Below, one piece after another: positions 1 through 64,000 of a stretch of DNA of 64,000 nt (positions within the stretch are counted from its first letter, which is position 1; the number at the start of each line of letters is the position of its first letter). A program made the position numbers and the translations under genes. The notes under the pieces are model-generated. The model ran no database searches. It saw only the letters and a program-made list of their open reading frames with translations, and was not told where the DNA came from. The DNA is taken from the IMG/VR virus record IMGVR_UViG_3300035661_000001, positions 248,001-312,000 of that record; one strand, written 5' to 3'.

Positions 1-2
1 GA

Positions 3-2342
3 AGTAATGATATTGCTGTTGGTGAAGGTAGAGGTTCAGTAGGCGGTTCTTTGATAGCTTTCTTATTAGGCATTCATCAGGCAGATCCTATTAAATATAG
101 TTTGATTTTCGCTAGATTTCATAATAAAGAAAAGTCAAGTTTCCCAGATATTGATACTGATTTCGCACCATCGGGTCGGGCATTAGTTCAAAATTATTTA
201 AGAAATAAATATGGAGAAGATAATGTTGCTCACGTATCTAACGTAAATACAATTACACCAAAAGTTTATGTAAGAGATATTGCTCGTTCTTGTGAACTAG
301 GTGGATCCAAAGAAGAAGCGATTAAGATAGGAAATGATGTAGCCGATTGTATTCCAGCAGATGTCCATTCTATTGATGATGCTTTTAATAGGGTTCCTCT
401 TTTTGCGGAGTATTGCAAAAAATATCCAGAGTTCATTAAATACAAAGATATTTGCGGTAAGTTTCGTGCATGGAGCACTCATGCAGGAGGTATTATCATT
501 TCAGCCAGACCATTAACTGGTTTAGTTCCATTACGTCGAGATAAAGATGGTGCCTTAGCTATTGAATACGATAAAGATAAAGCTGAAGAAAATGGTCTAG
601 TTAAAATGGATACATTAGGCTTATCTACTTTGGATATCATTGGTCAAATAATGCAGTTAATTAAAGAGTCAGGCAAGGAAATGCCTCCTGATATTTTTGA
701 TTATGAATCATACGATCAAGAAACTTACAAAGTAATTACATCTGGTGATACTTTTGGTGTATTTCAGTTGGGCACAAGCGGTGGTACTATTGATTTATGT
801 CGTCGGATTAAACCAAAATCAATCAATGATATTAGTTACATAAATTCATTAGCTAGACCATCAGCCAGAGATATGCGTGATGATTTTATTTCCACCAAAG
901 ATGGTAAAAAACCATTTGCTTTATTACATCCTACATTAGGAAGAGCTTTTAATAATACATATGGTTTCGGGTTGTATGAAGAATCATTAATGTATCTTGC
1001 TCAAGATGTAGCGGGTTGGAGTTTGCATTCTGCAGATCGTCTTAGAAAATTAACGAAAGAAAAAGGTAAAAATCCTAAAAAGGCTCAACAGTGGAGAAGT
1101 GAATTTATTGCTGATGGAATTAAAAATGATGTTCCTGAAGAAACTGTTAAGAGAATTTGGGATGAAGTTATCGATTTATTTCAGGGCTATGGTTTTAATC
1201 AGTCTCATAGTATTTTATACTCTATGACTAGTTATAAAACTGCTTATCTCAAAGCTCATTATCCTGTCGAATTTCTCATGGCTAATTTGATGGCAGAAGT
1301 AAAATCAAATACTCCTGATGCCAAACCAAACATTGAGAAAATCAAGAAAGAATTAAGAGATCGTAAGGTCAAGTTATTACCACCTGATATTAACAAGTCA
1401 CAATTATCTTATACTTTATTAGATGACAATCAATTATTAACAGGATTAGATTCTCTTAGAGATGTAGGTGATGATGCGATCAAAGATATTATTTCCAAAC
1501 GACCATTCAATAACTTTTTTGATTTCATGGTTAGAGTAGATTCCAGAAAAACTAGAGCTAATGCTATCGCGGCATTAGCTGCGGCGGGAAGTATGGATCA
1601 TTTTGGGATACCCAGAAAATTGATTTTTCTATATTGCTCAGATTATAGAAAAAAATTACAGGTTTGGTTGAAGAAACACGATCCAAAAGTAGAAGAATTT
1701 CAATATCCTTGGCCAAAAGAATCGGAATGGAAAATTCACGAGTTATATGCTCTAGAACAACATTATCTTGGAGAATCATTTGTATGTAAGTCAGCCGATG
1801 CTTATGGCAAATTCTTCAAAGAAGAACACGTGAATATTGCTACACTCAAAAAAGTAAAAGATAGATCTAGATTATTTCCAATTAGATGTATTGTTAGAAG
1901 CGTATTTGAATTAAGAGTAAAGAAAGAGACTAGCAAATTTTATGGTCAAACTATGGCAAAAGTTACATTAGAAGATGCTAACGGTGAACAATGTTCTTGT
2001 ACTATTTTTCCGGACAGATGGAAAAGGGTTAATGATCGTTTGAAAGACATTCATAGTAAAGCGATATTTGAACCAGGATTAGCTATTAGTTTTTGTGGAA
2101 CAACAAATAAATATGAAGATGAAATTGGTGTAATTTTGGAGGATTTATTCAATGTGGCACTAAGTCCATCGGTACCAGATGATTTAAAAGCTAAAAAAGT
2201 AACATTAAAAACAATCAAATCAAAAACATCAGAAGTAATAGATAAAAAATCCGACAGCAAAGAAACAATTTTAGAAGAAATTGAAGACTCACTAATCAAT
2301 AACGGTTTTCTAGATTTAGATGTCGAATTTGAAAGTGATTGA
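3..2342 (+). CDS. dnaE: DNA polymerase III alpha subunit (DnaE-type), 5'-truncated by window edge
   Basis: Frame is open from base 3 (SNDIAVGEGRGSVGGSLIAF, matching the conserved GxGRGS motif). Catalytic PDIDTDF, plus STHAGG, KMDTLGL, YGFNQSHS and a C-terminal OB-fold-like segment. Confidence 0.97.
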   Translation, partial: SNDIAVGEGRGSVGGSLIAFLLGIHQADPIKYSLIFARFHNKEKSSFPDIDTDFAPSGRALVQNYLRNKYGEDNVAHVSNVNTITPKVYVRDIARSCELGGSKEEAIKIGNDVADCIPADVHSIDDAFNRVPLFAEYCKKYPEFIKYKDICGKFRAWSTHAGGIIISARPLTGLVPLRRDKDGALAIEYDKDKAEENGLVKMDTLGLSTLDIIGQIMQLIKESGKEMPPDIFDYESYDQETYKVITSGDTFGVFQLGTSGGTIDLCRRIKPKSINDISYINSLARPSARDMRDDFISTKDGKKPFALLHPTLGRAFNNTYGFGLYEESLMYLAQDVAGWSLHSADRLRKLTKEKGKNPKKAQQWRSEFIADGIKNDVPEETVKRIWDEVIDLFQGYGFNQSHSILYSMTSYKTAYLKAHYPVEFLMANLMAEVKSNTPDAKPNIEKIKKELRDRKVKLLPPDINKSQLSYTLLDDNQLLTGLDSLRDVGDDAIKDIISKRPFNNFFDFMVRVDSRKTRANAIAALAAAGSMDHFGIPRKLIFLYCSDYRKKLQVWLKKHDPKVEEFQYPWPKESEWKIHELYALEQHYLGESFVCKSADAYGKFFKEEHVNIATLKKVKDRSRLFPIRCIVRSVFELRVKKETSKFYGQTMAKVTLEDANGEQCSCTIFPDRWKRVNDRLKDIHSKAIFEPGLAISFCGTTNKYEDEIGVILEDLFNVALSPSVPDDLKAKKVTLKTIKSKTSEVIDKKSDSKETILEEIEDSLINNGFLDLDVEFESD

Positions 2343-2390
2343 TAAGTTTTGTATATCGTTTTGAAATAAATGATAAGTATTTTGATTAAA

Positions 2391-2397
2391 TGATATA
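2391..2397 (+). promoter_or_regulatory. TGATATA extended -10-like element
   Basis: Intergenic TG-n-TATA; same heptamer recurs upstream of several genes (9661, 26620, 39682, 58007, minus 60892-60898). Confidence 0.4.
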
Positions 2398-2469
2398 AAA
2401 AATATGCATAACGCGTTATATCCATTATTAGGATGTAGCGCGTTATTCTTTTTAAGAAAGTATTTCAAA

Positions 2470-3369
2470 ATGGCAAGAGTAAAATTAAGTGAGTACTGTA
2501 AAAATAACGGAATCTCATACATTACTGGGTATCGATGGTTTAAAGAAGGAAGATTACCAGTATCATCTTTCCAGGCAGATTCTGGAACAATAATTGTTGA
2601 GGACGACACGATGGAAAATGTAGTATCATCGACCAACCAATCTAATGATTCAATGGCATTGTTCATTAAAAAAACAGTAGAGTTTAGTAAGAGCAATTCA
2701 TCTATTGAAGATTTTGCAGCATATTTGTTATCTAATTTTCAATTGAAATTGAATTCAAATACAAACTCAAATATTGAGAATCCTAAATATTCAAAAAACA
2801 AACCGAAATCTGAAGATATTCAGAAGCATTTTCAACAGTTTTTGAAACCTAAAGGTGAGAAGCCTAAGCCAAATATGTTAATTGCTAGTCCTGAAGAGTT
2901 TGATAAGTTAGCTGACGAATCTGATAGTGTAGTTCACAGATCATTGTCAGAAATTAGTGTTATTCAAAAATACGTGCCAACTGTAGGCGCGCAAGATTTA
3001 TTAAAAAATTTGGCTGTTGCATTTTCTGAAGAAGATATTTCTTCAGATAGTAATGGCACGGGTCCTGACAGTATGATTAATAGAGTCGATTCAACTCCGC
3101 AATCCACAAACTATACCAACTCTACTTTTATTAATCATACTGTCAACGATCTGTTATCTTTAAGCGCCGCCGAATCTTCTGATAGATTATCGGCGTCTAT
3201 TATCCCTTCTGATATAATTGCTAGTGCCGGAACAACTAGTACTTTTAAACCTACGCAAAAAGAAATTGATTCAGTAACCAAAGCCATGGAAAAAGTAGCA
3301 AATGAATTGTACACTCAAGCAGTTTCTTCTAGAAGAAGAGGAAGAAAACCAACTAAAAAAAATGTTTAA
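2470..3369 (+). CDS. Protein with N-terminal IS607/MerR-like HTH and long Ser/Asn-rich unknown region
   Basis: MARVKLSEYCKNNGISYITGYRWFKEGRLPVSSFQADSGTIIVE resembles the IS607 TnpA DNA-binding N-terminus; no serine recombinase motif follows. ATG 2470 preferred over 2404. Confidence 0.65.
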   Translation: MARVKLSEYCKNNGISYITGYRWFKEGRLPVSSFQADSGTIIVEDDTMENVVSSTNQSNDSMALFIKKTVEFSKSNSSIEDFAAYLLSNFQLKLNSNTNSNIENPKYSKNKPKSEDIQKHFQQFLKPKGEKPKPNMLIASPEEFDKLADESDSVVHRSLSEISVIQKYVPTVGAQDLLKNLAVAFSEEDISSDSNGTGPDSMINRVDSTPQSTNYTNSTFINHTVNDLLSLSAAESSDRLSASIIPSDIIASAGTTSTFKPTQKEIDSVTKAMEKVANELYTQAVSSRRRGRKPTKKNV

Positions 3370-3377
3370 GGTGAAAT

Positions 3378-4139
3378 ATGAAATTTAATGATTTAGATGA
3401 AGAATTGACTGACAGTGACGTGCATTTAACTGTAGATAACGAGGGTTTTGCGGAATTAACAGAAGTCTATAATAAATTAGATTCATCTGAGCATGAATTC
3501 ACTCCCGGAATACCCAATGAATCTGCGTTAAAAGATCAATTATTATTGTTAACGAAAATGCATGAACAATTAGATATACCAGGTGATGTTGAATTATCAG
3601 AGATATCTAAATCAATCATGGATATAGTAGAAAAAACAAAAACTGTTTTGGATGAACAAGAAGTTGTTCCTGTCAGTGAATTGGTGGAAAATTCAGGCTA
3701 CTTGAAAGAAAAAAGAGATTATGCTCGCACTTATGTAAATAATGTTACTGGTAAATTACACCCAAATACTAAAAATCATATAGATAACTATCTTAAAAAA
3801 CATACTGGAAATTGTTCTGATAATTTTGTCACCGTTACCAGAATTGGTCGCGCCCCTATTACTCCAGAACAAAAGAAAAATAATGATGAAGCTGCATTGC
3901 AAGCTCTTAGAGCAGATGCCGTTTATCAAATTGTAAAAATTAGTAAATTCCTATTAGAGCAAGCCGAAGGTGGAAAGATAAATTTTGCCTCGCCTCAACC
4001 AGTGGTAATAACCCCTCCTACTGTAAAGGAAAAAGTGTTGAATAAATTAGATAGCCTCAAATCCAAGTTTAATAAAACTAAGAGAGAGTTATTTTATTCG
4101 GCTCTGAATCGTGTTCAAAAAATATTAAATGTTGAGTGA
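3378..4139 (+). CDS. Hypothetical protein (acidic N-terminus)
   Basis: 253-aa ORF with AAGGTG RBS, tightly packed in operon. Confidence 0.8.
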   Translation: MKFNDLDEELTDSDVHLTVDNEGFAELTEVYNKLDSSEHEFTPGIPNESALKDQLLLLTKMHEQLDIPGDVELSEISKSIMDIVEKTKTVLDEQEVVPVSELVENSGYLKEKRDYARTYVNNVTGKLHPNTKNHIDNYLKKHTGNCSDNFVTVTRIGRAPITPEQKKNNDEAALQALRADAVYQIVKISKFLLEQAEGGKINFASPQPVVITPPTVKEKVLNKLDSLKSKFNKTKRELFYSALNRVQKILNVE

Positions 4140-4145
4140 GGATTT

Positions 4146-4964
4146 ATGAAGTGTTTATCATGTGAAATGGAAATCAATCCCAAATGGAAACATGCTATTG
4201 ATGCGAATATGTGTCCATTTTGTGGAGAGAGTATTATGGAAGAGCAGTTGAAAAATCTTTTTTCTGTTCTTGGTGATGCTATGGAGCAACTGGCAGATTA
4301 TCCGGAGCCTCTAGATGATTGGATGTTATCTCATAATTATATTAAGACTGATTCTGATAAGTTGGTTTCTTTTATCCCTGAGGAGTATTTAAATAAATTA
4401 CACGAAGAATTTCTAGAAAAAAACAAACGTCACGGCAGAGATATAGAGCCAGGTAACAAGAAGTTTTCAGTCAAGGTCACTACTGATCAGGGAGAACAAG
4501 AAGTAATTGCTGAAAAGATTCAATCTGAAGAAAGAACCTCAGAATTCCATAAAAGAGCTGAAGCAGTTAAACCTAATCTTGATGGATTTAAAAATGTTTC
4601 AGAAAAGACCCAGCATCTTAAAGCGATGGCACAACAAATTAGACGTGAAGGCACGTCAGTGAATAATCAATCAGGTTTAGCAGGGTTGATTTCTTCTGAA
4701 ATGATGGAGACAGCAGATCCTGAAGCAGTTGCTGAATTACGAGCGGCGATCTCAGGAGGAGATATGGTTAGTTCATCTTTGCCTGAATCAGAGTTTGATG
4801 GAGAAGATGAAATACCATCATCTGTTTTAAGAATGGCTAATTCTGCGCAAAAAGGTGGGAAATCTGCTCAGGCTGATTTAGCAAAATTAAACGAATTACA
4901 AAATAGAGTTTCAGGCTCAAGGAAGAGTTTCTTATCAGGTGGGGGCGGATTCTCAAGAGCATAA
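4146..4964 (+). CDS. Zinc-ribbon protein
   Basis: N-terminal CLSC...CPFCG pair; GAGGA RBS. Confidence 0.75.
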   Translation: MKCLSCEMEINPKWKHAIDANMCPFCGESIMEEQLKNLFSVLGDAMEQLADYPEPLDDWMLSHNYIKTDSDKLVSFIPEEYLNKLHEEFLEKNKRHGRDIEPGNKKFSVKVTTDQGEQEVIAEKIQSEERTSEFHKRAEAVKPNLDGFKNVSEKTQHLKAMAQQIRREGTSVNNQSGLAGLISSEMMETADPEAVAELRAAISGGDMVSSSLPESEFDGEDEIPSSVLRMANSAQKGGKSAQADLAKLNELQNRVSGSRKSFLSGGGGFSRA

Positions 4965-4972
4965 GGTAAGTT

Positions 4973-5305
4973 ATGGCTTTCAGAATAGTTGATAGTAAAA
5001 AAGTTGAAATGACCGATGATGAATGGGTTATGTATGAGCAGATTGTAAAGTCATATTCCATTGGAAATAATAACGGAGAGGATTTATTTATAGATCTTTT
5101 TGAAGTTGATTCCAATGGAATAATCATTTTCCTTCGCCCGCCATCTAAAAGGCAAACTTCTTTTGAAGTTTTCTTATTCTGCATGGCGCTTCAACAGCAG
5201 CAACATCTTCGATGCCTTTACAAAAACGCAGATGACCTAGCAACACAGTTGAAGAATAAAATAAAAGAGATTGATGAAAAATTGCGAGATATAGGTAAAA
5301 AATGA
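4973..5305 (+). CDS. Hypothetical protein
   Basis: 110-aa ORF, TAAGGT RBS, coupled to next gene (ATGA overlap). Confidence 0.75.
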   Translation: MAFRIVDSKKVEMTDDEWVMYEQIVKSYSIGNNNGEDLFIDLFEVDSNGIIIFLRPPSKRQTSFEVFLFCMALQQQQHLRCLYKNADDLATQLKNKIKEIDEKLRDIGKK

Positions 5306-5808
5306 CACAACGGATAAGACTGATTGATTTTGTTGGAACAGAATTGGAAGATGATTTTTTAGATTTTGATTTAACAGAAATACAACAGGTGTTGGTTAAA
5401 TTACAGGATATGGATGCAATAGATTTGGCTCACGCAGAAATATTGCAACAACAAGCTTTACGAGGGGCAGATATTCTTACAGAGTATTTAGGTAAAATAG
5501 TTAAAACAGTAGGCTATTTAGAAACCAAAGTAAACAGTACGAAAAATAGAGCTGCATTTGGATACCAGGCTCCTGATGGTGCAAGAACGACTTCAGATAT
5601 GAAAAAATGGTACTCTGAATCTGCACCAGATGTAGAAGCAGTGCAAATAGCTTTAGCTAAAGCTAAGGGAAGTAAAATGGTTCTTGAGAAAAAATATGAT
5701 ATACTAATAAGAGCGCATCATCATTGGAAGGATATAGCTTCCGGACTTAGAAAATCCATTTTAGGATATAATCATAACCCCGGTAAGATTCCAGAAGGAT
5801 ATGAATGA
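5302..5808 (+). CDS. Helical protein, possible UvsY-like recombination mediator
   Basis: 168 aa, predicted all-helical/coiled-coil, about 1 kb upstream of recA. Function inferred from size and context only. Confidence 0.35.
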   Translation: MTQRIRLIDFVGTELEDDFLDFDLTEIQQVLVKLQDMDAIDLAHAEILQQQALRGADILTEYLGKIVKTVGYLETKVNSTKNRAAFGYQAPDGARTTSDMKKWYSESAPDVEAVQIALAKAKGSKMVLEKKYDILIRAHHHWKDIASGLRKSILGYNHNPGKIPEGYE

Positions 5809-6529
5809 TCGTATATGCAAAAAATGTAATTTACAAAAAGATATTTCTCTCTTTGTAAAGAAGAAAAAGAAAGATGGTACTATTTTTTACCTTTACAATT
5901 GTTTAGAATGTACAAAAAAATACAATAAACAATACCGTAAACAATATTATCAAGATAATAAAAAAATTTTGATAAATGATAGTAAAGAATGGTACCAATC
6001 TAATTTAGATAAGAAGAAAGCGTATGACAAAATACGTGGTTCAAAAAATAAAAACAATAAAAAAGAATACGATAAAAATTATAGGGAAATCAATAAAGAT
6101 AAAATAAGTAAAAGAATTTCTACATATCGTAAATTACGCAGATCTAAAGACCCTCAATATAAACTTAGAAAAAGTATTTCTTTTAGCATATGGTATTATT
6201 TAAATTTGAATGGTTCAAGTAAAGGAAATAATTCAATTATGAAATATTTGCCATATTCAATTAAAGAATTAAAACAATATTTAGAATTATTATTCGAACC
6301 TTGGATGACTTGGAATAATTATGGAATGTATCATGTTCAATCTTGGAAAGATGAGGATCAATTAACGTGGACATGGAATATAGACCATGTCATTCCTCAA
6401 AGTAAATTACCATATACTTCTATGGAAGATGAAAATTTTAAAAATTGTTGGTCTTTGAAAAATCTAAGACCTTTGAGTTCAAAACAAAATTTGTTAAAAA
6501 GTAATATGTATGAAGAAGAAGTTAAATGA
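5801..6529 (+). mobile_element. Free-standing HNH-family homing endonuclease
   Basis: CKKC...CLEC N-terminus, 15-aa Tyr/Lys repeats, C-terminal WNIDHVIP...NLRPL...N motif; paralog of 63140-63940. Confidence 0.8.
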
Positions 6530-6758
6530 TTGGTTAATTAAAAATAATAAAACGGAAATTGGTGCGCCATTTGATAAAAATGGAAATTACAATATAAATG
6601 GAAAATATAATTGGACATATCGTCTTCGTGATGAAAAAGATGATGGAGATATAGTACCACCAGTATTGTCAGGTGACATATATTATCCTGATTATAGGGA
6701 TTCCGGAGCTGAAAATATAATAAAAGGTATAATCAAACATCATAATATAGTTTTTTAA
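6510..6758 (+). CDS. Hypothetical protein
   Basis: 82-aa ORF filling the gap before recA. Confidence 0.6.
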   Translation: MKKKLNDWLIKNNKTEIGAPFDKNGNYNINGKYNWTYRLRDEKDDGDIVPPVLSGDIYYPDYRDSGAENIIKGIIKHHNIVF

Positions 6759-6790
6759 ATAAAATACCAAAAGAATAAATAAGGATAAAA

Positions 6791-7990
6791 ATGTCGAACA
6801 AATTAGATGCTTTTTTTAAGAGTTTTGCAGACTCAGAAGAACAATTAGATTTCAGAATGGCTCATGAGACAGTTGGACAAAAGGTCCCTGCTATTTCTTC
6901 AGGATCATTACTATTAGATAACGCGCTGTCATCTGGCGGTCTACCCAAAGGCAGATTGATACAGTTTTACGGCGCTCCTGGTAGCGGTAAAACCTTGATG
7001 GCTATGATTGCCATCAAAGAGGCACAGACTGATGATCCAAGCGCTCAACAGGTGTTTATTGACGCGGAACAGACATTCGATCCTACTTGGGCAGAGACCT
7101 TAGGTTTGGATACTTCCAAAATTATTATCATTGAAGGCGATACGGCAGTAAATGGTCGTAAATGTTTTGAAATGGTATTAGGTGTGCCTAAAGAAGATGC
7201 TAAGACTCATATATTAAAAGGTAAATCCAAAGAAGGCTTATTAGATAAGGTAGCTTCTGGAGAATTCAATATTAATTTGGTTGTTTTAGATTCTTTAGGA
7301 TCTATTATTCCACCAGGTGAAGATGTTTCTGCAATTGGTAAAATGAATATGGCTCTGTTAGCTAGATTCTTAACTACTACTTTCCGTAAACTTTCATTAG
7401 ATGTTAATAAAGCGAAAGTTCCCTTTATCATTATAAATCATAAGAAAGCTAATATGGATCCGTATGCTTCAGATCATACGTATTCTGGTGGAAATACCTA
7501 CGCACATTTCTTGAGCGCAAATGTGTATTTTGAACCTGTTAATCGTGCTGATGCAAAAATTTTGGATGAAAAAGAAAATAAGATTGGTCAGACCATTAGG
7601 GCTACCGTCGAAAAATCAAAATTTGGACCTTGGCCAAGAAAATGTGAATTTAAGATTGACTTCGGTATCGGCGTTATAGACAGACATCTAGAGATTGCTC
7701 AATTAGCTTTAGATTATGAAGTAGTTACTAAACCATCTTCGGTTACTCATGAATATGGTGATAAAAAATGGGTTGGATTTACTAAATTTTGCGACGCTAT
7801 CAAAGATAGCCCTGAATTAGCACTAGAGTTAGAAACTAAAATTACCGAAGCTCGTGATACGAAATGGGAAAAGAAGCGCGCAGAGCAAGAAGCAGTAAAA
7901 AATAAATCAAAAGAAAAAGAAGAAGTTGAAGAGTCTGAAGAATCAGATGAATCAGAACCTAAGAAACGTGGTAGAAAGGCTAAAGCGTAA
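6791..7990 (+). CDS. recA: RecA/UvsX recombinase
   Basis: GGLPKGRLIQFYGAPGSGKT (Walker A), VFIDAEQTFDP, VVLDSLGS (Walker B), ATVEKSKF; charged C-terminal tail. Confidence 0.96.
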   Translation: MSNKLDAFFKSFADSEEQLDFRMAHETVGQKVPAISSGSLLLDNALSSGGLPKGRLIQFYGAPGSGKTLMAMIAIKEAQTDDPSAQQVFIDAEQTFDPTWAETLGLDTSKIIIIEGDTAVNGRKCFEMVLGVPKEDAKTHILKGKSKEGLLDKVASGEFNINLVVLDSLGSIIPPGEDVSAIGKMNMALLARFLTTTFRKLSLDVNKAKVPFIIINHKKANMDPYASDHTYSGGNTYAHFLSANVYFEPVNRADAKILDEKENKIGQTIRATVEKSKFGPWPRKCEFKIDFGIGVIDRHLEIAQLALDYEVVTKPSSVTHEYGDKKWVGFTKFCDAIKDSPELALELETKITEARDTKWEKKRAEQEAVKNKSKEKEEVEESEESDESEPKKRGRKAKA

Positions 7991-8307
7991 TGTCTAATGA
8001 TTTGCTAGTACAAGTAACTGGTCTACCAGGAACGGTATCAATTTCTAAAAAACCTCCATACCTTATTGTGTTAGAAGAGACGTCTGGTAAGAGTAAGGTC
8101 ATTAAAAAATTCATTACTTTAGATAAGCCGGAACTTATGGAGGGCTTCGTGCAGGTGAAGGGTATTTTCTCAGATTTGCCCGAGGATGAGATAATTAAAA
8201 GTTTTTTTGACATCTTGACGACGGCAAATAAGGGATTATTCTTAGAAGTGTTGATACCGTGGCACAAAATCTCGTACATAAGAAGTTTAATTTTTAAACA
8301 AAAATAA
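7990..8307 (+). CDS. Hypothetical protein
   Basis: 105-aa ORF, start overlaps recA stop (TAATG). Confidence 0.7.
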   Translation: MSNDLLVQVTGLPGTVSISKKPPYLIVLEETSGKSKVIKKFITLDKPELMEGFVQVKGIFSDLPEDEIIKSFFDILTTANKGLFLEVLIPWHKISYIRSLIFKQK

Positions 8308-8313
8308 AGAATA

Positions 8314-8502
8314 ATGTTAATAGGAAATAAAGTAAGACATAAGTCAGGTGGACCCGAAATGTGCATTTCGGATTGTCAAAACGGGTGGACAGACGTTGGT
8401 GGAAATAAAATTCCACCATGGAAATGTAAATTCTGGAATGAACCAGAAAATCGGTTTATAACAGAAGAATTTTTTGAGCACGAATTAGTTCAAATAGATT
8501 AA
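8314..8502 (+). CDS. YodC/DUF2158-like small protein
   Basis: GNKVRHKSGGPEMCI...CKFWN matches the KSGGPxM signature. Confidence 0.7.
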   Translation: MLIGNKVRHKSGGPEMCISDCQNGWTDVGGNKIPPWKCKFWNEPENRFITEEFFEHELVQID

Positions 8503-8527
8503 AAACATAGGAAAATGAGATAATAAA

Positions 8528-8818
8528 ATGACATTAAATAGTAAGATAATTTCAGTTGATAATTTGGTTCTGAATGGTATTTTAAAGGCTATGGAAAGCG
8601 CTCCTCAATGGAGTGGTACTATGACTGATTTAGATGCCAGTTTGGTTAAGACTTACAACAGAAATGTAACGAAGTTATCTGCCCTTCCTGGTTCACCAAG
8701 TGCTCTGAGAGTGGTAGTAAACAGAATAACAAATCGATTGCGTTCAAGAGGAATCTCTGTGAGATTCAATAGAAGTACTGATCGTACTCGCACTCGTTAT
8801 GTTAAATTAGTTAAGTAA
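8528..8818 (+). CDS. Stand-alone winged-helix-like protein
   Basis: WSGTMTDL...LPGSPSALRVVVNR...LRSRGISVRF recalls the C-terminal wHTH of some mobile-element primase/helicases (recall, not searched). Confidence 0.4.
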   Translation: MTLNSKIISVDNLVLNGILKAMESAPQWSGTMTDLDASLVKTYNRNVTKLSALPGSPSALRVVVNRITNRLRSRGISVRFNRSTDRTRTRYVKLVK

Positions 8819-8907
8819 ATAGATACAAGTCCGATAAATGATTTAAAGTTCGTTAATAGAAAAGCACATTGATAGTGCAAAAGATAAATAACGTAGGAGA
8901 ATAAAAA

Positions 8908-9603
8908 ATGACAACTTTCGGTGAAATTTCATACAGTGACGAAATCCCTTCAGATAAAAAATCCTCATCTTCAAAAGACCTCTTTTTAAGAACGGATGAA
9001 GGTGATAACGAAATTAGATTATTAACTAACCCATTCCAGTATTCAGTTCACAAGGTGAAGAAAGATCCTAACAATCCAAAAGATTTTGGTCGTAAGGTTC
9101 CATGTTCAGCAGTAAATGGTAGCTGTCCTGCTTGTGATCATGATAAAGCTAAACTACGTTGGTTATACGGCGTTGTTGATCGCAAAACTGGTCAATTCAG
9201 AATTTTGGATGTGTCTTTCTCAGTATTTTCTCAGATTAGAAATTATGCCAGAAACACTAAGAGCTGGGGTGATCCAACCAAGTATGACATAAACATTTTT
9301 GTCAACAAAAAAGGTGGAGCAACCGGATACTACTCAGTACAACCTCTTCCAAAAGAGCCATTGTCTGCTGAAGATCAAAAAATCAAAGATAATGTAGATT
9401 TTGATGATTTGAAACGTAGATCAACTCCTCCATCAGCAGAAGTAGTTCAAAAAATACTGAATAGTGTTTTAGGCGATTCTGATGCTAGTCCTGCCGCAGC
9501 TTCTTCTAAGAAAAACGCGGTAGCTGCTCCTAAGAAAGTAGCTCCAGTATCAATGGATGATGATGAGTCAGCCGATGAGTTTCCAGATTATAATGCTAAG
9601 TAA
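8908..9603 (+). CDS. Single-stranded DNA-binding protein (gp32-like)
   Basis: FLRTDEGDNEIRLL, Cys/His cluster (C...CPACDH), YDINI...Y.VQP, Ala/Lys linker and acidic C-tail; replication context. Confidence 0.75.
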   Translation: MTTFGEISYSDEIPSDKKSSSSKDLFLRTDEGDNEIRLLTNPFQYSVHKVKKDPNNPKDFGRKVPCSAVNGSCPACDHDKAKLRWLYGVVDRKTGQFRILDVSFSVFSQIRNYARNTKSWGDPTKYDINIFVNKKGGATGYYSVQPLPKEPLSAEDQKIKDNVDFDDLKRRSTPPSAEVVQKILNSVLGDSDASPAAASSKKNAVAAPKKVAPVSMDDDESADEFPDYNAK

Positions 9604-9620
9604 GAAATAATCTTCTAACT

Positions 9621-9654
9621 AAAAGGGAGTCTTGGATATCCAAGACTCCCTTTT
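9621..9654. terminator. Bidirectional intrinsic terminator (34-bp perfect palindrome)
   Basis: AAAAGGGAGTCTTGGAT|ATCCAAGACTCCCTTTT right after the SSB gene. Confidence 0.85.
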
Positions 9655-9676
9655 GTTGTTTGATATATGATTATTC

Positions 9677-10243
9677 ATGATCAAAAAAATTTTAGGTTTC
9701 GATGTATCTTCTTCTTGTATAGGTTGGGGTCTTTTAGAAATAGACGAATCAAATAAAAATATTAAATATATAGATTCAGGTTTAATTGAGCCCACCAAAG
9801 ATGGCGATATAATTGAAAGATTGTTTCAAACAAAAAATGAAGTATCTTCTATTATGAATAAATGTGCTCCTGATTATATTGGTATCGAAAATATAATTAA
9901 TTTTATTAGAAATAAGAGTTCTGCTAATACTATCATTACTTTGGCAGTGTTTAATCGTATGGTTGGATTGTTGTCTCGCGAATTTTTAAAGAAAAGCCCA
10001 GAATTATTTGGAGTTTTAGATATTAGGCATGGCTTAAAAACAAATAAAATTCTCCCAAAGAAAGAAGATATGCCTGAGCTTGTAGCACAACATCTTGGAA
10101 TTACATTTCCATATAAATACATTACTCGTGGCAAGAGTAAAGGTAAGGTCCATGTTACTAATTATGATCGTGCTGACGGACTGGCGGTAGCTCTTTATTA
10201 TGCTTTTAAGTTAACTGGAAGATTGAAAAAAGGTAAGAAATGA
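9677..10243 (+). CDS. ruvC: RuvC-like Holliday junction resolvase
   Basis: ILGFDVSSSCIGWG, IGIENI, YDRADGLAVA carry the RuvC acidic catalytic pattern. Confidence 0.85.
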   Translation: MIKKILGFDVSSSCIGWGLLEIDESNKNIKYIDSGLIEPTKDGDIIERLFQTKNEVSSIMNKCAPDYIGIENIINFIRNKSSANTIITLAVFNRMVGLLSREFLKKSPELFGVLDIRHGLKTNKILPKKEDMPELVAQHLGITFPYKYITRGKSKGKVHVTNYDRADGLAVALYYAFKLTGRLKKGKK

Positions 10244-11256
10244 ATCTTAATGAAGCTAATTCTATTTTAGGAGTATCTCCTGGTATTTCTCCAGAAGATG
10301 CTAAGAAAAAATATCGAGAATTGACGAGGAAATACCATCCAGATATTAACAAAGAAGACGGCGCCGAGGATAGGTTCAAAAAAATTAATGAAGCGTACCA
10401 ATGTATAATAAATGGCAAGGGTAGCGACCCTGAGCCACCTGCTAGGTCCCCATTCAATCCCTTCCAGGGAATTTCTGGATTTCCTGGGGTACATAATCCA
10501 TTTGGTGGAAGACAAGGGACTCGACCTCCCGAAAATATTTCTTTAAATATTAATGTTTCTTTTAAAGAGTCGGTGTTGGGCTGTCAAAAAGATATTTCTT
10601 TTTCTAGACAAGGTAAGTGTCAATCTTGTGAAGGAGAAGGATCTATTAAATCACATAATAATTGTGATAAATGTGGCGGTAAAGGATTAATTGTTGGTCG
10701 ACAAGGTAATATGATATTTACTAGGACCTGTGATAAATGTATGGGTCAAAATGCAACGACTTCTTGTGACATTTGCTCTGGTGTTGGAAGTATAAATACC
10801 CAGGTATCAGGTAATGTACAAATTCCCGGCGGAGTAATAAATGGAAGTATACTTAGATTAAATGGATTTGGAAATTATATTGGTTCTTTTTTAGGTGCTG
10901 ATCAATATTCTGAAGCACACTTACATATTCGTGTCGAATCAATTGAAGGTCTTCGTTTAGAAAATCAGGATGTAGTTTCAGAATTAAACATTTCTTTATT
11001 AGAAGCTTTGACTGGTAAAAAAGAAAAAGTAAATACGATTTCTGGAGAAGTTGAAATTGGTATACCACAAATGACAAGACATAAAGATGAAATGAAAATT
11101 TCAAACCTTGGAGTGAATGGTATTGGATTTCATAGAATAATTGTAAATGTCAATTATCCAGATGATCAAGAACAAATAGATAATTTAATAAATGTATTAA
11201 ATGGTAATGGAACATTTGATCCAAATGACAGAGATCATTTGAGAGAAGACGCTTAA
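10240..11256 (+). CDS. dnaJ: Class A DnaJ co-chaperone
   Basis: J-domain with HPD, G/F-rich linker, four CxxCxGxG-type repeats (third degenerate), C-terminal substrate domain. Confidence 0.93.
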   Translation: MNLNEANSILGVSPGISPEDAKKKYRELTRKYHPDINKEDGAEDRFKKINEAYQCIINGKGSDPEPPARSPFNPFQGISGFPGVHNPFGGRQGTRPPENISLNINVSFKESVLGCQKDISFSRQGKCQSCEGEGSIKSHNNCDKCGGKGLIVGRQGNMIFTRTCDKCMGQNATTSCDICSGVGSINTQVSGNVQIPGGVINGSILRLNGFGNYIGSFLGADQYSEAHLHIRVESIEGLRLENQDVVSELNISLLEALTGKKEKVNTISGEVEIGIPQMTRHKDEMKISNLGVNGIGFHRIIVNVNYPDDQEQIDNLINVLNGNGTFDPNDRDHLREDA

Positions 11257-11273
11257 ATCATAAGGAAAACATT

Positions 11274-11612
11274 ATGCCGTTTGCAATGAGTTGTACGAAT
11301 AAAGGTTGTTATAAAACCCAGGAACCATATCTTGATCCAAAAGATGATAAAGTCTATTGTTCAGTCTGCGATAAAGAGATAGCTAATATCAGTTATTTTG
11401 CTAAAGTTCAAATGAAAGGTATGAAACAATTTAGGCAAAAAAAATCAACATCTTTTGCGGTAAAGTGCGGTAAATGTGATAAAACAGAACGTCCCAAAGT
11501 AGTAAATGATGATGTAGTTTGTGGCGTATGCTCTAAGCCACTAGATAATTTATCATTACCATTCAAAAATATGTTAAAAGAAAAGTTAAAAACAGCAGAT
11601 AAAGAAATTTAA
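11274..11612 (+). CDS. Eight-cysteine zinc-binding protein
   Basis: CTNKGC, CSVC, CGKC, CGVC. Confidence 0.75.
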   Translation: MPFAMSCTNKGCYKTQEPYLDPKDDKVYCSVCDKEIANISYFAKVQMKGMKQFRQKKSTSFAVKCGKCDKTERPKVVNDDVVCGVCSKPLDNLSLPFKNMLKEKLKTADKEI

Positions 11613-11618
11613 GAGAAT

Positions 11619-12374
11619 ATGTTGAGTAAGATTACAGAAGCCTGCCAATTCTTATTGCAAAATTATCCAGATGCTCAAGATTGCAAATCTTATTTGGATT
11701 CCCGGCTCTCGGAAGAGAGCCAGAACAAATTTCAATTTGGATATTTCCCTAATACATTTAATATAAAAGTGTTAACATCTATGATTGGAGAGGATGCTCT
11801 TAAGGAGAATAAATTATTTTATTCTCGTGATATCTCGGATTCTTTATCTTCTAGAATTGTTAACTTTTCATATTTTGAAGATTATCCATTAATAATGCCA
11901 TTTAAGAATTCTTATGGGAAAACCGTGGCTTTAATAGGAAGATCTTTATTATCTGATCAAGATAGAAAAATTAAAAACGTATCTAAATATAAAAACACTG
12001 TATTTACTAAAGGCAATTATCTGTTTGGTTTGTATGAATCAAAAGACTCAATTATAGAGAATAACATGGTTTATATAGTTGAAGGACAATTTGATGTTAT
12101 TAAAGCAAATGAAAAAGGTTTGAAAAATGTGGTAGGATTAGGAAGTTCTAATATGACTGCCTATCAATTTTCTCTCATTAGCAGATACACAGATAACCTT
12201 ATTCTATTATTAGATAATGATGAGGCGGGGAAAAAAGGCAGAAGTCGTATTGTAGATAAATTTGGCAAATTTGCCAATATTCAGAATTTTTACTTACCTG
12301 ATGGATATAAAGACATCGATGAGTTCCTTTCTAACAACTCATTAGATGATCATGCCTTTGTCCTTAAAATATAA
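11619..12374 (+). CDS. dnaG: DnaG-type primase catalytic core (no CHC2 zinc domain)
   Basis: LIMPFKN...ALIGR, SKYKNT, LFGL, IVEGQFDV and TOPRIM LDNDEAG...KDIDE. Confidence 0.88.
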   Translation: MLSKITEACQFLLQNYPDAQDCKSYLDSRLSEESQNKFQFGYFPNTFNIKVLTSMIGEDALKENKLFYSRDISDSLSSRIVNFSYFEDYPLIMPFKNSYGKTVALIGRSLLSDQDRKIKNVSKYKNTVFTKGNYLFGLYESKDSIIENNMVYIVEGQFDVIKANEKGLKNVVGLGSSNMTAYQFSLISRYTDNLILLLDNDEAGKKGRSRIVDKFGKFANIQNFYLPDGYKDIDEFLSNNSLDDHAFVLKI

Positions 12375-12424
12375 TAAAAATAGTTCAGACACATACCAAT
12401 GCATAAGTCTATGTATAAAATAGT

Positions 12425-13276
12425 ATGAAAACTATGCATTATATCTATAAAATTACTAACAAAATAAATAGCAAAATCTATATAGGTCAAACAAACAATA
12501 CATCATTAAGATGGTCACAGCATAAATCAAATGCTAAACATAATCGTGGTCAACAAATTATTACACGCGCTATATCTAAATATGGTGTAGATAATTTTGA
12601 TTTTGACGTGATCGCATCTTGCAAAACACAAGAAGATACTAATTTAACCGAAGAACAAATTATATTTCAATATGATTCCAGAAATTTGGAAAAAGGATAT
12701 AATGTTGATGCAGGTGGTAATACCACTCCTAGAACACCTGAAGTTTCAGAAAAGATTTCTAAAAGTTTACAACAACATTATAAAATTCATAGTGGTTGGA
12801 ATAAAGGTGGAACTTTAACTGAAGAATGGAAAAACAAAATATCTGAATCTCATAAAGGATTACCCGGCACTAATACTGGTAAAACATTTTCCGACGAATG
12901 GAAAATGAAAATTTCTAAATCTCAAATTGGCAAAGAAAGAAAAAATATCAGAAGGTTTTCCGAAGATATTGAAAAAGAAATATGTAGATTATATGTAGAA
13001 GAAGAAAAATCTATGTATGCTTTGGGTAAACAATTCAATTGTTATCGTACATTAATTGATGATATTTTAAATAGATACGGCACCTATAAGCGGGAGCGTA
13101 AAATTATCAAAAATGGTAGGAATCTTTTTACTCAAGAGCGAGAAATAGAGATTTGTGATTTGTTTGTGAAGCAATTTGTTAACATGGTTGAGTTGGCAAA
13201 AAAATTTGATTGTGGTAAAACCACAATCAGGGGGATCTTGCTTAGAAATAATGTCAACTTAAAAAGGACTATATGA
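12425..13276 (+). mobile_element. GIY-YIG homing endonuclease with NUMOD3-like repeats and C-terminal HTHs
   Basis: YIYKITNKINSKIYIGQT, KGYN, repeated EEWKxKISxS. Confidence 0.9.
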
Positions 13277-13725
13277 ATAATAAGTTTGAAAAGAGAAAGA
13301 CAAGGTCCGACAGTTACCAGCACATTTTGCTCGAAACAGTTTGTTCGAACGATATGATGGAAGCATTTAGAAATGAAGATTCAATTTATCATAGATTGAA
13401 TCCTTTTGAATATAATGAGGATTTGATGGATTTAGAGGATCAATTAAAAAAAGAATTCTGGAGAGTAGTGGATACTCTTTTAACTCCTCGTCAAAAAGAA
13501 GTTATTAAGCTTTATGCTGATGGATACACTCAAATGGAAATTGCTAAAATGCTTAACGTAAACCAAAGCTCTATTACCAAATCATTAAATGGTAATGTGG
13601 ATTATAAAAATGGTAAAAGAGTTTATGGCGGGGCGCGTAAGAAAATCCGTAAAATTATTGAGAATGATGAAAGAATCAAGGACATTCTTAAAAAGATGGA
13701 TGAATGTCGTAGCGAAAAATGGTAA
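13273..13725 (+). CDS. Sigma-70 region-4/LuxR-type HTH transcription factor
   Basis: LTPRQKEVIKLYADGYTQMEIAKMLNVNQSSITKSL; no region 2 evident in 150 aa. Confidence 0.75.
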   Translation: MNNKFEKRKTRSDSYQHILLETVCSNDMMEAFRNEDSIYHRLNPFEYNEDLMDLEDQLKKEFWRVVDTLLTPRQKEVIKLYADGYTQMEIAKMLNVNQSSITKSLNGNVDYKNGKRVYGGARKKIRKIIENDERIKDILKKMDECRSEKW

Positions 13726-13761
13726 CCACTCGTAAGTCTTGATAATAAAATACAGATATTA

Positions 13762-13776
13762 TCAATATTTCTTTAT
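13762..13776 (+). promoter_or_regulatory. Candidate late promoter TCAATA-N6-TAT
   Basis: Same spaced motif precedes the protease, decoration and capsid genes. Confidence 0.5.
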
Positions 13777-13809
13777 CTATGGTAGGCATATTATAATTTG
13801 GGAGACGAA

Positions 13810-14268
13810 ATGTCCAAGAGTTTTTCGGTAGATTATTCAAAATTAGATACTAAGCTTTATAAAAAAGCTTATCGTTTGCAAGATGTTAAAAATCGTCTTG
13901 AAACCGTTGCTTTTGATATTGTTAGATTTAAAGATGGCGACCAAGGTGCCGATCTTTGGCAAGTTCAAAGTGCTGATGATGGTGAGTACATCGTTGCGTT
14001 ATACCAACCAGATGAAGAAAAAACAGCTGCTACATGGGAAGTCTCCATCAGTAAAACTGCTGGAGATTTACATATTTCTTATAAAGGAGACCCACTAGTT
14101 AAGGTGGCAGCTTCCAAATTAGGAATTCCAAGCAAAGAATTACATAAGGTTCCCGAGTATCTGCCTGCTAAGTTGGCGGAAAATAAAAAGTTGGTGAAAG
14201 CATTGCTAAATGAACTATCACCTTCTGCCAAAGAAGCTGTATTAAGCAAATACCCAGAATTGGTTTAA
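13810..14268 (+). CDS. Putative internal head protein
   Basis: GGAG RBS before ATG 13810; KKA|Y and KTA|A motifs; first gene of head region. Confidence 0.6.
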   Translation: MSKSFSVDYSKLDTKLYKKAYRLQDVKNRLETVAFDIVRFKDGDQGADLWQVQSADDGEYIVALYQPDEEKTAATWEVSISKTAGDLHISYKGDPLVKVAASKLGIPSKELHKVPEYLPAKLAENKKLVKALLNELSPSAKEAVLSKYPELV

Positions 14269-14291
14269 CCCCACCCCTAATAGGATGCTAA

Positions 14292-15905
14292 ATGAGTGTC
14301 GATAAAATCCAGCAATTAATAGGTTCATTAGCTAAGTCAATAGACGATAATGAAAAATTAGCCGTTCCAATTTTGGCAGCTAAATTAGCTAAATATGTGG
14401 CGGCTTATCCGCAAGACCAAACTCTTGGGACTATGTCTAGAGTTATAGAAAAAATGTCTTCAAATAACACTTTATTTATCAAAAGAGCTGAATTTAAATC
14501 TCTTTATAATAAATTGTATTCTAGAGGCACTAAGGTTGCAGAAATTTTTCAAGATGAACTTGGAACTGTAGTAGAGCCTAGTGGTGTATCTGTTTATCAA
14601 AGAGATAACGCGGAAAATCAACTAGATTTATATCATAGTTCAGCAGATCCTATTTTAGCTAATGCTTTAAATAGTGTATTTGATGGTTCTCCTGTAAAAA
14701 TGTATTCTCAAGAATTATCCAAACAAGCTATTAAAACAGTATCATCCACATTAGATGCTTGGAGCTTAAGACCATCATCTTTAACAGTTGATGATGGAAA
14801 TGATAAGTTTTTGATGATAAAAGCTAATTATGAAACTCCTAAAGGTGTAACTGGTTTTTATATTCCAATTGAAATACACAATAATAAGATTTCAGAAGCA
14901 TCTGTATTTATGGGCAATGGTGGTCCAGAAGATTTGAATAATACAAATATCAAATCTTATTTAAGAACAAATGCTGGTTCTAAATTAAAAGCTAATGGCT
15001 CTGCCATATTAGGTCTATTAACTACTGCGGCTACAGAGAAGAGAGAGATTAGTGGCGCCGAATTAGCTCTCACTAAATTACATGCTACAAGACAAGGAAA
15101 AGCAGAGTTCTTTCAAAATCAAATTGTTGGGCAAAAGGTCGCCGAGGCTGCGGTCAAAGATGTTGCTCTTCCTAAGTCAGATGAATTTAAATCATTCGAG
15201 GAAAAATTCGCTTCACCTCAGGGTATAGCGACGTTTCAATTTGGTGAAGAAACTGTTAAATTAGCTCGTGAGTGTATCGCTAGAGAATTAGTTGGTTTTG
15301 GTCATAAAAATCCTCAGGTAGTCGTTTCAGGCGCTGAACAAAATACAATTTATATGGGTGTAGCCCTAAATCACGGTCGCCTCGGATTTACAGTTCCAAT
15401 TAGAATAGCTAATGGAAAAATCTCACCACCATCAGTTATACTTTGTAATGGAACTATTGGATCTTTCAGTCAAGAAACCATTAGTGCATTAACTGTTGAT
15501 AATAAATCAGATTATAAAGCAGCATCTGTTGCATCTCCATTATATGGTCTTAAACCAAGTGAATTAATAACAAATATTAAACATGCTTTAGGTGAAGGAA
15601 ATCATGATAAAGCTATGGACGCTTTGGATGTATTAAGAAGTGAAGGTGATGCTAAAGCTTATGCATTTGGTTTACAAGCTTTTATGCAAGGATTATCTGG
15701 AAAAACTGCAACTGCCGAATCAGAACATAAATGTAGCATGATGATTAAGAGTGCTTCAAGTGAACAACCAGTATGTGGTCATACGGGTTTACCAGTTCAT
15801 AAAACCTATCTTGATAAAGAGGGTAACTGTAGACCATTATATAGAAAAGGCATGGATGAGGGTTACGAAGCCGTGACTTTTAACAATCACAAAATTTTTG
15901 GATAA
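14292..15905 (+). CDS. Putative internal head protein with internal domain duplication
   Basis: Two copies of GxxGFx[IV]PIxIxNxKISxxSVxxxNG; C-terminal Cys/His cluster. Confidence 0.6.
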   Translation: MSVDKIQQLIGSLAKSIDDNEKLAVPILAAKLAKYVAAYPQDQTLGTMSRVIEKMSSNNTLFIKRAEFKSLYNKLYSRGTKVAEIFQDELGTVVEPSGVSVYQRDNAENQLDLYHSSADPILANALNSVFDGSPVKMYSQELSKQAIKTVSSTLDAWSLRPSSLTVDDGNDKFLMIKANYETPKGVTGFYIPIEIHNNKISEASVFMGNGGPEDLNNTNIKSYLRTNAGSKLKANGSAILGLLTTAATEKREISGAELALTKLHATRQGKAEFFQNQIVGQKVAEAAVKDVALPKSDEFKSFEEKFASPQGIATFQFGEETVKLARECIARELVGFGHKNPQVVVSGAEQNTIYMGVALNHGRLGFTVPIRIANGKISPPSVILCNGTIGSFSQETISALTVDNKSDYKAASVASPLYGLKPSELITNIKHALGEGNHDKAMDALDVLRSEGDAKAYAFGLQAFMQGLSGKTATAESEHKCSMMIKSASSEQPVCGHTGLPVHKTYLDKEGNCRPLYRKGMDEGYEAVTFNNHKIFG

Positions 15906-15907
15906 AA

Positions 15908-16927
15908 ATGCAAGATACCGTAATCAATTTAGCTGAAATTATAAAAAAGAAATATTCTTTATATGCTGAAGCTGCCAGTTCTCCAAAAGAATTGGTAGAA
16001 GAAGCTAAGAAAGAAATAATCTTAGCTTATAAATATCATATTAGCGAAAATGCTAAAGACCCTGTGTTGCAGATTGTTGCAACGCAATACGATGAACCAT
16101 GGTCTAAAAAATTCGTGAAATTGATTACTGAATTAGTTTCTCAAATTGATGAATTATCACCTGCTGAAATATTCAAAACAACTAATCATTTATTGGGCAT
16201 GATTTCAGATTATAAATCAGATCCTGAGAAAAAGGTCAGAAATTTCATTCATGACTCAGTAAAGATTACTAGACAACCAGATAAAGAGTATCGTGAACGT
16301 ATTAAATCTAAATTTGAAACAGCGATAAAAGGTTTATCAGGTCTTTTAGAAAAAGCGGCACGTAAATTAAAAGCTTTTTCTCCTGGAACTCCATTGGCTG
16401 GTGGCACAGTTGATCCACAAAGAAAAGAATTAAGTAAAAATCAAATACGTATGTTTATGTACACTCCAATTGCTGCATCTTACGGTTTAGATAATATGGA
16501 TATGATGACTAAGATCTTAGAAGATCTCAGCTTAAAACAAAAATTAACAACCATAATTAATGCTATAGAACGTGGGCATTGTCCTGCTGATGGTCCTGAA
16601 ATGAGAGAAGCTGTTGCTGAATTGGCAGAATTAGCTAAACAAAAATTTTCTACCAATACAAGTTTTTTTGAACATGATATTGAGCCAGAATCAGAACAGG
16701 ATCCAGAAGAACTACAAAGAGCCGATCTATTTAGAGTAAAAAGAGAGCAAGCCGCTGAATTAGCTTCAGAAGAAGAAAGAAAAAGACTACAATCTCTAAT
16801 TAGAAAAAGAGATGAAGAAGCTCATCAAAACAGTATAGAAAAAGATCGTGATCGCCTTATTCGCAGCGATGGCGTATTGAAACTTCTTAATAAACTTATA
16901 TTAAAGGGAACCTATGAGAATCGCTGA
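15908..16927 (+). CDS. Hypothetical helical protein (head region)
   Basis: 339-aa ORF in operon. Confidence 0.7.
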   Translation: MQDTVINLAEIIKKKYSLYAEAASSPKELVEEAKKEIILAYKYHISENAKDPVLQIVATQYDEPWSKKFVKLITELVSQIDELSPAEIFKTTNHLLGMISDYKSDPEKKVRNFIHDSVKITRQPDKEYRERIKSKFETAIKGLSGLLEKAARKLKAFSPGTPLAGGTVDPQRKELSKNQIRMFMYTPIAASYGLDNMDMMTKILEDLSLKQKLTTIINAIERGHCPADGPEMREAVAELAELAKQKFSTNTSFFEHDIEPESEQDPEELQRADLFRVKREQAAELASEEERKRLQSLIRKRDEEAHQNSIEKDRDRLIRSDGVLKLLNKLILKGTYENR

Positions 16928-17624
16928 ATTATTAAATGCTATAGCATCTTGGTTAGAGAGTCCTAATAATGAAGCTCTCATGTTGGCAGAAGCTGATAAC
17001 AATTGCGCGACAATTGTTGCAGAGTCATGTGTATTAGCTGCGCAATTATTAAAAACAGCTGCTGATCAGGTAGATGAATTAGAGCCTGCTGCTGAATCTT
17101 TAATTACTCCAGATTCCATAGATGGAGTCGCCGCATTGGCTGGTGTTTTTGATAGATCTGGAGATCCTGAATTGAAAAAACAAGCTTCAGTTATTGATGA
17201 ACTTCTATTAACTATTGCCGCACCTCCTAATGTATTGGCAGAAAGAAAAGATTTAGAAGATAATAGAATTGAAGAGCTGAAAAAAAAATATGAAAATCCA
17301 CGCAAAGAATTAGATAAAACTAATAAGATAGCTGATTCTAATAAAGCTCTTGATAAGAGTCAATATATTAAAGAGTATAAGATAATGGAAGCTCCATTAT
17401 CTTCTCGTTATTGTCCTGATCATCCCGGTGCACAAATTGCCCGAATTGGTGAGCATATGTGGCAATGTGATTTAGATAAAAAAACATATAATTTTGAATC
17501 TGGATTTACATTAAATAATGGGTCAAAAGTTCCTGGGGGCGATGTTTCACAACAAACTCAAGGATTAGGAGTGCCAACACATTCTATATTTGATACACGT
17601 GAAGGGCGCTTGAATAGCAACTAA
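16914..17624 (+). CDS. Putative internal head protein with helical-hairpin module and Cys/His motif
   Basis: VAALAGVFDRSGDPELKKQASVIDELL; YCPDH...WQCD. Confidence 0.6.
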   Translation: MRIAELLNAIASWLESPNNEALMLAEADNNCATIVAESCVLAAQLLKTAADQVDELEPAAESLITPDSIDGVAALAGVFDRSGDPELKKQASVIDELLLTIAAPPNVLAERKDLEDNRIEELKKKYENPRKELDKTNKIADSNKALDKSQYIKEYKIMEAPLSSRYCPDHPGAQIARIGEHMWQCDLDKKTYNFESGFTLNNGSKVPGGDVSQQTQGLGVPTHSIFDTREGRLNSN

Positions 17625-17643
17625 TTATAATTTTATGTTATAG

Positions 17644-17695
17644 CTCATATGTTATGCTATTTAACGAACTCGTACAAATTGTAAACATATGAGGA
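17644..17695 (+). promoter_or_regulatory. Hairpin overlapping RBS of downstream gene
   Basis: CTCATATGTT (17644-53) / AACATATGAG (17684-93), 30-nt loop; GAGGA at 17691-95; ATG 17702. Confidence 0.5.
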
Positions 17696-17701
17696 TACGC
17701 T

Positions 17702-18457
17702 ATGAATAAAAATGCTTTACGTAAGATACTCGATCATCCCGATAAAGATGAAATAATTTCTAAATTAGTATTAGGAATACCATTAAGAGATGTACATGAA
17801 TGGTTGAAAGGTAAATACACAAATGTTAGCGAGGCTAAATTTGTCATTCCTGAAAAGAGTATTAAGTCTTTTCAAGAAAATTATCTTGATCTTTATAGTA
17901 TGATTCAAGAAGATTTGATTAAATCACGTACAGCTGTAGCTACATCTACGGAAGATGATTTGCAATTAACTATTAAAAACTTACCTGCTTATAAAGCAGT
18001 AATGTTAAAATCAGCAGAAGAAGAATTAGACATTAGACAAATAATCAAAAGAATGGTAATGGGTTTAGAAACTCGTTTTTCTCAAGTATTTGATGAAATT
18101 CAAGAAGATCCTAGAAATATAAATACTAGAATAGATCGTTTAATGATTGAGTATGCCGAAGTTCTTGGCGGCTTATTAGAAAAATGTTATAAATTCACTG
18201 AAGTTCCTGCGGCTAATCAGGTCATTCAACACAATGTAACTTTGCAGGTGGTAGACCAGCATATTACTGTATTTTATGATGTAATCAAAGAAGTACTTTC
18301 TCAAATGGATCTGGAAACATCTTTATACTTCATGGAAGTATTTAATGAAAAAATGTCCAAATTAAAAGCCCCAGAAAAGGAAGCTGGACCTAGTTCAGAG
18401 ATGAGATTAGTAGAAGCTAAGTTACTTAATGAAACCATCAATAAAAAAATTAATTAA
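17702..18457 (+). CDS. Possible terminase small subunit (N-terminal HTH-like)
   Basis: KILDHPDKDEIISKLVLGIPLRDVHEWL resembles TerS N-terminal HTHs; helical body; no K-x-A processing pattern at termini. Confidence 0.4.
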   Translation: MNKNALRKILDHPDKDEIISKLVLGIPLRDVHEWLKGKYTNVSEAKFVIPEKSIKSFQENYLDLYSMIQEDLIKSRTAVATSTEDDLQLTIKNLPAYKAVMLKSAEEELDIRQIIKRMVMGLETRFSQVFDEIQEDPRNINTRIDRLMIEYAEVLGGLLEKCYKFTEVPAANQVIQHNVTLQVVDQHITVFYDVIKEVLSQMDLETSLYFMEVFNEKMSKLKAPEKEAGPSSEMRLVEAKLLNETINKKIN

Positions 18458-18471
18458 AGAGAGTATATCTT

Positions 18472-20343
18472 ATGACTGAAATGAAAGGTAAATTTCTTCC
18501 TGAACAATCATGGTTTGATTTAGTTCATTCCACTCGTAAACCTGTGGAAGATGAAGTGAATCAAAATCCTGTTGCATCGCAACATAAGATAGAAGACCTA
18601 TTGAAATTTTTTCAAAAAAATAAGATTAGATATGATGATATTGATCCAGAAGAAGATTTCTTAAAAAATTTGAAGCATGAAGATGCTTATGAGAAAAAGA
18701 AAAAAGCTTATCCAAATAACGAAGTTTATAGAAACATTCCTGGCGAAAGAGATCAGTCAAAATGGTTACAAACTGTTAAAGAAATTTATTATAAAGAAAA
18801 AGACGGAATAGATCGTATAGCTGCAATTAAACAGGCTACCAATAATTGGAATGTTAATGAAACATATGATTTTTTGAATTGGTTAAAGTTTTATGAATCT
18901 GGTTCACATATGAAATACAAAATGGCGCAGTCATGGTATGAAAATGGCGCTCCAGGATATTTTCTTCATATAAAACCAGATGCTAAAAAAGAAGAAACCA
19001 ATATAAATGGTAATGATGTAGATAAAGCGCATGATGCAATATCAAATGAATTACCAGCTAATGAAAGAAAAAGAATCATAGAAAAACAAAGAAGTAAAAT
19101 TATTGGAAGATTAGATTCTGCTGAAAAGTTACTTCGAACACATGAAGGACAAATATTTGCAGGAAGAGAATTTGAATCTTTGCTGGAAACTATTTATCAA
19201 TTAAAGAAAAAAGTACAGTTAGTTAATAAAATCAGTACTTCTACTAGATTGTACGAAGATATGATTATTCGTGAAGCTAATATCATGAATAAAAAGGGAT
19301 TCGTTAAAGCTGCTAATTTATTGTTTTCTATTTCTCAAGCCAATAATCCTCCTCCTGATGGTACTGGTACTCCAGGCACAGCTCCAGCTATTACTCCGCC
19401 ATCTCCTGCGCCTCCAGCACAGAGTAGCGGGGCTGTTGGAGGATTACCATCTATGGGTCCAGGAATGCCTCAAACTCCACCAGAGAGTGCTCCTAATGAA
19501 AATCCTGTACCTAAAGGTATTGCCGAATTTTTACAAAACTTAGATCCTGCAAAAAAAGAAAAAGACAAATCATTGTCTGACGATGTATTAGAAGTCAGTG
19601 ATACTCTTGATGTTAATGATTCTGAAAGTGAAATTTTAGTAACCGAAGCTCAAGAAGTTCCTGCTCCTTCTCAGCCCGCTCCGCCTAAGTCAAAGGCTCC
19701 ACCAAAACCTAAAGCTCCGTTAGGCATTGAGACTGAGAGTCCATTGGAAGTCACTGATAATGTCGCAGAAATTAATCAAGATCGAGTCGCTCCACAAGTT
19801 AGAGATTTCGATCGTATGATAGATTCTGCTTTTGCTAATTTAAAAGTATCAGATGTAGTAGCCAAACTTGAGGATTTAGCTAAAATCTTCAAAACTAGAG
19901 AAATACCAAGACAATTATCTATTGTTGATATGATGTTGGATAGTTTAGGATTAGCCGCATACTTCCCCTCATTATCAGAAGCTACAAATAAAGCATTAGA
20001 ATCAAACAATTATATCTCCACTCGTGTCGATGATATTTTGGCTAAACTACATGGTAGTATTGCTACAAACGAAGTTGATTTAAGAGGAGAGTCTAAACCA
20101 CTATCAAGTTCGCCTGAAATCGATTCATTAAAAAATAAATTGAGACAAGAAGAAGATAAAGATAAAGCTAGAAAGAAACTTAGAAAAGATCAAGCCAATC
20201 AAGAATTAATGGATGCGGCTCAGCCAAAAGAAACTCCTGACATAGAAATTGAAGAAGATTTAAGTAAACCTACTGCAGAAGAAGCCGCGCCGCCAGTACC
20301 AAAACCAGCTCCTGTAGCACCACCACGTCCAGTCACTAGGTAA
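18472..20343 (+). CDS. Large Pro-rich putative internal head/scaffold-like protein
   Basis: 623 aa; KMA|Q and TEA|Q motifs; Pro-rich linkers. Confidence 0.6.
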   Translation: MTEMKGKFLPEQSWFDLVHSTRKPVEDEVNQNPVASQHKIEDLLKFFQKNKIRYDDIDPEEDFLKNLKHEDAYEKKKKAYPNNEVYRNIPGERDQSKWLQTVKEIYYKEKDGIDRIAAIKQATNNWNVNETYDFLNWLKFYESGSHMKYKMAQSWYENGAPGYFLHIKPDAKKEETNINGNDVDKAHDAISNELPANERKRIIEKQRSKIIGRLDSAEKLLRTHEGQIFAGREFESLLETIYQLKKKVQLVNKISTSTRLYEDMIIREANIMNKKGFVKAANLLFSISQANNPPPDGTGTPGTAPAITPPSPAPPAQSSGAVGGLPSMGPGMPQTPPESAPNENPVPKGIAEFLQNLDPAKKEKDKSLSDDVLEVSDTLDVNDSESEILVTEAQEVPAPSQPAPPKSKAPPKPKAPLGIETESPLEVTDNVAEINQDRVAPQVRDFDRMIDSAFANLKVSDVVAKLEDLAKIFKTREIPRQLSIVDMMLDSLGLAAYFPSLSEATNKALESNNYISTRVDDILAKLHGSIATNEVDLRGESKPLSSSPEIDSLKNKLRQEEDKDKARKKLRKDQANQELMDAAQPKETPDIEIEEDLSKPTAEEAAPPVPKPAPVAPPRPVTR

Positions 20344-20351
20344 TATAAATT

Positions 20352-21125
20352 ATGAAATTGCGTGAGCTACTTTCTATAATGAAATCAGTACAAGAACGTG
20401 CTGGCACATCTGTACCATACATTTGTGGCGGCACGCCACGCGATAAATATATGAAAAATCTGGATAATATTTCAGATTTAGATATTACCACAGGTGATAA
20501 GACAGTTGATCAGCTATCCCAACTGTTTGCAGAAGAATTAAAAAACAAATATAATGTTACTCGTAAATCCATGGATGATGGTCATAGTACCATTTTTGTA
20601 GGTAGTTTGAAAGTAGATTTTTCTTCTAATTTTAGTGTGCCAAATATAATAAGCATTTTAAATAAAATTGGAATAAAAAATCCTTCAGAAATGCAAAAAG
20701 AAATGTTTAGCAGAGATTTCACTTGTAACGCGCTGTTATTATCTTTAGATTTAAAAAATATTATTGATCCTACACATAAAGGATTCCAGGACATTAAAGA
20801 AAAGAAAATAAAAACTTGTTTAAGCCCTGAAATTACTTTGACCTCAAATAGAAATAGAGTTATTAGATCTATTTATCTAGCTTCAAAATTAGGTTTTGAT
20901 ATAGATCAATCTATTATCGATTTTGTAAAGAAAAATCCTAATTCTGTAAGAATTGCTACTGAAAAATCAATAACTGAAAAATTGAATGAAGCATTCAGTA
21001 AAGATGCCGATCGGGCAAGTTGGTTTTTGACAAAAATGGATCTTTGGAACTATGTGCCTATTTCTGAAAAAATGTATCCATATTATCAGACACATGTGAA
21101 AGGCAGCATCAATGCCCCTAAATAA
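20352..21125 (+). CDS. CCA-adding/poly(A) polymerase-family nucleotidyltransferase
   Basis: YICGGTPRD, DLDITT, RDFTCNALL, NRVIRSIYLASKLGF are class II NTase head/neck motifs. Confidence 0.88.
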   Translation: MKLRELLSIMKSVQERAGTSVPYICGGTPRDKYMKNLDNISDLDITTGDKTVDQLSQLFAEELKNKYNVTRKSMDDGHSTIFVGSLKVDFSSNFSVPNIISILNKIGIKNPSEMQKEMFSRDFTCNALLLSLDLKNIIDPTHKGFQDIKEKKIKTCLSPEITLTSNRNRVIRSIYLASKLGFDIDQSIIDFVKKNPNSVRIATEKSITEKLNEAFSKDADRASWFLTKMDLWNYVPISEKMYPYYQTHVKGSINAPK

Positions 21126-21714
21126 ATTCATTTTGTGGCACACCAATAACATTGGAAAAAAGGTAAATGAGTTTACCGTTGGGGAGTTTAGAGAAAAAAG
21201 AGGAAATTTTTTCTACGTATTATGTAAGTGTTCATGTGGTAAAGACAAGTTCGTAAAACTGTATAATTTAGCAAATAATAGCGCTATGACATGTGGACAT
21301 ACCAGATATACTTCTGAAATACAAGCTAAGAAGAGTAGAAAACAAAATCCACAATTAACCTCTATTAAGCGCGTATACAAAAACTATAAAAGAAATGCGG
21401 ACGATACTTTGACATTAGAACAATTTATGTTCTTGTCTCAAAAAGATTGTGTGTACTGTGGATTGCCACCACTTAAAACATATAATTATTTCACAGATAT
21501 TTCATATGGAAAGAAATCTACACAATATTCTATAGATAATGGTAATTATGTATGGAATGGTATTGATCGTATAGATTCATCTAAGCCTCATACTATAGAC
21601 AATTGTGTAACGTGCTGTTACATTTGTAATAGGGCAAAATCAGATATGTCTATAGAAGAGTTTTACAAATGGGTTGATAAAATATCAGCTTACAAAGTGG
21701 GCTCAAATGTATAA
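21112..21714 (+). mobile_element. HNH homing endonuclease
   Basis: LCKCSCG...MTCGH N-domain; CVYCG; GIDRIDSSK...NCVTCCYICNRAK. Confidence 0.88.
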
Positions 21715-22408
21715 AAAATCTTATTTTCAAGGTACGGAAGAGCCTACTCCTAAGAAAAAGAAGTATAAAACAGAAAAAGCTATTTTAGTACAACCTAGAT
21801 TTAAAGAACCATTTTACCGAAATTATGATTTATATGAAACAGAAGGCGTTAACGGTAAACCTAAATCAGGTCCCGGTGCCGGCTGGCATAACATGCATAA
21901 ATATAAAAGCATTAAAGAATTCAGAGATGTAAAACGTAAACATCTAGAAGATAAATACAAGGCTGATGATTTTTATATTGAAGATACAGATTCTAATAGA
22001 AAAAAACGTATTCAAAAAATGAAAATAAGAGCAAAGTTAATTAGTAAGATTATAAAATCTGCTATTGATTTTGCTATTGATGATCAAATTAATGATCCAA
22101 TAGCTTGGGATTCCGGATCATATATTGATGGTGCTCAAATAGGAGGGCATCTTGATCACGCGTTGCCCTTAGATGATTTTGAAGGTAAAAAACCTGAAGA
22201 ATTAGATTTTGGAAGAGATTATGTTGATGAGCCTAAACCCAATGTAGATAAATTAATAAATAAATATCTTTCACCTAAAGAACCACCAATGTATGGATTA
22301 CCTGATGGTATAGAGCCTATAGAAGATTTAGATTCTCCAAGCGATGAACAGCCGCAGTATGGTACTACGGATTCTGGAAACTCATCATATAATAAAATGT
22401 GGATTTAA
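21707..22408 (+). CDS. Putative internal head protein
   Basis: Probable start ATG 21707 (MYKKSYFQGTEEPTP), a motif shared with the protease-scaffold. Confidence 0.6.
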   Translation: MYKKSYFQGTEEPTPKKKKYKTEKAILVQPRFKEPFYRNYDLYETEGVNGKPKSGPGAGWHNMHKYKSIKEFRDVKRKHLEDKYKADDFYIEDTDSNRKKRIQKMKIRAKLISKIIKSAIDFAIDDQINDPIAWDSGSYIDGAQIGGHLDHALPLDDFEGKKPEELDFGRDYVDEPKPNVDKLINKYLSPKEPPMYGLPDGIEPIEDLDSPSDEQPQYGTTDSGNSSYNKMWI

Positions 22409-22462
22409 TTTGGTTATTATTACACATATAAATGATCATATAGAAGATTTAAAGGAACCCAT

Positions 22463-23380
22463 ATGTCACTGTTTGAATCAAATGCGCAACAACTAATCAT
22501 AGTGGATCCTAGCGAATTCTCAGAAGGAGACGCTGGAATTCCAATGATACCAATGGATCATCCATTAGAGGTGACAGATAGTTTTCATGATGATCATGAA
22601 GGATTATCAGTTGCAGAAGAACATAGCCCCGCAGAAGTAGTCATTGAATTAGGCTCATTACCTGGTGCCCCAGAAGGCACAGAAGATCCTCAAGAACCTC
22701 AACTAGAAGTTGTTGATGAAGAGCCCGAGCTAGATGAAAATGATGCTAAGAAACCTAAGAAAAATGAAAAGTGGGATTGGGAATCTCATGGACCCCATGG
22801 TTTCGTTGCCTGGATTAAAACCAGAATTGATGACGTGCCAAAACATTCAGGATATGACTCATCCGGTCTAGAAAGAGCTGTTTCATATCTGGACAAACTA
22901 GATAGTGAAATCTCCAAAGCTATGCGTTTAGATTTAGATGGAGAATTAGACGCCAATAAAATTGAAGAAGTAAGATCAAAAATTGATGATGGTATCTCTA
23001 AATTACATGACAGATTAGATAAAGTTAGAAAAAATACCAAGGGTCGTAGAAAAAAGAAATCAGAAGCCGAACACTCCTTAGTTAAAGAAGGTCAAAAAAT
23101 TACCGGAGTTCAAGGAGTGTATATCACTGTACCATTATTAATCTCTGGTATTGGCAGAGTATGTATTAATGGAATGATTTCAGCCGGACATGATATCGAA
23201 TCTACCTACGCCGACCAAGTTAAAAAATGGGCTCTTAATGAAAGAGAAAAAGCAGAAGTGAGATGGTTCTTATATGATATGGGTTATCCAATGCGCGGCG
23301 ACCGCGGATACATGCCTGACGAAGAAGTAGATCCCGCATCTTCCGATAATTTTGATTGGCAAGCTAACTACAAAGGATAA
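22463..23380 (+). CDS. Putative internal head protein (acidic N-terminus)
   Basis: AAGGA RBS; LVKEG|Q motif. Confidence 0.6.
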   Translation: MSLFESNAQQLIIVDPSEFSEGDAGIPMIPMDHPLEVTDSFHDDHEGLSVAEEHSPAEVVIELGSLPGAPEGTEDPQEPQLEVVDEEPELDENDAKKPKKNEKWDWESHGPHGFVAWIKTRIDDVPKHSGYDSSGLERAVSYLDKLDSEISKAMRLDLDGELDANKIEEVRSKIDDGISKLHDRLDKVRKNTKGRRKKKSEAEHSLVKEGQKITGVQGVYITVPLLISGIGRVCINGMISAGHDIESTYADQVKKWALNEREKAEVRWFLYDMGYPMRGDRGYMPDEEVDPASSDNFDWQANYKG

Positions 23381-23383
23381 CAA

Positions 23384-24034
23384 ATGTCAAAATACATGAG
23401 ACATCAACCTATCATATCTAGAAACTCTGAATCCGAACTAGATGAAGATAATTGGTTAAATCGTATCGAAAAAACTTTACAAAAAGAAGCCGTTCAACCC
23501 AAAAGAATAGACCAATCTTTATTTGAACAAATAAATACCATCATGAACGGTAAGTCTAAACACACTTCAGTTCAAGCTGCCGTAGATGATATGATGAACA
23601 GAAGCGGGGTTAAAGCTTATATGGATAAATTAAACAAAACATCCAAAGAAAATGCTTCTCCCAGAAAAACTGCCTCAGATACAAATCAAGTAATAGATAA
23701 AAAAATACCAATCGAACCAGTTGTATTTCAAAAATGCCCCTCAGCTAAAAATACATTAGCAAATATCATTACGTCCAGTCATGGTCACTTACCAGTACCA
23801 GCTATCATTGCTAGAATAAAAGCAATTCATGATAAAGATGTATCAGATGCTAAAGATTGGGACGGCGATGATTTGATTAGAGCCGTCAGTAGAATGAATC
23901 TACAAGAAAAAAGCAAAAGTTACAATAGCGAATCAAATACTAGTACCTTAGGTCTACAAGATGATTTAAGCGATAAAGATATCGATCCATCAAATAATGA
24001 TGCGTTTCACGGATTAAACCCCGTCAAGTTTTAA
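23384..24034 (+). CDS. Putative internal head protein
   Basis: LQKEA|V and RKTA|S motifs. Confidence 0.6.
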   Translation: MSKYMRHQPIISRNSESELDEDNWLNRIEKTLQKEAVQPKRIDQSLFEQINTIMNGKSKHTSVQAAVDDMMNRSGVKAYMDKLNKTSKENASPRKTASDTNQVIDKKIPIEPVVFQKCPSAKNTLANIITSSHGHLPVPAIIARIKAIHDKDVSDAKDWDGDDLIRAVSRMNLQEKSKSYNSESNTSTLGLQDDLSDKDIDPSNNDAFHGLNPVKF

Positions 24035-24700
24035 TTCTCTCTTGTTCTTCGATAACTTACTACAATTGCAATTAAAACACAATATCTGTAACCCCAAATC
24101 CGATGGATAATCATTCTTGATTATCCATCGATACATTCTAGAACCAGTATGACATTTCAATTGACGGCGCTGCTCAGCACCGTCATTTTCTTTATGATCT
24201 ATCGTTAATCTCTCTATCCTATCTTCATTGCATTCCAAACATATCCCACCATAATTATCTATTACTTTAATCTTATCACGTAAAGCATATTTATCCTTGT
24301 ATTCTACATTTTTACTACAATTATAGCACAACACTTGGTAACCATCCTTCATCACTGGCTGATTAAATAACCATTCATAAACATTTCCAACTTCTTTTCT
24401 ATGTTTACCGCCATTGTTATTGATATGATCAATTGTTAACTTATCATAATCATCTTCCATACATAATTCACACTTGTTTCCATAAGCGAAAATTACAGCA
24501 CTTTTTCTTTCTCTAGTGCGGGCAAGTTGTTTATCATTGTATAAAGAATCTTTACTGTGAGTTCGTTTATCCTGTATTTTTCTACAGGGCTTACAGATAT
24601 AATGAGAAACTTTTTTGTCATATGATGCCCAATTTTCGTCACTAAGCATAATGGCACATTTGATACATGATCTTGGACTGCTATTTTTCGTTGAGTTCAT
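24014..24700 (-). mobile_element. Tandem double-HNH endonuclease, antisense
   Basis: Two YGxxCxxC...LTIDH...QxLCxNC units. Confidence 0.8.
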
Positions 24701-24727
24701 AATTGTACATATATCTTCATTTTATGT

Positions 24728-26614
24728 ATGATTGATATTAATGGAAATCTAATAGATAGTAAAGCAATGTTCGATAAGCTGAAGAAACAGCTGTTAAAAC
24801 TTGATCCAGTTTCGTTTTGCGAGAACTACTTAACCCTTGAAGGGGAGCCTTTCCGGCTTAGTGGAAACGGTTATAAACCCTTTGCAGATATCTATCGGTA
24901 CATTGGTATTAAAGCATTAGAACCGGGAGCCAAGCCAGTTATTATTGTAAAGGGTCGTCAGGTAGGAGGGACTACTATGGCTGGTGCTCTTGAAATGTAT
25001 TTCATGGGTTCTGGACTTTTTGGTAATGGAGAAAATCCGCCTATTAGAATCATTCATGCATTCCCGCAGTTAGAGCTAGCTGCTGCTTATTCAAAAACTA
25101 AATTGAATCAAATGATTTTCCAATCATTACCAGTTGAAGGCGAAGTTAAAAAGCCGGGAGCTAAAGTCAAGTCATACATGCAATCATTGTTGGATCAGAC
25201 TAGTGCGACGAACGATTCTTTACATTTCAAACAGTTCTTGGGTGGAAACCATCTTTGGATTGAATCTGTAGGGCTGGATGGAGATCGTATCATGGGTCGT
25301 ACGGCTGACGTGATATTTTTTGATGAAGTTCAGAAGACTACGAGTATGGCTATTGGAAATTCATTGAAAGTTTTAACGGCTTCTAAATATGGAGCACCTA
25401 CTAAGGGAGTTCAAGTATATTTCGGAACTCCTCGTAGGAAGGGATCTGATTATCATAAGATGTGGCAGAGCAGTACTCAGCAATATTATTATTTAGGATG
25501 TGAGAAGTGTGAGAAACATTTCCCTCTTTATACTCCTGGTAGTGATGATTGGGAGAAGATTTGGTTATACGGATACATTGTTAAATGTGTTCATTGTGGT
25601 CATGAGCAAGATAAGAGACATGCTGCTGATAGGGGTAAATGGGTTTCTACTAAACCGGAGAATGATTCAGATTGTAAAATGATTGGATTTCATATTAATC
25701 AAATTTACATGCCTAGATTTACTAAAGAAGATTTGATGAATGAAAAGCCAGGTAATCATCCTATTAATACTGAGCGTGTTTATCAAAATGAAGTTCTTGG
25801 AGAGTTCTATCAAGGAGATGCTTCGCCTATTACTGTAGAAGAGATAAGAGAGATTTGTGGAGATGTTGGTAGAAAATACAGAGGTAGAATAGAGCCTGCA
25901 CAAGACCAAATGGTTATTCTGGGGATAGATTATGGTGCTAGAGCAGACTTAGAGCAAATGGCAAATCCGGAGAAAGTTAATCTTACGGGGCAGTCTTATA
26001 GTACGGCTGTTGTGCTTTTGGCGAAGGGTCCTAATTTACTATCTATTGAATTTGCCACAAAGTTTAAAAGAAATGATTTTGAAAGTAAAAAGGGGTTGAT
26101 TGATCAAATTATGAGACAGTATAGTGTGCAGTTAGCTATTGGAGATATTGGATTCTCTCAAGATTTTTCAACTATGATGCATACTGCTTATGGTGACAGA
26201 TATTTAGTATCACGGGCACATAATAAAGTAAACAATCATGTTAAGTATTCTACTGATGCATTTCCAAAAGAAATAGTATTCGAGAGAGATTATTATATTT
26301 CTGAGATGTATGAATGGATGAAGAAGGGAAACATTAGATTTCCTTTGGGTAGTCATGAGCAATTAGGCTGGTTAATTGATCACTGTGCTAGTATGGAGAT
26401 AAAGCCATCTATTTCTAAATTTGGTGATCATAGTATTCATTATGTTAAAGGTGGTACGCCAAACGATGGTTTCATGGCGTTATTAAATGCTTATATAGCT
26501 TATAAATTTATTGTAACTAAAGGGTTTTCTACCAATAATCCTTTACTGCAACTTTCCTTTCAAGAATCTAAAAAGCCTTTAGCTCTGGCTGCAAGGATCC
26601 CGCGTCGATTTTAA
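24728..26614 (+). CDS. terL: Terminase large subunit
   Basis: VKGRQVGGTT (Walker A type), FFDEVQ (Walker B), FGTP coupling motif, CEKC/CVHC zinc ribbon, LGIDYG nuclease, C-terminal NDGFMA. Confidence 0.92.
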   Translation: MIDINGNLIDSKAMFDKLKKQLLKLDPVSFCENYLTLEGEPFRLSGNGYKPFADIYRYIGIKALEPGAKPVIIVKGRQVGGTTMAGALEMYFMGSGLFGNGENPPIRIIHAFPQLELAAAYSKTKLNQMIFQSLPVEGEVKKPGAKVKSYMQSLLDQTSATNDSLHFKQFLGGNHLWIESVGLDGDRIMGRTADVIFFDEVQKTTSMAIGNSLKVLTASKYGAPTKGVQVYFGTPRRKGSDYHKMWQSSTQQYYYLGCEKCEKHFPLYTPGSDDWEKIWLYGYIVKCVHCGHEQDKRHAADRGKWVSTKPENDSDCKMIGFHINQIYMPRFTKEDLMNEKPGNHPINTERVYQNEVLGEFYQGDASPITVEEIREICGDVGRKYRGRIEPAQDQMVILGIDYGARADLEQMANPEKVNLTGQSYSTAVVLLAKGPNLLSIEFATKFKRNDFESKKGLIDQIMRQYSVQLAIGDIGFSQDFSTMMHTAYGDRYLVSRAHNKVNNHVKYSTDAFPKEIVFERDYYISEMYEWMKKGNIRFPLGSHEQLGWLIDHCASMEIKPSISKFGDHSIHYVKGGTPNDGFMALLNAYIAYKFIVTKGFSTNNPLLQLSFQESKKPLALAARIPRRF

Positions 26615-26668
26615 GGGGCTGATATATTTAGTAATATAAGGTATAGAATGGATAGTATATGAGGTATC

Positions 26669-28507
26669 ATGCCTATTGATAAAGTTTCTAAAAAGTGGGT
26701 TGGACCTTCCAATTCTGAACAATTTTTGCAACAACGATCTTCGGTGCCGCCAGTTAGTTCATTGATGGCGCAGGGCGTTTCTGGATTTCGCAGAGATGTT
26801 TTGGCTGAAGAGGTAGAGCAAGGATTATTTAGAGATGGATCTGCTCCAGCTAATAAGAAAAATGAGCCAACCTATAATTCTCATGTTGTATCCTCAGTTG
26901 GTAGAAATAAATTTGCTCAAGTAATTAGTGGTGGAGGTAATTTTCGTGGAGGTATTGGAGATACTGTAAAGCAGGCTCCTGAAGTTTACTCACCATTATG
27001 GCTGAGTAGTAATCTTAATCTTCCAAGAGATCGTCCTACTATAAATGCATGGTGTCGTAGTTTTTATGCTCTTAATCCATTCGTGCATAATGCTATTAAT
27101 TTACACAGTACTTATCCTATTAGTAAATTAAGTATTAAGTGTCCTAACAAAGATATAGAAAAATTCTTCAATGATATGATTGAAGAAATTGACCTGATGA
27201 ATATTTGTGTGCAGATTGCACAAGAATATTGGTTATTGGGTGAGGCTTTTGTTTACGCAGAATTAGATGAAGGTCGTGGAAAATGGGGAAGGTTAGTAAT
27301 ACAAAACCCAGATTACATGTTAGTTAAACGCACAGTAATTGCTAACGAACCAATGATAATGCTTCGTCCTGATGAAAATTTAAAAAAGATTGTATTTGGT
27401 ACTAAGCCAACAGATATTGAACAGAGAAAACAATTGAATCAGTATATGATTGATTCAATTAAACGTGGGGAAAATATTCCTTTAGATAATTTCAATGTTT
27501 CACATTTGGCAAGAAGAATTAGTCCGTACGAAATACGTGGCACTGGATTGCCAGTATGTATTTTCCGTCAGCTTATGTTGTTTGATAAGATGAGAGAATC
27601 AAAATATGCACAGGCTGATAATATGATTAATCCTTTGACTTTGGTCAAAGTTGGTGGTGAAGGCAATGATGCACTTCATCCTTCTTTTGTAGATTTAGAG
27701 GCGTGGAGAGAAGTATTTGAAGCGGCACAACATGATAAAGATTTTAAGATCTTTACACATGCAGGGGTAACTGTTGAAAGAGTTGGTTATGGACAGGGTA
27801 TTTTTGATATTTCTGGAGATATAACACAATTAATTAAAGAAATATATATTGGATTGCAAGTACCCCCTGTTTTAATGGATGGTGGAGCTGATACGACCTA
27901 TGCAAACGGTGGTGTGGCGTTAGATGTATTAAGACAGCGTTACATGCAATTCCGTAATATGTTGTCAGCGTGGTTAAAGACTAAGATTTTTGCACCAATT
28001 TCTAAAATTCAAGGATTTTATGATTATTCTGGTGGAGAGAAACAATTAATTATACCAGAAGTTGATTGGAATCACATGTCATTATTTGACGCTGGTGATT
28101 ACATTAACACACTTATTACTTTGACACAGGGACAAGACGATCAAAAAAGAGCATCTTTACATACTTTGTATAGATCAATGGGTCTTGAATTTGAAGATGA
28201 AGTATTAAAAATTCGTAAAGAAGCTATTCAAAATGCTATTGCCAAAAAAGAAAAAATGGCATTAGAAATGATGGATCTGAATTCATTACGTTCGTTAGAT
28301 GATCAAGATGAAATTCCACAACCACAGGGTATGCCTCAACCTAGTGCAGATGGTGCAGTGCCAGGTCAAATGGGTGCTCCACCTATGGGTATGCCGGGAA
28401 TGGATATGATGCCACCTGGTGGTATGAGTCCTCCTGCAACGCCTCCTCCTGGTGGAGAATCATTACCACCACCAGCGCCTGGTGGTGGACCGCCGCCCGC
28501 GTTATAA
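26669..28507 (+). CDS. Portal protein
   Basis: Immediately after terL; NPFVHNAINLH, YWLLGEAF, HLARRISPYEIRG, GLQVPPVL; Pro/Gly/Met-rich C-tail. Confidence 0.85.
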   Translation: MPIDKVSKKWVGPSNSEQFLQQRSSVPPVSSLMAQGVSGFRRDVLAEEVEQGLFRDGSAPANKKNEPTYNSHVVSSVGRNKFAQVISGGGNFRGGIGDTVKQAPEVYSPLWLSSNLNLPRDRPTINAWCRSFYALNPFVHNAINLHSTYPISKLSIKCPNKDIEKFFNDMIEEIDLMNICVQIAQEYWLLGEAFVYAELDEGRGKWGRLVIQNPDYMLVKRTVIANEPMIMLRPDENLKKIVFGTKPTDIEQRKQLNQYMIDSIKRGENIPLDNFNVSHLARRISPYEIRGTGLPVCIFRQLMLFDKMRESKYAQADNMINPLTLVKVGGEGNDALHPSFVDLEAWREVFEAAQHDKDFKIFTHAGVTVERVGYGQGIFDISGDITQLIKEIYIGLQVPPVLMDGGADTTYANGGVALDVLRQRYMQFRNMLSAWLKTKIFAPISKIQGFYDYSGGEKQLIIPEVDWNHMSLFDAGDYINTLITLTQGQDDQKRASLHTLYRSMGLEFEDEVLKIRKEAIQNAIAKKEKMALEMMDLNSLRSLDDQDEIPQPQGMPQPSADGAVPGQMGAPPMGMPGMDMMPPGGMSPPATPPPGGESLPPPAPGGGPPPAL

Positions 28508-28516
28508 CTTAACAGT

Positions 28517-28586
28517 ATAAAGACCTCGGGTCTTATGTATAATCTTGTATTGTTTTTACAGATTCCATAAGACCCGAGGTTTTTAT
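28517..28586 (+). promoter_or_regulatory. Long RBS-occluding hairpin (also terminator-like)
   Basis: Perfect 15-bp IR 28523-37/28566-80 extendable to 21 bp; GAGG 28576-79 in 3' arm; TATAAT 28538-43 in loop; ATG 28588. Confidence 0.75.
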
Positions 28587-28587
28587 T

Positions 28588-29958
28588 ATGCAAAGAACTG
28601 CCCAAAAAAGAAGTATTCTTAATAAGCTTAGAGAAATGACTGATGTTGGTCGCATTGCCACAGAGAAATATTTCAATCCTGAATTCAAAGAACTAATAGA
28701 TCAGTTGAGAGGTATTGATGATGGCGCGCGAGCAATAGCTGCGGGTGAGCAGGTTGGAGAAGCATCGGCGCCATCAGATGCAACAAGCTTAAAAGATTTG
28801 CTTAAATCTGCCAAATCAAATATTAACAGACGCGAATACATGAAAGCTATTTCCGATTTGGGAAGATTTCATAAAAAAGTTTTCGACATGGTACAATTGT
28901 TGGGCGTATTCAAAAGTAACATCGAAAAAATTCATGAGAGATTTTTATTTCAAGATATCGACGATGATACTAAAAAGCACTTATCATCTTTCAAAGATAG
29001 GTGGAAAGGGGCTTCCGCAAAACCAGGTTATTTTATTAAAGAAGCTAATATATTAGATTTCTTTACTAACATTGCGACTGAAAGAGGAAGAGCATTATCT
29101 ACTTGGGAAAAAAGATACCCACATAGAGTTAAGCAAATGAAGACTGATGTAGCTTCATTACTAACAGCTTCCGAAAAGCTATTAAGTGTCATTTTGGGCA
29201 CATTGAAAGATTTGGCAAAAGCCAGAGCTACTAGAAACCCGGACAATTACATTACCATTTCCAATAAAATAGGTGGTGCTTTTAAAATTTATGATGACGG
29301 AGATCATGGATTCAAAAAGTTCTATGAAACTCATGTTAAAGGATTTTTGGAGAAACAAGAATTTTTTGCCCCAACAAAAATAGATGATACTTCTAAACCT
29401 AAAGAATTGGGACAAAAAGATATTGGAACTCCTTTAGCGCCTACTATTCCTCCATTGTCAGGACCTGGATTGGATTTTGATCAAACTCAAACTTTGGTTA
29501 AATATCCTGGGCAACCTACACCGGGTTCGCCTCCAGTACCACCATTAGGTAAAATTCCTACATTACCACCTGTGCCTAGAATACACCCTAGAGTGCAACT
29601 GGATCCAGAAGCTCCAAAGAGTATGGCTGATAGAGTCAAATTAGTTAATCCTATGAATCAAATCGATACAGGAGCCACTTCTGTTGATTTGACAATGCCA
29701 ACTATACAACTAGATAATCCAGTAATTGAAGATATAAATCCTGAAACTGGAGAAATAACTCATAAAACTTCACATTTATTAAATAATTTTAAAATAGCTG
29801 CTCATCACAAACAATTTTTTGCTTCTTTATCCTCATTGAATGAAGAGTCTCCTATTTTAATTGGAGCGCATATATCTAAATATGCTAGATCTATTATGGG
29901 GACAGACCCTGAAACAGCTATCAAGCTATTACAAATTGCTAAATCTGTTAAAGGATAA
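28588..29958 (+). CDS. Putative internal head protein
   Basis: MQRTA|Q, FIKEA|N and FKIA|A motifs; Pro-rich linker. Confidence 0.6.
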   Translation: MQRTAQKRSILNKLREMTDVGRIATEKYFNPEFKELIDQLRGIDDGARAIAAGEQVGEASAPSDATSLKDLLKSAKSNINRREYMKAISDLGRFHKKVFDMVQLLGVFKSNIEKIHERFLFQDIDDDTKKHLSSFKDRWKGASAKPGYFIKEANILDFFTNIATERGRALSTWEKRYPHRVKQMKTDVASLLTASEKLLSVILGTLKDLAKARATRNPDNYITISNKIGGAFKIYDDGDHGFKKFYETHVKGFLEKQEFFAPTKIDDTSKPKELGQKDIGTPLAPTIPPLSGPGLDFDQTQTLVKYPGQPTPGSPPVPPLGKIPTLPPVPRIHPRVQLDPEAPKSMADRVKLVNPMNQIDTGATSVDLTMPTIQLDNPVIEDINPETGEITHKTSHLLNNFKIAAHHKQFFASLSSLNEESPILIGAHISKYARSIMGTDPETAIKLLQIAKSVKG

Positions 29959-29960
29959 TC

Positions 29961-30944
29961 ATGGGAACCAGGGTTAAACGCGTCAGAACAAACATTTCTG
30001 CCGAGCAGATGGCTAATGCCATAACTGTTGGTTGGAAAGAGCTATTTGGCGTTACCCCTTCTAAGCAACAAGTGGCAATGGTATTAGCTCAAAATGCATT
30101 AGAAACGGGTCACAGAAAAAGCATGTGGAATTATAATGTTGGTAACATTATCACCAACGGTAATGATTCCTATGATTATTTCGACGACTTAACAACAGAT
30201 GAGCAAATAAAACCTGGAACTTGGAAAAAGATGAATCTTAAGTACAGAGCTTATCCATCATTGGATGCTGGAGTTAAGGACTATTTAAAATTCATTAGTG
30301 GTAAAAAATACAGTGGTGCTTGGAAACATATTTTGAATCCTGATCCTGTAGCTTTTTCTAAAGCTCTTAAATCAGCCGGATATTATACTGTTAATGAAGC
30401 AGCATATACAAAGACTTTATCAAAACTATATGACCAATATTCAGGATCAACCGTGAAATCTAAAATCCCTTTATCTAACATACCACAAAATGACAATAAT
30501 TTATCTAATATAATAGATAACTATTTGCAAATGGTAGCCGCTTCAGAAAAGAGCAATAAAAAATTGTATAAACAATTTTTGCCTTATCATAAATTTTTAA
30601 TTAAGATAGAATCTCAAAATTATACAGATTCTATTGAGTTTGCTCGTATAGCTTGTACAGCGTTAGAGGAAGAATTATTAGCAAAAGCTTATACCCACAC
30701 AAACGGACAATGTGTAGAAATTGAGTGTGAAATACCTGGACCACAAAAAGAATGTATAAATTTGACCAGGGAAATTTTATCATCTGTTGAAGATGCTTTT
30801 TGTGCAGCTACTAAAAAAATCGGCGGTATAGTTATAGCCACAGATTGTATTACTAATACAATTTCATCATATCAACAAATCAGTTTTAAACAGGCTGATT
30901 TTCAACGTGAACAATTTTTGCTGAAATTTAATAAGGGACAATAA
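29961..30944 (+). CDS. GH73/glucosaminidase-like peptidoglycan hydrolase with C-terminal extension
   Basis: AQNALETG, NYNVGNI, YRAYPSLDAGVKDY, ALKSAGYYT follow the FlgJ/glucosaminidase lysozyme-fold pattern. Confidence 0.75.
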   Translation: MGTRVKRVRTNISAEQMANAITVGWKELFGVTPSKQQVAMVLAQNALETGHRKSMWNYNVGNIITNGNDSYDYFDDLTTDEQIKPGTWKKMNLKYRAYPSLDAGVKDYLKFISGKKYSGAWKHILNPDPVAFSKALKSAGYYTVNEAAYTKTLSKLYDQYSGSTVKSKIPLSNIPQNDNNLSNIIDNYLQMVAASEKSNKKLYKQFLPYHKFLIKIESQNYTDSIEFARIACTALEEELLAKAYTHTNGQCVEIECEIPGPQKECINLTREILSSVEDAFCAATKKIGGIVIATDCITNTISSYQQISFKQADFQREQFLLKFNKGQ

Positions 30945-31345
30945 TGGCAACAGAATCTGAAGTTCAAAAAATGGCTAGCGAATTAGTTGGCTCTGGCAAA
31001 ACTTTCGCCGAATTTTTGGCAGAATTGTTTAAAGATAGGTTTATAGAAATTTACTTAGGAGATTCTTACGAAGAAGTTAGTATGGAACAAACCTCTACCT
31101 CTTACCCTGCAGTTTTGTGTGGTAAAGTTGTAACAGCATATAGAGAATGTTTGGTTATTAATGCGGCTTATGTAAGTGGCGTTCCTAAGCCAGGTAAACC
31201 ACAGCAATTGCAACTAGGCAACTTATTATTTGTTAATGAGAGATCAATTCGTGCTTTAACTGAAATTGATGGTAAAGGAATTTTGGAAGATATGTTATTA
31301 AGAAGCAGGCACTCTTTAGATATTAAAAAACACTTTATAAAATAA
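30944..31345 (+). CDS. Hypothetical protein, possible Sm/LSm-like fold
   Basis: IEIYLG...LCGKVVTAYRECLVI...LFVNERSIRAL. Confidence 0.55.
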   Translation: MATESEVQKMASELVGSGKTFAEFLAELFKDRFIEIYLGDSYEEVSMEQTSTSYPAVLCGKVVTAYRECLVINAAYVSGVPKPGKPQQLQLGNLLFVNERSIRALTEIDGKGILEDMLLRSRHSLDIKKHFIK

Positions 31346-31351
31346 AACCCT

Positions 31352-32092
31352 ATGTACAATATAGATTATATTACCAAATTAGCTGATAATTATGAACAAC
31401 AATGTTCGTTAATTATAAAAGAAGGGCGTATTGAAAAATTGCCCAATGGTAAGTATCGTGTATTGTCAGAAAAAGGCAAAAATCTTGGAACGTCTGATTC
31501 TCATTCAGGTGCTGAGAAATGTTTACAGCAAGTCGAATATTTCAAACATAAAGATCAGCATCAAGCAGAAGATAAAAAAATAATTGATTTAACTAAAGCA
31601 GATGAATTTGCATATTCTGCCATAATGAGATGTTTAAATCAGCAAGCATCTAGAGAACAGGTACTTGATTTTTTAAGATTTTTCAAAAAGGAATTTGATA
31701 AAGCTCTTAAGAAAAAATTACAAAAACCCGAAAAAATAGCATTACAAAATTCTTTAATAAGTTTTAATAAAATACATCCAATTAAATTAAAAAGAAAATT
31801 AGTTAAAACTGCCGCAACTAGTGAATTAGGAGATCCTATTTTAGTAGGTAAATATTTGGCTGATATTATCAAATTTACATTAAACAGAATTTCTCCTGAA
31901 AGACGACCTGCATCTTTAGCTAAATTAAGAACTAAGATTTATCATCTTAATGAGCAACAGCTGGCTAGTAAAGTAATGCCGCCATCTTCCTCTATGGGAC
32001 AATCTATTACATTTTTAAAACATGTATTGTTCAATCATGATGCCCAATATATTAGAGAGGTATTAAATAACGTTACAAGGAATTTGATATGA
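31352..32092 (+). CDS. Putative internal head protein
   Basis: IIKEG|R and LVKTA|A motifs; small GKNLGT...AEKCLQQVEYFKH domain. Confidence 0.6.
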   Translation: MYNIDYITKLADNYEQQCSLIIKEGRIEKLPNGKYRVLSEKGKNLGTSDSHSGAEKCLQQVEYFKHKDQHQAEDKKIIDLTKADEFAYSAIMRCLNQQASREQVLDFLRFFKKEFDKALKKKLQKPEKIALQNSLISFNKIHPIKLKRKLVKTAATSELGDPILVGKYLADIIKFTLNRISPERRPASLAKLRTKIYHLNEQQLASKVMPPSSSMGQSITFLKHVLFNHDAQYIREVLNNVTRNLI

Positions 32093-32850
32093 TTCATAAG
32101 TTAAAAAAAATAACTAATGGTTTGTATCGTGGATCAGCACCTTCCCCTAAAGATGTAGAGTGGTTAAAAAATACTTTAGGTATCAAAAAAATTGTTAGTT
32201 TAGATCAAATATCTGGAGATAGAATTGATCGTATTTGTCAAGCTTTAGGCATTGAACATTTGAATGTGCCTATTGATCATACTAAAGCGTCTTTGGTAAG
32301 ACTATTATCTAATAATTTAAAAAAACTACTATTGGATGGTGGTCCAACTTATTTACATTGTTTGCACGGTAAAGATCGTACGGGTTTAATATCAGCATTA
32401 TTTAAATGTAAATATATGGGAGTTAATCCAGAAAAAGCTATCAGGGAAGCGGAGTCTTTAGGTTTTGGTATCGGTGTACATCCGGCTTCTGTAAATTTAT
32501 GGAAAAAATTAATTAGAACCTGTAAGCCTTCAAAAGATGTTAATAATTCAGATATAGTTTCAAATCAAAGAGAATTTTCCGGAGATAATCGTGATTCATT
32601 TCTGGACGAAGGTCATCAAGGATCTTTCTCTCCGTATTTAAGTGTTACTAGGCAAAACCCTATAGATGCTGTATATACATATATGAGCGACCAATATCCT
32701 ACTAGAGAAAATTATAAACCTCGTGAATCAATAGAAGAATCTGCTGAAGTTAAAAATGATGTTATTCCACAAGTGGGTGTTTTTAATAATGATGCGGGTG
32801 GGCGTGGATTTGGACCTACAGAAAACTATTCCGGATTTTTCTACGATTAA
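32089..32850 (+). CDS. Cys-based dual-specificity/tyrosine phosphatase-family protein
   Basis: LYRGSAP, LGIKKIVSL, P-loop HCLHGKDRTG (HCxxGxxR); C-terminal tail beyond the catalytic domain. Confidence 0.9.
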   Translation: MIHKLKKITNGLYRGSAPSPKDVEWLKNTLGIKKIVSLDQISGDRIDRICQALGIEHLNVPIDHTKASLVRLLSNNLKKLLLDGGPTYLHCLHGKDRTGLISALFKCKYMGVNPEKAIREAESLGFGIGVHPASVNLWKKLIRTCKPSKDVNNSDIVSNQREFSGDNRDSFLDEGHQGSFSPYLSVTRQNPIDAVYTYMSDQYPTRENYKPRESIEESAEVKNDVIPQVGVFNNDAGGRGFGPTENYSGFFYD

Positions 32851-32864
32851 ATAGAGATAAGAGC

Positions 32865-33521
32865 ATGAATATGATTAAAAAAGCTTACTCAGTACAAATG
32901 TCATATGAAGTTTCAGACGAAGAAAAAAAACAAGCTGAACGTGCTTTATTATGTTTTAATCATACTGCTAAACTTTTAGATAAAGCAGCAAATCATTTAG
33001 ATATCATGAAAACTCCCTTTAAAGATAATCCTGAAATGTCTGTTGATGAAATTATGAAAGCTAGGGCGGCTATTAGAAGATTTAGAGATAAAGCTATTGA
33101 AAATTTCAACGAATTTAAAATCACCGCATTTAAATGCGTACACATTATGCAAACATTTGCCTCAGATACGCAGACATTGAAATTGATGAAATCTTTCATT
33201 TCATCAATTGATTCATTAGAGAATAATGTAAATACTTTCGCTGATACTTTTAATGATTTAGAATCTAAAGAATTTCCAAAAGACATAGTGACTGCTATCG
33301 AAAATATCCAGAAGCAATGTAAAGAAGTGGATGAAATTATTGATGAAAGAATAAAATCTCACATTCAATCGGACATTTTAGCAAAAAGCTGGGTAGATAC
33401 TGTTTCTGATGATTTGCAAATGAGAATTGAAAAGAAGACACCGTTGATCGTAGATTTATTTAATAAACGACAAGATCAATTAAATGATATAATTAAAGAG
33501 AGAAGCACAGTAGGTAATTAA
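32865..33521 (+). CDS. Putative internal head protein (coiled-coil)
   Basis: MIKKA|Y N-terminus; helical heptads. Confidence 0.6.
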   Translation: MNMIKKAYSVQMSYEVSDEEKKQAERALLCFNHTAKLLDKAANHLDIMKTPFKDNPEMSVDEIMKARAAIRRFRDKAIENFNEFKITAFKCVHIMQTFASDTQTLKLMKSFISSIDSLENNVNTFADTFNDLESKEFPKDIVTAIENIQKQCKEVDEIIDERIKSHIQSDILAKSWVDTVSDDLQMRIEKKTPLIVDLFNKRQDQLNDIIKERSTVGN

Positions 33522-33535
33522 ATTATAATGAAATA

Positions 33536-33550
33536 TCAATATTGACATAT
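33536..33550 (+). promoter_or_regulatory. Candidate late promoter TCAATA-N6-TAT
   Basis: TCAATATTGACATAT upstream of protease operon. Confidence 0.5.
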
Positions 33551-33658
33551 ACTCATGAGTATAAATAAATTCTACGTAATTTAAAAGATTCCGTATAGTA
33601 ATAATTCATTATAATAACGATATACTTACTGAGATCTCTCAAACATGGAGAGTTGTGT

Positions 33659-33820
33659 ATGAGTTTTATTAAGCATGGCGATGGAAAAATAATGACTGTT
33701 TTAGATGAAGAAGAATTAACTGATGTACAAAAAAAATCAGTCAATGACGTATCTAAAAAAAGGATCAAGCAATCTGCTGAAGAGACTGATGCTTCAATTG
33801 AGAAGAAATCAGGGAGATAA
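33659..33820 (+). CDS. Unannotated 53-aa ORF (MSFIKHGDGKIM...)
   Basis: GGAG RBS, ATG 33659, TAA 33818-20, ends 3 nt before protease ATG; N-terminus mimics that of the protease. Confidence 0.7.
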   Translation: MSFIKHGDGKIMTVLDEEELTDVQKKSVNDVSKKRIKQSAEETDASIEKKSGR

Positions 33821-33823
33821 ATA

Positions 33824-36800
33824 ATGTCATTTATAAAATTAGGTGAATTGATTGAAATCAACGGGATTGAAAATCCAGAATCCTGTATTCCTGCTGTCAG
33901 CGCTGAAGTATTAGAAAATTTTAGAAAAACTGCTGCTAGTTTGAAAAAAATAGCTCCTAAGGCAGAAGACTTTTTATATTTTTCCGCTGTCATGATGCAT
34001 GCTGCAGAAGCTGCTGGATTAAATGATGATGGAACTCCAAAACTGAATGCTCGTGGTGAGCAAGTTCAAGTTGGTTGGGACAAACGTGGTGGAACTTGGC
34101 GTTGGACTTCAAATGATCCAAGTATTAAACCATATAAAAATTCTAATGGCGATATCTTCCCCGAAGAAGAACTAGTTAAAGCTTATAAAAAATGGGTACA
34201 TAAACCTCTTTGTATTGATCATAAATCAAGTTCTGTAGATCATACAAGAGGTTTTATTGTTGATACTTATTATGATCGTAGTTTAAAACGTGTAATTGCT
34301 TTGTGCGCTTTAGATAAAGCCAATTATCCAGAACTAGCACGTAAAGTGTCGACCGGAATGCAAACTGCCGTATCAATGGGTACAGCGGTGGGCAGAGCAA
34401 TTTGTTCAGACTGTGCTACTGTTGCCCGCGCCGAAGCAGATTTTTGTGATCATATGAGACGCAAGAGTTGTTACGGTGAAATTAACGTTGATTTAAATCC
34501 AATTGAATTATCAATTGTTGTTAATGGTGCTGATCCAAGAGCAAATATTAAACACATTATTGCTTCAGCTACTACATTAAATTCTTATGTTGATACTAAA
34601 GTACAAGAATTGAAAAAAATAGCTGATTTACAATTTTCGGCAACGTTCTCTGTAACAGACCCCATGGGTAATGAAGGTAAACAATCAGCAGCTCATTTTG
34701 AAGTAGATGGTCATGATCTAGAAACTTTCAAAAAAGAGGTCGATGGTGCCTTTGCAAGATTAGCAGAAATCGCTGAGCAAGCAAAAAAAACCGAACAAGA
34801 TACTAATGATTCCGCATTTAATCAATCGTCTGGTTCAATTTCCATGGATGAAGGCACTTCACCTAACACTGATTCTGGATTAGCTCCGCCACATGCAAGA
34901 TACGCGTCTGTTGATTTAAACAAAATTTCTGTAGGCGAGTTACTTAAACTAACTGCTACAATAGAAACTAAATTAAATCACATGAAACAAAATTTAGATA
35001 AGTTAGCAAAATCAAATGTACATGAGGAAAATATGTCAATGAATAAAAAGAGTTACTACCAGGGTACTGAAGAGCCAACGCCTGGTCAAGCCAAGTATCC
35101 AAAGGACCCCGGTCATATGGCTTATGAAGACGATAAGCACATGCACGGTCAATCTCCTTTCCCTGGTGTAGGTCCCGTTGATGGTCTTCATCCAAGTCCA
35201 GATTCAGCAGAACAAAGCAATGAGTTAGAACGTAAAAAAATGTTAGCTCGTGCTGAAGCTGAAGAGAGAGCTATGAAACGCCAATCAATTGTTAATTTGG
35301 CAAAACAAGCTCTAGAAGATAAAAAAGCTTATTTCAACAATGGTGAAGGACCAAATAATCCTAATACACCAACCCCAGGTAAAACCAAATATCCAGTTGA
35401 CAAAGGTCATATGGCTTATGAAGATGATAAGCACATGCATGGTCAAAAACCATTCCCTGGTGTAGGTTCAGTAGATGGTCTTCACCCAAGCCCAGATTCA
35501 GCAGAGATTTCTGATGAATTAAAACGTAAAGAATTGTTACGTAGAGCTAATACTTTACATGGCAGATTTGTTACGGCTTCTAAATTCGATGGTACTAGAG
35601 ATATAAATAATAGTGCTTGGGAAATTCGTCTAGGTGACAGATTATTGTTAACAGCTTCTGTTAAAGATCTTTCTGGTGGTCGTTCCGAAATGATGTATGA
35701 TACCATCAATACAGCTGAATTTGGTAAAAGACTATTAGAAAAAGTAAAAGTTTTTGGTGCTGATAAAGTTAGTACATTATTTAAGAATGCTCAAGATCCA
35801 AATGCTGCTGCTCCTGTTGCAGCACCTGCTAGTGGTCCTGCTGATGCTGGTCCCCTAGGCAATTCGCCTGCAGAAGATACTGGTAAATCTGGTGATCCAA
35901 AAGAATCGGCTCTTGAAATGGCTGAAAAAGTTAGAGACATGTCTTCTGATTTAGTTGAAGCTGTCAGGGCTTTAACTGGTGAACAAGCTGAAATGGGCGC
36001 TGATATGGCTGCACCAGGAATGGCTGCTACTGCTTCTGATTTTAGTAGCGTTCATATGCATGCGCTAAGAGGCGAAATTAATGGATCATTAAATCATGCT
36101 ATGAGAGAAGTCGTAGCTGAATTAGAAGAGCATCAAGAAGAACTAGATACAATTGTTGGGTTATATGATAAGGGTGCAGTTACTGCTTCTAATGAAGAAT
36201 TAATTGAATCACTTTTAGATGACGCAACTGTTGCTGCCAAATCTGCCGTTGCAGATGGCTTTAGATTAATGACCGCTTTTGTTAAGTATGCTCGTGGCAC
36301 TAAGGCTATTATTAAACGTGCTGAAATAGAGGCAGAACTTAATGCTTTAAGTGATAACGAAGGAGATACAACAATGAGTGGTGGTGATGATAGTTTAATG
36401 GCTCTGATCGACAGCACTAATTCAGATCTGAATTCTGTTAGAGAAATGATGGATGAAAACGGTGAACCTGGTCTTGGCACAGATGGTGATGGCGAAGGGT
36501 TTGACGGACTTGAAGAACAAGTTAGCGAAAATGACGGATTAAGCGGTGATGGCTTATCAGATCTTGAATCTGACCCTCTTGCAGAAGAAGGTGATGATCT
36601 ATTAGCTGATGATGATAATGATCTTATGGCTAAAAAAGAAGAATTGAAAGATCTTGATTTAAAGCCAGGAACTACTGTTCAAGTTACTGCTGGTTTCAAT
36701 TCTAGAGCCAGCCGCGCCGCTCTTCGTGCTAAACTTGCAGCTGACGCACTTGGTTCATATGGATCTGATCCAACTGGAAAACAAGATGATGGTCAATTAC

Positions 36801-37483
36801 AAGATGCATCAAAAATTAAATTCTACGATATGTTAGATACTGCTGATAGTCAAGCAACTACTAGTAGGGTCCCAAATGTAGATAATAAATCTTCTGATAA
36901 TCTTGATGTAATTGAGACTCTTCCAGAAATTAATAAAGCTATGTTGGATCTTGCCAAAGCTCCACCTAAGGTTCGTAAAGAAGCTGAAGCTATTCATAAA
37001 TTAGTTAGTGAAGGTAAATTAGATCGTTCTGATCTTGATGCCCTAGTAGCTGAAGGTTTGGATAAGGATGCGGTTTCTTATTACAAAAAATACTACGGTC
37101 AAACAGACGGCGGTGGTGAATTTGCCAGTGAATTGGTAAAAGAACATGTTAAGGCTCAATTAGAAGAAGAGCTTAATAGATACAAAGTCAAAATGGCTAG
37201 AGCTTATGAAGTAGCATATGATATGGTTGACCGTGGATTATGCCATAACGATAAAATCGCCGTCGCTTCACAAGTTGAAGAAATTATGAAATTCAATGAC
37301 GACAGTTTCGATACTTTGAAAAGAGTAGTTGCTAAACACTCTCCAGTAATGCGTAAAGAAGCTGGTCGCATGCCACAGGTTGGTTTATTCGGTTCCGGTG
37401 AAAACACTGTAGCCTCTCCAGCCGAAGATGATTGGTCTTTATTGTCTGCAGCATTTGCTAAGACTTCTAAGAGAATGTTTTAA
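33824..37483 (+). CDS. Prohead maturation protease fused to large scaffold/core region (1219 aa)
   Basis: DIFPEEEL, CIDH (His), AVSMG (Ser), ELSIVVNGADP typical of herpes/HK97-fold prohead proteases; CSDC...FCDH insert; acidic, helical C-terminal part; between portal and capsid. Confidence 0.82.
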   Translation: MSFIKLGELIEINGIENPESCIPAVSAEVLENFRKTAASLKKIAPKAEDFLYFSAVMMHAAEAAGLNDDGTPKLNARGEQVQVGWDKRGGTWRWTSNDPSIKPYKNSNGDIFPEEELVKAYKKWVHKPLCIDHKSSSVDHTRGFIVDTYYDRSLKRVIALCALDKANYPELARKVSTGMQTAVSMGTAVGRAICSDCATVARAEADFCDHMRRKSCYGEINVDLNPIELSIVVNGADPRANIKHIIASATTLNSYVDTKVQELKKIADLQFSATFSVTDPMGNEGKQSAAHFEVDGHDLETFKKEVDGAFARLAEIAEQAKKTEQDTNDSAFNQSSGSISMDEGTSPNTDSGLAPPHARYASVDLNKISVGELLKLTATIETKLNHMKQNLDKLAKSNVHEENMSMNKKSYYQGTEEPTPGQAKYPKDPGHMAYEDDKHMHGQSPFPGVGPVDGLHPSPDSAEQSNELERKKMLARAEAEERAMKRQSIVNLAKQALEDKKAYFNNGEGPNNPNTPTPGKTKYPVDKGHMAYEDDKHMHGQKPFPGVGSVDGLHPSPDSAEISDELKRKELLRRANTLHGRFVTASKFDGTRDINNSAWEIRLGDRLLLTASVKDLSGGRSEMMYDTINTAEFGKRLLEKVKVFGADKVSTLFKNAQDPNAAAPVAAPASGPADAGPLGNSPAEDTGKSGDPKESALEMAEKVRDMSSDLVEAVRALTGEQAEMGADMAAPGMAATASDFSSVHMHALRGEINGSLNHAMREVVAELEEHQEELDTIVGLYDKGAVTASNEELIESLLDDATVAAKSAVADGFRLMTAFVKYARGTKAIIKRAEIEAELNALSDNEGDTTMSGGDDSLMALIDSTNSDLNSVREMMDENGEPGLGTDGDGEGFDGLEEQVSENDGLSGDGLSDLESDPLAEEGDDLLADDDNDLMAKKEELKDLDLKPGTTVQVTAGFNSRASRAALRAKLAADALGSYGSDPTGKQDDGQLQDASKIKFYDMLDTADSQATTSRVPNVDNKSSDNLDVIETLPEINKAMLDLAKAPPKVRKEAEAIHKLVSEGKLDRSDLDALVAEGLDKDAVSYYKKYYGQTDGGGEFASELVKEHVKAQLEEELNRYKVKMARAYEVAYDMVDRGLCHNDKIAVASQVEEIMKFNDDSFDTLKRVVAKHSPVMRKEAGRMPQVGLFGSGENTVASPAEDDWSLLSAAFAKTSKRMF
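35111..35505 (+). repeat. Intragenic direct repeat, two 101-nt copies (35111-35211, 35405-35505)
   Basis: 90/101 identical by manual alignment; encodes GHMAYEDDKHMHGQxPFPGVGxVDGLHPSPDSAE. Confidence 0.92.
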
Positions 37484-37507
37484 GTTTTAGAGAAAAGGAT
37501 AACAAAA

Positions 37508-38176
37508 ATGAGAAATAAAAGTGTATCAGATTTTGTTGCTGCAACAATGGATGCAGTACTAAAAAGCGAAAATCATCAATCATTATTTGGTGGTGTCTAT
37601 AAATATGCCTCGGAACAATGTGATAAATGTCATCACCCTAAAGAAGAATGTAGTTGTGACTCTTCCATGGCATGGGATGAATTTAACGCTGATGACAGTA
37701 GTGCAGAGTCTGAAGAATCTGATTCTAATGAAGTTTCAGATTCTTCAGAAGAAGATAAAGAAGCGACAGCATTTGATGTAGCGATTGATAGTTTATTAAC
37801 TGCTTCTGCTGCATTAGATAGTGTTGGACTTGATAGAGGATCCTCTTTAAGCTTGAAACTTGCCTCTTTAGTTGTTGAAGCTAAAAAGAAAGAAGAAAAG
37901 AAAAAGAGTGATGTTAAAAAGAGCAAGGAATCTAAACATAGTTCCGACTCTAATGATGCTAGAGCGAAAAAGAAAAAGAAAGATGAAGAAGATAAGAAAA
38001 AGAGCGATGCTAAAAAGAAGAGTGATGCTAAAAAGAAAAGTGATTCTAATGATGCTAGGGCGAAAAAGCCAGCCTCTAGTTCTAGCTCCAGTTCCAGCTC
38101 TTCAAAAAAACCAGCTTCATCTTCTAGCTCCAGTTCAGGTTCTAAAAAACCAAATCCATTCGCTAAAAAGAAGTAA
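37508..38176 (+). CDS. Bipartite acidic / Lys-Ser-rich low-complexity core protein
   Basis: YKYA|S motif; acidic N-half; KKSDA x3, SDSNDARAKK x2, KKPASSSSSS x2. Confidence 0.7.
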   Translation: MRNKSVSDFVAATMDAVLKSENHQSLFGGVYKYASEQCDKCHHPKEECSCDSSMAWDEFNADDSSAESEESDSNEVSDSSEEDKEATAFDVAIDSLLTASAALDSVGLDRGSSLSLKLASLVVEAKKKEEKKKSDVKKSKESKHSSDSNDARAKKKKKDEEDKKKSDAKKKSDAKKKSDSNDARAKKPASSSSSSSSSSKKPASSSSSSSGSKKPNPFAKKK

Positions 38177-38197
38177 TTAAAAAGCGAATATAGAATT

Positions 38198-38251
38198 ATA
38201 ACTTTTAGCCGCTTAAATTATTGAAATATGTAATTTAAGCGGCTAAGTTAT
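38198..38251. other. Long intergenic inverted repeat
   Basis: TTAGCCGCTTAAATTA (38205-20) / TAATTTAAGCGGCTAA (38231-46) plus 5 more bp past a 2-nt bulge; no U-tract. Confidence 0.8.
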
Positions 38252-38276
38252 TAAAATCTTTATTAAGGAATAAATA

Positions 38277-38489
38277 ATGTTTAAAATAGATTTTGAAAAT
38301 GAAATTTATAATGATATGAAGAAAAAATTAATCTCTAATAAAACGGAGGTTACACATAATTTTGATAAACTTGCCAAAGCTATTGATTATTTAAACAATG
38401 CGGCAGTTATTTTTGAAAAAGCTGGAATGTTTAAAGAGGCTGAAGAAATAACTAAATTATTAAAACAATCTAGCTTTAGTATTAAATAA
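38277..38489 (+). CDS. Small helical-hairpin protein (paralog of next gene)
   Basis: LAKAIDYLNNAAVIFEKAGMFKEAEEI. Confidence 0.75.
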   Translation: MFKIDFENEIYNDMKKKLISNKTEVTHNFDKLAKAIDYLNNAAVIFEKAGMFKEAEEITKLLKQSSFSIK

Positions 38490-38504
38490 GGTTAATATAA
38501 AATC

Positions 38505-38906
38505 ATGATAAAAAAAAGTATTTTTGAACAAGAATTAATTGCTGGAATGCAAAAACAATTAATCAAACAAGCTAAACAAGAGAATTATGATCATCTTGAA
38601 AAAGCAGCTGATTATTTAAATTCTGCTGCTGAAATTTTTCAAGATATGGGTATGATTAAAAATGCTGATAAGATATTATCTATTTTATCTAAAATAGCCG
38701 AAACCCATAAACCACATGATCCTAGAAAAGTACCAGACCATCACACTAAAGGATTAACTAATGAAAAAATGGTTAAAAATTTGGAACACCATGGTCATCC
38801 TATGAACATGGCTGATGATGGTAATTTAGCAGATCAAGAAATAGAGGATGTATTAGAAGTTTCCGATAATTTTCAGGAACTTCACGATTTTGAAGATGAA
38901 ATATAA
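38505..38906 (+). CDS. Small helical-hairpin protein with acidic/His tail
   Basis: LEKAADYLNSAAEIFQDMGMIKNADKI. Confidence 0.75.
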   Translation: MIKKSIFEQELIAGMQKQLIKQAKQENYDHLEKAADYLNSAAEIFQDMGMIKNADKILSILSKIAETHKPHDPRKVPDHHTKGLTNEKMVKNLEHHGHPMNMADDGNLADQEIEDVLEVSDNFQELHDFEDEI

Positions 38907-38972
38907 ATCTTAATATTGCTTAATATTGTTATATTAAGTATGAGAGTTGTATAGTGATTATAAAGGACGCTC

Positions 38973-39662
38973 ATGCTTAGACTTGTTCATTATGGTAATG
39001 CTTTACCTGCTAGTTTTATAGTTGATTCTAGCGCAGAATTTCAACCAGGGATGGTTGGAGAGCTAGTTGTTATTGGAAATCAAGTGATGGTGACCGTTAG
39101 TAATGGAACCGCACCGCTGGGAATTATTGATGATATCAAAACCAGAGCTTTTACTAATATTTCATGGAATGAAGAAGTAATAGTTCCCGCTGTGGGTGTA
39201 GTTGGTCCTGGCGGGCAATTAGTAACTCCTATTGATATTAAAGCTGAATTAAGAAAATCTAATATTATTAAAGCCAGCTTTACATCTACTATCAAAGTAT
39301 CTTTAAATGTCATTAACGGTGTTATTACATTTTTGGCAGGCACTCCATTAAATATAGATATTTTGGGTACAGGTCAACCTAGCGGTATTAAAACAACTGT
39401 TAATTATACTTATCAAGTTCCTAACATTCCTGGTGATGATAGTACTCAAGGATCTGGTAGAGTAACTGTCTGGTATAATAGAATGTTCTTCCAAACAGAT
39501 CAATATGAAACAAATCAACAGTATCCAGTAAGAGCTAATTTGTATGTTAGTGAATATGGATTATTCACTACTCGTAGACCAAGTAATATTCATCCTGCCG
39601 TTGGTATGGTAACAGCACCTCCAACAACAATGTCGCCTTATTTGGAAATCCTTTTTTTCTAG
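38973..39662 (+). CDS. Putative capsid decoration/cement protein (paralog 1)
   Basis: Beta-rich; shares MLxLxxxG N-terminus and GSG[RK]VT[VC]W with 46983-47678. Confidence 0.5.
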   Translation: MLRLVHYGNALPASFIVDSSAEFQPGMVGELVVIGNQVMVTVSNGTAPLGIIDDIKTRAFTNISWNEEVIVPAVGVVGPGGQLVTPIDIKAELRKSNIIKASFTSTIKVSLNVINGVITFLAGTPLNIDILGTGQPSGIKTTVNYTYQVPNIPGDDSTQGSGRVTVWYNRMFFQTDQYETNQQYPVRANLYVSEYGLFTTRRPSNIHPAVGMVTAPPTTMSPYLEILFF

Positions 39663-39710
39663 GGTAAAATATTGAAAGTATTGATATATGTGTTTGTGCG
39701 GAGGTGCTAA

Positions 39711-40628
39711 ATGCATTTTATATACAAAATAACAAATCAACTAGATGGAAAAAATTATATTGGTCAAACCATTAATCCAAATTATAGATGGTATCAACAT
39801 CGCTCTTATGCCGGTGTCACCAATAAACATAAACAATATATTCATTACGCCATGTCAAAACATGGTATTGAAAATTTCATTTTCGAGGTGATTGCTACAT
39901 GTTTAACGCAAGATGATGCTAATGAAACTGAAACTGCCGTAATTAAACAATATGACAGTATGAATAATAATCATGGCTACAATTTAAAATGCGGTGGAGT
40001 AAACGGTTCCTTTTCTGAAGAAACTCGCCAAAAACTAAGTAAATCATATTCAAAATATATTGCTGAACATGGGCACCCAGCTTTAGGAACTAAAAGAACT
40101 CCAGAACAAATACAAAATTTAATACAAGCCCGTAAAGACCATCCAGTTGAATATACTGATGAAATACGACAACGAATATCTGATGCTCATAGAGGTAAAC
40201 CATTATCTGAAGAGCATAGAAATAATATGGTGGAGGCTATCAAGAAGGCGAAAACAGAAAAAGCTGAAGCAAGATACATTTCTGAAGATATTAAATGCTC
40301 AGTTGATGGTTGTAAAATTAAAGGAAAAGCAAAATATCGTCTTATAGATGATATTAGATATTGTGCAAAACATGGATTAAAAATGCAACGAAATGGAAAT
40401 TTGGATCCAAAGCCTAAATCAAAATATAATAAAGATAATCCAATGCCAGAAGAACAACGTAAAAAATGTGGCGTTGGTAACATTGGAAGAGTTGCTCATA
40501 ATAGAATTGTATTTTCTGATGAACAAATAAAAACAATATTAGTTGACTCACGATCTGCCAGAAAGATAGCTAAAGCTTTTGGAGTAACTGAAAAGGTTAT
40601 TTTAAGGATCTGGGCTGGCAAATACTAA
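39711..40628 (+). mobile_element. GIY-YIG homing endonuclease (NUMOD3-like repeats, Cys/His finger, HTH)
   Basis: FIYKITNQLDGKNYIGQT, HGYN, CSVDGC...YCAKH. Confidence 0.9.
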
Positions 40629-40696
40629 CTGCATATCTCTTCATATAAGAAGATATTGTGTATATTTTTATACCTTAATCAGGTTTGAGGCTCTAA

Positions 40697-41800
40697 ATGA
40701 CTTTTAAGCACATAAAATTCGATGATTCTTTCACTATGCGTTCACTTGAAAAAGTGGCTAGAGATAAAGGATGGATTCACGAAACTCCAGCAACTAAGAT
40801 TGCTGTTTTACAAGAAACTGATTTTTCTATTTCTAACAATTTAACAGAAAATGTTATGAAATTGTGTGTAGGGCTGCGTGCTTCAGGCATGTATAAATAT
40901 GCTGATGAAGTTGAGCAGAAATTTATGCATTATAAGCAAGCTCAAACACTATATGAAACTTCTAAAGAAAAAGGAGAGGACTTAGTAGATGAGGCTCATC
41001 CTAAAGGATCTCATAAATTAAGTGGTATTGAAGGTGATAGTTTAATAGAAACCATTGTAGATCAACATTTAGCTGGAATTAAACTAACAGAGAAAAAACC
41101 TACTGGAAAATTAGCTGCTCTTAATACATTAAGAGCAGTTAAAAACGTTTTATCACAAGCTGCAAATCCTACAACCGCACAATATCTTAATATTGTGCTG
41201 AAAAATGTACAAAATATTTTTGGTTTACATGAAGAGACTCCTTGGATTTTTAGAACAGATAATTATGGTAAAGATAATTTGATTGAATTAATTCAACAAG
41301 CCATTAGTAATACGAATAATGTTGAAATGTTAGATCAATTACTTCCAAGAATTAAATTAGGAATTGATAAGTTTTATAAAACATTCAAACCAGGTATAGT
41401 AGGTGGTGTTTCGGATGAAACTTGGGCAGGTATGACGCCTTTATTTAGTAAAGCTTATGGGGCATTTGCTGTTGCAAAAAAATCTGTAGATGAAAAACCA
41501 GTAGTATCAGCGGCAGTTCCTGCCGAAGTATCGGCACTTATTAAATGGATCGCTAACGCTAAATCTATGTTAAAAAAATGGGAAATGATTATTAGTTCTG
41601 ATCCTGAAAGAGAAACTGACGATAAAGAAAAAGCTTTATCTTGGATTTCTCAAAAAATGGCACAAGTAGCAAATATAGATAGTAGATTTCAATCTTTAAA
41701 TGATGAAGAAAAAATTTCTAGTGCAATGGCATTATTAAATAATCTGAAAAAAATTACCACTCCTAGTTTTAGTCAATTTAAAACTAATTGGGAACTTTAA
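40697..41800 (+). CDS. Putative internal head/ejection protein
   Basis: KIA|V and YKQA|Q motifs; DLVDEAHP domain shared with 45643. Confidence 0.55.
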   Translation: MTFKHIKFDDSFTMRSLEKVARDKGWIHETPATKIAVLQETDFSISNNLTENVMKLCVGLRASGMYKYADEVEQKFMHYKQAQTLYETSKEKGEDLVDEAHPKGSHKLSGIEGDSLIETIVDQHLAGIKLTEKKPTGKLAALNTLRAVKNVLSQAANPTTAQYLNIVLKNVQNIFGLHEETPWIFRTDNYGKDNLIELIQQAISNTNNVEMLDQLLPRIKLGIDKFYKTFKPGIVGGVSDETWAGMTPLFSKAYGAFAVAKKSVDEKPVVSAAVPAEVSALIKWIANAKSMLKKWEMIISSDPERETDDKEKALSWISQKMAQVANIDSRFQSLNDEEKISSAMALLNNLKKITTPSFSQFKTNWEL

Positions 41801-41809
41801 GAGGAGTAT

Positions 41810-42967
41810 ATGTCTGAAAAATTAGATTTGATTAGAAAGTATGCTCAGGAAGCTGAAGCACCTGTTCCTGTACCTTCCAAGAAAAAAAATAAACCAGCAG
41901 AACCAGCAACGGCTGCCGCCGCTGCTCCAGTAGTACCAAATAGTGATGTTCCTGTACCATTAGCAAAGAAATTTTCTCCAGAATTAAAAAACAGATTACA
42001 AGGTAAACCTAAAGTACAACCAGGTAATTCTCCACAACAAATTGCGGCAGCCAGAGAAGCTGTTAAAGAAATGCAAATTGCTATGCAAGAATTAGCAGGA
42101 GCAGTAATTACTGATTCTGAATCTGGAACTATGGCTTATAAACCTCATGACGCCCAACAACCTGGTGCTGCGCCAACAGTTAAAAGTTCTAAAAAAAGTT
42201 TTAATGATTTTATAACTGAACAATATTTGGGTGGATTGGATGAAGATAAAAAAGGTGTAGAGTGGAATACTGATCAAAAAGTCACTTCTTTGCAAGGAAA
42301 AAAACAAACACAAACTGATTTATATGAATTAGATGTTGTAATGAATACGCTTCGTAGAATTGGAGCGTCCAGTAAAGAATTTATTGCCGACGGTAAATGG
42401 GATTTTAGAACTGATAATGCATTAAGAAACATTATGGGTTTTTCTTATGCCTTATTACAATTAGAAGGAGATTTTGGGTTAGAAAATAATTTTTATAGTT
42501 TTGATCACTGGAAAAATTTTAATAAAGCACTTACAGGTTATAAAATAAGTAACGGTATTGTTCAATTAAATGCAGCACAAAAAGTTGCAAGAGCAAATGC
42601 TATTAATAAACATTTAAAAGCTATTACTAAACTTTATTCTCATTTTAGACAACAAGTTCTGGCTAGACCAGAATTCAGACCTACTATTGAAGGTAAAAGA
42701 TTAATTGATAGATATTCTGCTCAAGGATCAAATAAAGATGTTTTAACTTCCCAAGAAGATCAAATGTCTAAATCTGATGCGATCAAAATACCAGTTACTT
42801 ATCCGGCACCTAAATTACCCGGTGGTAATTTAGATTATATTCCATTAAAAGCTTTAAGAGATAAAGGTGAATATATAAAATGGATGGTCGGTTATGCTGG
42901 TAATTCTGAGCAAGCAGCAACTGATATTTTTAATAAAACTATCAAACCTAAAATCGAAACAACCTAA
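41810..42967 (+). CDS. Putative internal head/ejection protein
   Basis: IRKYA|Q near N-terminus, then Ala/Pro linker. Confidence 0.55.
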   Translation: MSEKLDLIRKYAQEAEAPVPVPSKKKNKPAEPATAAAAAPVVPNSDVPVPLAKKFSPELKNRLQGKPKVQPGNSPQQIAAAREAVKEMQIAMQELAGAVITDSESGTMAYKPHDAQQPGAAPTVKSSKKSFNDFITEQYLGGLDEDKKGVEWNTDQKVTSLQGKKQTQTDLYELDVVMNTLRRIGASSKEFIADGKWDFRTDNALRNIMGFSYALLQLEGDFGLENNFYSFDHWKNFNKALTGYKISNGIVQLNAAQKVARANAINKHLKAITKLYSHFRQQVLARPEFRPTIEGKRLIDRYSAQGSNKDVLTSQEDQMSKSDAIKIPVTYPAPKLPGGNLDYIPLKALRDKGEYIKWMVGYAGNSEQAATDIFNKTIKPKIETT

Positions 42968-42975
42968 GGTGAAAC

Positions 42976-44523
42976 ATGTCTTTTTTATACGAAATATTTG
43001 ATGAAGCTATGAGCCAGGCGGCTCTTGATAAAATTCTAAAAAAAACGGCACAGGTAGCTCAAACGCCTTTATCTCCAAATGATGTTGCTAAAAAATTAGT
43101 TAATCGTTTGTCAAGAGAAATGTCTGCCGCACCGGAACCATTAAATATTGCTTCAGAAACAGCTACGCCCATTGATTTAAATATCAATGATTTGCAATCA
43201 TTAGGCAAACTATTACAATTTATGTCTAATAATAAAATAAAATTGGACGGTTCTAGAATTGTTTATTCTGAAGCTGATGTAAATTCTTTGCCCGAAGAAG
43301 AACGAAATCAATTAGCTCCTATAACTGTTAATTTATCTCGTGATGCTGCTAGTAGAAAATGGAATACTGCAGATTATTATTCTAAACTACCACTGTTAAT
43401 TAAATATGTGTCTTATCTTCAAGAAAAAGCACAATCACTTAAAAAAAGTGGAGATGCTCAAGGCAAAATTTTAGAAGTCATGGTTGGTAAATTAATAGAT
43501 TCAATAAATAATGTTAAACCTGATTCAGGATTGTCACGTGTACCAAAATCTCAACCTGATAAGCCAAATGAATTACCAGACAATACAGTTATAGATACTT
43601 TTGGGTCAAAAGTATTTAATATAGCTGACCCTTATGCAGATAAGGGTGATATGCCATTAAGTAGCAAAGATTTATCTTCTAAAGAATCATTAAATGCTTG
43701 GTTAAAACAAGCGCCTGAAGCTACAATTCTATATGGACAAACCCTTAATAAATTTACTGATCCGGCTGCTAATCATTGTAATATAATAAATGTTTTATAC
43801 AAGCGAGCTTATAATTTAAAAAATACGGCATCTCCAGCTGATTCTAAAAAATATAATTTTTATTTAAACAAAATCATTCAACTAGGACAATTATTTACTG
43901 ATCCTTCTGGAAGTGCATGTACTATTGGCGGTACAGGTAGTAGTGGAGTTCATAATAGACATAATTTTTATGGTCCTTCTGGACAGGGAGATGATGGATC
44001 CGGTGGTAAAACTGGGGTATCAAGCCAAATACTAGAACAAATAATACAGACTTTACCATTTGATACTCAAGATATAGATTTCATTAGAATTAAGAATTTC
44101 TTTTCATTGTATACTAAAGTTACATCCAGTAATTATGTTCAATCAGCTATTACGTCTATGGGCGAGGCTTTAAAAGCTATGGCTACGGCAAGTGAGTCTA
44201 CTTTAACTGGTAATCAAGAGAAATTTAGAATTACTAGAAATGTTCAAGAGATGGCAACTTGGTTAAAACAACCTGCTGGCAATCATGCTTTACCTTTCCT
44301 GTATGCTCTTCAACAAGTTCTTACAGAAACAGAAAAAGTATTAGGAATGTTTTATAGCGAATATGCTAGAACATTATATTCAGGTGATGCAGTAAGATTA
44401 ACTAATGAGCAAAAAGCTTTGGTGGAAGCTCAATATCTTGGGGGGAATTCTATCTTCTCTCAAAATTTAAGAGATGTTCAATCATTGATGGCAAATACTC
44501 AACAAGTTTTAGGTAAAAAATGA
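42976..44523 (+). CDS. Putative internal head/ejection protein
   Basis: ILKKTA|Q near N-terminus; 515 aa. Confidence 0.55.
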   Translation: MSFLYEIFDEAMSQAALDKILKKTAQVAQTPLSPNDVAKKLVNRLSREMSAAPEPLNIASETATPIDLNINDLQSLGKLLQFMSNNKIKLDGSRIVYSEADVNSLPEEERNQLAPITVNLSRDAASRKWNTADYYSKLPLLIKYVSYLQEKAQSLKKSGDAQGKILEVMVGKLIDSINNVKPDSGLSRVPKSQPDKPNELPDNTVIDTFGSKVFNIADPYADKGDMPLSSKDLSSKESLNAWLKQAPEATILYGQTLNKFTDPAANHCNIINVLYKRAYNLKNTASPADSKKYNFYLNKIIQLGQLFTDPSGSACTIGGTGSSGVHNRHNFYGPSGQGDDGSGGKTGVSSQILEQIIQTLPFDTQDIDFIRIKNFFSLYTKVTSSNYVQSAITSMGEALKAMATASESTLTGNQEKFRITRNVQEMATWLKQPAGNHALPFLYALQQVLTETEKVLGMFYSEYARTLYSGDAVRLTNEQKALVEAQYLGGNSIFSQNLRDVQSLMANTQQVLGKK

Positions 44524-45599
44524 GTCACAGTAACAGTGAAATAAGGTTCTATGTAGATAGTTTAATTGTAGAAACTATTTTAAAAAATAAAAACCTATAT
44601 AAACAAGCTGATGCTGGCGGGATGGTTGCGTCTTTAATAGATAAAGTAAAAGAATATGTTGGAAATCATATTGATCCAAATGATAAATCCGGAAGTTTAA
44701 TTAACATTTTAGGTCCTGGTGCTATTTCAGTTGCGTTTGCATCTATGAGTCTTGGATGGCTTGGAATTTTAATTGGTTTGTCCATGAGAGTTTTTAATAT
44801 TGATGTCAAGGGCATTATTAGTTCTATTTGGGGTAAGTTAAAACCAGCTATTTCTGGGGACAAACAAATTTCTTCTAAAACAGTTGATTCATTTGTTGAA
44901 TCATCAGTGCAAGAAAATTATCAACCCGCAACTCCAGAAGAAGCCGAAAAAGCTGCTAACTTAATAAAAGCTAAATCTAGTGCCATATTAAATGATGCAA
45001 AATTTGTCAAGATAGCTATGATAAATTTTAATAACGGAACTTTAACTAAAGAAGCCGGCTTTTTTGATATGTTTAATTCTCATAAAACTAATATAGTTAA
45101 TATATTAACTAGAGTTCTAAGCTGGGTGTTTAAAGTAGCTTTAGCATCAGCTGGTCTAATGGTAGCCGGAGATGTTGTTAATAAGTTTTTGAATAGACCA
45201 AACGCCATAGATGGTACTATACAGAAAGGTCACCCAACAGAAACGGTTTCCGCAGCGCCGATTAATGTCTCTAAACAGAAAAAATTTCCAGTAAAATCTG
45301 GATATGTTTCAGAAAAATACAATATTGGTGAATCTATTTGGTCAGAAGATATTAGTAATGATCCTGGATCAATAGAAAATATGTTGATTGATTTTGCTAA
45401 AGATGTATATGATGGTTTAAATGGAAAAGAAAATATCATAAGAACTTCTCCGGCATTTCAAGTAGTTAAAGATAGAATTGTTTGGTACAATCATACCAGC
45501 CCACGAGCACCTATGGTTTGGTTGCCTAGATATTTTTCCTCAAAAAAACAAATAGTAGACTATTTCATTGATGATGTTGCTGACAGAACCACTACATAA
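44520..45599 (+). CDS. Putative ejection protein with hydrophobic segments
   Basis: LYKQA|D (res 28-30), LTKEA|G; hydrophobic stretch res about 60-89 and a second after KEAG. Confidence 0.55.
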   Translation: MSHSNSEIRFYVDSLIVETILKNKNLYKQADAGGMVASLIDKVKEYVGNHIDPNDKSGSLINILGPGAISVAFASMSLGWLGILIGLSMRVFNIDVKGIISSIWGKLKPAISGDKQISSKTVDSFVESSVQENYQPATPEEAEKAANLIKAKSSAILNDAKFVKIAMINFNNGTLTKEAGFFDMFNSHKTNIVNILTRVLSWVFKVALASAGLMVAGDVVNKFLNRPNAIDGTIQKGHPTETVSAAPINVSKQKKFPVKSGYVSEKYNIGESIWSEDISNDPGSIENMLIDFAKDVYDGLNGKENIIRTSPAFQVVKDRIVWYNHTSPRAPMVWLPRYFSSKKQIVDYFIDDVADRTTT

Positions 45600-45642
45600 G
45601 CCAGTATATTTTTACCAAATAAATTTAACATGAGAGAAACGA

Positions 45643-46863
45643 ATGAGCAATAGTGACGTTTTAAATAATTTTATCAAAATAGCGCAAGAGAAGGGCTTAA
45701 TTTCAGATAAAGCTCCAGAGAAAGCAAAACAAATTCTGGAAAAAACACGTCGTGCCGATTCATTAAGTGTTGCTGATATAGAAAAACTATATGGCATTAA
45801 ACCTGATATGGCAAAAGACAATAAATATGATAGAAATATTGTTGAAGATGCACATCCAGAATCATACGTTGCTTCAAATGCTCATGATAAATTAAACGGT
45901 TTAGTAGAGAATATTAATCAAAGACAAAATATTATCTTGCATATTCTTGATAAAACTCCTAATGGACATTTAACTCAACACAAATATGCTGAAAAAGATT
46001 TAATCTTATCTTTGGTTAGAATTGGAAATGATTTAGATAATAAAAATAAAGAAAATTTAAGAGTTTTAGCTGATGCTTGTTTAATGCAAGTTAGTAAGCC
46101 TATGAAAAAAGAAGGTGCGTGGGGATTATTAGCAATTCCTGTTTTACTAGGGGCATTATATTTACAACAACATATGAATTTTACAAATGAAGGTTTTGAA
46201 AAAAATCATCAAAAACTTTCTGCAGAGATCGATGATTTATTACAATCTAGTTCTTCATGGGGAGTTGGATATGATTATAAATCTGATTTCAAAACTATGT
46301 TACAAGATTTTAAATTAAAATTGGATGGTTTTTATGAGTTATACTCAAAAACAACTTCTGTAATATCAGATTTGGAAAAACCAAGAACTGCACAAGATTT
46401 GATAGAGTTATCAAAACATCCTCAAACAGATTCTGTGGTTAAAGCTTATGGTGCGTTAAAAGCGGCAGCAGATAATATGTTACCATACATAAATACTATT
46501 GAAAAAAACTTTTCATCTGAAGCTTATAAAGCCCGCCAAATAGAAGATAAAGGATTTATGTCTTCCTTAGTTGATCGTGTTCATGTTTTACATGGTGGTA
46601 AAGGAATGGTTGCAGATGATTTTGATGATGTTGTAAGAGTTATAAGTCCTTACAAGCAATCTATTAAAGAATTACTTGATTTATTAAAAAATGCTGAATC
46701 AATAGAACAATCTGCTCAAACAAAAATACAGGAAGCCTCTTCAGGAATTCCAAATGAAAAACCTGTTCCAAGTGCTGCTCCTCAAAATAAATCTAAAAAA
46801 CCTCACAGCATGGATGCTGAAGTTGAACAATTAGAAAAAGATTTAACTGGCGGATTACTTTAA
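45643..46863 (+). CDS. Putative ejection protein
   Basis: FIKIA|Q, HKYA|E, MKKEG|AWGLLAIPVLLGALYL. Confidence 0.55.
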   Translation: MSNSDVLNNFIKIAQEKGLISDKAPEKAKQILEKTRRADSLSVADIEKLYGIKPDMAKDNKYDRNIVEDAHPESYVASNAHDKLNGLVENINQRQNIILHILDKTPNGHLTQHKYAEKDLILSLVRIGNDLDNKNKENLRVLADACLMQVSKPMKKEGAWGLLAIPVLLGALYLQQHMNFTNEGFEKNHQKLSAEIDDLLQSSSSWGVGYDYKSDFKTMLQDFKLKLDGFYELYSKTTSVISDLEKPRTAQDLIELSKHPQTDSVVKAYGALKAAADNMLPYINTIEKNFSSEAYKARQIEDKGFMSSLVDRVHVLHGGKGMVADDFDDVVRVISPYKQSIKELLDLLKNAESIEQSAQTKIQEASSGIPNEKPVPSAAPQNKSKKPHSMDAEVEQLEKDLTGGLL

Positions 46864-46895
46864 TTCATAAAATTTCAAATATTTTTACAAAAGTA

Positions 46896-46910
46896 TCAAT
46901 AACAAAATAT
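46896..46910 (+). promoter_or_regulatory. Candidate late promoter TCAATA-N6-TAT
   Basis: TCAATAACAAAATAT upstream of decoration gene. Confidence 0.5.
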
Positions 46911-46982
46911 GTTTAATGTATTAGTAAGTTTAAGGTGTAAGTTGCTTGCCAAATAAGGCATAGAAGATTTCTAGGATATACA

Positions 46983-47678
46983 ATGTTAAAACTTTTACAA
47001 CCAGGCACACAGCCTTTAGGTCAATATGACGGTCTTGATTCAGAATACTTAACTTTGAAGGGTGGCGAGATTGTTAGTTTCGCATCCGTTGTAGCAACAT
47101 CTGCTACTGACAAAGGTGCAAAAGATGTATTTGATGGTTATTTAAATCCTTCTTCAGTTCAAAAAAGAGTTGTTGTTACCAGAAACGTAGCTACAACCAA
47201 AAGACCATTGATGTTATCAGATGATGGTATTTCTGGTTATGGAACTTTGTTTGGTTCTGTAGTTGGTGGAGTAGTTGGTCAACAAGTAATTAATGGTGTG
47301 GTTCTTGGACCTCACACTGCTTTAGGTTCTGGCAAAGTTACTTGCTGGGATAAACAAGGTCTTTATGCCGTGTCATTAGACGCTTGTGATACAGCAACTG
47401 TGGACGGTCTACAACCAACCAATACTACTTTGGATACCGGCGCTTCATTAACTTGGGTACCAGCTAGCACAACTGGCGGTCAATTAACTCCAGTTGGTAG
47501 CACTGCTGCTGCTGGTAATACAGTAGTTGTTGGTCACTTTGTTGACTTCGAGACCAATGGTTCTCTTGTCACTACACCAAATAATTTGGTTGCTGCTCTT
47601 AATCCACCTAACGGTACATTAGGAACAGTTGCTGGAAGCTTCAGCTTCGCTGTATTTCACTTCAATCCACAATACTAA
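46983..47678 (+). CDS. Putative capsid decoration/cement protein (paralog 2)
   Basis: Directly upstream of major capsid gene; Gly/Thr/Val-rich beta protein. Confidence 0.6.
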   Translation: MLKLLQPGTQPLGQYDGLDSEYLTLKGGEIVSFASVVATSATDKGAKDVFDGYLNPSSVQKRVVVTRNVATTKRPLMLSDDGISGYGTLFGSVVGGVVGQQVINGVVLGPHTALGSGKVTCWDKQGLYAVSLDACDTATVDGLQPTNTTLDTGASLTWVPASTTGGQLTPVGSTAAAGNTVVVGHFVDFETNGSLVTTPNNLVAALNPPNGTLGTVAGSFSFAVFHFNPQY

Positions 47679-47702
47679 TCTGAATTAAAAAAGTATATTG
47701 AC

Positions 47703-47732
47703 GAAAAGAGCCAGAATATTCTGGCTCTTTTC
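47703..47732. terminator. Intrinsic terminator (30-bp perfect palindrome)
   Basis: GAAAAGAGCCAGAAT|ATTCTGGCTCTTTTC followed by ATTTT. Confidence 0.85.
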
Positions 47733-47762
47733 ATTTTAATGTCGATTTTTATTTAGAATCTG

Positions 47763-47777
47763 TCAATAATAAAATAT
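47763..47777 (+). promoter_or_regulatory. Candidate late promoter TCAATA-N6-TAT
   Basis: TCAATAATAAAATAT just after the terminator and before the capsid gene. Confidence 0.55.
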
Positions 47778-47872
47778 ACTTTTCGACATGTCTATTCGAT
47801 AGGCATCACAAGTTCACTTAATTTATATTAAAGCTGGGTTATCCGGCAAATATTCCATTTAGGAGTTTTTTC

Positions 47873-48886
47873 ATGAATATGTTTAGTAATCAAGGGCAAA
47901 TGAATGCTTCTTCAATGAAAGATGTTTTACTTCAATTAGTAAAATACGCTTCAATTCTTGAAGAGAATCAACCAGCCAACATGGGTCTAGCTGGTCAGGT
48001 ATCCTTGAGCGATGATAAACGCGACGAATTGATTTCTCGTGCTATCATGACTCAAGATGGTAAAATTGCTTTAGCCCAAGCAATGGCAAATCCAATTCGT
48101 AGAAACTTAGATTACCACGGTATTTCACGTCGTGCATTAGTTGTTGATCCTCTTCCACAAGGTGCTCAACCAACTTACGATAGAGATATCGATGTATCTG
48201 CTGTAGTTATTTCTTCTAACGGTACTGGACCAGAGTCTAGAGTTTTCGGTGATAGAGTAGTAGTACCTACCTTCGAAATCTATGCTAACCCAACTGTTAG
48301 AATTTCCGAAGTTAGACGTCGTAGATTCAACGTTATTGACCGTGCCGTTCAAAAAGCTCGTCAAGAAATAATGGCTCAAGAAGATGCGAACGTTTTCGCA
48401 GCTCTTGATGCTGCTGCTTCAGTAGAAAATACTCTTACTGATATTTCTGATGCTGGTCTTTTGAAGAGAGATCTTGTTGAAATCAAGGCTCAAATTGATC
48501 GTTGGGACTTAGTGACTACTAAATACTTTATGAATATCAATGAATTTACCGATATTCTTAAATGGGGTAGCGGTGGTGGACAAGGTGTTGGTGGTGGTGA
48601 TTTCGATCCTGTCACAATGAGAGAAGTTCTACAAACCGGTCTTTACGCCCATATCTGGGGTACTGATATTATGGTAAGCAAGATCGTTCCACCAGGAACC
48701 ATCTATGGCTGTGCCGATCCTGAATTCGTTGGTGTTATGCCAATTAGACAAGACATCGAAGTTCTTCCTGCTGATGAACCAAAACAATTAAAACTTGGTT
48801 GGGTTGTAAGCGAAGAAATCGGTATCGCGATCGTCAATCCTCGTGGTGTTTCTGCTGGTCGTAAATCTGTAACCATCGGTTCCTAA
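47873..48886 (+). CDS. Major capsid protein (HK97-like fold)
   Basis: 337 aa; AMANPIRRNLDY...VVDPLPQG, RFNVIDRAVQKARQEIMAQED backbone helix, LKLGWVVSEEIGIAIVNPRGV C-terminus; strong RBS, flanked by terminators. Confidence 0.88.
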   Translation: MNMFSNQGQMNASSMKDVLLQLVKYASILEENQPANMGLAGQVSLSDDKRDELISRAIMTQDGKIALAQAMANPIRRNLDYHGISRRALVVDPLPQGAQPTYDRDIDVSAVVISSNGTGPESRVFGDRVVVPTFEIYANPTVRISEVRRRRFNVIDRAVQKARQEIMAQEDANVFAALDAAASVENTLTDISDAGLLKRDLVEIKAQIDRWDLVTTKYFMNINEFTDILKWGSGGGQGVGGGDFDPVTMREVLQTGLYAHIWGTDIMVSKIVPPGTIYGCADPEFVGVMPIRQDIEVLPADEPKQLKLGWVVSEEIGIAIVNPRGVSAGRKSVTIGS

Positions 48887-48920
48887 TACAAATATCTAAC
48901 ACTAACTTAGTGTTATCGTG

Positions 48921-48954
48921 AATAAGAGTCACTTGCAAGGTGACTCTTATTTTA
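48921..48954 (+). terminator. Intrinsic terminator after capsid gene
   Basis: AATAAGAGTCAC-7nt-GTGACTCTTATT plus TTT. Confidence 0.88.
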
Positions 48955-49043
48955 TTGTTTACTTAAATCATTACTCGGACAGTTTAATGATTTTTGAGTG
49001 TAATATTGTTGTATTATTACATAATCTACTACCGAGATAAATA

Positions 49044-49742
49044 ATGAATATTGACGAGATTTTAGATATATACACTTTAATTTCTGACGGAATCTCTGAT
49101 ATCCCCAGCAGGAAACAGGATTTTCTAGTTAGAAAAAGAGCATTTGATGCTGCTCAAAAACCAGCTATGGTTAAAAATGCTTTTGATACTCGTCGTATCG
49201 ACCAAGAAGTAGAATATAATCCTAGACGTGGATTGCAAAACTATAATAGAAGCGAACAATTTGTTTCGGAAGGTTTAGAGAAAAAAATAAGAAGTTTCTC
49301 TAAACTTAGAGACGTTTTGGTTGATTTAAAATTACAATTTGGTAAAGATCAGAACTGGCAAGACAGTAATGCCCGCGTATTATTATCAACTTTGGACAAG
49401 GGTTTGAGAATTGGAATTAATGATGGAGATTTTTCAGAAAATCAACCGTCAATGGGAAGCTTAGATTATATCGAAGAATTATTGCATGTTAGATATAGGC
49501 TAGGATTTGATGATTTGACTAAATTAGGAGCAACAGATCTGAAAAAGATTATTCTTTCTAAAGATGAAGAATTAACTCACGGAGATATGAATAAAGATTT
49601 GCACATCAGTAAAAATGATATCAGTACACAAACATATGATACTCTTCTAGAAAAATTATTCGGAGGCATCAGAGCAACGAAAGATAATCCTGAAGTAGAA
49701 AGAACGATCACTATAACTATTAAAGACAAATTTGTAGAGTAA
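49044..49742 (+). CDS. Hypothetical protein (possible head protein)
   Basis: 232 aa; MVKNA|F motif; preceded by GTAATA-N6-TAT. Confidence 0.65.
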   Translation: MNIDEILDIYTLISDGISDIPSRKQDFLVRKRAFDAAQKPAMVKNAFDTRRIDQEVEYNPRRGLQNYNRSEQFVSEGLEKKIRSFSKLRDVLVDLKLQFGKDQNWQDSNARVLLSTLDKGLRIGINDGDFSENQPSMGSLDYIEELLHVRYRLGFDDLTKLGATDLKKIILSKDEELTHGDMNKDLHISKNDISTQTYDTLLEKLFGGIRATKDNPEVERTITITIKDKFVE

Positions 49743-49749
49743 GAATCAT

Positions 49750-50400
49750 ATGAATGAATTTGCGCCATATTTAAAATTGAACGGTTGTTTTATTGTCAGA
49801 AATGTCACCCCTGACAGACAAAAAACTATCAAAATATTCAATTATCCGATCAATTTCAATACGACAAGAGATTTGTTACAAATTCCAGGAGTATCAGAGT
49901 CAGATATTAGAGCGTCACTTTTGAAGGGCGAGCTAAATCATAAAATAAGGGCTGGTGACATTTTGATTGAGTGTAGTGATATTGATTTGATTCAATTTAA
50001 TAATGCTCAAAAAACATTTTTGCAAAATGCCGGTGTAAATATTGGATTAGATGCAACAGCAGTTGGCGCAGGTTTAACTGCTGATCAACATAAAACTCTA
50101 AAACAACTTATACATTTAGCCGATGGTGTTGGTGGTCCCATGGAAGGATTTACTTCTGGGGCATATCGTGAAACTATACCAAATGGCTCTCCATTTCCTA
50201 CATCGATTACTTGGTGGACATCATCAAGTAAGTTGAAGAAAATAGTTGAAAAAAATATTGTGTGGGACATTTACAATAATCCAATAGTTATTTCTTGGAA
50301 AATGTACGATAATGATGGAGTTACTCTATTAGCTATCGTTACAGACTCTATTATTTACAATGGACCTTTCGAGGTTTCTAGAAATAGGATAATAACCTGA
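49750..50400 (+). CDS. Putative virion structural protein
   Basis: N-domain shared with 61447-61836; beta-rich C-terminus. Confidence 0.55.
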   Translation: MNEFAPYLKLNGCFIVRNVTPDRQKTIKIFNYPINFNTTRDLLQIPGVSESDIRASLLKGELNHKIRAGDILIECSDIDLIQFNNAQKTFLQNAGVNIGLDATAVGAGLTADQHKTLKQLIHLADGVGGPMEGFTSGAYRETIPNGSPFPTSITWWTSSSKLKKIVEKNIVWDIYNNPIVISWKMYDNDGVTLLAIVTDSIIYNGPFEVSRNRIIT

Positions 50401-50756
50401 TGTCAAACGAATCGCCAGCAGCAATTATATATGACGCCCTAGGTCACCCTGTAGGAGTGATATTAGATGGCTCTGTTTATCGTTTACAGGTAGATGCTAA
50501 ATTAACAGATGGTTATGCTACATTAGGTACACCCACGAACCCATTAATTAGTCAATCCTCATCAATTCAAAAGAAAGTATTATATGATATAGGTGATCCT
50601 ATTATTTATATTGGAACTGCCATTATGGGAACGGCGCCAACTGCATCTGCCTGGTTAATAAAAAAAGTAACTTTATCCGGTGGTAATCCTATATCTACTC
50701 AGTGGTCTAGTACTACTGCTATATGGAATAATAGGTCTACAGAGACATATAGTTAA
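50400..50756 (+). CDS. Small fibre-associated structural protein
   Basis: IYIGTAIMGTAPTASAWLIKKV...WNNRSTETYS pattern recalled from phage fibre proteins. Confidence 0.5.
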   Translation: MSNESPAAIIYDALGHPVGVILDGSVYRLQVDAKLTDGYATLGTPTNPLISQSSSIQKKVLYDIGDPIIYIGTAIMGTAPTASAWLIKKVTLSGGNPISTQWSSTTAIWNNRSTETYS

Positions 50757-50765
50757 AGGTAATTT

Positions 50766-53573
50766 ATGGCAACTTTTACAGTATCATCAAATGCTAATTG
50801 GCAGGATTCTACTTTCAGTACTAGAGCTGGTAATGATACATACAATATCAATGGAGCGACATTAACTATAAATACTGATACCAGATATTGTACTAACGCC
50901 ACTGCAACTACAGGAAATATTGGTAATGCTACCATCTCCAGCACTTTGGGCGGACATTTAACTATCGATTCTACCGGCGTAAGACTAATAGCTTACATTT
51001 CTGGTACAGGCACGGTGCCCGCTATAGGTACTACTATAACAAATGTTTCTGGAGGTATTACTGGATATTTACTTGGAGTTTGGTCAGCCATAAATACAAC
51101 ACCAACAGCAGCTGGTGCGGCTATGCCTGCTTCAGGATTTATAAAAGTAAAGAACACTACAGGTTCTTTTACTTCTGGGGCTTTAAGCGGCATAGGAGCA
51201 ATTTCTTCCGGAGCTGATGTACAAGGATGGATTGAGGTAGTCGGTGTTGATGGAGGGGCTTTAGCTTGTCCTAGATTAGGGTCTATTACAATAAACGGGG
51301 CTTGGTTTCTAGCTGGTACAACTAACGGATCGACAAATCAAACTATTCAATTACCTGCTAGTTTAACAAATACTTATTATTCTGGTGTTTGGATTGAAAC
51401 TGCGGTAGGCTCTAATGCTTATGAATTTTATGGAAACGCTGGATCAGCGCCAACAGTATTCGCTACCGACGCGGTTAGAGGTAAAGTTGTGTGGATTTCT
51501 GCTCAAGGAACTTGCGTAATTGCTAAAACTAGTTTTGGTGGGTATACTCCAGTTACAGGATTGAGAGTGCGTGTACCTAATATTTTATTAGTAACATGCA
51601 CTTCTGGCGCTCCAACAGCTAATAGCTATAATACTACTCAAAGTTCACGTTTTAAGTTTGATACCTCGTCTGGAGGAGCTATTAGTATTACATCTGCCAT
51701 GACCACTTGGTACAATAATATTGTATCTCCATATTCATTGACAATATCTAACTCTGGATTTTTAGATAGCTTATTAATCAGTAGCGTAGCCACATCTTTT
51801 ACAATTGATGGTTGTGGTATTGGATTAGGCACCAATATTAATGCAGCTAACAGTATAATTACAATTTCCACATGTTTTGCCGGCGGGACTGTATCAAATA
51901 GTGTTTTTGTGAGATATCAATTTGGAACAGCCAATCAGGGTTTAAACGTCAGCACTGTATTTAATATGACAGTTTCTAACTGTAAGTTTTATAATTTAGT
52001 TGACAGAACTTCAGTAATTGCTCAGGGTTATACCCAACAATCTGGAGGAAATTTAACAATATCTAACTGCACAGTTATTGGTGGAAACGTTGGTTTTACA
52101 TCAGTATCTAATGTTACTATAAATAATCTAACATATTGTGATTTGATTACTGGCACAACAACATCCTCTAATGCATTATCTGCAATAAGTTATTCCAGAT
52201 GTGTAACAGGTTTAATAAACGGAGTAAGTTTTGGCGGTATTTCAAATGTTCATCCGTACGATGGTATAGTAGGCTCTAGAGACACCGATCATTTAACAAT
52301 TAGAAATATTGGAACACCCGGAAGTCCTTTAAACTTAGGAACTTCTAATGCTTGTAGTGCTGTATTCGGTTCTTCCTCGACAGGATTACAAGCCGGTATG
52401 ACTAATCTTAGATTACAAAATATATATGTAACCAATCTTAGGTTAGGTAAATTTTGTAATTTTGTGGTAGGTGACTCTGGAATTACTTTGGAAAATTGTT
52501 TTGGTCAAGTTGGAGATACTATCTCTGGGGGCTCGCAAAATGTTGTTTCCAAAGCTTTATTTGCTGGAACTGTTCCTACTATTTTTACGGCAGTATATGG
52601 CTCTCATTTTTTTGATTCATATATTTCTACTACGGCTGGCAATATAGGTTTATTTATGAATGAAGCTAGCTCCGCCTCCGCAGCTTATGTATCTACTAGT
52701 TTAGCATCAGGTTCAGGATTCACGGCTACGGGTTCTTTAGTTATGGCTACCGCTAATGATACTGTAACTTGGACCTGGCCACATTATATTCTTGGATATA
52801 CGGCGTTCACTGCTACCGCCCCAACAGTTACCGGTACTAATGCTGCTGCTAATAATAAATATGAATATCAAATAGACAAGAATGACACCAACGGATTTAA
52901 TGGATCTTGGAAGAATTTCTATCTTCAAAAAACTGGAGGAGCTACCACCAATACTTTAGCTACAGTAACCATGACATCTACTACTGGGATAGCTGTAGGT
53001 GATATAATTTATGGAACGAATATTACGGCTGGAACTAGAGTTTTATCAGTAGATAGTTCTACACAAGTAACTATGTCAGCTAACTCTACCGGAACTGGTA
53101 GCGGTTTAACATTTATTGTTAGTGCTTTAAATGGAGAAACCAGTATTAGTGCAACGAATGGTTTTAAATTAATGATTCGTGCTACTTGCACTACTGGAAG
53201 TACAAGCAATACCATAACTGGTTGTTATTGTGTGGGCACTACAGATGCTAGCTCTCAATTAACAACGTATCCATTGGATACAGTCAACGCCACTGTAACA
53301 GTATTAAATTATCTTGGAAATCCAATTCAAAACGCTAGAGTAGCAATATATAAAACAAGCGATAATAGCCAATTAATGAATACTTTGACTGATGCAAGTG
53401 GTATGGCAACTGCCACTATATCATATACTAGTAATATTCCAATTGATATAAGAGTTAGAAAATCTAGCACTGGTACTACTAGATATGTTAATAATGATTC
53501 AGTAGGAACTATTACTAGTCTCGGATTTACTTCTATAGTAATATTATTAACTGATACAATAGCCTCTCCATAA
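50766..53573 (+). CDS. Large Thr/Ser/Gly-rich fibre/appendage protein with probable beta-helix
   Basis: 935 aa; central repeats such as LTISNCTVIG / VTINNLTY; C-terminal beta-sandwich. Confidence 0.65.
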   Translation: MATFTVSSNANWQDSTFSTRAGNDTYNINGATLTINTDTRYCTNATATTGNIGNATISSTLGGHLTIDSTGVRLIAYISGTGTVPAIGTTITNVSGGITGYLLGVWSAINTTPTAAGAAMPASGFIKVKNTTGSFTSGALSGIGAISSGADVQGWIEVVGVDGGALACPRLGSITINGAWFLAGTTNGSTNQTIQLPASLTNTYYSGVWIETAVGSNAYEFYGNAGSAPTVFATDAVRGKVVWISAQGTCVIAKTSFGGYTPVTGLRVRVPNILLVTCTSGAPTANSYNTTQSSRFKFDTSSGGAISITSAMTTWYNNIVSPYSLTISNSGFLDSLLISSVATSFTIDGCGIGLGTNINAANSIITISTCFAGGTVSNSVFVRYQFGTANQGLNVSTVFNMTVSNCKFYNLVDRTSVIAQGYTQQSGGNLTISNCTVIGGNVGFTSVSNVTINNLTYCDLITGTTTSSNALSAISYSRCVTGLINGVSFGGISNVHPYDGIVGSRDTDHLTIRNIGTPGSPLNLGTSNACSAVFGSSSTGLQAGMTNLRLQNIYVTNLRLGKFCNFVVGDSGITLENCFGQVGDTISGGSQNVVSKALFAGTVPTIFTAVYGSHFFDSYISTTAGNIGLFMNEASSASAAYVSTSLASGSGFTATGSLVMATANDTVTWTWPHYILGYTAFTATAPTVTGTNAAANNKYEYQIDKNDTNGFNGSWKNFYLQKTGGATTNTLATVTMTSTTGIAVGDIIYGTNITAGTRVLSVDSSTQVTMSANSTGTGSGLTFIVSALNGETSISATNGFKLMIRATCTTGSTSNTITGCYCVGTTDASSQLTTYPLDTVNATVTVLNYLGNPIQNARVAIYKTSDNSQLMNTLTDASGMATATISYTSNIPIDIRVRKSSTGTTRYVNNDSVGTITSLGFTSIVILLTDTIASP

Positions 53574-53615
53574 CAACTACTTTTAAAGCATACATGTGTA
53601 ACATTAGGAGAACAA

Positions 53616-56051
53616 ATGTCTGATACAATTTTATCTGGAGATTTCACAGTATATTATTTGGCGGAAAATCGTCAAAAACGTATAGTATGGACTGGCAGTG
53701 CAACTGGTACTAGAACAGTAAATGAATTGTATTCTGCATTAGCTGATTTACTTGATGAATTAAATCAGATGGATGATGGCAGCGTAATGAGCGCCCAGAC
53801 TCCTACCGAGTATACAATTGGTATTATTGATCCTTCTGATAAAGATCCTTGGTTTATTGATCGTACCTCTGTAGAACATTTAAAAGGTGGTGCGTTAAAA
53901 ACTAATGGGTGGGCGAGAGTCACTACTACTAATACTGGAATTGTAAGAATCCCTTATTTGGTCGGAGCTGGAGCTAATTTTATTACTTCAGATATTGGTA
54001 AAACTGTTACAAATGCCGGAAACAGCGCCACAGGTACATTATTAGATTTTGCCACATCTGGTGGAGCATCCTATGCCTGGATTAGACCAACATCATCTGC
54101 TTCAGGACATGATTGGGGTGTATCTGGAGTAAATGGTGCTGTTACTGTTACAAGTGGAACTGGTAACGTTACTCAGTCTGCCACATCAGTAAGTGGAGAG
54201 ATGTTGTGGGCTAATATTTATAACACTGGTATCGCAACACTAGCATCTAATACTACACTTTATGTTTATCAAAACAGCACAAAATTAACATCTTATAAGG
54301 GCACGTTTTCATGGTGGCCAACAGGTACATTTGATGTTTTAATTCCAGTTAAAGACATGGGAACATTGATAGATGGTGGGTATGTAACAGTTTTTGCTAG
54401 ACAAGCGGATACTACTTACGCTCACTTTATTACAGCTTTAAGTTCTGGTGGTAGAAATCCTATTCCTCTTCAAACAGCATTAGATTTAAATAATAGTAAT
54501 ATTGGATATCGTACTTTTACTAGTACTTCTGGTACTGGTACTTTTGTTGTTGGAGAAATTATTTTCGCCCCCGCCGCTGGAGGTTTAACTGCTGCTACTA
54601 AAAAAGCAGTATTAACTGCGGTTTCGGGATCTCCTGGAACAACGCCAACTTTAACTTATTATTTAATTGGTGATTTAACAGATTTTGTTAATACAGATAC
54701 TGTTAAGGGCAATACTTCTTCCGCAACATGCACGTCGGCGGCGCCAAGTAATACTTCAATTGTAAGTTATACGTCTACAATTACGCATGGAAATACCACT
54801 GCGGATATTAATGAAGACGGAACTAGTGAATATTATTCAATAGCAATTGATTTAACAAATACATATTCTGTATTACAAGGCTATCAGTGGACCCAGTTTT
54901 TAACTAGACGTGGTGGATTAACTACGACTAATACTAATGGTATTGAGGGAGAACAATATATAGGAAGTGATTATAGAATAAGCTATACTACATTAACTGG
55001 AAGTATAGCTGAAGGAACTATAGTTACCGGGGTTACTAGTGGAGCTACAGGAACTGTGGTTTCACACAATACTACAGCTAAAATATTAGTATTGCGCAAT
55101 TCTAGAGGAACTTTTTCATCAGGTGAAATTGTACGTAGGGCAGCAAGCAACGAAGTATCGGCTGCTGTGCCAACTCAGATTACTCCTATCAGCGGAGCCC
55201 CATTTGGTTTATTTGCTGGAGGAACTTGGTTTACTGCGCCTGGCGTTGTATTGGTTAACTTTTTGACGGCAGACGTAAACAAGTTTCAGCTAATAGACGA
55301 TACTGGTGCTACAGTTGTAGCTCCTACTAAAGTTAATATTTCAGTGGATAATACAAGAGTAGGAGATAGGGTTGCTGTATTTAGATTGACCGCTGCCGGT
55401 GGTATAATTAATAAAACAGAATATGTTGGAACAACGCAATCAGCTGGAGCAACTACCTTAGTTACTGGATCATCTATTACTAATGACACTCCTGGTAAGA
55501 GTACTGGCGGTATTGTACGTATAATTAAAACATCTACTCAAGCAGAATATAGATTGCGTTATAATTCATATGCCGGATCTACTTTTACATTATCATCTAG
55601 AACTGGATTAACAGCAGACTCAGGATCTACTAGTACTGTTTTATTTGACGCCGCTGCTACTTTCGTAACTTGGGGTATTAAAGTTGGAGATTTAATCAGA
55701 AATACTACAGAATCAGTTGTTGCCTATGTAACGGCTGTTACAGATGAAACACATCTCACAACTACTGCTGTAACTGATTGGACTGGTGATTCATATGAAA
55801 TAAATACATTACCAGTGGCTATGACAAGCTCTGATAATATCTACGTTCCAATAATAGATAGTTATGAAACTACTGGTAGTAGTGGGTCTCCTGGTAATGA
55901 AAGCACTAATGCTACTTACATATCAAACGTCGCAGTACTCGTAAGAGCTAGACAAGCCGGACAAATCTTACCATTTGAAACCGAATCAACAATTACTTCT
56001 GGTGGTATGACAGTTAGCGTAATTCGCACATCTGATACAATCTTCACCTAA
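53616..56051 (+). CDS. Large Thr/Gly-rich fibre/appendage protein
   Basis: 811 aa, beta-rich; C-terminus related to that of the preceding protein. Confidence 0.65.
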   Translation: MSDTILSGDFTVYYLAENRQKRIVWTGSATGTRTVNELYSALADLLDELNQMDDGSVMSAQTPTEYTIGIIDPSDKDPWFIDRTSVEHLKGGALKTNGWARVTTTNTGIVRIPYLVGAGANFITSDIGKTVTNAGNSATGTLLDFATSGGASYAWIRPTSSASGHDWGVSGVNGAVTVTSGTGNVTQSATSVSGEMLWANIYNTGIATLASNTTLYVYQNSTKLTSYKGTFSWWPTGTFDVLIPVKDMGTLIDGGYVTVFARQADTTYAHFITALSSGGRNPIPLQTALDLNNSNIGYRTFTSTSGTGTFVVGEIIFAPAAGGLTAATKKAVLTAVSGSPGTTPTLTYYLIGDLTDFVNTDTVKGNTSSATCTSAAPSNTSIVSYTSTITHGNTTADINEDGTSEYYSIAIDLTNTYSVLQGYQWTQFLTRRGGLTTTNTNGIEGEQYIGSDYRISYTTLTGSIAEGTIVTGVTSGATGTVVSHNTTAKILVLRNSRGTFSSGEIVRRAASNEVSAAVPTQITPISGAPFGLFAGGTWFTAPGVVLVNFLTADVNKFQLIDDTGATVVAPTKVNISVDNTRVGDRVAVFRLTAAGGIINKTEYVGTTQSAGATTLVTGSSITNDTPGKSTGGIVRIIKTSTQAEYRLRYNSYAGSTFTLSSRTGLTADSGSTSTVLFDAAATFVTWGIKVGDLIRNTTESVVAYVTAVTDETHLTTTAVTDWTGDSYEINTLPVAMTSSDNIYVPIIDSYETTGSSGSPGNESTNATYISNVAVLVRARQAGQILPFETESTITSGGMTVSVIRTSDTIFT

Positions 56052-56059
56052 AAAATAAT

Positions 56060-56431
56060 ATGAGCTTATCATTAGAAAAAGAAGCGCTACAATATAATTT
56101 ATCGTCTCTTATTGATTTACAAAATAAGAGACGAAACAATATTGTTTTGTTTGAGCAATCAATTAAAAAAGAAAGAGACATGTCTAATCAAGAAGAAACA
56201 ATTCAGTTTTCATTAGAAAATAAAATTATGTTACATGATAAAGGTATTAATAAATTAAGTGATACTGAATATCATTGGATTTTATCAGATCTACCTAAAT
56301 TAAAAACTACTCGCGAAAAAAGAAATCAAACAATAATGCTTTTAAAAACAGCTATTATTGAAGAGCAAACATCTATGGATCGTGAGGAGCGTATGATCGC
56401 ATTCTTGGAGTCCAATGACGGTAAGAAATGA
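56060..56431 (+). CDS. Coiled-coil protein
   Basis: 123 aa, heptad pattern. Confidence 0.65.
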   Translation: MSLSLEKEALQYNLSSLIDLQNKRRNNIVLFEQSIKKERDMSNQEETIQFSLENKIMLHDKGINKLSDTEYHWILSDLPKLKTTREKRNQTIMLLKTAIIEEQTSMDREERMIAFLESNDGKK

Positions 56432-57638
56432 TTTATCATTTGATTGGATAAGTTCCCCTCGTATCATAACTGTGTTATCTCCTTCAACGGATATAACTGT
56501 ACAAGATTTAGTGGATACTTGTCGTGTTGAAGAAGAGCAACTTTACAATTTACAATATGCAAAAATAATTAATGCAAATGGTAAAGATAGTTTAGGTGGC
56601 GGAGTATTCGTTGGTATTACGGCTACATTACAAAATGCTTTATTAGCTTTTGAGGCACGTCCGGGACCTACTTTTGTGCAATGCAATGTGCAGGGCGGAA
56701 ATTTAGTGGCTGAAGATATAAATGGCAATAATATAGATCCTATTTTAACTACTGCATATACTCAAGTTGTTAGAACGTCATCTTCTAGTTCTACATTACA
56801 AGAATTAGCAGATATTCAATATAGCAGCTTTAGTAATGGGGTTACGGTTAATTTTTTATCACCATATTCTGGGACTGTATATCCAATAGGGACCCCACGA
56901 CAACCTGTTAATAATTTTTTAGATGCATTGGATATTGCCAATTCTAGAGGATTTTCTAAATTATTTATTATTGGAAACGCATTAGTAGATAGCGGATTAA
57001 ATTATAGTGGAAAAGTATTTTACGGTGAAAGCATAACAAAATCAACATTAACTATAGATCCATTGGCTCAAGTTAATGGCTGCGAATTTCATGATGCTAC
57101 AATTACTGGAACATTAGATGGTGGATCTACCATTAAAGATTGTAGGGTATTGAATTTGAATTATGTGGATGGTATTATTGAATCTTCAGTACTTACTGGT
57201 ATCATAACTTTGGATGGAGACGCTTTGATTTTAGATTGTTGGAGTGACACACCCAACAATCATCCAGTTATAGATTTTAATAATAGTGCATCCGCATTTG
57301 CTATGAGAAATTATGATGGCTCAATTATTATTGAGAATAAGTCTCGATCCGAGCCGGCTACAATTGATTTGTCAAGTGGTCAGATAACCCTTGACACGAC
57401 TGTGACAGCAGGAAATATTATTGTTCGTGGTATCGGACAATTAATAAATAATAGCAGTGGTACTGCGGTGGTTAACTCTTCATTTTTATTAAGCCCCATA
57501 TCCATTACTAATGCTGTTTTAGATGAACCTAATTCTAATCATTTAATCTCTGGTAGCATTGGCGAAGCAATTGCAAATTCTGGATTAACTCCCGAACAAG
57601 CAAAACAGTTATTACTTATATTTGTTAACTCATTATAA
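56415..57638 (+). CDS. Putative structural protein with short beta-solenoid
   Basis: 407 aa; GCEFHDATITGTLDGGSTIKDCRV-type repeats. Confidence 0.55.
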   Translation: MTVRNDLSFDWISSPRIITVLSPSTDITVQDLVDTCRVEEEQLYNLQYAKIINANGKDSLGGGVFVGITATLQNALLAFEARPGPTFVQCNVQGGNLVAEDINGNNIDPILTTAYTQVVRTSSSSSTLQELADIQYSSFSNGVTVNFLSPYSGTVYPIGTPRQPVNNFLDALDIANSRGFSKLFIIGNALVDSGLNYSGKVFYGESITKSTLTIDPLAQVNGCEFHDATITGTLDGGSTIKDCRVLNLNYVDGIIESSVLTGIITLDGDALILDCWSDTPNNHPVIDFNNSASAFAMRNYDGSIIIENKSRSEPATIDLSSGQITLDTTVTAGNIIVRGIGQLINNSSGTAVVNSSFLLSPISITNAVLDEPNSNHLISGSIGEAIANSGLTPEQAKQLLLIFVNSL

Positions 57639-57676
57639 TGATCCGCACATAAAATAGTATTACGAAAGAGGATGAT

Positions 57677-58009
57677 ATGCCAACTAATAATTTTCCAAAT
57701 ATAGGAAAGATAACATATGGAAGAGATTTTAATTTCTTCAACAAGTTAACAGTAACAGCCACAAATTTTGGCGATCAATCAGTAGATGGATATCAGCCAG
57801 ATGTTATCATAACTTTTCCTACTTACACTGTTACTTTCCAATTGGAAAGCGGCGGTCCAGTACAATACAGTTTTAATGGAAATACTGTTCATGGGGATAT
57901 GACATCAGGTAAAGCTAGTGCAAGTTTAACATTTGAAAATAGAGTTATCTCTAAGATTTGGTTTAAAGGCTCAGGAGTAGTTCGAATTGAAGCCTGGGCA
58001 ATAAGATGA
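57677..58009 (+). CDS. Small beta-rich putative structural protein
   Basis: 110 aa; GAGGA RBS. Confidence 0.6.
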   Translation: MPTNNFPNIGKITYGRDFNFFNKLTVTATNFGDQSVDGYQPDVIITFPTYTVTFQLESGGPVQYSFNGNTVHGDMTSGKASASLTFENRVISKIWFKGSGVVRIEAWAIR

Positions 58010-58023
58010 TATAGAATAGATTC

Positions 58024-58338
58024 ATGAAACGTTCTCGAAAGATCATCAAAGATAAATGCGAAATTGAAGGGTGTGACGTGACTGAGTCAGGTGCACTTCA
58101 TTTGCATCATATTATAGAAAGAACTGAAGTAAACACAACTAATAACAGTTTTAATTTGGCAATTTTGTGCGCGACACATCATGCCTTTGTTCACTGTAAC
58201 AGATTAAAAATAATTGGTGTTTATCCGGCAACCAAGCCACCTAATAATAGAATTTTGGTATATGAATTAGATGGAAGAAAGAATATAGATCTTGATATTC
58301 CTTACATCCAATTCAAAAATAAATCATTTAAGATATGA
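58024..58338 (+). CDS. Small HNH endonuclease
   Basis: CEIEGC...LHLHHII...NLAILCATHHAFVH. Confidence 0.85.
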   Translation: MKRSRKIIKDKCEIEGCDVTESGALHLHHIIERTEVNTTNNSFNLAILCATHHAFVHCNRLKIIGVYPATKPPNNRILVYELDGRKNIDLDIPYIQFKNKSFKI

Positions 58339-58350
58339 AAGAGAAAGCGT

Positions 58351-58674
58351 ATGAGCTTTAAAATTGATGCGACAGACCCGGCTAATCTCAAGAGTACTGC
58401 CCTCTCAGAGAGAGAAACTAGAAAACGTCTTTTAACTCATGCCCGGTTATTGGGATTTGAGAAAGATATGTTATTATTATTTGCTAAAGCAGATAAGCAA
58501 ATACGTAATTGTACTAATGAAAAAGAAAAACAAGATATTGGTAAAATGTATAGTATATTGATATATAAATTATTAGGAGGAGGTGGTCAATTATATATTG
58601 ATGGAAATTTAGTATGTGATGATGAACCAAAAAATAATGAGAATAATTTATATATACCACAATCGAGTAAATAA
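58351..58674 (+). CDS. Hypothetical protein
   Basis: 107 aa; last 12 codons lie inside the downstream GIY-YIG gene. Confidence 0.65.
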   Translation: MSFKIDATDPANLKSTALSERETRKRLLTHARLLGFEKDMLLLFAKADKQIRNCTNEKEKQDIGKMYSILIYKLLGGGGQLYIDGNLVCDDEPKNNENNLYIPQSSK

Positions 58675-59350
58675 TAAAATTTATGTTGGACAAACTTTTG
58701 ATTTAAATAAAAGAATAAATGGTCATAAAAGCGAAACTTTTAGTAGATTACGAAATCATCCTTTTTACAATGCTATAAGAAAATATAATTTGAATAATTT
58801 TGATATTGTAGAACTAGAAAATATTGAAGATAATTGCGCTGATGATCGTGAAGCATTTTATATTCAATATTTTAAGAGTTATGACAGAAATTACGGCTAC
58901 AATATAGAATTGGGTGGGTGTAAAAATAAGATAATTTCTGAAGAAACTAAGAAAAAAATTTCTGATGCCAATGTTGGAAAATGTTATAATACATTAGAGC
59001 ATATGGAAAAATTACATAAAATGACTGGTGATAGATTGCGCGGCACACATTTGTCACAAAAAATTAAAAAGAAAATTTCTGAATCACGTATGGGTTTTAA
59101 ACATACTGAAAAAACAAAACAAAAAATGTCAGAAACTAGAGTCAAAGGGGGTACGTTTGCCGGAAACAAAAATCCTAATTTTGGAAAAACTGGAAATTTA
59201 AATCCGGCAACCAAATTAAATTGGGAAATTATTAATAACATTAGGCTAGATTATTCTTTAGGTCTCAAAGGTAAAAAACTAATGAAAAAATACAATATTA
59301 GTGAAACTAATATGTATAGAATACTTAAAAATGAAATTTGGAAAGTATAA
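58637..59350 (+). mobile_element. GIY-YIG homing endonuclease with NUMOD3-like repeats
   Basis: Probable start ATG 58637: MRIIYIYHNRVNNKIYVGQT; YGYN; HTEKTKQKMSE; C-terminal HTH. Confidence 0.88.
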
Positions 59351-59353
59351 TTT

Positions 59354-59584
59354 ATGAGTGACAAGTTTTATGGTGAAGTTATTTGGTTTGATCCAAAACG
59401 TGGGTATGGTTTTGTAGGTTGGTCAAAAGATGAGGTTGCTCAAAAAGATTTGTTTGTGCATTTCTCTGATGTATCATGTGACGGATTCAAAACCTTATAC
59501 AAAGGTCAAAAAATAACTTTTAGTTTAGGTTTTAATAATCATGGTGATTTAAAAGCAGTAGATGTAGTTGTATTGAAACATTAA
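59354..59584 (+). CDS. csp: Cold-shock domain protein
   Basis: GEVIWFDPKRGYGFV (RNP1) and DLFVHFSDV (RNP2). Confidence 0.92.
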   Translation: MSDKFYGEVIWFDPKRGYGFVGWSKDEVAQKDLFVHFSDVSCDGFKTLYKGQKITFSLGFNNHGDLKAVDVVVLKH

Positions 59585-59587
59585 GGT

Positions 59588-60180
59588 ATGGATACTATTG
59601 ATCATCTTGTTAAGATAGCGGATAAGTTTGAAAAAAATCAACTCAATATGTGTACCACATAAAAAGCAATGATTTTCGTGGTAAATACATTTATCCGCTA
59701 TCTGAATTATAAGATGTTTATTCGGACCTATATAAAAAAGAAATTAAAAAATATAAGGGGAGAGAAAAACATCCCGAAACAAAAATTGATATCTTAGGTG
59801 CAAGGTGGAAGGATTGCACAATTCTTTCCACTTTAAATCCTATTAAGATATTTCAAATGGAAGAACTGTTAGGTGTCCCTGGATATAAAAACAGTAAAGA
59901 TACTGAAGTTTTTAGATTTGATATTAAAGATCTAGTAGATTCAATAATGTGCTTATATGATGATAACAAGTCGCCAAGAAGCAAAGATGCTTATAAAAAG
60001 GTAACTAGTAAATCATATAAAGAAACACAATTTGTCCCTCCAGAAACAACTAAGTATTTTGCAGAATGCAGAATGCAAAATGAGTACCCATTACTTTTTG
60101 GTAATGTTACTCATTTATTAGTATTAGGAAAAATTCCCACTAGTAAAGCTAAGATATTAAAATTTAAAGCAACCTTATGA
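59588..60180 (+). pseudogene. Disrupted gene (frameshift plus nonsense codon)
   Basis: TAAGGT RBS + ATG 59588; one extra A in the A7 run 59631-37 joins it to the frame of ORF 59857-60180, which has an in-frame TAA at 59710-12. Confidence 0.75.
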
Positions 60181-60181
60181 A

Positions 60182-60871
60182 TTATAAATTTGTTATAGTT
60201 TTATTTTCTAATTCTATCAAAACATTTACCATAGCTATGGTTTGTATTTGAGAGTAAACGTCACTTTTAAGATAATTACAATGAGAACAACAAGATACTA
60301 TATTTTCTACAACATAACCTATTTTATTATTTAATCGGTCTAACCCACAGCCAGTCCCTATTTCATTTTTTCTAAAATGATCATTGCAATAAAAACAAGG
60401 TTTAATGACTTCCTGTGAAAATTGTTCAAATGTTAAATTAAATTCTCTATTTCGTTTTTTCGCAGCGCCCTTAGCAGTTCTAAATCTACCTTTTAATGTT
60501 TTATTTTGAGCCCTATGATATTCTTTTAATTTTTCTTGGTTTATTATAGAATATTGTTTATTATATTTAGATTTTTCTTTTTTATGTTCATCTTTGTATT
60601 TTTTTATTGATTCTTCTTTATTATCATAATAATAGTCAATGGACTTTTGTTTAATGTCTTCTTCATTATTTTTATAATACTCTTTTCGTTTTTCTGAATT
60701 TTCTTCTTTATTTTCTTGATACCATTTTTCTTGATACTCTTTTCGTTCATTTTTATGTGATTCTCTATATTCTTTTTGTTCTCTTTTAATTTTATCTCTA
60801 TTGGCATCTCTGTATTTTTTTGCCGCCACCCGAGCACGTATCTTTTTTTCTTCATCTGTCAATTGGGTCAT
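60182..60871 (-). mobile_element. HNH endonuclease with 15-aa helical repeats
   Basis: CFYC...GLDRLNNKIGY...NIVSCCSHCNYLK; GAGGAGG RBS. Confidence 0.85.
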
Positions 60872-60925
60872 ATCAATTACCTCCTCAACATTATATCAGA
60901 ATATACATAGATATTTTTTAGGGCG

Positions 60926-61255
60926 TCATTTTTTAACAAAAATTTGTATGATCTGGATAACTAGGCTTAGTAATCCAGTGACGAAAAGAACCTGAATTTT
61001 AAATAGATCTTTGCTTATTTCTTCAGTTTGTTTAATCAATTTATCGATTTTTGCATCAGTGTCGCCATTTTGAGATTCCACATCATCGAATCTGGAATCT
61101 AAAACATCTTGTTGTTTTTTGCCGGCATTTAATAATGAAATTATTTCTTCATTTTGCTCAACCATTTCGGCTTCTATTTCTATGGCTTTTTTGTTTACTT
61201 CTAAGAATACTTCTAAGTCTTTTTTATTTATTTGTTCATTTGTATTGCCAGCCAC
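60926..61255 (-). CDS. Coiled-coil protein with C-terminal transmembrane helix (XhlA/holin-like?)
   Basis: AAGGAG RBS + GTG; IQVLFVTGLLSLVIQIIQIFV then KK. Confidence 0.55.
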   Translation of the reverse strand: MAGNTNEQINKKDLEVFLEVNKKAIEIEAEMVEQNEEIISLLNAGKKQQDVLDSRFDDVESQNGDTDAKIDKLIKQTEEISKDLFKIQVLFVTGLLSLVIQIIQIFVKK

Positions 61256-61267
61256 AAAAGTCTCCTT

Positions 61268-61450
61268 TTAAATTTGTTTCTTTTCACCTTTTCTTTCTTT
61301 TATTTTTTCGATAGCACGTTCACACTTATCTTTTAATTCTTCATAACTATGAACCATTTCATCAACCGAATCGGTATCGCCATTTGCCCAATCTGTTGTT
61401 ATTATTTTTGAAACTATATTATTAATCTGTCCGCGGGTCGTCATAATCAT
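61268..61450 (-). CDS. Hypothetical protein
   Basis: 60 aa; ATGA-coupled to upstream minus-strand gene. Confidence 0.6.
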   Translation of the reverse strand: MIMTTRGQINNIVSKIITTDWANGDTDSVDEMVHSYEELKDKCERAIEKIKERKGEKKQI

Positions 61451-61836
61451 CCTTTTTTGATAAGCGGTTGGGCATCCATCTCTGCCAATTCAGCATTTTG
61501 ATTTGCATATTCAGCATCACTTAGATTTAGCTCTTCATAATTTTCTTCTTTAATAGATAATATTGATCTATCTCTTGAAGGAAATGTTTCGTCTCTTTTA
61601 AAGAGTAGATTTTTATTTTCTATTTCTGGAGCAACCCGCCTAACACAAATTTTGTTTCTTTTCTTGAATAAAGACCCGGATTCAAATGATTTGAATAATT
61701 GTTCTTTAGAAAAAGAGAAATGTTTCTTATTTAACAGATCGACTGAAGACATTGCTTTTATCGTTACATTTAAGTCTGCTAAGCTAACATTCATTGTGGA
61801 AACATTAGTTACCCAGAAAGACTCGCTATTTTTCAT
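61447..61836 (-). CDS. Hypothetical protein sharing a domain with 49750-50400
   Basis: FWVTNVS...DLL...S...LFKSFESGSL. Confidence 0.65.
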   Translation of the reverse strand: MKNSESFWVTNVSTMNVSLADLNVTIKAMSSVDLLNKKHFSFSKEQLFKSFESGSLFKKRNKICVRRVAPEIENKNLLFKRDETFPSRDRSILSIKEENYEELNLSDAEYANQNAELAEMDAQPLIKKG

Positions 61837-61903
61837 TTATCATAATGATAGGTTATTCATAAGTTTTTAGTTATATTAAGATATTAATTGTAGCGAGGAT
61901 TTT

Positions 61904-62239
61904 GTGCAAACACTTAACTATTTTCCGGGACAAAGAGTAACAATTTTTTTGGAAACAGTCGACGGCTATGGAGCTAGATCTGATAGTTTATCCATGCCTT
62001 TAGTTAATAGAGTAATTTTTCCTAGTCTTACTTTAGCTTCTGCTTATCCACAACCAATGACTCAATTAGATATTGGTTTATATTATTACCAATTCATTTT
62101 ACCTACAGGAGCTATTTCGATAGGAAATTATTTAGTAGATGTAGTCTTTACTAATCCTGCAAATAATACAATTACTACCACTGGTTATCAAATTGTTGTT
62201 TCCGCACCTTTTGGTAATTTTTCTACAACAATAGGATAA
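61904..62239 (+). CDS. Small Ig-like structural protein
   Basis: GAGGA RBS + GTG; GLYYYQFILP...GNYLVDV beta-sandwich pattern. Confidence 0.6.
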   Translation: MQTLNYFPGQRVTIFLETVDGYGARSDSLSMPLVNRVIFPSLTLASAYPQPMTQLDIGLYYYQFILPTGAISIGNYLVDVVFTNPANNTITTTGYQIVVSAPFGNFSTTIG

Positions 62240-62243
62240 ACCA

Positions 62244-63143
62244 ATGTCAATTAAAGCTCGTGGGGAAGTTATTGATGTTACAGATCAAGTTAATTTAACT
62301 GTTCAATTCAAAGACACAGTAGGTAATCCTATAGATACTGATTCATTTCCTCAAGTGTCCATAGTCCAGCCTAGCGGTTTACTTGCGCTTGCACCTACCT
62401 CAGCCGGGGTCGCTAAAGTTGGCGCAGGTAAATACTCATTTATTTATACAATCCCTATTAATGGACCCTATGGAGTGTTTAACGATATTTGGAGTGGTTT
62501 TATAAATGGTTTCCATATAGAAACTACTTTTTCTTTTATCGTAATACATACTCAGACTCCTGCTATAAACACTGACGGATATATGCATTTAGGAGATGAT
62601 GTACCTTTTAATTATTCTCAATGTGCGACTTTAAATATTAATAAATTAATCAAGTCTCTTAAAGCTAGATTAAATAGTTCTGGCAAAGCTAAATCAACAG
62701 ATTCATATGGAAACGTTGTCTATGTAGATTGTGATATTTTTTCTATTGATATGTTGACTACATTTTTAGCTACTGCATTGTGGGATTTTAATCAAGTTCC
62801 ATATTTTACAGGGTTCACATTTGATGATGATGGTTTCGTTGATCAGTTTGGGGAAATTTTAGTTGAATATGCTACACTACAAGCTTTAGCATCTAAAGCT
62901 TTAATAGAAAGAGGTCGTGAATTTCAATTCACAGATAATGGATTGAATTTTAATCCACCTACAGTAAGCGAATTAATGACTACACAGTATAGTACGTTAC
63001 TGAGTCACTACTTCGAAAAACTCAAGATGATCAAAGCGTCACTTCGTCCTAGCCCGAAAGGATTAGGTATATGGGGTATGACAAATGGAGCTAATCCGGC
63101 ATTCAGAAGATTACGTCACTTGAGACAAAGACAGATAATTTAA
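62244..63143 (+). CDS. Putative neck/head-tail adaptor with N-terminal Ig-like domain
   Basis: N-terminal GKYSFIYTIP...GVFNDIW; C-terminal helical domain (FSIDML...ALWDFNQVP, TDNGLNF). Confidence 0.55.
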   Translation: MSIKARGEVIDVTDQVNLTVQFKDTVGNPIDTDSFPQVSIVQPSGLLALAPTSAGVAKVGAGKYSFIYTIPINGPYGVFNDIWSGFINGFHIETTFSFIVIHTQTPAINTDGYMHLGDDVPFNYSQCATLNINKLIKSLKARLNSSGKAKSTDSYGNVVYVDCDIFSIDMLTTFLATALWDFNQVPYFTGFTFDDDGFVDQFGEILVEYATLQALASKALIERGREFQFTDNGLNFNPPTVSELMTTQYSTLLSHYFEKLKMIKASLRPSPKGLGIWGMTNGANPAFRRLRHLRQRQII

Positions 63144-63940
63144 TGTCGAACTCTAGTTACGCCATCCAAGAAATTTTGTTTAGAGGAATAAGGTCTCAAA
63201 TTATCTAAAGCCCAACATTTCTTAAAATTATCATCTTCCATAGAGATATATTTAAATGTTGATTTTGGAATGATATGATCTATCTGCCATGTCCATGTAG
63301 ATTGATCATCATCATTCCATTTTTTTGCATTATATGCTCCATGATTTTTCCATGTCATCCACGGCTCAAATAATGATTCTAAATGTAATTTTAATATTAA
63401 TATTGAATACTGCAGATAATCTAAACAAGAATTTCCGCCTTTAGATGATCCATTAGATTTCAAATGGAAATTTATATTAGCTGATACTGTAGTTCTAATT
63501 TTGAAATTTGTATTTGTTAATCTTTTATTTTTATTGTAGAAATTACTATATATTCTAATACTGTTTTTATTTTGTATATAATATTTTTTTGCGCCACATA
63601 TAAGTGTTTCTTTATTATTTTGATAATATAGTTTATTATAATCCTGTTTTTCTTCTTTATGTTCTTGATAGTATTCTTTTCTATCTTCGATTATCTCTTT
63701 TTTGTTTTCCTGATAGTATTCTTTTTTATCTTGTAATATTTTTTCTTTATTTTCTTTATAATAGGACGCATCATAGTCTGACTGATATTGTTTCATTTTT
63801 TCTAAATTTTTACTTTTAAATTCACGCATGTAGTTAGTGTTGCATTCTCTGCACCAACCGCCGCTCTTTTTGTAGTGAGATTCTGAAAAATCTTTTTTGT
63901 TTTTGAAATCTTTGCATTTGCCGCATTTTTTATTATTCAT
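63140..63940 (-). mobile_element. HNH-family homing endonuclease, paralog of 5801-6529
   Basis: CGKC...CREC, five to six 15-aa repeats, WQIDHIIP...NLRPY. Confidence 0.85.
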
Positions 63941-64000
63941 ACAATGAATATAACATTATTGGTAGAAGTTGAAAATTAATCTTATTATATGCGATTATTT

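What the first reader, a model, noticed from the sequence alone, without database searches (positions are those of the whole stretch)
13810..49742. Region-wide hydrophobic-K-x-[A/G/S] motif: putative maturation cleavage code for about 25 head proteins
Seen: the motif sits near N-termini or at domain/linker junctions of nearly every head-region protein. Examples: capsid LVKYA|S (res 22-26), portal RNKFA|Q (res 81-83), MIKKA|Y, MQRTA|Q, FIKIA|Q, IRKYA|Q, LKKTA|Q, LYKQA|D, LTKEA|G, IIKEG|R, LVKTA|A, LVKEG|Q, LQKEA|V, YKMA|Q, YKYA|S, MVKNA|F, and many sites in the protease-scaffold. It is absent from the N-termini of decoration and fibre proteins. Known: T4 gp21 and phiKZ gp175 process many head proteins at short x-x-E motifs. 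Inferred: this phage uses a different, Lys(P3)/small(P1) specificity across a very large internal proteome. K-x-A/G occurs by chance about once per 100 residues here, so the argument rests on position, not count.
Basis: partly seen in the sequence, partly recalled or inferred. Interest (0 to 1): 0.82.

Follow-up and report, generated by a model that had tools for sequence, protein, structure and literature searches.

The report
Predicted head-protein cleavage motif in megaphage
About twenty head-region proteins of this 452-kb relative of Bacillus phage G carry a conserved short tag (hydrophobic-x-Lys-x-Ala/Gly), most likely the cutting site of the phage's own capsid-maturation protease, a specificity not reported for other giant phages and testable in cultured phage G.

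Summary
An unbiased scan of three-position patterns ranks [LIVMF]-x-K-x-A first. It lies in the first 50 residues of 17 of 29 head-region proteins and 31 of 624 other proteins of the same genome (p=8e-14); within-protein shuffles of the first 45 residues expect 2.3. In orthologues from IMG/VR megaphage contigs, often only 27-50% identical, K(P3), A/G(P1) and the hydrophobic P5 stay fixed while P4, P2 and the flanks vary.

The motif also brackets the protease domain of the 1219-aa protease-scaffold ORF and is 2.4-fold enriched in 138 diverse homologues. That domain models onto T4 gp21 (Z 10.5), then herpesvirus proteases, with invariant His133 and Ser184. T4/phiKZ-type x-x-E motifs are not enriched.

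Bacillus phage G shares the protease-flanking sites, and at least 22 of its ORFs start with MKRL-x-K-K-A/S/G.

Best explanation: a maturation cleavage code and probable packaging tag, cut after the Ala/Gly. Cleavage itself is inferred, not shown. It is a new variant of a known kind.

The parts
13810..49742 (+). Head-morphogenesis module holding the motif-bearing ORFs. Recognisable genes: terminase large subunit 24728-26614, portal 26669-28507, protease-scaffold 33824-37483 and MCP 47873-48886.
   Evidence: PHROG hits; MCP 54% identical to phage G gp27; motif map.
33956..34624 (+). Prohead protease domain, residues about 45-267 of ORF 33824-37483. Invariant His133 (34220-34222) and Ser184 (34373-34375). 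Invariant CxxC...CxH insertion, C194-H210 (34403-34453).
   Evidence: phrog_18299 'head maturation protease', E 6e-13. Invariant columns in alignments of 19 and 47 sequences. AF2 model pLDDT 85. VIA-align Z 10.5 to T4 gp21 5jbl_A, 7.4 to HSV-1 protease and 7.0 to EBV protease.
33830..33955 (+). Predicted N-terminal pro-segment of the protease with three motif copies: FIKLG|E (P1 = 7), FRKTA|A (P1 = 37) and LKKIA|P (P1 = 44). Pro at P1' makes the third a doubtful cut.
   Evidence: K and A/G kept in 87-100% of 71 orthologues. Sites 37 and 44 align with phage G gp19 LVKTA|A and VVKIA|P and are kept in most 50%-cluster representatives.
34610..34624 (+). LKKIA|D (P1 = 267): predicted cut releasing the protease domain from the scaffold part.
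   Evidence: Kept in 85% of orthologues while P4 and P2 identity is 0.14 and 0.21 and flank identity 0.41. Lies in the long helix after the last strand of the modelled domain. Phage G gp19 has LEKVA|S (250) and LLKIA|S (276) at the same end.
34625..37483 (+). Scaffold-like C-terminal 950 residues (A/D/E-rich, with a tandem ~95-aa repeat). Conserved motif copies at P1 = 410, 496, 656, 823, 833, 1054, 1083, 1125 and 1180.
   Evidence: Motif density in 138 full-length homologues (50%-identity representatives) is 0.93 per 100 aa against 0.39 in shuffles, higher in 97% of them; decoy motifs give ratios of 0.63-1.14, and R in place of K gives 1.62. The scaffold role is inferred from position, size and composition.
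47936..47950 (+). Major capsid protein site LVKYA|S (P1 = residue 26), giving a predicted 26-residue propeptide.
   Evidence: Kept in 98% of 59 distinct orthologues. Homology to phage G gp27, which has no N-terminal extension, starts only at residue 45.
26903..26917 (+). Portal site RNKFA|Q (P1 = 83). Orthologues read G-[LMIVF]-x-K-x-[A/G/S]|Q-V/A.
   Evidence: K and A/G kept in 96% of 57 orthologues, P4 and P2 identity 0.18-0.19.
28588..29958 (+). 456-aa ORF next to the portal. Sites: M-x-K-x-A|Q at residues 1-5 (the window has MQRTA), FIKEA|N (153) and ISKYA|R (433).
   Evidence: Kept in 87%, 94% and 83% of orthologues; flank identity 0.32 at site 153.
49044..49742 (+). 232-aa ORF after the MCP. 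Sites VRKRA|F (33) and MVKNA|F (46).
   Evidence: Kept in 84% and 100% of 48 orthologues with P2 identity 0.04-0.08.
45643..46863 (+). 406-aa ORF. Sites FIKIA|Q (14) and MKKEG|A (158).
   Evidence: Kept in 98% and 94% of 52 orthologues that are about 43% identical overall.
44520..45599 (+). 359-aa ORF. Site LYKQA|D (30), followed by an indel-rich stretch.
   Evidence: K and A/G kept in 100% of 50 orthologues, P2 identity 0.02, flank identity 0.34.
42976..44523 (+). 515-aa ORF. Site LKKTA|Q (25); orthologues read [F/L]-x-K-x-[G/A]|Q.
   Evidence: Visible in the alignment although MAFFT misplaces it; the family is only about 28% identical.
41810..42967 (+). 385-aa ORF. Site IRKYA|Q (12), followed by a hypervariable Pro/Ala-rich linker.
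   Evidence: Kept in 86% of 42 orthologues, flank identity 0.26. In some orthologues the propeptide shrinks to M + motif.
40697..41800 (+). 367-aa ORF. Four sites: LEKVA|R (21), ATKIA|V (36), MYKYA|D (69) and HYKQA|Q (82).
   Evidence: Kept in 76-92% of 24 orthologues.
37508..38176 (+). 222-aa Cys-rich ORF. Site VYKYA|S (34); the hydrophobic residue here is Tyr at P4.
   Evidence: K and A kept in 94% of 34 orthologues, followed by a very variable region.
38505..38906 (+). 133-aa ORF (paralogue of 38277-38489). Site LSKIA|E (65); starts MIKKS.
   Evidence: Kept in 80% of orthologues, flank identity 0.30. Weaker case.
31352..32092 (+). 246-aa ORF. Sites IIKEG|R (25) and LVKTA|A (154).
   Evidence: Kept in 77% and 95% of 59 orthologues.
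32865..33521 (+). ORF whose true start is probably the second Met (32871). MIKKA|Y forms its first five residues.
   Evidence: Orthologues begin M-I-K-[KR]-A-Y.
22463..23380 (+). 305-aa ORF. Internal site LVKEG|Q (210), directly after a variable insertion.
   Evidence: Kept in 100% of 21 orthologues.
21707..22408 (+). 233-aa ORF. Starts MYKKS|YFQGTEEPTP, the same module as the scaffold repeats. Internal site IIKSA|I (119) precedes an insertion of up to 100 aa found in relatives.
   Evidence: Kept in 94% of 17 orthologues, P2 identity 0.00.
18472..20343 (+). 623-aa ORF. Sites KYKMA|Q (152) and FVKAA|N (281).
   Evidence: Kept in 94% of 15 orthologues each.
14292..15905 (+). 537-aa ORF. C-terminal site MIKSA|S (488).
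   Evidence: Kept in 88% of 15 orthologues, including the most distant loci L191 and L194.
16914..17624 (+). 236-aa ORF. Sites LLKTA|A (49) and LKKQA|S (91).
   Evidence: Kept in 81% and 67% of orthologues. Moderate case.
13810..14268 (+). 152-aa ORF. Site LYKKA|Y (20).
   Evidence: Only 6 orthologues, of which 3 of the 4 covering the N-terminus keep K-K-A/I-Y. Weak case.
23384..24034 (+). 216-aa ORF. Site LQKEA|V (36); orthologues read L-x-K-x-[A/S]|V-Q.
   Evidence: Strict conservation only 0.44 because Ser replaces Ala in several orthologues.
17702..18457 (+). 251-aa ORF that starts MNKNA|L.
   Evidence: Kept in 80% of orthologues. Weak: the flanks are also conserved (0.79).

Best explanation
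The motif [L/F/I/M/V](P5)-x-K(P3)-x-[A/G](P1) is the recognition and cleavage site of the phage's own capsid-maturation serine protease. That protease is residues about 45-267 of the 1219-aa protease-scaffold ORF 33824-37483.

Proposed sequence of events, all inferred:
1. The protease-scaffold fusion co-assembles with portal, MCP and about 20 accessory or internal head proteins into a procapsid.
2. The protease frees itself by cutting at its own flanking sites (P1 = 37, perhaps 44, and 267).
3. It chops the scaffold part at about nine further sites so the pieces can leave.
4. It trims N-terminal propeptides of 5-85 residues from MCP, portal and the accessory proteins, and cuts some of them at internal linker sites.

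Because the tag is kept even where the propeptide has shrunk to M + motif, the motif itself probably also acts as the signal that recruits a protein to the protease-scaffold core. This would resemble the T4 capsid-targeting sequence, which ends in the gp21 site.

Shown here: the motif's enrichment, its N-terminal position, its conservation, its presence around and inside the protease-scaffold, and the protease fold with invariant His and Ser. Inferred: that cutting happens, that it falls after P1, and that this protease does it.
For: (1) Enrichment and position. The pattern ranks first of all enumerated patterns: 17/29 head ORFs against 31/624 others, p = 7.7e-14. Shuffles expect 2.3 +/- 1.5. 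Density is 1.57 per 100 aa in the first 50 residues against 0.48 later and 0.22-0.24 in controls.

(2) Conservation. P5, P3 and P1 are fixed while P4, P2 and the flanks vary and indels abut the site, in families only 27-50% identical. The motif is kept more than decoy patterns.

(3) Link to the protease. Motif copies bracket the protease domain and fill the scaffold part. Density is 2.4 times the shuffle value in 138 homologues, while reversed, Glu, Ser/Thr and Asp/Glu decoys give 0.63-1.14.

(4) Enzyme identity. PHROG 'head maturation protease'. AF2 model with pLDDT 85. Best structural match is T4 gp21, Z 10.5 with 139 of 165 residues aligned, then HSV-1 and EBV proteases. H133 and S184 are invariant in 47 sequences down to 41% identity. 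Iyer et al. 2021 (PMC7824862) already assign group-3 jumbo phages, which include phage G, a divergent SH-superfamily or XkdF-type head peptidase.

(5) Phage G. gp19 has LVKTA|A-KVVKIA|P aligned to the window's FRKTA|A-SLKKIA|P. N-terminal sites occur in gp9, gp13, portal gp14 and gp20. At least 22 ORFs begin M-[KSTR]-R-L-x-K-x-[A/S/G].

(6) Precedent. T4 gp21 (I/L-x-E), phiKZ and 201phi2-1 (19 cleaved head proteins each) and SPN3US gp245 (A-x-E, mostly N-terminal propeptides plus self-cleavage): PMC10052503 and PMC12991175.
Against: - No protein-level evidence was available. The phage G virion mass-spectrometry paper is not held and the 2025 phage G paper has no held supplements.
- No Pfam protease family matches the domain, even at E <= 1. 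Structural equivalence of H133 and S184 to the gp21 catalytic residues was not checked on coordinates.
- Site 44 has Pro at P1', which serine proteases usually disfavour.
- Conserved matches also occur in folded, presumably uncut places: MCP 232 and 309, portal 329, terminase 534, and a GIY-YIG endonuclease at 52. The motif alone therefore does not define a cut.
- One broad decoy pattern is retained as well as the motif.
- Most 'head' ORFs have no functional annotation.
- In phage G the genome-wide N-terminal excess is modest: 49 observed against 34 +/- 6 expected.
Confidence: 0.75

Rival explanations
1. The motif is a docking or encapsidation tag only. It binds the scaffold or protease core, or another head component, to load proteins into the procapsid, and is not cut, or not cut at that bond.
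For: The tag persists even where the N-terminal extension is only 5-8 residues: M-x-K-x-A in ORFs 28588 and 32865 and MKRL-x-K-K-A in phage G. That is odd for a mere propeptide boundary. The T4 capsid-targeting sequence shows that short N-terminal tags can direct packaging (PMC9026906, listed; otherwise my own knowledge).
Against: The same motif sits at both ends of the protease domain and many times within the scaffold part, which has to be removed from the capsid. It also occurs at internal linker positions next to indels. An invariant small P1 residue and a fixed register are typical of a protease subsite pattern. In T4 the targeting tag is itself cleaved, so this reading complements the main one more than it excludes it.
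Confidence: 0.1
2. The sites are cut, but by a different protease: the phage's ClpP paralogues or a host enzyme such as the Prp cysteine protease, which trims L27 and the staphylococcal phage 80alpha capsid and scaffold proteins after F-A.
For: The genome encodes two ClpP genes at G000 217515-218653. [quoted passage not shown] Aromatic-Ala at P2-P1 in several sites (KYA, KFA) loosely recalls the Prp site, which I know from memory.
Against: ClpP is a processive degrader without this kind of site specificity (established knowledge). No Prp gene is in the phage genome and the host is unknown. The Prp site (L-N-L-Q-x-F-A) has no Lys at P3. The motif co-occurs with, flanks and fills the assemblin-fold protease-scaffold across 138 diverse homologues, which is what self-processing predicts.
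Confidence: 0.07
3. The pattern is a by-product of composition or secondary structure, such as Lys/Ala-rich amphipathic N-terminal helices or shared ancestry of the N-termini, and has no specific function.
For: Head proteins are richer in K and A than the rest: 8.9% and 8.0% against 7.7% and 5.8%. Many sites lie in predicted helices. A broad hydrophobic/acidic/hydrophobic decoy is conserved about as well.
Against: Within-protein shuffles give 2.3 proteins against 17 observed. The reversed motif and the K-to-E, A-to-S/T and A-to-D/E variants are neither enriched nor conserved. P4 and P2 vary freely while P5, P3 and P1 are fixed. Apart from the motif, the N-termini of different families are unrelated.
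Confidence: 0.03

Closest known systems
T4 gp21 prohead protease system, with cleavage after Glu in I/L-x-E
   Same: Best structural match of the protease domain (5jbl_A, Z 10.5). One head protease, many substrates. Short N-terminal propeptides or targeting tags ending in the site. Self-processing, and scaffold degraded at many sites (PMC12991175; PMC10052503).
   Different: P1 is Ala/Gly, not Glu. The key specificity residue is Lys at P3, with a hydrophobic P5. [LIV]-x-E is not enriched. The protease is fused to a ~950-aa scaffold-like region and carries a CxxC...CxH insertion. No Pfam S77 match.
phiKZ gp175, 201phi2-1 and SPN3US gp245 giant-phage head proteolysis (S/A/G-x-E, or A-x-E)
   Same: A giant phage in which many head and internal proteins are processed (19 in phiKZ and 201phi2-1, 9 in SPN3US), mostly through N-terminal propeptides, including MCP, portal and the protease itself (PMC10052503).
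   Different: A different clade (phage G-like, group 3 of Iyer et al. 2021), a different motif and a different P1 chemistry. Here everything is predicted from sequence; in those phages it was shown by mass spectrometry.
Herpesvirus assemblin (peptidase S21), with cleavage at (V/L/I)-x-A|S
   Same: Second and third best structural matches (HSV-1 8bq1 Z 7.4, EBV 1o6e Z 7.0). The protease is fused to the scaffold protein and releases itself. P1 is Ala (my knowledge of the HSV and CMV M and R sites). The MCP site here even reads ...YA|S.
   Different: P3 is Lys (93%) rather than V/L/I. P1' is mixed (Q/E/A/S, with Ser only 10%). Z 7-7.4 is within the range the tool warns can reflect a common arrangement. 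No sequence similarity.
Bacillus phage G gp19 (annotated head maturation protease) and its head module
   Same: Homologous protease (34% identity, E 1e-29), portal and MCP (54% identity). The same motif flanks the protease, and N-terminal L-x-K-x-A tags are present.
   Different: gp19 is 300 aa without the long scaffold fusion. The phage G MCP has no propeptide. The tags are mostly an 8-residue MKRL-x-K-K-[A/S/G] leader on ORFs scattered over the genome.

Membership tests
Capsid-maturation serine proteases of the assemblin / T4 gp21 / HK97 gp4 fold (MEROPS S21, S77, S78) | Characteristic protease fold | tested here: met
   AF2 model pLDDT 85, pTM 0.76. Foldseek's top hits are T4 gp21 chains (probability 0.87-0.91) and EBV protease. 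VIA-align Z 10.5, rmsd 2.9 A over 139 of 165 residues of 5jbl_A, standing above the next unrelated rows at about 6.
Capsid-maturation serine proteases of the assemblin / T4 gp21 / HK97 gp4 fold (MEROPS S21, S77, S78) | Invariant catalytic His and Ser | tested here: met
   H133 (D-H motif) and S184 (S-M-G motif) are invariant in 19 sequences including phage G gp19 and in 47 sequences down to 41% identity. Their superposition on the gp21 catalytic residues was not checked on coordinates.
Capsid-maturation serine proteases of the assemblin / T4 gp21 / HK97 gp4 fold (MEROPS S21, S77, S78) | Match to a curated family profile (Pfam S77 PF03420, S78 PF04586, S78_2 PF14550) | tested here: not met
   No Pfam protease hit for the ORF at E <= 0.1 or for any of 47 homologues at E <= 1. 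Only phrog_18299 'head maturation protease' matches, E 6e-13. The ESM Atlas lists S78, S77 and S78_2 clusters among its feature neighbours. This is a divergent lineage, as Iyer et al. 2021 noted for group-3 jumbo phages.
Capsid-maturation serine proteases of the assemblin / T4 gp21 / HK97 gp4 fold (MEROPS S21, S77, S78) | Encoded in the head module between portal and MCP, with or next to a scaffold | tested here: met
   Gene order is terminase 24728, portal 26669, protease-scaffold 33824, MCP 47873. The protease is fused to a 950-aa A/D/E-rich region.
Capsid-maturation serine proteases of the assemblin / T4 gp21 / HK97 gp4 fold (MEROPS S21, S77, S78) | Demonstrated proteolysis of head proteins | not testable with these tools
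   Needs virion proteomics or an enzyme assay.
T4 / phiKZ / SPN3US-type multi-substrate head processing | Many head proteins carry a short shared motif at the end of an N-terminal propeptide, and the protease is flanked by the same motif | tested here: met
   About 20 ORFs have orthologue-conserved sites, and the protease is flanked at 37/44 and 267. This holds in silico only.
T4 / phiKZ / SPN3US-type multi-substrate head processing | Cleavage after Glu (I/L-x-E or S/A/G-x-E) | tested here: not met
   [LIVM].E and [SAG].E are not enriched at head-protein N-termini (p = 0.1-0.3) or in protease-scaffold homologues (ratios 1.10 and 1.05). [LIVMF].E.[AG] gives 0.92.
Herpesvirus assemblin substrate specificity, (V/L/I)-x-A|S | Ala at P1 | tested here: met
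   P1 is A 80% and G 17% in family-weighted counts over 27 conserved sites. Those sites were selected on the motif, so this is partly circular. In the unbiased scan, A alone is the best third position.
Herpesvirus assemblin substrate specificity, (V/L/I)-x-A|S | Hydrophobic P3 and Ser at P1' | tested here: not met
   P3 is K 93%. P1' is Q 15%, E 15%, A 12% and S 10%.
Host Prp-type processing of phage capsid proteins (L27-like L-N-L-Q-x-F-A|) | L27-like leader before an F-A cleavage bond; Prp protease available | tested here: not met
   No N-L-Q leader is visible in the sites listed. No Prp (PF04327) in the phage genome. The host is unknown, so a host Prp cannot be excluded.

The most novel reading that the evidence does not exclude
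The h-x-K-x-A/G tag is a combined packaging and cleavage 'zip code'. It lets the protease-scaffold core capture, load and then release dozens of proteins encoded all over the genome, possibly including enzyme-like effectors ejected into the host. Examples would be the phage G ORFs with the MKRL-x-K-K-A/S tag and the shared [F/Y]-H-G-T-[S/D] motif. If so, the injected proteome of phage G-like megaphages could be read from sequence alone. The protease would be a lineage whose Ala/Gly P1 preference links phage prohead proteases to herpesvirus assemblin specificity.
Probability: 0.35. Interest if true: 0.72.

Novelty: new variant of a known kind. Interest (0 to 1): 0.6.

Why it matters
Proteolytic head maturation has been mapped experimentally in only a few phage lineages: T4, phiKZ, 201phi2-1, SPN3US and HK97. 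For phage G-like megaphages I found no cleavage specificity reported in the searchable literature. These megaphages include the only cultured one and hundreds of environmental contigs of 340-480 kb.

A sequence-readable cleavage and packaging code would have several uses:
- It would annotate about 20 otherwise function-less ORFs per genome as virion-internal proteins.
- It would give mature protein boundaries for cryo-EM model building of very large capsids.
- It would predict which scattered genes encode packaged, possibly ejected, proteins.
- It would define a protease specificity relevant to defence systems that sense prohead proteases by being cut by them (CBASS; PMC12991175).

The prediction can be tested at once in phage G by re-searching existing virion mass-spectrometry data.

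Tried and rejected
- AF2 of the protease N-terminus with an 18-sequence, 64-88% identical alignment gave pLDDT 44 and was discarded. It was redone with 47 diverse representatives.
- A profile search of PDB sequences found nothing relevant. Pfam found no protease family.
- The phage G capsid and mass-spectrometry paper (PMC7316594) is not held. The phage G tail paper has nothing on proteolysis. The 2025 phage G paper names gp19 as head maturation protease but gives no sites and has no held supplements.
- I looked for the motif in more distant MCP relatives. The Lu11 MCP N-terminus lacks it. The Tunturi_5 and LR745208 MCPs have no propeptide, and the long N-terminus of Rctr197k has no match in register. 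On present evidence the motif is confined to the phage G-like clade.
- The search for related loci with ORF 18472 returned only 3 loci, so ORFs from 13.8 to 24 kb rest on 6-36 orthologues taken from the terminase-anchored loci.
- The strict column-wise conservation score under-counts sites in indel-rich propeptides (for example ORFs 42976 and 23384). Those were judged from the printed alignments.
- Considered and rejected: signal peptides (no hydrophobic core), HK97-type crosslink motifs (MCP only), and translation-driven Lys-rich N-termini (these do not explain the fixed A/G or the internal sites).

Full report
CONTEXT. The window is bases 248001-312000 of a complete 451,956-bp virus record with direct terminal repeats. 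Almost all genes lie on the + strand. The major capsid protein (MCP, 47873-48886) is 54% identical to gp27 of Bacillus phage G, the only cultured megaphage. Recognisable head genes are terminase 24728-26614, portal 26669-28507 and a 1219-aa ORF (33824-37483) whose residues 106-214 hit phrog_18299 'head maturation protease'. Nearly all other ORFs between 13.8 and 49.7 kb have no family match. The module also contains a tRNA nucleotidyltransferase, an HNH endonuclease and a GIY-YIG endonuclease. I excluded these, the terminase and one minus-strand ORF from the 'head' set.

OBSERVATION. I called 658 genes in the whole genome with a simple codon-usage caller. I then compared 29 head-region ORFs with the 624 ORFs outside the head region.

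- The sharper pattern [LIVMF]-x-K-x-A occurs in the first 45 residues of 17/29 head ORFs and 32/624 controls, p = 1e-13.
[LIVMF].K.A came first (17/29 against 31/624 in residues 2-50, p = 7.7e-14, about 1e-8 after Bonferroni). Its relaxations filled the next ranks.
- Shuffling each head protein's own residues gives 2.3 +/- 1.5 proteins with the pattern, against 17 observed.
- Site density is 1.57 per 100 aa in the first 50 residues of head proteins, 0.48 in the rest of them, and 0.22-0.24 in controls at both positions.
- T4/phiKZ-type motifs are not enriched.

CONSERVATION. IMG/VR holds hundreds of relatives: 319 MCP matches and 106 protease matches. I fetched 190 loci around MCP, protease and terminase. 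MCPs are 88-94% identical, but the neighbouring ORFs are only 27-50% identical, which makes them informative.

In family after family the hydrophobic P5, Lys P3 and Ala/Gly P1 are fixed while P4, P2 and the flanks change. Indel-rich or low-complexity stretches often start just after the site. Examples:
- ORF 44520, P1 = 30: 100% kept, P2 identity 0.02.
- ORF 45643, P1 = 14 and 158.
- ORF 41810, P1 = 12.
- ORF 49044, P1 = 33 and 46.
- Portal, P1 = 83. The window's RNKFA is an outlier; orthologues have a hydrophobic P5.
- ORF 28588, M-x-K-x-A|Q as residues 1-5, plus 153.
- ORF 40697, four sites.
- Internal sites in ORFs 14292, 18472, 21707, 22463 and 31352.
These are documented.

As a within-alignment control, decoy patterns (reversed, K-to-E, A-to-S/T, A-to-D/E and others) are retained much less: median 0.07-0.33 against 0.65, with p from 0.015 to 9e-6. 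One broad hydrophobic/acidic/hydrophobic decoy did not differ. Family-weighted residue counts at 27 conserved sites give P5 L/F/I, P4 often V/I, P3 K 93%, P1 A 80% and G 17%, and a mixed P1' of Q/E/A/S. About 20-22 ORFs have a supported site. The two decoration-like paralogues, the lysin-like ORF and the ORFs from 49750 on mostly have none.

THE ENZYME. The 1219-aa ORF carries motif copies at P1 = 7, 37, 44 and 267, and at about nine further conserved positions downstream.

- An exhaustive profile search found 2026 relatives, 209 of them at E <= 1e-30. The best 150 are mostly protease-scaffold fusions of 1100-1600 aa.
- In the 138 of these that are at least 900 aa long, motif density is 0.93 per 100 aa against 0.39 in shuffles, higher in 97% of them. 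Decoys give ratios of 0.63-1.14, Arg at P3 gives 1.62, and x-x-E motifs give 1.05-1.10.
- With a 47-sequence alignment, AF2 gave a confident model of residues 1-289, pLDDT 85.
- Foldseek's best hits are T4 gp21 and EBV protease. VIA-align gives Z 10.5 for gp21 (139 of 165 residues, 2.9 A), 7.4 for HSV-1 protease and 7.0 for EBV protease, above unrelated rows at about 6.
- His133 and Ser184 are invariant down to 41% identity and in phage G gp19, as is a CxxC...CxH insertion.
- No Pfam protease model matches. This fits the 'divergent SH-superfamily peptidase' that Iyer et al. 2021 proposed for group-3 jumbo phages.

Sites 37 and 44 lie at the end of an N-terminal helix that precedes the first strand of the domain. 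Site 267 lies in the helix that leaves it.

PHAGE G. gp19, the annotated head maturation protease, aligns LVKTA|A-KVVKIA|P-KEDDFLY with the window's FRKTA|A-SLKKIA|P-KAEDFLY. It has two further copies at its C-terminal end. gp9, gp13, portal gp14 and gp20 have N-terminal copies. The phage G MCP has no N-terminal extension, and homology to the window's MCP begins 18 residues after the predicted cut.

Over the whole phage G genome, 19 of 676 ORFs begin MKRL, and at least 22 begin M-[KSTR]-R-L-x-K-x-[A/S/G]. That is the same motif with Leu4 as P5. The overall N-terminal excess of the strict pattern is modest, 49 against 34 +/- 6.

More distant MCP relatives (Lu11, Tunturi_5, LR745208, Rctr197k) do not show the motif. 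The code therefore seems confined to the phage G-like clade.

MECHANISM. The best reading, with confidence about 0.75, is that the motif is the substrate site of the phage's own assemblin-fold prohead protease, cut after the Ala/Gly. The protease-scaffold co-assembles with the shell. It then releases itself, fragments its scaffold part, and trims MCP, portal and about 20 accessory proteins.

The tag survives even where the propeptide is only 5-8 residues long. It therefore probably also recruits proteins to the core, as the T4 capsid-targeting sequence does.

What is shown: enrichment, position, conservation, association with the protease-scaffold, the fold and the invariant catalytic-type residues. 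What is inferred: the cut itself, its exact bond and the responsible enzyme.

RIVALS.
- A docking-only tag (0.10). This hardly explains the sites inside and around the scaffold-protease.
- Another protease (0.07). Two ClpP genes exist in the genome and no Prp. A host enzyme cannot be excluded.
- A compositional or structural by-product (0.03). This is contradicted by the shuffles and decoys.

Cautions. Conserved matches also occur in folded, surely uncut places: MCP 232 and 309, portal 329, terminase 534 and a GIY-YIG endonuclease. Site 44 has Pro at P1'.

COMPARISON AND NOVELTY. The system works like the T4 gp21, phiKZ gp175 and SPN3US gp245 systems: one head protease, many substrates, N-terminal propeptides and self-cleavage (PMC10052503, PMC12991175). 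It fails their defining Glu-at-P1 feature. Its Ala/Gly at P1 and its protease-scaffold fusion recall herpesvirus assemblin, but P3 and P1' differ. I found no report of this specificity in six full-text searches. The one paper most likely to hold relevant mass-spectrometry data could not be read, so prior knowledge cannot be fully excluded. I rate the finding a new variant of a known kind, of moderate to good interest, because it is immediately testable in phage G.

Noticed in passing
window 35024-35590 (residues ~401-590 of ORF 33824-37483) and 21707-21760: The scaffold part contains a tandem ~95-aa repeat. Each copy starts K-K-[S/A]|Y-[Y/F]...G.E.P.TP and contains GHMAYEDDKHMHGQ.PFPGVG.VDGLHPSPDSAE. 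ORF 21707-22408 begins with the same module (MYKKS|YFQGTEEPTP). Function unknown; possibly a shell-binding module released by cleavage.
   Followed up: partly
window 34403-34453: An invariant CxxC...CxH insertion (C194, C197, C208, H210) lies inside the protease domain. It is conserved in 47 homologues and in phage G gp19, and some homologues give weak zinc-finger or zinc-ribbon Pfam hits. It is probably a structural Zn knuckle, which I do not know from T4 gp21.
   Followed up: partly
proteins P0015, P0016, P0025, P0031, P0041, P0048 and others: About 20 of the 150 best protease-scaffold representatives match the profile in two stretches, with 130-380 extra residues inserted before profile position ~105 of the protease domain. 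This could be an intein or another mobile insertion in the protease gene.
   Followed up: no
phage G record NC_023719 (loci L199-L225), e.g. ORFs at 11937, 16055, 28218, 73330, 81748, 147654, 178671, 245994, 254652, 255160, 255911, 258975, 446709, 482110: 19 of 676 phage G ORFs start MKRL, and at least 22 start M-[KSTR]-R-L-x-K-x-[A/S/G]. They are scattered over the genome. Several share a downstream [F/Y]-H-G-T-[S/D] motif (81748, 163172, 178671, 245994, 446709, 35181). This paralogue family might be ADP-ribosyltransferase- or PARP-like, and so candidate packaged effectors.
   Followed up: partly
window 12425-13276, 21112-21714, 39711-40628, 58622-59350; 20379-21125: Three GIY-YIG-type ORFs and one HNH homing-endonuclease-like ORF are interspersed in and around the head module. 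A tRNA nucleotidyltransferase gene sits among the head genes.
   Followed up: no
window 38973-39662 and 46983-47678: Two similar ~230-aa ORFs look like paralogous decoration proteins; one lies directly upstream of the MCP, as gp26 does in phage G. Neither has an N-terminal motif. 46983 has one conserved LTLKGG at residue 28, of uncertain meaning.
   Followed up: partly
loci L002-L081 against window 37508-49742: Evolutionary rates contrast strongly. The MCP is 88-94% identical across 80 metagenomic contigs, while adjacent internal or accessory head ORFs are only 27-50% identical and full of indels and Pro/Ala-rich linkers.
   Followed up: partly
G000:C1:217515-218653 (outside the window): Two adjacent ClpP paralogues. 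The second shows one in-frame TGA within the Pfam match, which could be a frameshift, a recoding event or two genes.
   Followed up: no

What the first reader, a model, noticed from the sequence alone, without database searches (positions are those of the whole stretch)
33824..37483. 1219-aa protease-scaffold polyprotein with zinc insert and many self-cleavage sites
Seen: an N-terminal protease domain (DH, VSMG, ELS) with a CxxC...CxH insert, followed by about 950 aa of repeats, helical and very acidic segments. These are punctuated by KIA|D, RYA|S, KKS|Y, KKA|Y, KNA|Q, VTA|S, KRA|E, VTA|G, KEA|E and KEA|G. Known: protease-scaffold fusions occur (herpesvirus, several phages) but are usually much shorter. 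Inferred: a polyprotein releasing several distinct core peptides.
Basis: partly seen in the sequence, partly recalled or inferred. Interest (0 to 1): 0.6.

Follow-up and report, generated by a model that had tools for sequence, protein, structure and literature searches.

The report
Megaphage head protease fused to scaffold
This 1219-residue gene of a 452-kb phage joins the capsid-maturation protease (with a zinc-binding insert) to a long scaffold-like protein that also seems to be made on its own from a conserved internal start, and a recurring Lys-x-Ala motif marks where the protease probably cuts it and its neighbours.

Summary
The ORF (33824-37483, +, 1219 aa) is real and lies between portal and major capsid genes of a complete 452-kb phage related to Bacillus phage G. 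Residues 1-250 are a prohead serine protease. His133 and Ser184 are invariant, the closest relative is phage G gp19, and the best fold matches are T4 gp21 and herpesvirus proteases. The CxxC...CxH insert is conserved, with the His replaced by Cys in some homologs. It also occurs in phage G and actinophage proteases, so it marks a protease subfamily.

The 970-aa extension holds two 77%-identical repeats, long helices, a very acidic stretch and a C-terminal helical domain. More than 340 sequence clusters keep this full-length fusion.

First, Met404 is a conserved in-frame ATG preceded by GAGGA or AAGGA in about 57 of 58 related loci, against 7% for other internal ATGs. This predicts a nested 816-aa scaffold, as in herpesvirus UL26.5 and lambda Nu3. 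Second, Lys-x-Ala is specifically over-represented and conserved in the extension and in other head-module proteins, including the capsid protein's N-terminal extension. It is the likely cleavage motif.

The three VTA sites do not fit in this protein, and three sites were missed. No cleavage has been shown experimentally.

The parts
33824..37483 (+). Whole gene: 1219-aa protease-scaffold fusion (P0001). GGGAG ribosome-binding site at 33812-33816.
   Evidence: More than 830 full-length homologs.
33824..34573 (+). Prohead (capsid maturation) serine protease domain, aa 1-250.
   Evidence: PHROG head maturation protease, 6e-13. Phage G gp19, 34% identity, 1e-22. Foldseek top hits are herpesvirus proteases and T4 gp21. 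VIA-align gives 5jbl Z 7.7 and 1vzv Z 7.6.
34139..34153 (+). Invariant N106-x-N108-G-D110 motif. This is the site where 19 homologs carry an intein.
34220..34222 (+). Catalytic His133 codon.
   Evidence: Invariant. Aligns with T4 gp21 His85 in hhalign (weak).
34373..34375 (+). Catalytic Ser184 codon, in the VSMG motif.
   Evidence: Invariant. Aligns with T4 gp21 Ser140 (weak).
34403..34453 (+). Putative zinc site C194-x-x-C197 ... C208-x-H210.
   Evidence: The three Cys are invariant. H210 is replaced by Cys in 4 of 23 sequences. The motif is shared with phage G gp19, Gordonia phage Pupper gp94 and Rhodococcus phage E3 gp77.
34616..34624 (+). K265-I-A267: candidate release site just after the protease domain.
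   Evidence: K in 110 of 118 and A in 104 of 118 close homologs. K-[ILMV]-[AS] is common in divergent homologs.
34898..34909 (+). R359-Y-A361|S362: a conserved island ([LI]xPP..[KR][YFL]AS) in an otherwise unalignable linker. Candidate release site.
35024..35035 (+). Internal ribosome-binding site GAGGA (35024-35028) and in-frame ATG of Met404 (35033-35035).
   Evidence: E401 is GAG in 23 of 24 orthologs, against a mean of 21% in 42 Glu columns. GAGGA or AAGGA precedes the conserved ATG in about 57 of 58 loci, against 6.7% of 2021 other internal ATGs. Met is present in 88 of 89 divergent homologs.
35033..37483 (+). Predicted nested product, aa 404-1219 (816 aa, 88 kDa, pI 4.7): the scaffold alone.
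35045..35056 (+). K408-x-[A/G/S]410|Y411 site that opens repeat 1.
   Evidence: K in 85 of 89 and Y in 82 of 89 divergent homologs.
35075..35260 (+). Repeat 1 core, aa 418-479: a Pro/Gly-rich half followed by a helix.
   Evidence: 77% identical to repeat 2. Fold prediction.
35321..35332 (+). K500-x-A502|Y503 site that opens repeat 2.
35369..35554 (+). Repeat 2 core, aa 516-577.
35555..35788 (+). Small alpha/beta domain, aa 578-655. It ends at K654-x-A656|Q657.
   Evidence: pLDDT about 94. K in 81 of 89 and A in 81 of 89.
35897..36454 (+). Long-helix region, aa 692-877. It holds K821-Y-A823|R and K831-R-A833|E.
   Evidence: pLDDT about 95. Sites.
36455..36703 (+). Disordered, very acidic, length-variable segment, aa 878-960.
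36731..36742 (+). K970-L-A972|A site in a conserved helix.
   Evidence: K in 84 of 89 and A in 85 of 89.
36920..37336 (+). C-terminal helical domain, aa 1033-1171. It holds K1052-E-A1054|E and K1123-M-A1125|R. Residues 1115-1169 are homologous to phage G gp21.
   Evidence: hhalign E 4e-6, probability 87%. Sites.
37355..37366 (+). K1178-x-A1180|G/S site, 39 residues from the C-terminus. Its position resembles the herpesvirus maturation site.
37364..37480 (+). C-terminal tail, aa 1181-1219: a disordered stretch followed by a terminal helix.
   Evidence: The complex test with the capsid protein gave no verdict.
47942..47953 (+). K24-Y-A26|S27 in the 41-aa N-terminal extension of the major capsid protein (gene 47873-48886). 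Likely substrate site.
   Evidence: K-Y-A is retained in all 29 related loci examined, 24 distinct N-termini.

Best explanation
The gene encodes the head-maturation protease of a phage-G-like megaphage, fused in frame to the phage's scaffold or core protein.

Shown by comparison:
- Residues 1-250 are a His133/Ser184 serine protease of the herpesvirus-assemblin / T4 gp21 kind.
- This domain carries a four-ligand Cys/His (presumably zinc) insert that marks a subfamily shared with phage G gp19 and large actinophage proteases.
- The fusion is conserved in hundreds of sequence clusters.
- A conserved internal ribosome-binding site and ATG lie at Met404.
- A Lys-x-Ala motif is specifically conserved in the extension and in other head-module proteins.

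Inferred mechanism:
- Ribosomes make two products. One is the full 132-kDa fusion. The other, from Met404, is an 88-kDa protein lacking the protease.
- Both co-assemble through their common C-terminal part into the core of the procapsid, which brings the protease inside.
- The protease then cuts after Lys-x-Ala. It frees itself at about residues 267 and 361.
- It cuts the scaffold into pieces of 40-170 residues so that the pieces can leave or remain as small internal peptides.
- It trims N-terminal propeptides of the capsid protein and of several other head proteins.
For: Protease:
- PHROG head maturation protease 6e-13.
- Phage G gp19, 1e-22, lying between portal and capsid genes. A paper calls it a head maturation protease (PMC12484599).
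- His133 and Ser184 are invariant and align with T4 gp21 His85 and Ser140.
- Fold matches to T4 gp21 and herpesvirus proteases.
- The gene lies between TerL/portal and the MCP.

Zinc site.

Fusion conserved: more than 830 full-length homologs. 344 clusters at 50% identity match the extension, and the full-length ones listed are fusions.

Nested start.

K-x-A motif:
- 10 conserved pairs at +2 against 0-4 at other spacings.
- 23 against 5-11 in 17 other head-module families, with none in excess in TerL.
- Observed/expected is 1.47 in head-module proteins of this genome, against 1.01 in the other 569 ORFs.
- [KR]YA occurs 9 times in the module, against about 1.9 expected.
- Conserved sites lie near the N-termini of the MCP and of ORFs 41810, 37508 and 40697.

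Scaffold-like build: long confident helices, disordered linkers and an acidic tract. The C-domain is homologous to phage G gp21, a separate gene beside the protease there.
Against: - No proteomic or biochemical data exist for this phage or any close relative, so neither cleavage nor the nested product has been observed.
- The fold model of the protease is only moderate (pLDDT 62). Its structural matches are weak in absolute terms (Foldseek E 0.03, Z 7.7, with MCE barrels at similar Z).
- Pfam Peptidase_S77 does not match.
- The extension has no detectable similarity to any characterised scaffold. hhalign to T4 gp22 and gp68 is negative, and Foldseek gives only generic helical bundles.
- Several K-x-A sites lie inside predicted helices, where access is doubtful.
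- K-x-A also occurs in the folded part of the capsid protein (K64-I-A66), so the motif alone cannot be sufficient.
- The complex test of the C-terminal part with the capsid protein gave no verdict.
Confidence: 0.6

Rival explanations
1. The extension is not a scaffold. It is a precursor of internal head or ejection proteins, as with T4 internal proteins or phiKZ/SPN3US inner-body proteins. In this reading the protease carries them into the procapsid and cuts them into stable pieces. Those pieces stay with the DNA and are injected.
For: The conserved folded modules (aa 578-655 and 1033-1171) and the repeat cassettes are bounded by K-x-A sites. A piece of net charge -29 would be released between sites 833 and 972. 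SPN3US-type giant phages process many packaged proteins (PMC10052503).
Against: The nested-start layout, with a protease-free copy sharing the C-terminal part, is the hallmark of scaffold systems. No other scaffold candidate was recognised in the module. Many sites lie inside the modules and would destroy them.
Confidence: 0.2
2. The Lys-x-Ala pattern is a structural or binding feature of helical head proteins, not a cleavage motif. In this reading the protease has another specificity, for example after Glu as in T4 gp21 and SPN3US gp245.
For: In close homologs alone the +2 spacing was not distinguishable from helical spacings. Five of the sites lie in predicted helices. Relatives of known specificity cut after Glu (PMC10052503).
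Against: With divergent homologs only the +2 spacing stands out, 10 against 0-4. The same holds in 17 other head-module families but not in TerL, and in raw counts of this genome's head module only. Several sites are islands in disordered or unalignable linkers and near N-termini.
Confidence: 0.2
3. Only the full-length protein is made. In this reading the conserved GAGGA...ATG is kept for another reason, such as a translational pause between domains or an amino-acid requirement for Glu-Glu-x-Met.
For: No expression data exist, and no RNA run holds the gene. Internal Shine-Dalgarno-like sequences can pause ribosomes (general knowledge).
Against: The purine motif is kept while the encoded residues change (EE, KE, ED, KKE). 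GAG at codon 401 is a unique outlier among 42 Glu columns. The Met is kept in 88 of 89 divergent homologs inside a length-variable region, and is mostly followed by Ser, Thr or Ala.
Confidence: 0.12

Closest known systems
Herpesvirus UL26 / UL26.5 (assemblin-scaffold with a nested scaffold gene)
   Same: An N-terminal Ser/His protease of the same fold class is fused to the scaffold. A protease-free scaffold comes from an in-frame internal start. P1 of the presumed sites is Ala. Candidate release sites follow the protease domain, and one candidate site lies near the C-terminus. (Herpesvirus facts are from general knowledge. Fold matches are.)
   Different: There is no sequence similarity. This protein is about twice as long. 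The motif has Lys at P3 rather than a hydrophobic residue, and P1' is variable. This protein has a Cys/His insert in the protease, many more internal sites and tandem repeats. The nested product here would come from an internal ribosome-binding site rather than a separate transcript.
Bacillus phage G gp19 (protease) with gp21
   Same: gp19 is the closest characterised relative of the protease domain: 34% identity, the same CxxC...CxH motif and the same genome position. The capsid proteins are 54% identical. gp21 shares a 55-residue segment with the C-terminal domain.
   Different: In phage G the protease is a 300-aa stand-alone protein and gp21 is a separate gene. The phage G capsid protein lacks the N-terminal extension that carries KYA.
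Long 'capsid maturation protease' proteins of large actinophages (Gordonia phage Pupper gp94, 1082 aa; Rhodococcus phage E3 gp77, 895 aa; phrog_2774)
   Same: They have a homologous N-terminal protease domain with the same Cys/His motif and a very long C-terminal extension. They lie just upstream of the capsid gene.
   Different: Their extensions show no detectable similarity to this one. Nothing is known about a nested start or a cleavage motif in them.
T4 gp21 / gp22 and SPN3US gp245
   Same: The same protease fold class is involved, and the aligned catalytic His and Ser agree. T4 gene 21 also has an annotated internal translation start. In these phages the protease digests the core and trims many head proteins (PMC10052503).
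   Different: Protease and scaffold are separate genes in these phages. Cleavage is after Glu (A-x-E in SPN3US). Pfam Peptidase_S77 does not match this protein. There is no similarity to gp22 or gp68.
Lambda C/Nu3 and Mu I/Z nested protease-scaffold genes
   Same: The scaffold is the C-terminal part of the protease reading frame and is also made alone from an internal start (general knowledge).
   Different: The protease families differ, the proteins are far shorter, and no sequence relation was found. The language-model search only hinted at a Mu-like protease cluster and a T4 scaffold cluster, both below its reliability mark.

Membership tests
Assemblin / T4 gp21-like prohead serine proteases | Conserved catalytic His and Ser in the family's order and motifs | tested here: met
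   H133 and S184 are invariant in 23 family members and in phage G and actinophage homologs. hhalign pairs them with T4 His85 and Ser140, although the alignment is weak (E 0.05).
Assemblin / T4 gp21-like prohead serine proteases | Assemblin-type fold | tested here: inconclusive
   The model has pLDDT 62. Foldseek's top hits are herpesvirus proteases and T4 gp21, but at E 0.03-0.2. VIA-align ranks 5jbl (Z 7.7, 134 aa) and 1vzv (Z 7.6) first, but MCE barrels follow closely.
Assemblin / T4 gp21-like prohead serine proteases | Match to the curated profile (Pfam PF03420 Peptidase_S77) | tested here: not met
   There is no Pfam hit for P0001 or for 23 homologs. T4 gp21 itself scores 6e-112. The PHROG 'head maturation protease' profile does match (6e-13).
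Assemblin / T4 gp21-like prohead serine proteases | Gene placed in the head module between portal and major capsid genes | tested here: met
   TerL is at 24728, portal at 26669 and MCP at 47873. Phage G has the same order.
Assemblin / T4 gp21-like prohead serine proteases | Proteolytic activity on head proteins | not testable with these tools
   This needs expression and mass spectrometry.
Nested protease-scaffold genes (herpesvirus UL26/UL26.5, lambda C/Nu3, Mu I/Z) | In-frame internal start that yields the scaffold without the protease | tested here: met
   A conserved ATG (Met404) has GAGGA or AAGGA 4-9 nt upstream in about 57 of 58 loci, against 6.7% background. There is a codon-level outlier at E401. 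This is sequence evidence only, and the product has not been seen.
Nested protease-scaffold genes (herpesvirus UL26/UL26.5, lambda C/Nu3, Mu I/Z) | The C-terminal part acts as scaffold and binds the capsid protein | tested here: inconclusive
   The build is helical, acidic and disordered. The complex test gave no verdict. No similarity to known scaffolds was found.
Nested protease-scaffold genes (herpesvirus UL26/UL26.5, lambda C/Nu3, Mu I/Z) | Self-cleavage sites after the protease domain and near the C-terminus | tested here: inconclusive
   Conserved K/R-x-A sites lie at 265-267, 359-361 and 1178-1180. The motif is statistically supported, but cleavage has not been observed.
Zinc-ribbon-like Cys4 / Cys3His sites | Four conserved metal ligands in a CxxC ... 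CxH/C arrangement | tested here: met
   C194, C197 and C208 are invariant. Position 210 is His or Cys. The arrangement is shared with distant homologs. Individual homologs give weak zinc-ribbon Pfam hits, best E 0.018. Metal binding is not testable here.
T4 gp22-type scaffolding proteins (PF25623 T4_CASP) | Sequence or profile similarity to gp22 or gp68 | tested here: not met
   hhalign E is 0.5 for both. There is only a sub-threshold language-model lead (0.86).
Phage G gp21-like proteins | Profile similarity to phage G gp21 | tested here: met
   hhalign probability 87%, E 4e-6. Residues 1115-1169 align with gp21 residues 279-333. Foldseek also lists gp21 weakly (E 0.027).

The most novel reading that the evidence does not exclude
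The 816-aa nested protein may be the long-sought scaffold of the largest known phage capsids, the phage-G class. In this reading it is built as a string of cassettes separated by Lys-x-Ala sites, and its length and repeat number help set capsid size. After digestion the super-acidic piece (aa 834-972) would remain inside as an internal peptide. The zinc insert would act as a switch that keeps the fused protease inactive until assembly.
Probability: 0.15. Interest if true: 0.75.

Novelty: new variant of a known kind. Interest (0 to 1): 0.55.

Why it matters
How phages with 450-500 kb genomes build and empty their very large procapsids is unknown. For phage G, the only cultivated one, no scaffold has been named.

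This gene family gives a concrete candidate with three directly testable predictions:
- an internal start at Met404;
- a Lys-x-Ala cleavage rule that also predicts propeptides of the capsid protein and of at least six other head proteins;
- a zinc site in the protease.

It also shows that the herpesvirus-style arrangement, a protease fused to the scaffold plus a nested protease-free scaffold, recurs in a very large tailed phage together with a P1-Ala specificity.

For annotation, several hundred 'hypothetical proteins' in metagenomes can now be named.

Tried and rejected
- Pfam gave nothing significant for the whole protein or for 23 N-domains.
- Sequence searches of the PDB gave nothing, with a single sequence or with a profile.
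- A DNA tandem-repeat search found none. The repeats are visible only at protein level.
- The word search with the N-domain alone found only fragments of the same family and no stand-alone close relatives.
- A family-profile search of phage G and actinophage ORFs matched only the protease domain.
- The first K-x-A test on close homologs (57-74% identity) was not significant, 10 against 6-12 at other spacings. It was superseded by the divergent set.
- hhalign of the extension against T4 gp22, T4 gp68 and phage G gp20 was negative.
- Foldseek of the 816-aa model against PDB and BFVD returned only generic helical proteins.
- The language-model atlas gave only sub-threshold leads.
- Complex prediction of the capsid protein with aa 1126-1219 gave no verdict, so it is not evidence either way.
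- The promoter and terminator scan of the gene was no better than shuffles.
- No tRNA genes were found in the window.
- No RNA sequencing run holds the gene.
- Three of four look-ups of divergent homologs returned no DNA. A collection scan replaced them.
- The repeat motif was sought elsewhere in the genome and found only in this gene.
- Literature searches found no description of this fusion, of a zinc site in capsid proteases, or of a K-x-A rule.


Full report
**Observation.**
The window is bases 248001-312000 of a complete 451,956-bp virus record with direct terminal repeats and about 33% G+C. The frame 33824-37483 (+) is open for 1219 codons. It starts 8 nt after a GGGAG, and orthologs begin at the same Met.

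Its neighbours place it in the head module:
- the large terminase at 24728-26614 and the portal at 26669-28507;
- the major capsid protein at 47873-48886.

The capsid protein is 54% identical to the capsid protein gp27 of Bacillus phage G, so this is a phage-G-like megaphage. DNA of the gene is found in microbial-mat, sediment, freshwater and groundwater metagenomes.

**The N-terminal domain is a prohead protease.**
- Residues 106-214 match the PHROG family 'head maturation protease' (6e-13). They also match a 1263-position PHROG of unknown function (3e-16).
- The best match among deposited phages is phage G gp19 (residues 35-252, 34% identity, 1e-22). gp19 lies between portal and capsid genes and is called the head maturation protease in a recent phage G paper (PMC12484599).
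- Pfam and sequence searches of the PDB find nothing.
- In an alignment of 23 family members, H133, S184, C194, C197 and C208 are invariant. H133, S184, E228 and S230 stay invariant when phage G gp19 and two actinophage proteases are added.
- A profile comparison with T4 gp21 is weak (E 0.05). It does pair H133 with T4 residue 85 (His) and S184 with residue 140 (Ser). From my own knowledge of the literature (Cheng et al. 2004; Fokine and Rossmann 2016), these are the catalytic residues of gp21.
- An AlphaFold model of residues 1-290 is only moderate (pLDDT 62). Even so, Foldseek's top matches are almost all herpesvirus proteases and T4 gp21 (E 0.03-0.2).
- The exhaustive aligner ranks T4 gp21 (Z 7.7, 134 residues, rmsd 3.5) and varicella-zoster protease (Z 7.6) first. 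Unrelated MCE barrels follow close behind.

I take the protease assignment as well supported by sequence and context. The fold is consistent with it but not proven.

**The Cys/His insert.**
C194-x-x-C197 and C208-x-H210 follow the catalytic Ser. Position 210 is Cys instead of His in four sequences, which is the usual exchange between zinc ligands. The same motif is present in phage G gp19, Gordonia phage Pupper gp94 and Rhodococcus phage E3 gp77. It therefore marks a protease subfamily rather than this protein alone. I found no paper that describes it. Metal binding is inferred.

**Length is not unique in this lineage.**
Pupper gp94 (1082 aa, 'capsid maturation protease') and E3 gp77 (895 aa, 'prohead protease') have the homologous domain at their N-terminus and sit just before the capsid gene. 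Their extensions are not detectably related to this one.

**The extension.**
- Residues 418-479 and 516-577 are 77% identical. The motif occurs nowhere else in the genome.
- Residues 751-950 carry a net charge near -39.
- A model of residues 404-1219, built on 86 sequences, shows the following parts in order:
  - disordered Pro/Gly-rich halves of the repeats, each followed by a helix;
  - a confident small alpha/beta domain (578-655);
  - an Ala/Pro linker;
  - long confident helices (692-877);
  - a disordered acidic tract (878-960);
  - a helical C-terminal domain (1033-1171);
  - a disordered tail ending in a short helix.
- Structure searches with this model gave only generic helical proteins.
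- The word search found more than 830 full-length homologs on contigs of up to about 500 kb.
- The exhaustive search with residues 251-1219 found 344 clusters. The full-length ones listed are nearly all 1100-1300 aa, or about 1500 aa with an insert. In these the match starts at about residue 250-350 or later, so they are fusions. The shorter hits look like fragments.
- A profile of the extension matches phage G gp21 over 55 residues (1115-1169 against 279-333, E 4e-6). In phage G the protease and this module are therefore separate neighbouring genes.

**A nested gene.**
- Met404 is conserved in 88 of 89 divergent homologs, inside a region of variable length. In the window it is preceded by GAGGAAAAT, which resembles the sites upstream of other genes of this phage.
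- In 24 orthologous loci the Glu401 codon is GAG in 23. The gene set as a whole uses GAA to GAG at 79:21, and the next highest of 42 conserved Glu columns has GAG in 13 of 24.
- In 58 non-redundant loci from a wider scan, combining the two ways of picking the Met gives GAGGA or AAGGA 4-9 nt before the conserved ATG in about 57. One pick gave 50 of 59 and the other 51 of 58, and their misses were mostly a neighbouring Met chosen by mistake. The rate for the 2021 other internal in-frame ATGs of the same genes is 6.7%.
- The purine motif is kept even where the encoded residues differ (EE, KE, ED, KKE).
- The residue after the Met is mostly Ser, as at real N-termini.

This is sequence-level evidence for internal initiation giving an 816-aa, 88-kDa, pI 4.7 product. 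The arrangement is known from herpesvirus UL26/UL26.5, lambda C/Nu3 and Mu I/Z (general knowledge). T4 gene 21 also has an annotated internal start. No expression data are available.

**The cleavage motif.**
- With 88 cluster representatives of 35-57% identity the picture changes. There are 27 conserved Lys and 28 conserved Ala in residues 251-1219. They give 10 pairs at +2, against 0-4 at every other spacing from -7 to +7 (expectation 0.8).
- The sites lie at residues 408, 500, 584 (Lys in most homologs, Thr here), 654, 821, 831, 970, 1052, 1123 and 1178.
- Two further sites lie in the linker after the protease. These are K265-x-A267 and the island [LI]-x-P-P...[KR]-[YFL]-A-S at 359-362, which survives in an otherwise unalignable region.
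- The motif is supported independently in 17 other head-module protein families built from related loci. There, conserved Lys...Ala pairs number 23 at +2, against 5-11 at other spacings. The terminase shows no excess.
- In this genome alone K-x-A is 1.47 times expectation in the 19 portal-to-capsid proteins, with other spacings at 0.83-1.04. It is 1.01 times expectation in the other 569 ORFs.
- [KR]-Y-A occurs 9 times in that module, against about 1.9 expected from the genome-wide rate.
- Conserved K-x-A sites with variable P2 lie near the N-termini of ORF 41810 (residues 10-12), ORF 37508 (32-34) and ORF 40697 (67-69). Others lie in ORF 45643, ORF 28588 and the portal.
- The capsid protein has a 41-residue N-terminal extension that phage G lacks. 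K-Y-A in this extension is retained in all 29 related loci examined, followed by Ser or Ala.

I therefore regard Lys-x-Ala (P3 Lys, P1 Ala or Gly) as the probable recognition motif. This differs from the cut after Glu in SPN3US gp245 (PMC10052503) and T4, and recalls the P1 Ala of herpesvirus proteases. The caveats are these:
- Five sites lie in predicted helices.
- K64-I-A66 lies in the folded capsid protein, so accessibility must matter.
- No cleavage has been observed.

If all sites were used, the pieces would be 10-230 residues long. They would include a 25-kDa protease core and a 139-residue piece of net charge -29.

- The protease, the insert, the nature of the extension and most K-x-A sites hold.
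- The three VTA sites do not fit, and three sites were missed.
- The comparison 'usually much shorter' overlooks homologous long fusions.
- The nested start was not seen.
- Whether the fragments are 'distinct core peptides' or simply scaffold debris is open.

**Rivals.**
- The extension could be a precursor of packaged internal proteins rather than a scaffold.
- K-x-A could be structural.
- The GAGGA-ATG could serve something other than initiation.

Each has a simple experimental test, given in the report sections.

**Novelty.**
The kind (protease fused to scaffold, with a nested scaffold gene) is known. Its occurrence in phage-G-like megaphages appears undescribed in the literature I could search. 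The same holds for its size and cassette build, the Cys/His insert, and the inferred Lys-x-Ala rule across the head module. I rate it a new variant of a known kind.

**Limits.**
Only two structure predictions were allowed, so single domains of the extension were not folded separately. The protease model is of moderate quality. The complex prediction gave no verdict.

Noticed in passing
L028:9989-14779; also proteins P0054, P0110, P0183 and 15 others: Nineteen homologs of about 1400-1600 aa carry an intein inside the protease domain. It sits at two adjacent sites of the invariant K-N-x-N-G-D motif, after N106 or after N108. Each shows the canonical Cys start and an HN|C (once HN|S) end. The window's own gene has no intein.
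   Followed up: partly
window 26669-28507 (portal), around aa 309-310: Several portal homologs in related loci carry one or two large inteins inserted between ...LRE and SKYAQ. The window's portal is intein-free.
   Followed up: no
window 39711-40628: A GIY-YIG homing endonuclease gene sits inside the head module (PHROG 5e-36).
   Followed up: no
window 47873-48886: The major capsid protein is 54% identical to phage G gp27 and 85-99% identical across more than 2000 metagenomic proteins, so it is far more conserved than the protease-scaffold (57-74%). It has a 41-aa N-terminal extension that is absent from phage G.
   Followed up: partly
window 37508-38176: In the 222-aa ORF just downstream, a conserved K-[YF]-A-S (aa 32-35) is followed by a Cys/His-rich insert whose length differs greatly among orthologs.
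   Followed up: no
window 29961-30944: An endolysin-like protein is encoded in the head module. Phage G has muramidase-like gp22/23 beside its protease, and gp22 is detected in its virion proteome (PMC12484599).
   Followed up: no
window 33522-33823 and 33553-33993 (-): A 302-nt gap lies upstream of the gene, which is unusual among the tightly packed neighbours. A 146-aa antisense ORF overlaps the gap and the gene start, and it is probably spurious. The promoter scan was no better than chance.
   Followed up: partly
window 33814-33826 and 49034-49046: The identical sequence GAGATAAATAATG surrounds the start codons of this gene and of the ORF at 49044.
   Followed up: no
window about 60000-64000: Gene orientation switches to the minus strand, and GC skew and AT skew change sign near 60 kb.
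   Followed up: no

What the first reader, a model, noticed from the sequence alone, without database searches (positions are those of the whole stretch)
40697..46863. Candidate ejection/membrane-channel operon with hydrophobic segments unmasked by cleavage
Seen: five co-oriented 360-515 aa genes, all with N-proximal K-x-A sites. In 45643 a site (KEG, res 156-158) is followed at once by AWGLLAIPVLLGALYL. In 44520 a hydrophobic stretch (res about 60-89) follows KQA|D and another follows KEA|G. Known: T7 and P22 package ejection proteins that form a trans-envelope conduit. Inferred: pro-domains keep membrane-active segments soluble until head maturation.
Basis: partly seen in the sequence, partly recalled or inferred. 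Interest (0 to 1): 0.66.

Follow-up and report, generated by a model that had tools for sequence, protein, structure and literature searches.

The report
Protease-tagged megaphage head-core proteins
Five unknown genes next to the capsid gene of a 452-kb uncultivated phage all carry the same short N-terminal tag as the capsid protein and the head protease, so they are probably packed into the young head and trimmed there; two would be cut just before membrane-type helices, but there is no evidence that they form a T7/P22-style DNA channel.

Summary
The window lies in a complete 452-kb myovirus genome distantly related to Bacillus phage G. Genes at 40697, 41810, 42976, 44520 and 45643 (g1-g5) sit between a protease-scaffold fusion gene and the major capsid gene. 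They form one terminator-free block.

All five carry a hydrophobic-x-K-x-A motif within their first 30 residues. This motif occurs at the N-terminus of 13 of 20 head-module proteins against 30 of 541 other proteins (p = 2.6e-11). It is conserved in every orthologue, flanks the protease domain on both sides and recurs along the scaffold extension.

Only g4 and g5 have membrane-type hydrophobic helices. Each helix is preceded by a conserved internal copy of the motif in a predicted flexible linker.

None of the five proteins matches any Pfam or PHROG family. The two that were modelled (g4, g5) match no solved fold convincingly.

My reading: these are prohead core or internal head proteins, tagged for the prohead and trimmed by the head protease. 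g4 and g5 may be latent membrane-active proteins primed by that cut. Cleavage, virion location and membrane activity are all inferred. A T7/P22-like trans-envelope conduit is not supported: there is no homology and the genome encodes a tail sheath.

The parts
33824..37483 (+). Prohead protease (residues about 45-255) fused to a scaffold-like extension of about 960 aa. Motif copies: FRKTA 33920-33934, LKKIA 33941-33955 and LKKIA 34610-34624 flank the catalytic domain.
   Evidence: PHROG head maturation protease and 34% identity to phage G gp19. H133 and S184 are invariant in 27 orthologues, and the motif is conserved on both sides of the domain. About 10 further conserved motif copies lie along the extension.
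39711..40628 (+). GIY-YIG homing endonuclease inserted upstream of the block. It is not part of the block.
   Evidence: Pfam and PHROG hits. Absent from the related locus L004.
40697..41800 (+). g1, 367 aa, tag LEKVA at 40745-40759. No hydrophobic segment. Its N-terminal ~140 aa weakly resemble the N-domain of g5.
41810..42967 (+). g2, 385 aa, tag IRKYA at 41831-41845, followed by a Pro/Ala-rich linker and a conserved C-terminal domain.
42976..44523 (+). g3, 515 aa, tag LKKTA at 43036-43050, with a variable Gly-rich central linker. Its stop overlaps the g4 start by 4 nt.
44520..45599 (+). g4, 359 aa. Tag LYKQA 44595-44609; hydrophobic region 1 (residues 57-92) 44688-44795; internal motif LTKEA 45042-45056; hydrophobic helix 2 (residues 195-220) 45102-45179; well-folded C-terminal domain (residues 250-359).
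45643..46863 (+). g5, 406 aa. Tag FIKIA 45670-45684; conserved N-domain (residues 15-153); internal motif MKKEG 46102-46116; hydrophobic helix (residues 159-175) 46117-46167, which opens a long four-helix bundle (about residues 162-366).
46983..47678 (+). 231-aa protein in the position of the phage G decoration protein. It has no N-terminal tag and is followed by a 13-bp-stem terminator-like hairpin at 47703-47732.
47873..48886 (+). Major capsid protein, 337 aa. It has an N-terminal extension of about 41 aa that phage G gp27 lacks. The extension carries the tag LVKYA at 47936-47950.
   Evidence: PHROG major head protein; 54% identity to phage G gp27 from residue 45 onward. The tag is conserved in five relatives.

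Best explanation
g1-g5 are clade-specific prohead core or internal head proteins of a phage-G-like megaphage.

How it most likely works:
1. Each protein starts with a short helical tag ending in hydrophobic-x-K-x-A. The capsid protein, the protease-scaffold fusion and most other head-module proteins carry the same tag.
2. The tag most likely takes the protein into the assembling prohead, as the T4 capsid-targeting sequence does.
3. The head protease then removes it, cutting after the Ala. Herpesvirus assemblin cuts in the same way at (V/L/I)-x-A|S.
4. The same motif separates the protease domain from its scaffold extension and recurs along that extension, so maturation would also dismantle the scaffold.
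5. g4 and g5 carry a second, conserved copy of the motif in a flexible linker just before conserved hydrophobic helices. Cleavage there would split each into two fragments. The g5 C-terminal fragment would begin directly with a hydrophobic helix.
6. These two proteins are therefore the best candidates for latent membrane-active proteins that leave the head with the DNA and act on the host inner membrane.

Shown: gene order, the motif with its statistics and conservation, the hydrophobic helices, and the disorder of the linkers in the models.

Inferred: targeting, cleavage, the exact scissile bond, presence in virions, ejection and membrane activity.
For: Position. The genes lie between the protease fusion and the capsid gene, tightly spaced, with a 4-nt overlap of g3 and g4 and no terminator-like hairpin in the + strand intergenic gaps before 47703. 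The order is kept in six related contigs and in a distant relative.

Motif enrichment. 13/20 head-module N-termini against 30/541 elsewhere, p = 2.6e-11.

Motif conservation. It is invariant in orthologues that are only 45-70% identical overall. In 139 diverse g4 relatives it is present in 89% (N-terminal copy) and 83% (internal copy).

Motif around the protease. Copies flank the catalytic domain (33-37, 40-44, 263-267), and about 10 more conserved copies lie in the scaffold extension of 27 orthologues. Invariant His133 and Ser184 fit an assemblin-type Ser/His protease.

Phage G. Its portal gp14, protease gp19 and gp9, gp13 and gp20 carry the same N-terminal motif.

Linkers. In the AlphaFold models the motifs lie in segments with pLDDT below 50: g4 residues 23-33 and 153-179, g5 residues 153-164.

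Hydrophobic helices. They are conserved in position across the families.

Evolutionary rate. The five proteins are 59-73% identical to relatives whose capsid proteins are 93-94% identical. Rapid divergence of this kind is described for ejection proteins (PMC8954989).

Precedent. [quoted passage not shown] T7 gp16 keeps its transmembrane regions globularly folded inside the virion (PMC8954989).
Against: - There is no direct evidence of cleavage, virion association or membrane binding.
- No proteomic data exist for this clade, and the phage G virion proteomics paper (PMC7316594) is not held.
- The complex prediction of the protease with the g5 tag gave no answer.
- The g5 N-domain, which the internal cut would release, is the most conserved part of the protein. 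It has a function of its own and is not a mere mask.
- The K-K before the g5 helix would also fit the ordinary positive-inside rule for a true membrane anchor.
- The g5 helix in this genome is short (about 16-17 residues; dG 6.3 against a family median of 2.6).
- The phage has a contractile tail, so no head-derived membrane protein is strictly required for DNA entry.
- The resemblance of g5 to ClyA-family toxins is within the noise for helical bundles.
Confidence: 0.45

Rival explanations
1. The five are pure scaffold or core proteins. They build the large prohead core, are cut at the motif and leave the head or are degraded before DNA packaging. The hydrophobic helices only pack the core together, and the proteins do nothing after ejection.
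For: They occupy the scaffold position, between the protease and the capsid gene. g4 and g5 are modelled as largely helical, and g2 and g3 have low-complexity linkers. The motif recurs in the scaffold extension. They evolve fast, as scaffolds do. g1-g3 have no hydrophobic segment. In T4, gp22, gp67 and gp68 behave this way (PMC5694885).
Against: The 1219-aa fusion already supplies a scaffold-like extension of about 960 aa. g1-g5 each have only one or two conserved motif copies, not many, so large folded fragments would survive. Scaffolds are not expected to conserve Gly/Ala-rich membrane-type helices across more than 500 sequence clusters.
Confidence: 0.2
2. g4 and g5 are true inner-membrane proteins that tether the nascent prohead core to the membrane, as T4 proheads are membrane-bound. 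Cleavage at the motif next to the helix releases the prohead from the membrane.
For: The motif sits exactly at the junction of the soluble domain and the helix in g5. The K-K on the N-side and the uncharged QQH on the C-side fit an N-in signal anchor. g4 ranks among the most hydrophobic ORFs in the genome (15 of 561 have a lower dG minimum). T4 proheads are released from the membrane after gp21 cleavage (PMC5694885).
Against: The protease works inside the shell, so a site at the membrane face would be hard to reach. The first hydrophobic region of g4 is modelled as three short helices inside a bundle, not as a spanning helix. No such tether is known in a head module.
Confidence: 0.15
3. The motif is a binding or helix feature that is not cleaved, and g4 and g5 are non-virion membrane proteins (lysis, exclusion or similar) that merely sit in the head module.
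For: In phage G the stretch between protease and capsid gene holds an endolysin and two small, very hydrophobic proteins, gp24 and gp25. K and A are common helix formers.
Against: At 359 and 406 aa, g4 and g5 are far larger than typical holins. The glucosaminidase gene lies 10 kb upstream. The tag is shared with the capsid protein and the protease and flanks the protease domain. The g3-g4 overlap and the conserved g4-g5-decoration-capsid order argue for a head function.
Confidence: 0.1
4. One reading: the five genes form a T7/P22-type ejection operon that builds a trans-envelope DNA conduit.
For: The proteins are helical and fast-evolving, and two have membrane-type helices.
Against: No homology or fold match to gp14/15/16 or gp7/20/16. 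The genome encodes a tail sheath. Three of the five have no hydrophobic segment. The genes lie upstream of the capsid gene.
Confidence: 0.05

Closest known systems
T4 internal proteins and core proteins with a capsid-targeting sequence (IPI-III, Alt, gp67, gp68), processed by gp21
   Same: They are encoded with the head genes. A 10-30-residue N-terminal tag ends in the protease motif. The same motif is found in the capsid protein, the protease and the scaffold. The protease is of the assemblin type, with conserved Ser and His.
   Different: The motif is hydrophobic-x-K-x-A, not L/I-x-E. The proteins are much larger (360-515 aa) and unrelated in sequence. Two have an internal motif before hydrophobic helices. 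Cleavage is not shown here.
phiKZ / SPN3US internal head (ejection) proteins with propeptides, cut at A/S/G-x-E
   Same: Jumbo myovirus. Several unknown head proteins are processed at a shared short motif, some with a tag near residue 12-15 and a second site more than 100 residues in (PMC5694885).
   Different: No PF12699 or other family match. The capsid and protease lineage is different (phage G-like). Only a weak hint of paralogy, between g1 and g5.
Herpesvirus UL26 protease-scaffold with release and maturation sites (V/L/I)-x-A|S (own knowledge)
   Same: The protease is fused to the scaffold. A motif ending in Ala lies at the boundary between protease and scaffold and again further on. P1' is often Ser, Ala, Gln or Asp.
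   Different: This describes the neighbouring 1219-aa gene, not g1-g5. Lys is fixed two residues before the Ala. No sequence similarity was shown.
Maturation-primed membrane-active capsid peptides of non-enveloped animal viruses (adenovirus protein VI, nodavirus gamma peptide; own knowledge)
   Same: This is the working analogy for g4 and g5: the capsid protease cuts next to a hydrophobic or amphipathic helix and so arms it.
   Different: No homology. The arrangement has not been described for tailed phages as far as my searches went. It is purely inferred here.
T7 gp14/gp15/gp16 and P22 gp7/gp20/gp16 ejection proteins
   Same: They are helical and fast-evolving, and some members carry transmembrane regions yet are soluble inside the virion (PMC8954989).
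   Different: Those are podovirus proteins in a three-gene set. There is no similarity in sequence or fold, and this phage has a contractile tail.

Membership tests
T7/P22-type ejection (pilot) proteins | Sequence or fold similarity to gp14/15/16 or gp7/20/16 | tested here: not met
   No Pfam or PHROG hit. Foldseek and VIA searches gave no such match. Cyanophage A4 pre-ejectosome scored only Z 4.3 for g4, which is noise.
T7/P22-type ejection (pilot) proteins | Short-tailed virion that needs a head-derived trans-envelope channel | tested here: not met
   The genome encodes a 927-aa ORF that matches Phage_sheath_1C above the cut-off. The nearest cultured relative by capsid protein, phage G, has a contractile tail (PMC8570332).
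T7/P22-type ejection (pilot) proteins | Predicted transmembrane regions in the outer- and inner-membrane members | tested here: inconclusive
   g4 has two membrane-type segments and g5 one marginal segment. g1-g3 have none.
T7/P22-type ejection (pilot) proteins | Present in virions and ejected into the cell | not testable with these tools
   No proteomic or infection data. Only DNA runs from microbial mat and sediment hold the sequence.
Prohead-protease-processed internal/core head proteins (T4 CTS type) | Encoded in the head morphogenesis module | tested here: met
   Order: terminase 24728, portal 26669, protease fusion 33824, g1-g5, capsid gene 47873. The order is conserved in relatives.
Prohead-protease-processed internal/core head proteins (T4 CTS type) | Short N-terminal tag ending in a motif shared with the capsid protein, protease and scaffold | tested here: met
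   Hydrophobic-x-K-x-A in 13/20 head-module N-termini, p = 2.6e-11. It is also on the capsid protein, flanks the protease domain and recurs in the extension.
Prohead-protease-processed internal/core head proteins (T4 CTS type) | Actual cleavage at the motif by the phage protease | not testable with these tools
   The complex prediction of the protease domain with g5 residues 1-45 gave no answer. No mass spectrometry is available.
Prohead-protease-processed internal/core head proteins (T4 CTS type) | Assemblin-fold Ser/His prohead protease in the same module | tested here: inconclusive
   PHROG head maturation protease E = 6e-13; 34% identity to phage G gp19; invariant H133 and S184. No Pfam or PDB sequence hit, and the fold was not modelled.
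phiKZ inner-body protein family (PF12699) | Match to PF12699 | tested here: not met
   No Pfam hit, even at E = 10.
ClyA-family alpha pore-forming toxins | Elongated helical bundle with a hydrophobic membrane-insertion element, at significant structural similarity | tested here: inconclusive
   For g5 residues 162-366: ClyA at Foldseek E about 0.05, TM 0.25-0.3; AhlB Z 9.2, YaxB 8.5, MakE 8.4, XaxA 7.8. All are below the level of about 13 that the tool gives for helical bundles, and generic four-helix bundles score higher.
Holins / lysis membrane proteins | Small (usually under 220 aa) membrane protein next to an endolysin | tested here: not met
   g4 is 359 aa and g5 406 aa. The only lysin-like gene (29961-30944) lies 10 kb upstream.

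The most novel reading that the evidence does not exclude
Phage-G-like megaphages may use their capsid maturation protease to arm membrane-active proteins stored in the head. Cleavage at hydrophobic-x-K-x-A would give a g5 fragment whose new N-terminus is a fusion-peptide-like helix, and g4 fragments with buried hydrophobic hairpins. After ejection these would remodel or breach the host inner membrane. That would be a phage counterpart of adenovirus protein VI or the nodavirus gamma peptide. The same motif would also allow the whole head-internal proteome of an uncultivated clade to be read from sequence.
Probability: 0.25. Interest if true: 0.75.

Novelty: new variant of a known kind. Interest (0 to 1): 0.55.

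Why it matters
Megaphages of this lineage are abundant in metagenomes. The g4 family alone comprises 561 sequence clusters, and the protease fusion has 842 relatives. Only phage G is cultured, and almost nothing is known about how their very large heads are built or what they inject.

A short, statistically robust tag would mark which proteins enter the prohead. That gives a sequence-only way to predict the head-internal proteome and the specificity of the protease. It also gives a handle for packaging foreign proteins, as the T4 targeting sequence does.

If g4 and g5 really are protease-primed membrane-active proteins, that would be a new step in myovirus infection, and the peptides and fragments needed to test it are well defined.

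Tried and rejected
- Family scans. Pfam and PHROGs found nothing for g1-g5, even at E = 10.
- Cultured relatives. tblastn of g4 and g5 against 50,697 GenBank phage records gave no match. Megablast of the region gave none.
- Paralogues. HMMs of g1-g5 found none in the genome and no relative in phage G bases 9298-38119.
- Profile against PDB sequences. The g2 profile hit only a designed coiled coil.
- My idea that g2 residues about 190-215 form a PG_binding_1 domain. PF01471 searched over the whole genome did not hit g2, so I dropped it.
- ESM Atlas look-alikes gave nothing usable.
- Fold searches. The g4 model gave nothing (Foldseek E >= 0.3; VIA Z <= 5.7). The g5 model gave only generic helical bundles.
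- Complex prediction of the protease domain (45-262) with g5 (1-45): no answer, score 0.02. This counts neither for nor against binding.
- Overall K-x-A density, corrected for composition, is only 1.5-fold raised in the head module (76 observed, 50 expected). The signal is positional, not a matter of composition.
- Mycobacteriophage Myrna, a distant relative by capsid and protease, does not clearly show the motif, so it is not general to the wider capsid family.
- Literature. The phage G virion proteomics paper is not held. I found no paper describing a K-x-A protease motif.
- Sequencing runs. Only DNA runs hold the region, so I did not use read laying.

Full report
**Context**

- The window is bases 248001-312000 of a complete 451,956-bp virus genome with direct terminal repeats and 36.5% G+C.
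- Its major capsid protein (47873-48886) is 54% identical to gp27 of Bacillus phage G, the only cultured megaphage.
- The genome encodes a contractile-tail sheath.
- Near-identical DNA is held only by microbial-mat and sediment metagenome runs. No RNA run holds it.
- The head module reads: large terminase 24728, portal 26669, a 456-aa protein, a glucosaminidase-domain protein 29961, several small ORFs, a 1219-aa protein 33824-37483, small ORFs, a GIY-YIG homing endonuclease 39711, the five genes of the finding, a 231-aa protein 46983, and the capsid gene.
- In the 1219-aa protein, residues about 35-252 match the phage G prohead protease gp19 and a PHROG head maturation protease.

**The observation**

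- The five ORFs (g1 40697-41800, g2 41810-42967, g3 42976-44523, g4 44520-45599, g5 45643-46863) are as described.
- They are tightly spaced: gaps of 9, 8 and 43 nt, and a 4-nt overlap of g3 and g4.
- No terminator-like hairpin lies in the + strand intergenic gaps between 40697 and 47700. Strong hairpins follow the 46983 gene (47703-47732) and the capsid gene (48920-48952). One transcription unit is therefore plausible.
- Every protein has an N-proximal K-x-A.
- When the sites are lined up, the motif is longer: LEKVA, IRKYA, LKKTA, LYKQA and FIKIA in g1-g5, LVKYA in the capsid protein, and FRKTA and LKKIA in the protease. That is hydrophobic-x-K-x-A, usually followed by a polar residue.

**Is it more than chance?**

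- I took 561 non-overlapping ORFs from the whole genome. The motif lies in the first 45 residues of 13 of 20 head-module ORFs and of 30 of 541 others (odds ratio 32, Fisher p = 2.6e-11).
- The 5.5% background is about what I estimate from typical residue frequencies, so the tag appears specific to the head module.
- Overall K-x-A density, corrected for composition, is only 1.5-fold raised there. The signal is positional.

**Conservation**

- IMG/VR holds six related contigs, up to 446 kb long. They keep the order g1-g5, the 231-aa gene, then the capsid gene. The five proteins are 59-73% identical where the capsid protein is 93-94% identical.
- The N-terminal motif is invariant in all of them.
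- g4 and g5 have 233 and 360 relatives in the word search. All are 'hypothetical' with no Pfam domain, on contigs up to 472 kb.
- A profile search of 1.84 billion representative proteins finds 561 g4 clusters, nearly all full-length.
- In 139 diverse g4 relatives, the N-terminal motif is present in 89% and an internal motif just before the second hydrophobic helix in 83%.
- A distant contig keeps the g4-g5 pair with all four motifs.
- In phage G, the portal gp14, the protease gp19, and gp9, gp13 and gp20 carry the same N-terminal motif. Phage G gp27 lacks the N-terminal extension of about 41 residues that carries it here.

**The protease gene**

- In 27 orthologues the catalytic region (about residues 45-255) is about 80% identical, with invariant His133 and Ser184.
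- It is bracketed by conserved motif copies at 33-37, 40-44 and 263-267.
- About ten more conserved copies lie along the otherwise faster-evolving C-terminal extension of about 960 residues.
- This layout matches the herpesvirus UL26 protease-scaffold, whose assemblin cuts at (V/L/I)-x-A|S at the protease/scaffold boundary and near the scaffold end (my own knowledge). It also matches T4 gp21 acting on gp22 and on the capsid-targeting sequences of the internal proteins (PMC5694885).
- This is the main reason I read the motif as the maturation cleavage site, probably cut after the Ala. It remains an inference.

**Hydrophobic segments**

- Only g4 and g5 have them.
- g4:
  - Residues 57-92 are a Gly/Ala/Ser-rich hydrophobic stretch: Kyte-Doolittle 19-residue mean 1.93, and Hessa-type dG 0.5 kcal/mol. 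I took the Hessa scale values from memory.
  - Residues 195-220 give dG 3.3 kcal/mol.
  - Only 15 of 561 ORFs in the genome have a lower dG minimum than g4.
- g5: residues 159-175 give dG 6.3 in this genome, against a family median of 2.6.
- Both features are conserved in position across the families, although the sequences drift.
- In g5 the columns 154-158 read [ILMF]-K-K-x-[AG] in about 85-98% of 45 relatives and abut the helix.
- In g4, L175-x-K177-x-A179 is kept in 38/43 relatives and lies 15 residues before the second helix.

**Structure models**

- AlphaFold2 models were built on 43-45-sequence alignments (g5 mean pLDDT 63.7, g4 74.0).
- All these motifs fall in segments with pLDDT below 50.
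- g4 has a helical N-domain in which the first hydrophobic stretch forms three short helices, not one spanning helix. A long helix 180-210 follows, then a confident C-terminal domain (pLDDT above 90).
- g5 has a conserved N-domain and a long four-helix bundle (about residues 162-366) that the hydrophobic helix opens.

**What they are not**

- No Pfam, PHROG, PDB-sequence, Foldseek, VIA or Atlas result identifies any of them.
- ClyA-family pore formers recur among the g5 hits (ClyA, AhlB, YaxB, MakE, MakB, XaxA). Their scores (Z 7.8-9.2) are lower than those of generic four-helix bundles and below the tool's own bar for helical proteins. I treat this as a lead only.
- The five families are not detectably related to each other, with one possible exception. 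The N-terminal ~120-140 residues of g1 and g5 align collinearly (hhalign E = 0.005, probability 7%) and share a [LI]-V-[DE]-[ED]-A-H-P motif found nowhere else in the genome.

**Interpretation**

- The best-supported reading is that g1-g5 are prohead core or internal head proteins that carry a targeting-and-cleavage tag.
- g4 and g5 would in addition be split at an internal site next to hydrophobic helices.
- Whether the resulting fragments are ejected membrane-active proteins (my preferred reading), expelled scaffold pieces, or the remains of a membrane tether cannot be decided here.
- The T7/P22 conduit analogy fails on homology, on tail type, and on the absence of hydrophobic segments in three of the five proteins.

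**Limits**

- Both structure-prediction jobs went to g4 and g5, so g1-g3 and the protease are not modelled.
- The single complex job gave no answer.
- The phage G proteomics paper could not be read.

Noticed in passing
window 33824-37483: The prohead protease is fused to a scaffold-like extension of about 960 aa. The extension contains a tandem duplication of about 65 residues (around residues 416-480 and 513-577, '...KYP.D.GHMAYEDDKHMHGQ.PFPGVG.VDGLHPSPDSAE...') and long acidic stretches. The fusion has 842 relatives of about 1100-1250 aa. One relative (P0335, 1565 aa) carries intein and homing-endonuclease Pfam domains. Mycobacteriophage Myrna gp97, annotated 'tape measure', is a homologue of this protease fusion.
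   Followed up: partly
window 39711-40628; also 12425-13276 and 58616-59350: Three paralogous GIY-YIG homing endonuclease genes. The one upstream of g1 is absent from the related contig L004 and diverged or broken in L005, so it is a mobile insertion in the head module.
   Followed up: partly
window 47873-48886: The capsid protein has a conserved N-terminal extension of about 41 residues (MNMF..QLVKYA|S...) that phage G gp27 lacks. It is a likely short propeptide.
   Followed up: partly
window 29961-30944: A glucosaminidase-domain protein (PF01832) lies inside the head module, just after the portal and a 456-aa gene. It has no N-terminal tag. It could be the endolysin or a virion-associated lysin.
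   Followed up: no
window 40697-41120 and 45643-46020: The N-terminal domains of g1 and g5 share collinear motifs (K-[VI]-A-[RQ]-[DE]-K-G-[WL]-I, [LI]-V-[DE]-[ED]-A-H-P, K-x-P-[TN]-G-[KH]-L). This suggests an old duplication of a domain of unknown role.
   Followed up: partly
L001 (phage G 9298-38119), gp24 and gp25: In phage G the stretch between the protease and the capsid gene holds an endolysin (annotated as joined from two pieces) and two small, very hydrophobic proteins, not homologues of g1-g5. The content of this slot has turned over within the lineage.
   Followed up: no
window 5801-6529 (+) and 63140-63940 (-): Two ORFs are 50% identical over 189 residues on opposite strands. The coding strand and the GC/AT skew switch near 60 kb.
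   Followed up: no
window 14292-15905: A 537-aa ORF of unknown function upstream of the terminase has the strongest overall K-x-A excess in the genome (12 observed, 4.2 expected). It may be another protease substrate encoded outside the head module.
   Followed up: no
g4 relatives P0401, P0416, P0425, P0458, P0474, P0481: Longer g4 relatives carry insertions of variable length at about residue 147-153. That is the low-confidence linker holding the internal motif, which fits a two-domain protein joined by a flexible, cleavable linker.
   Followed up: no
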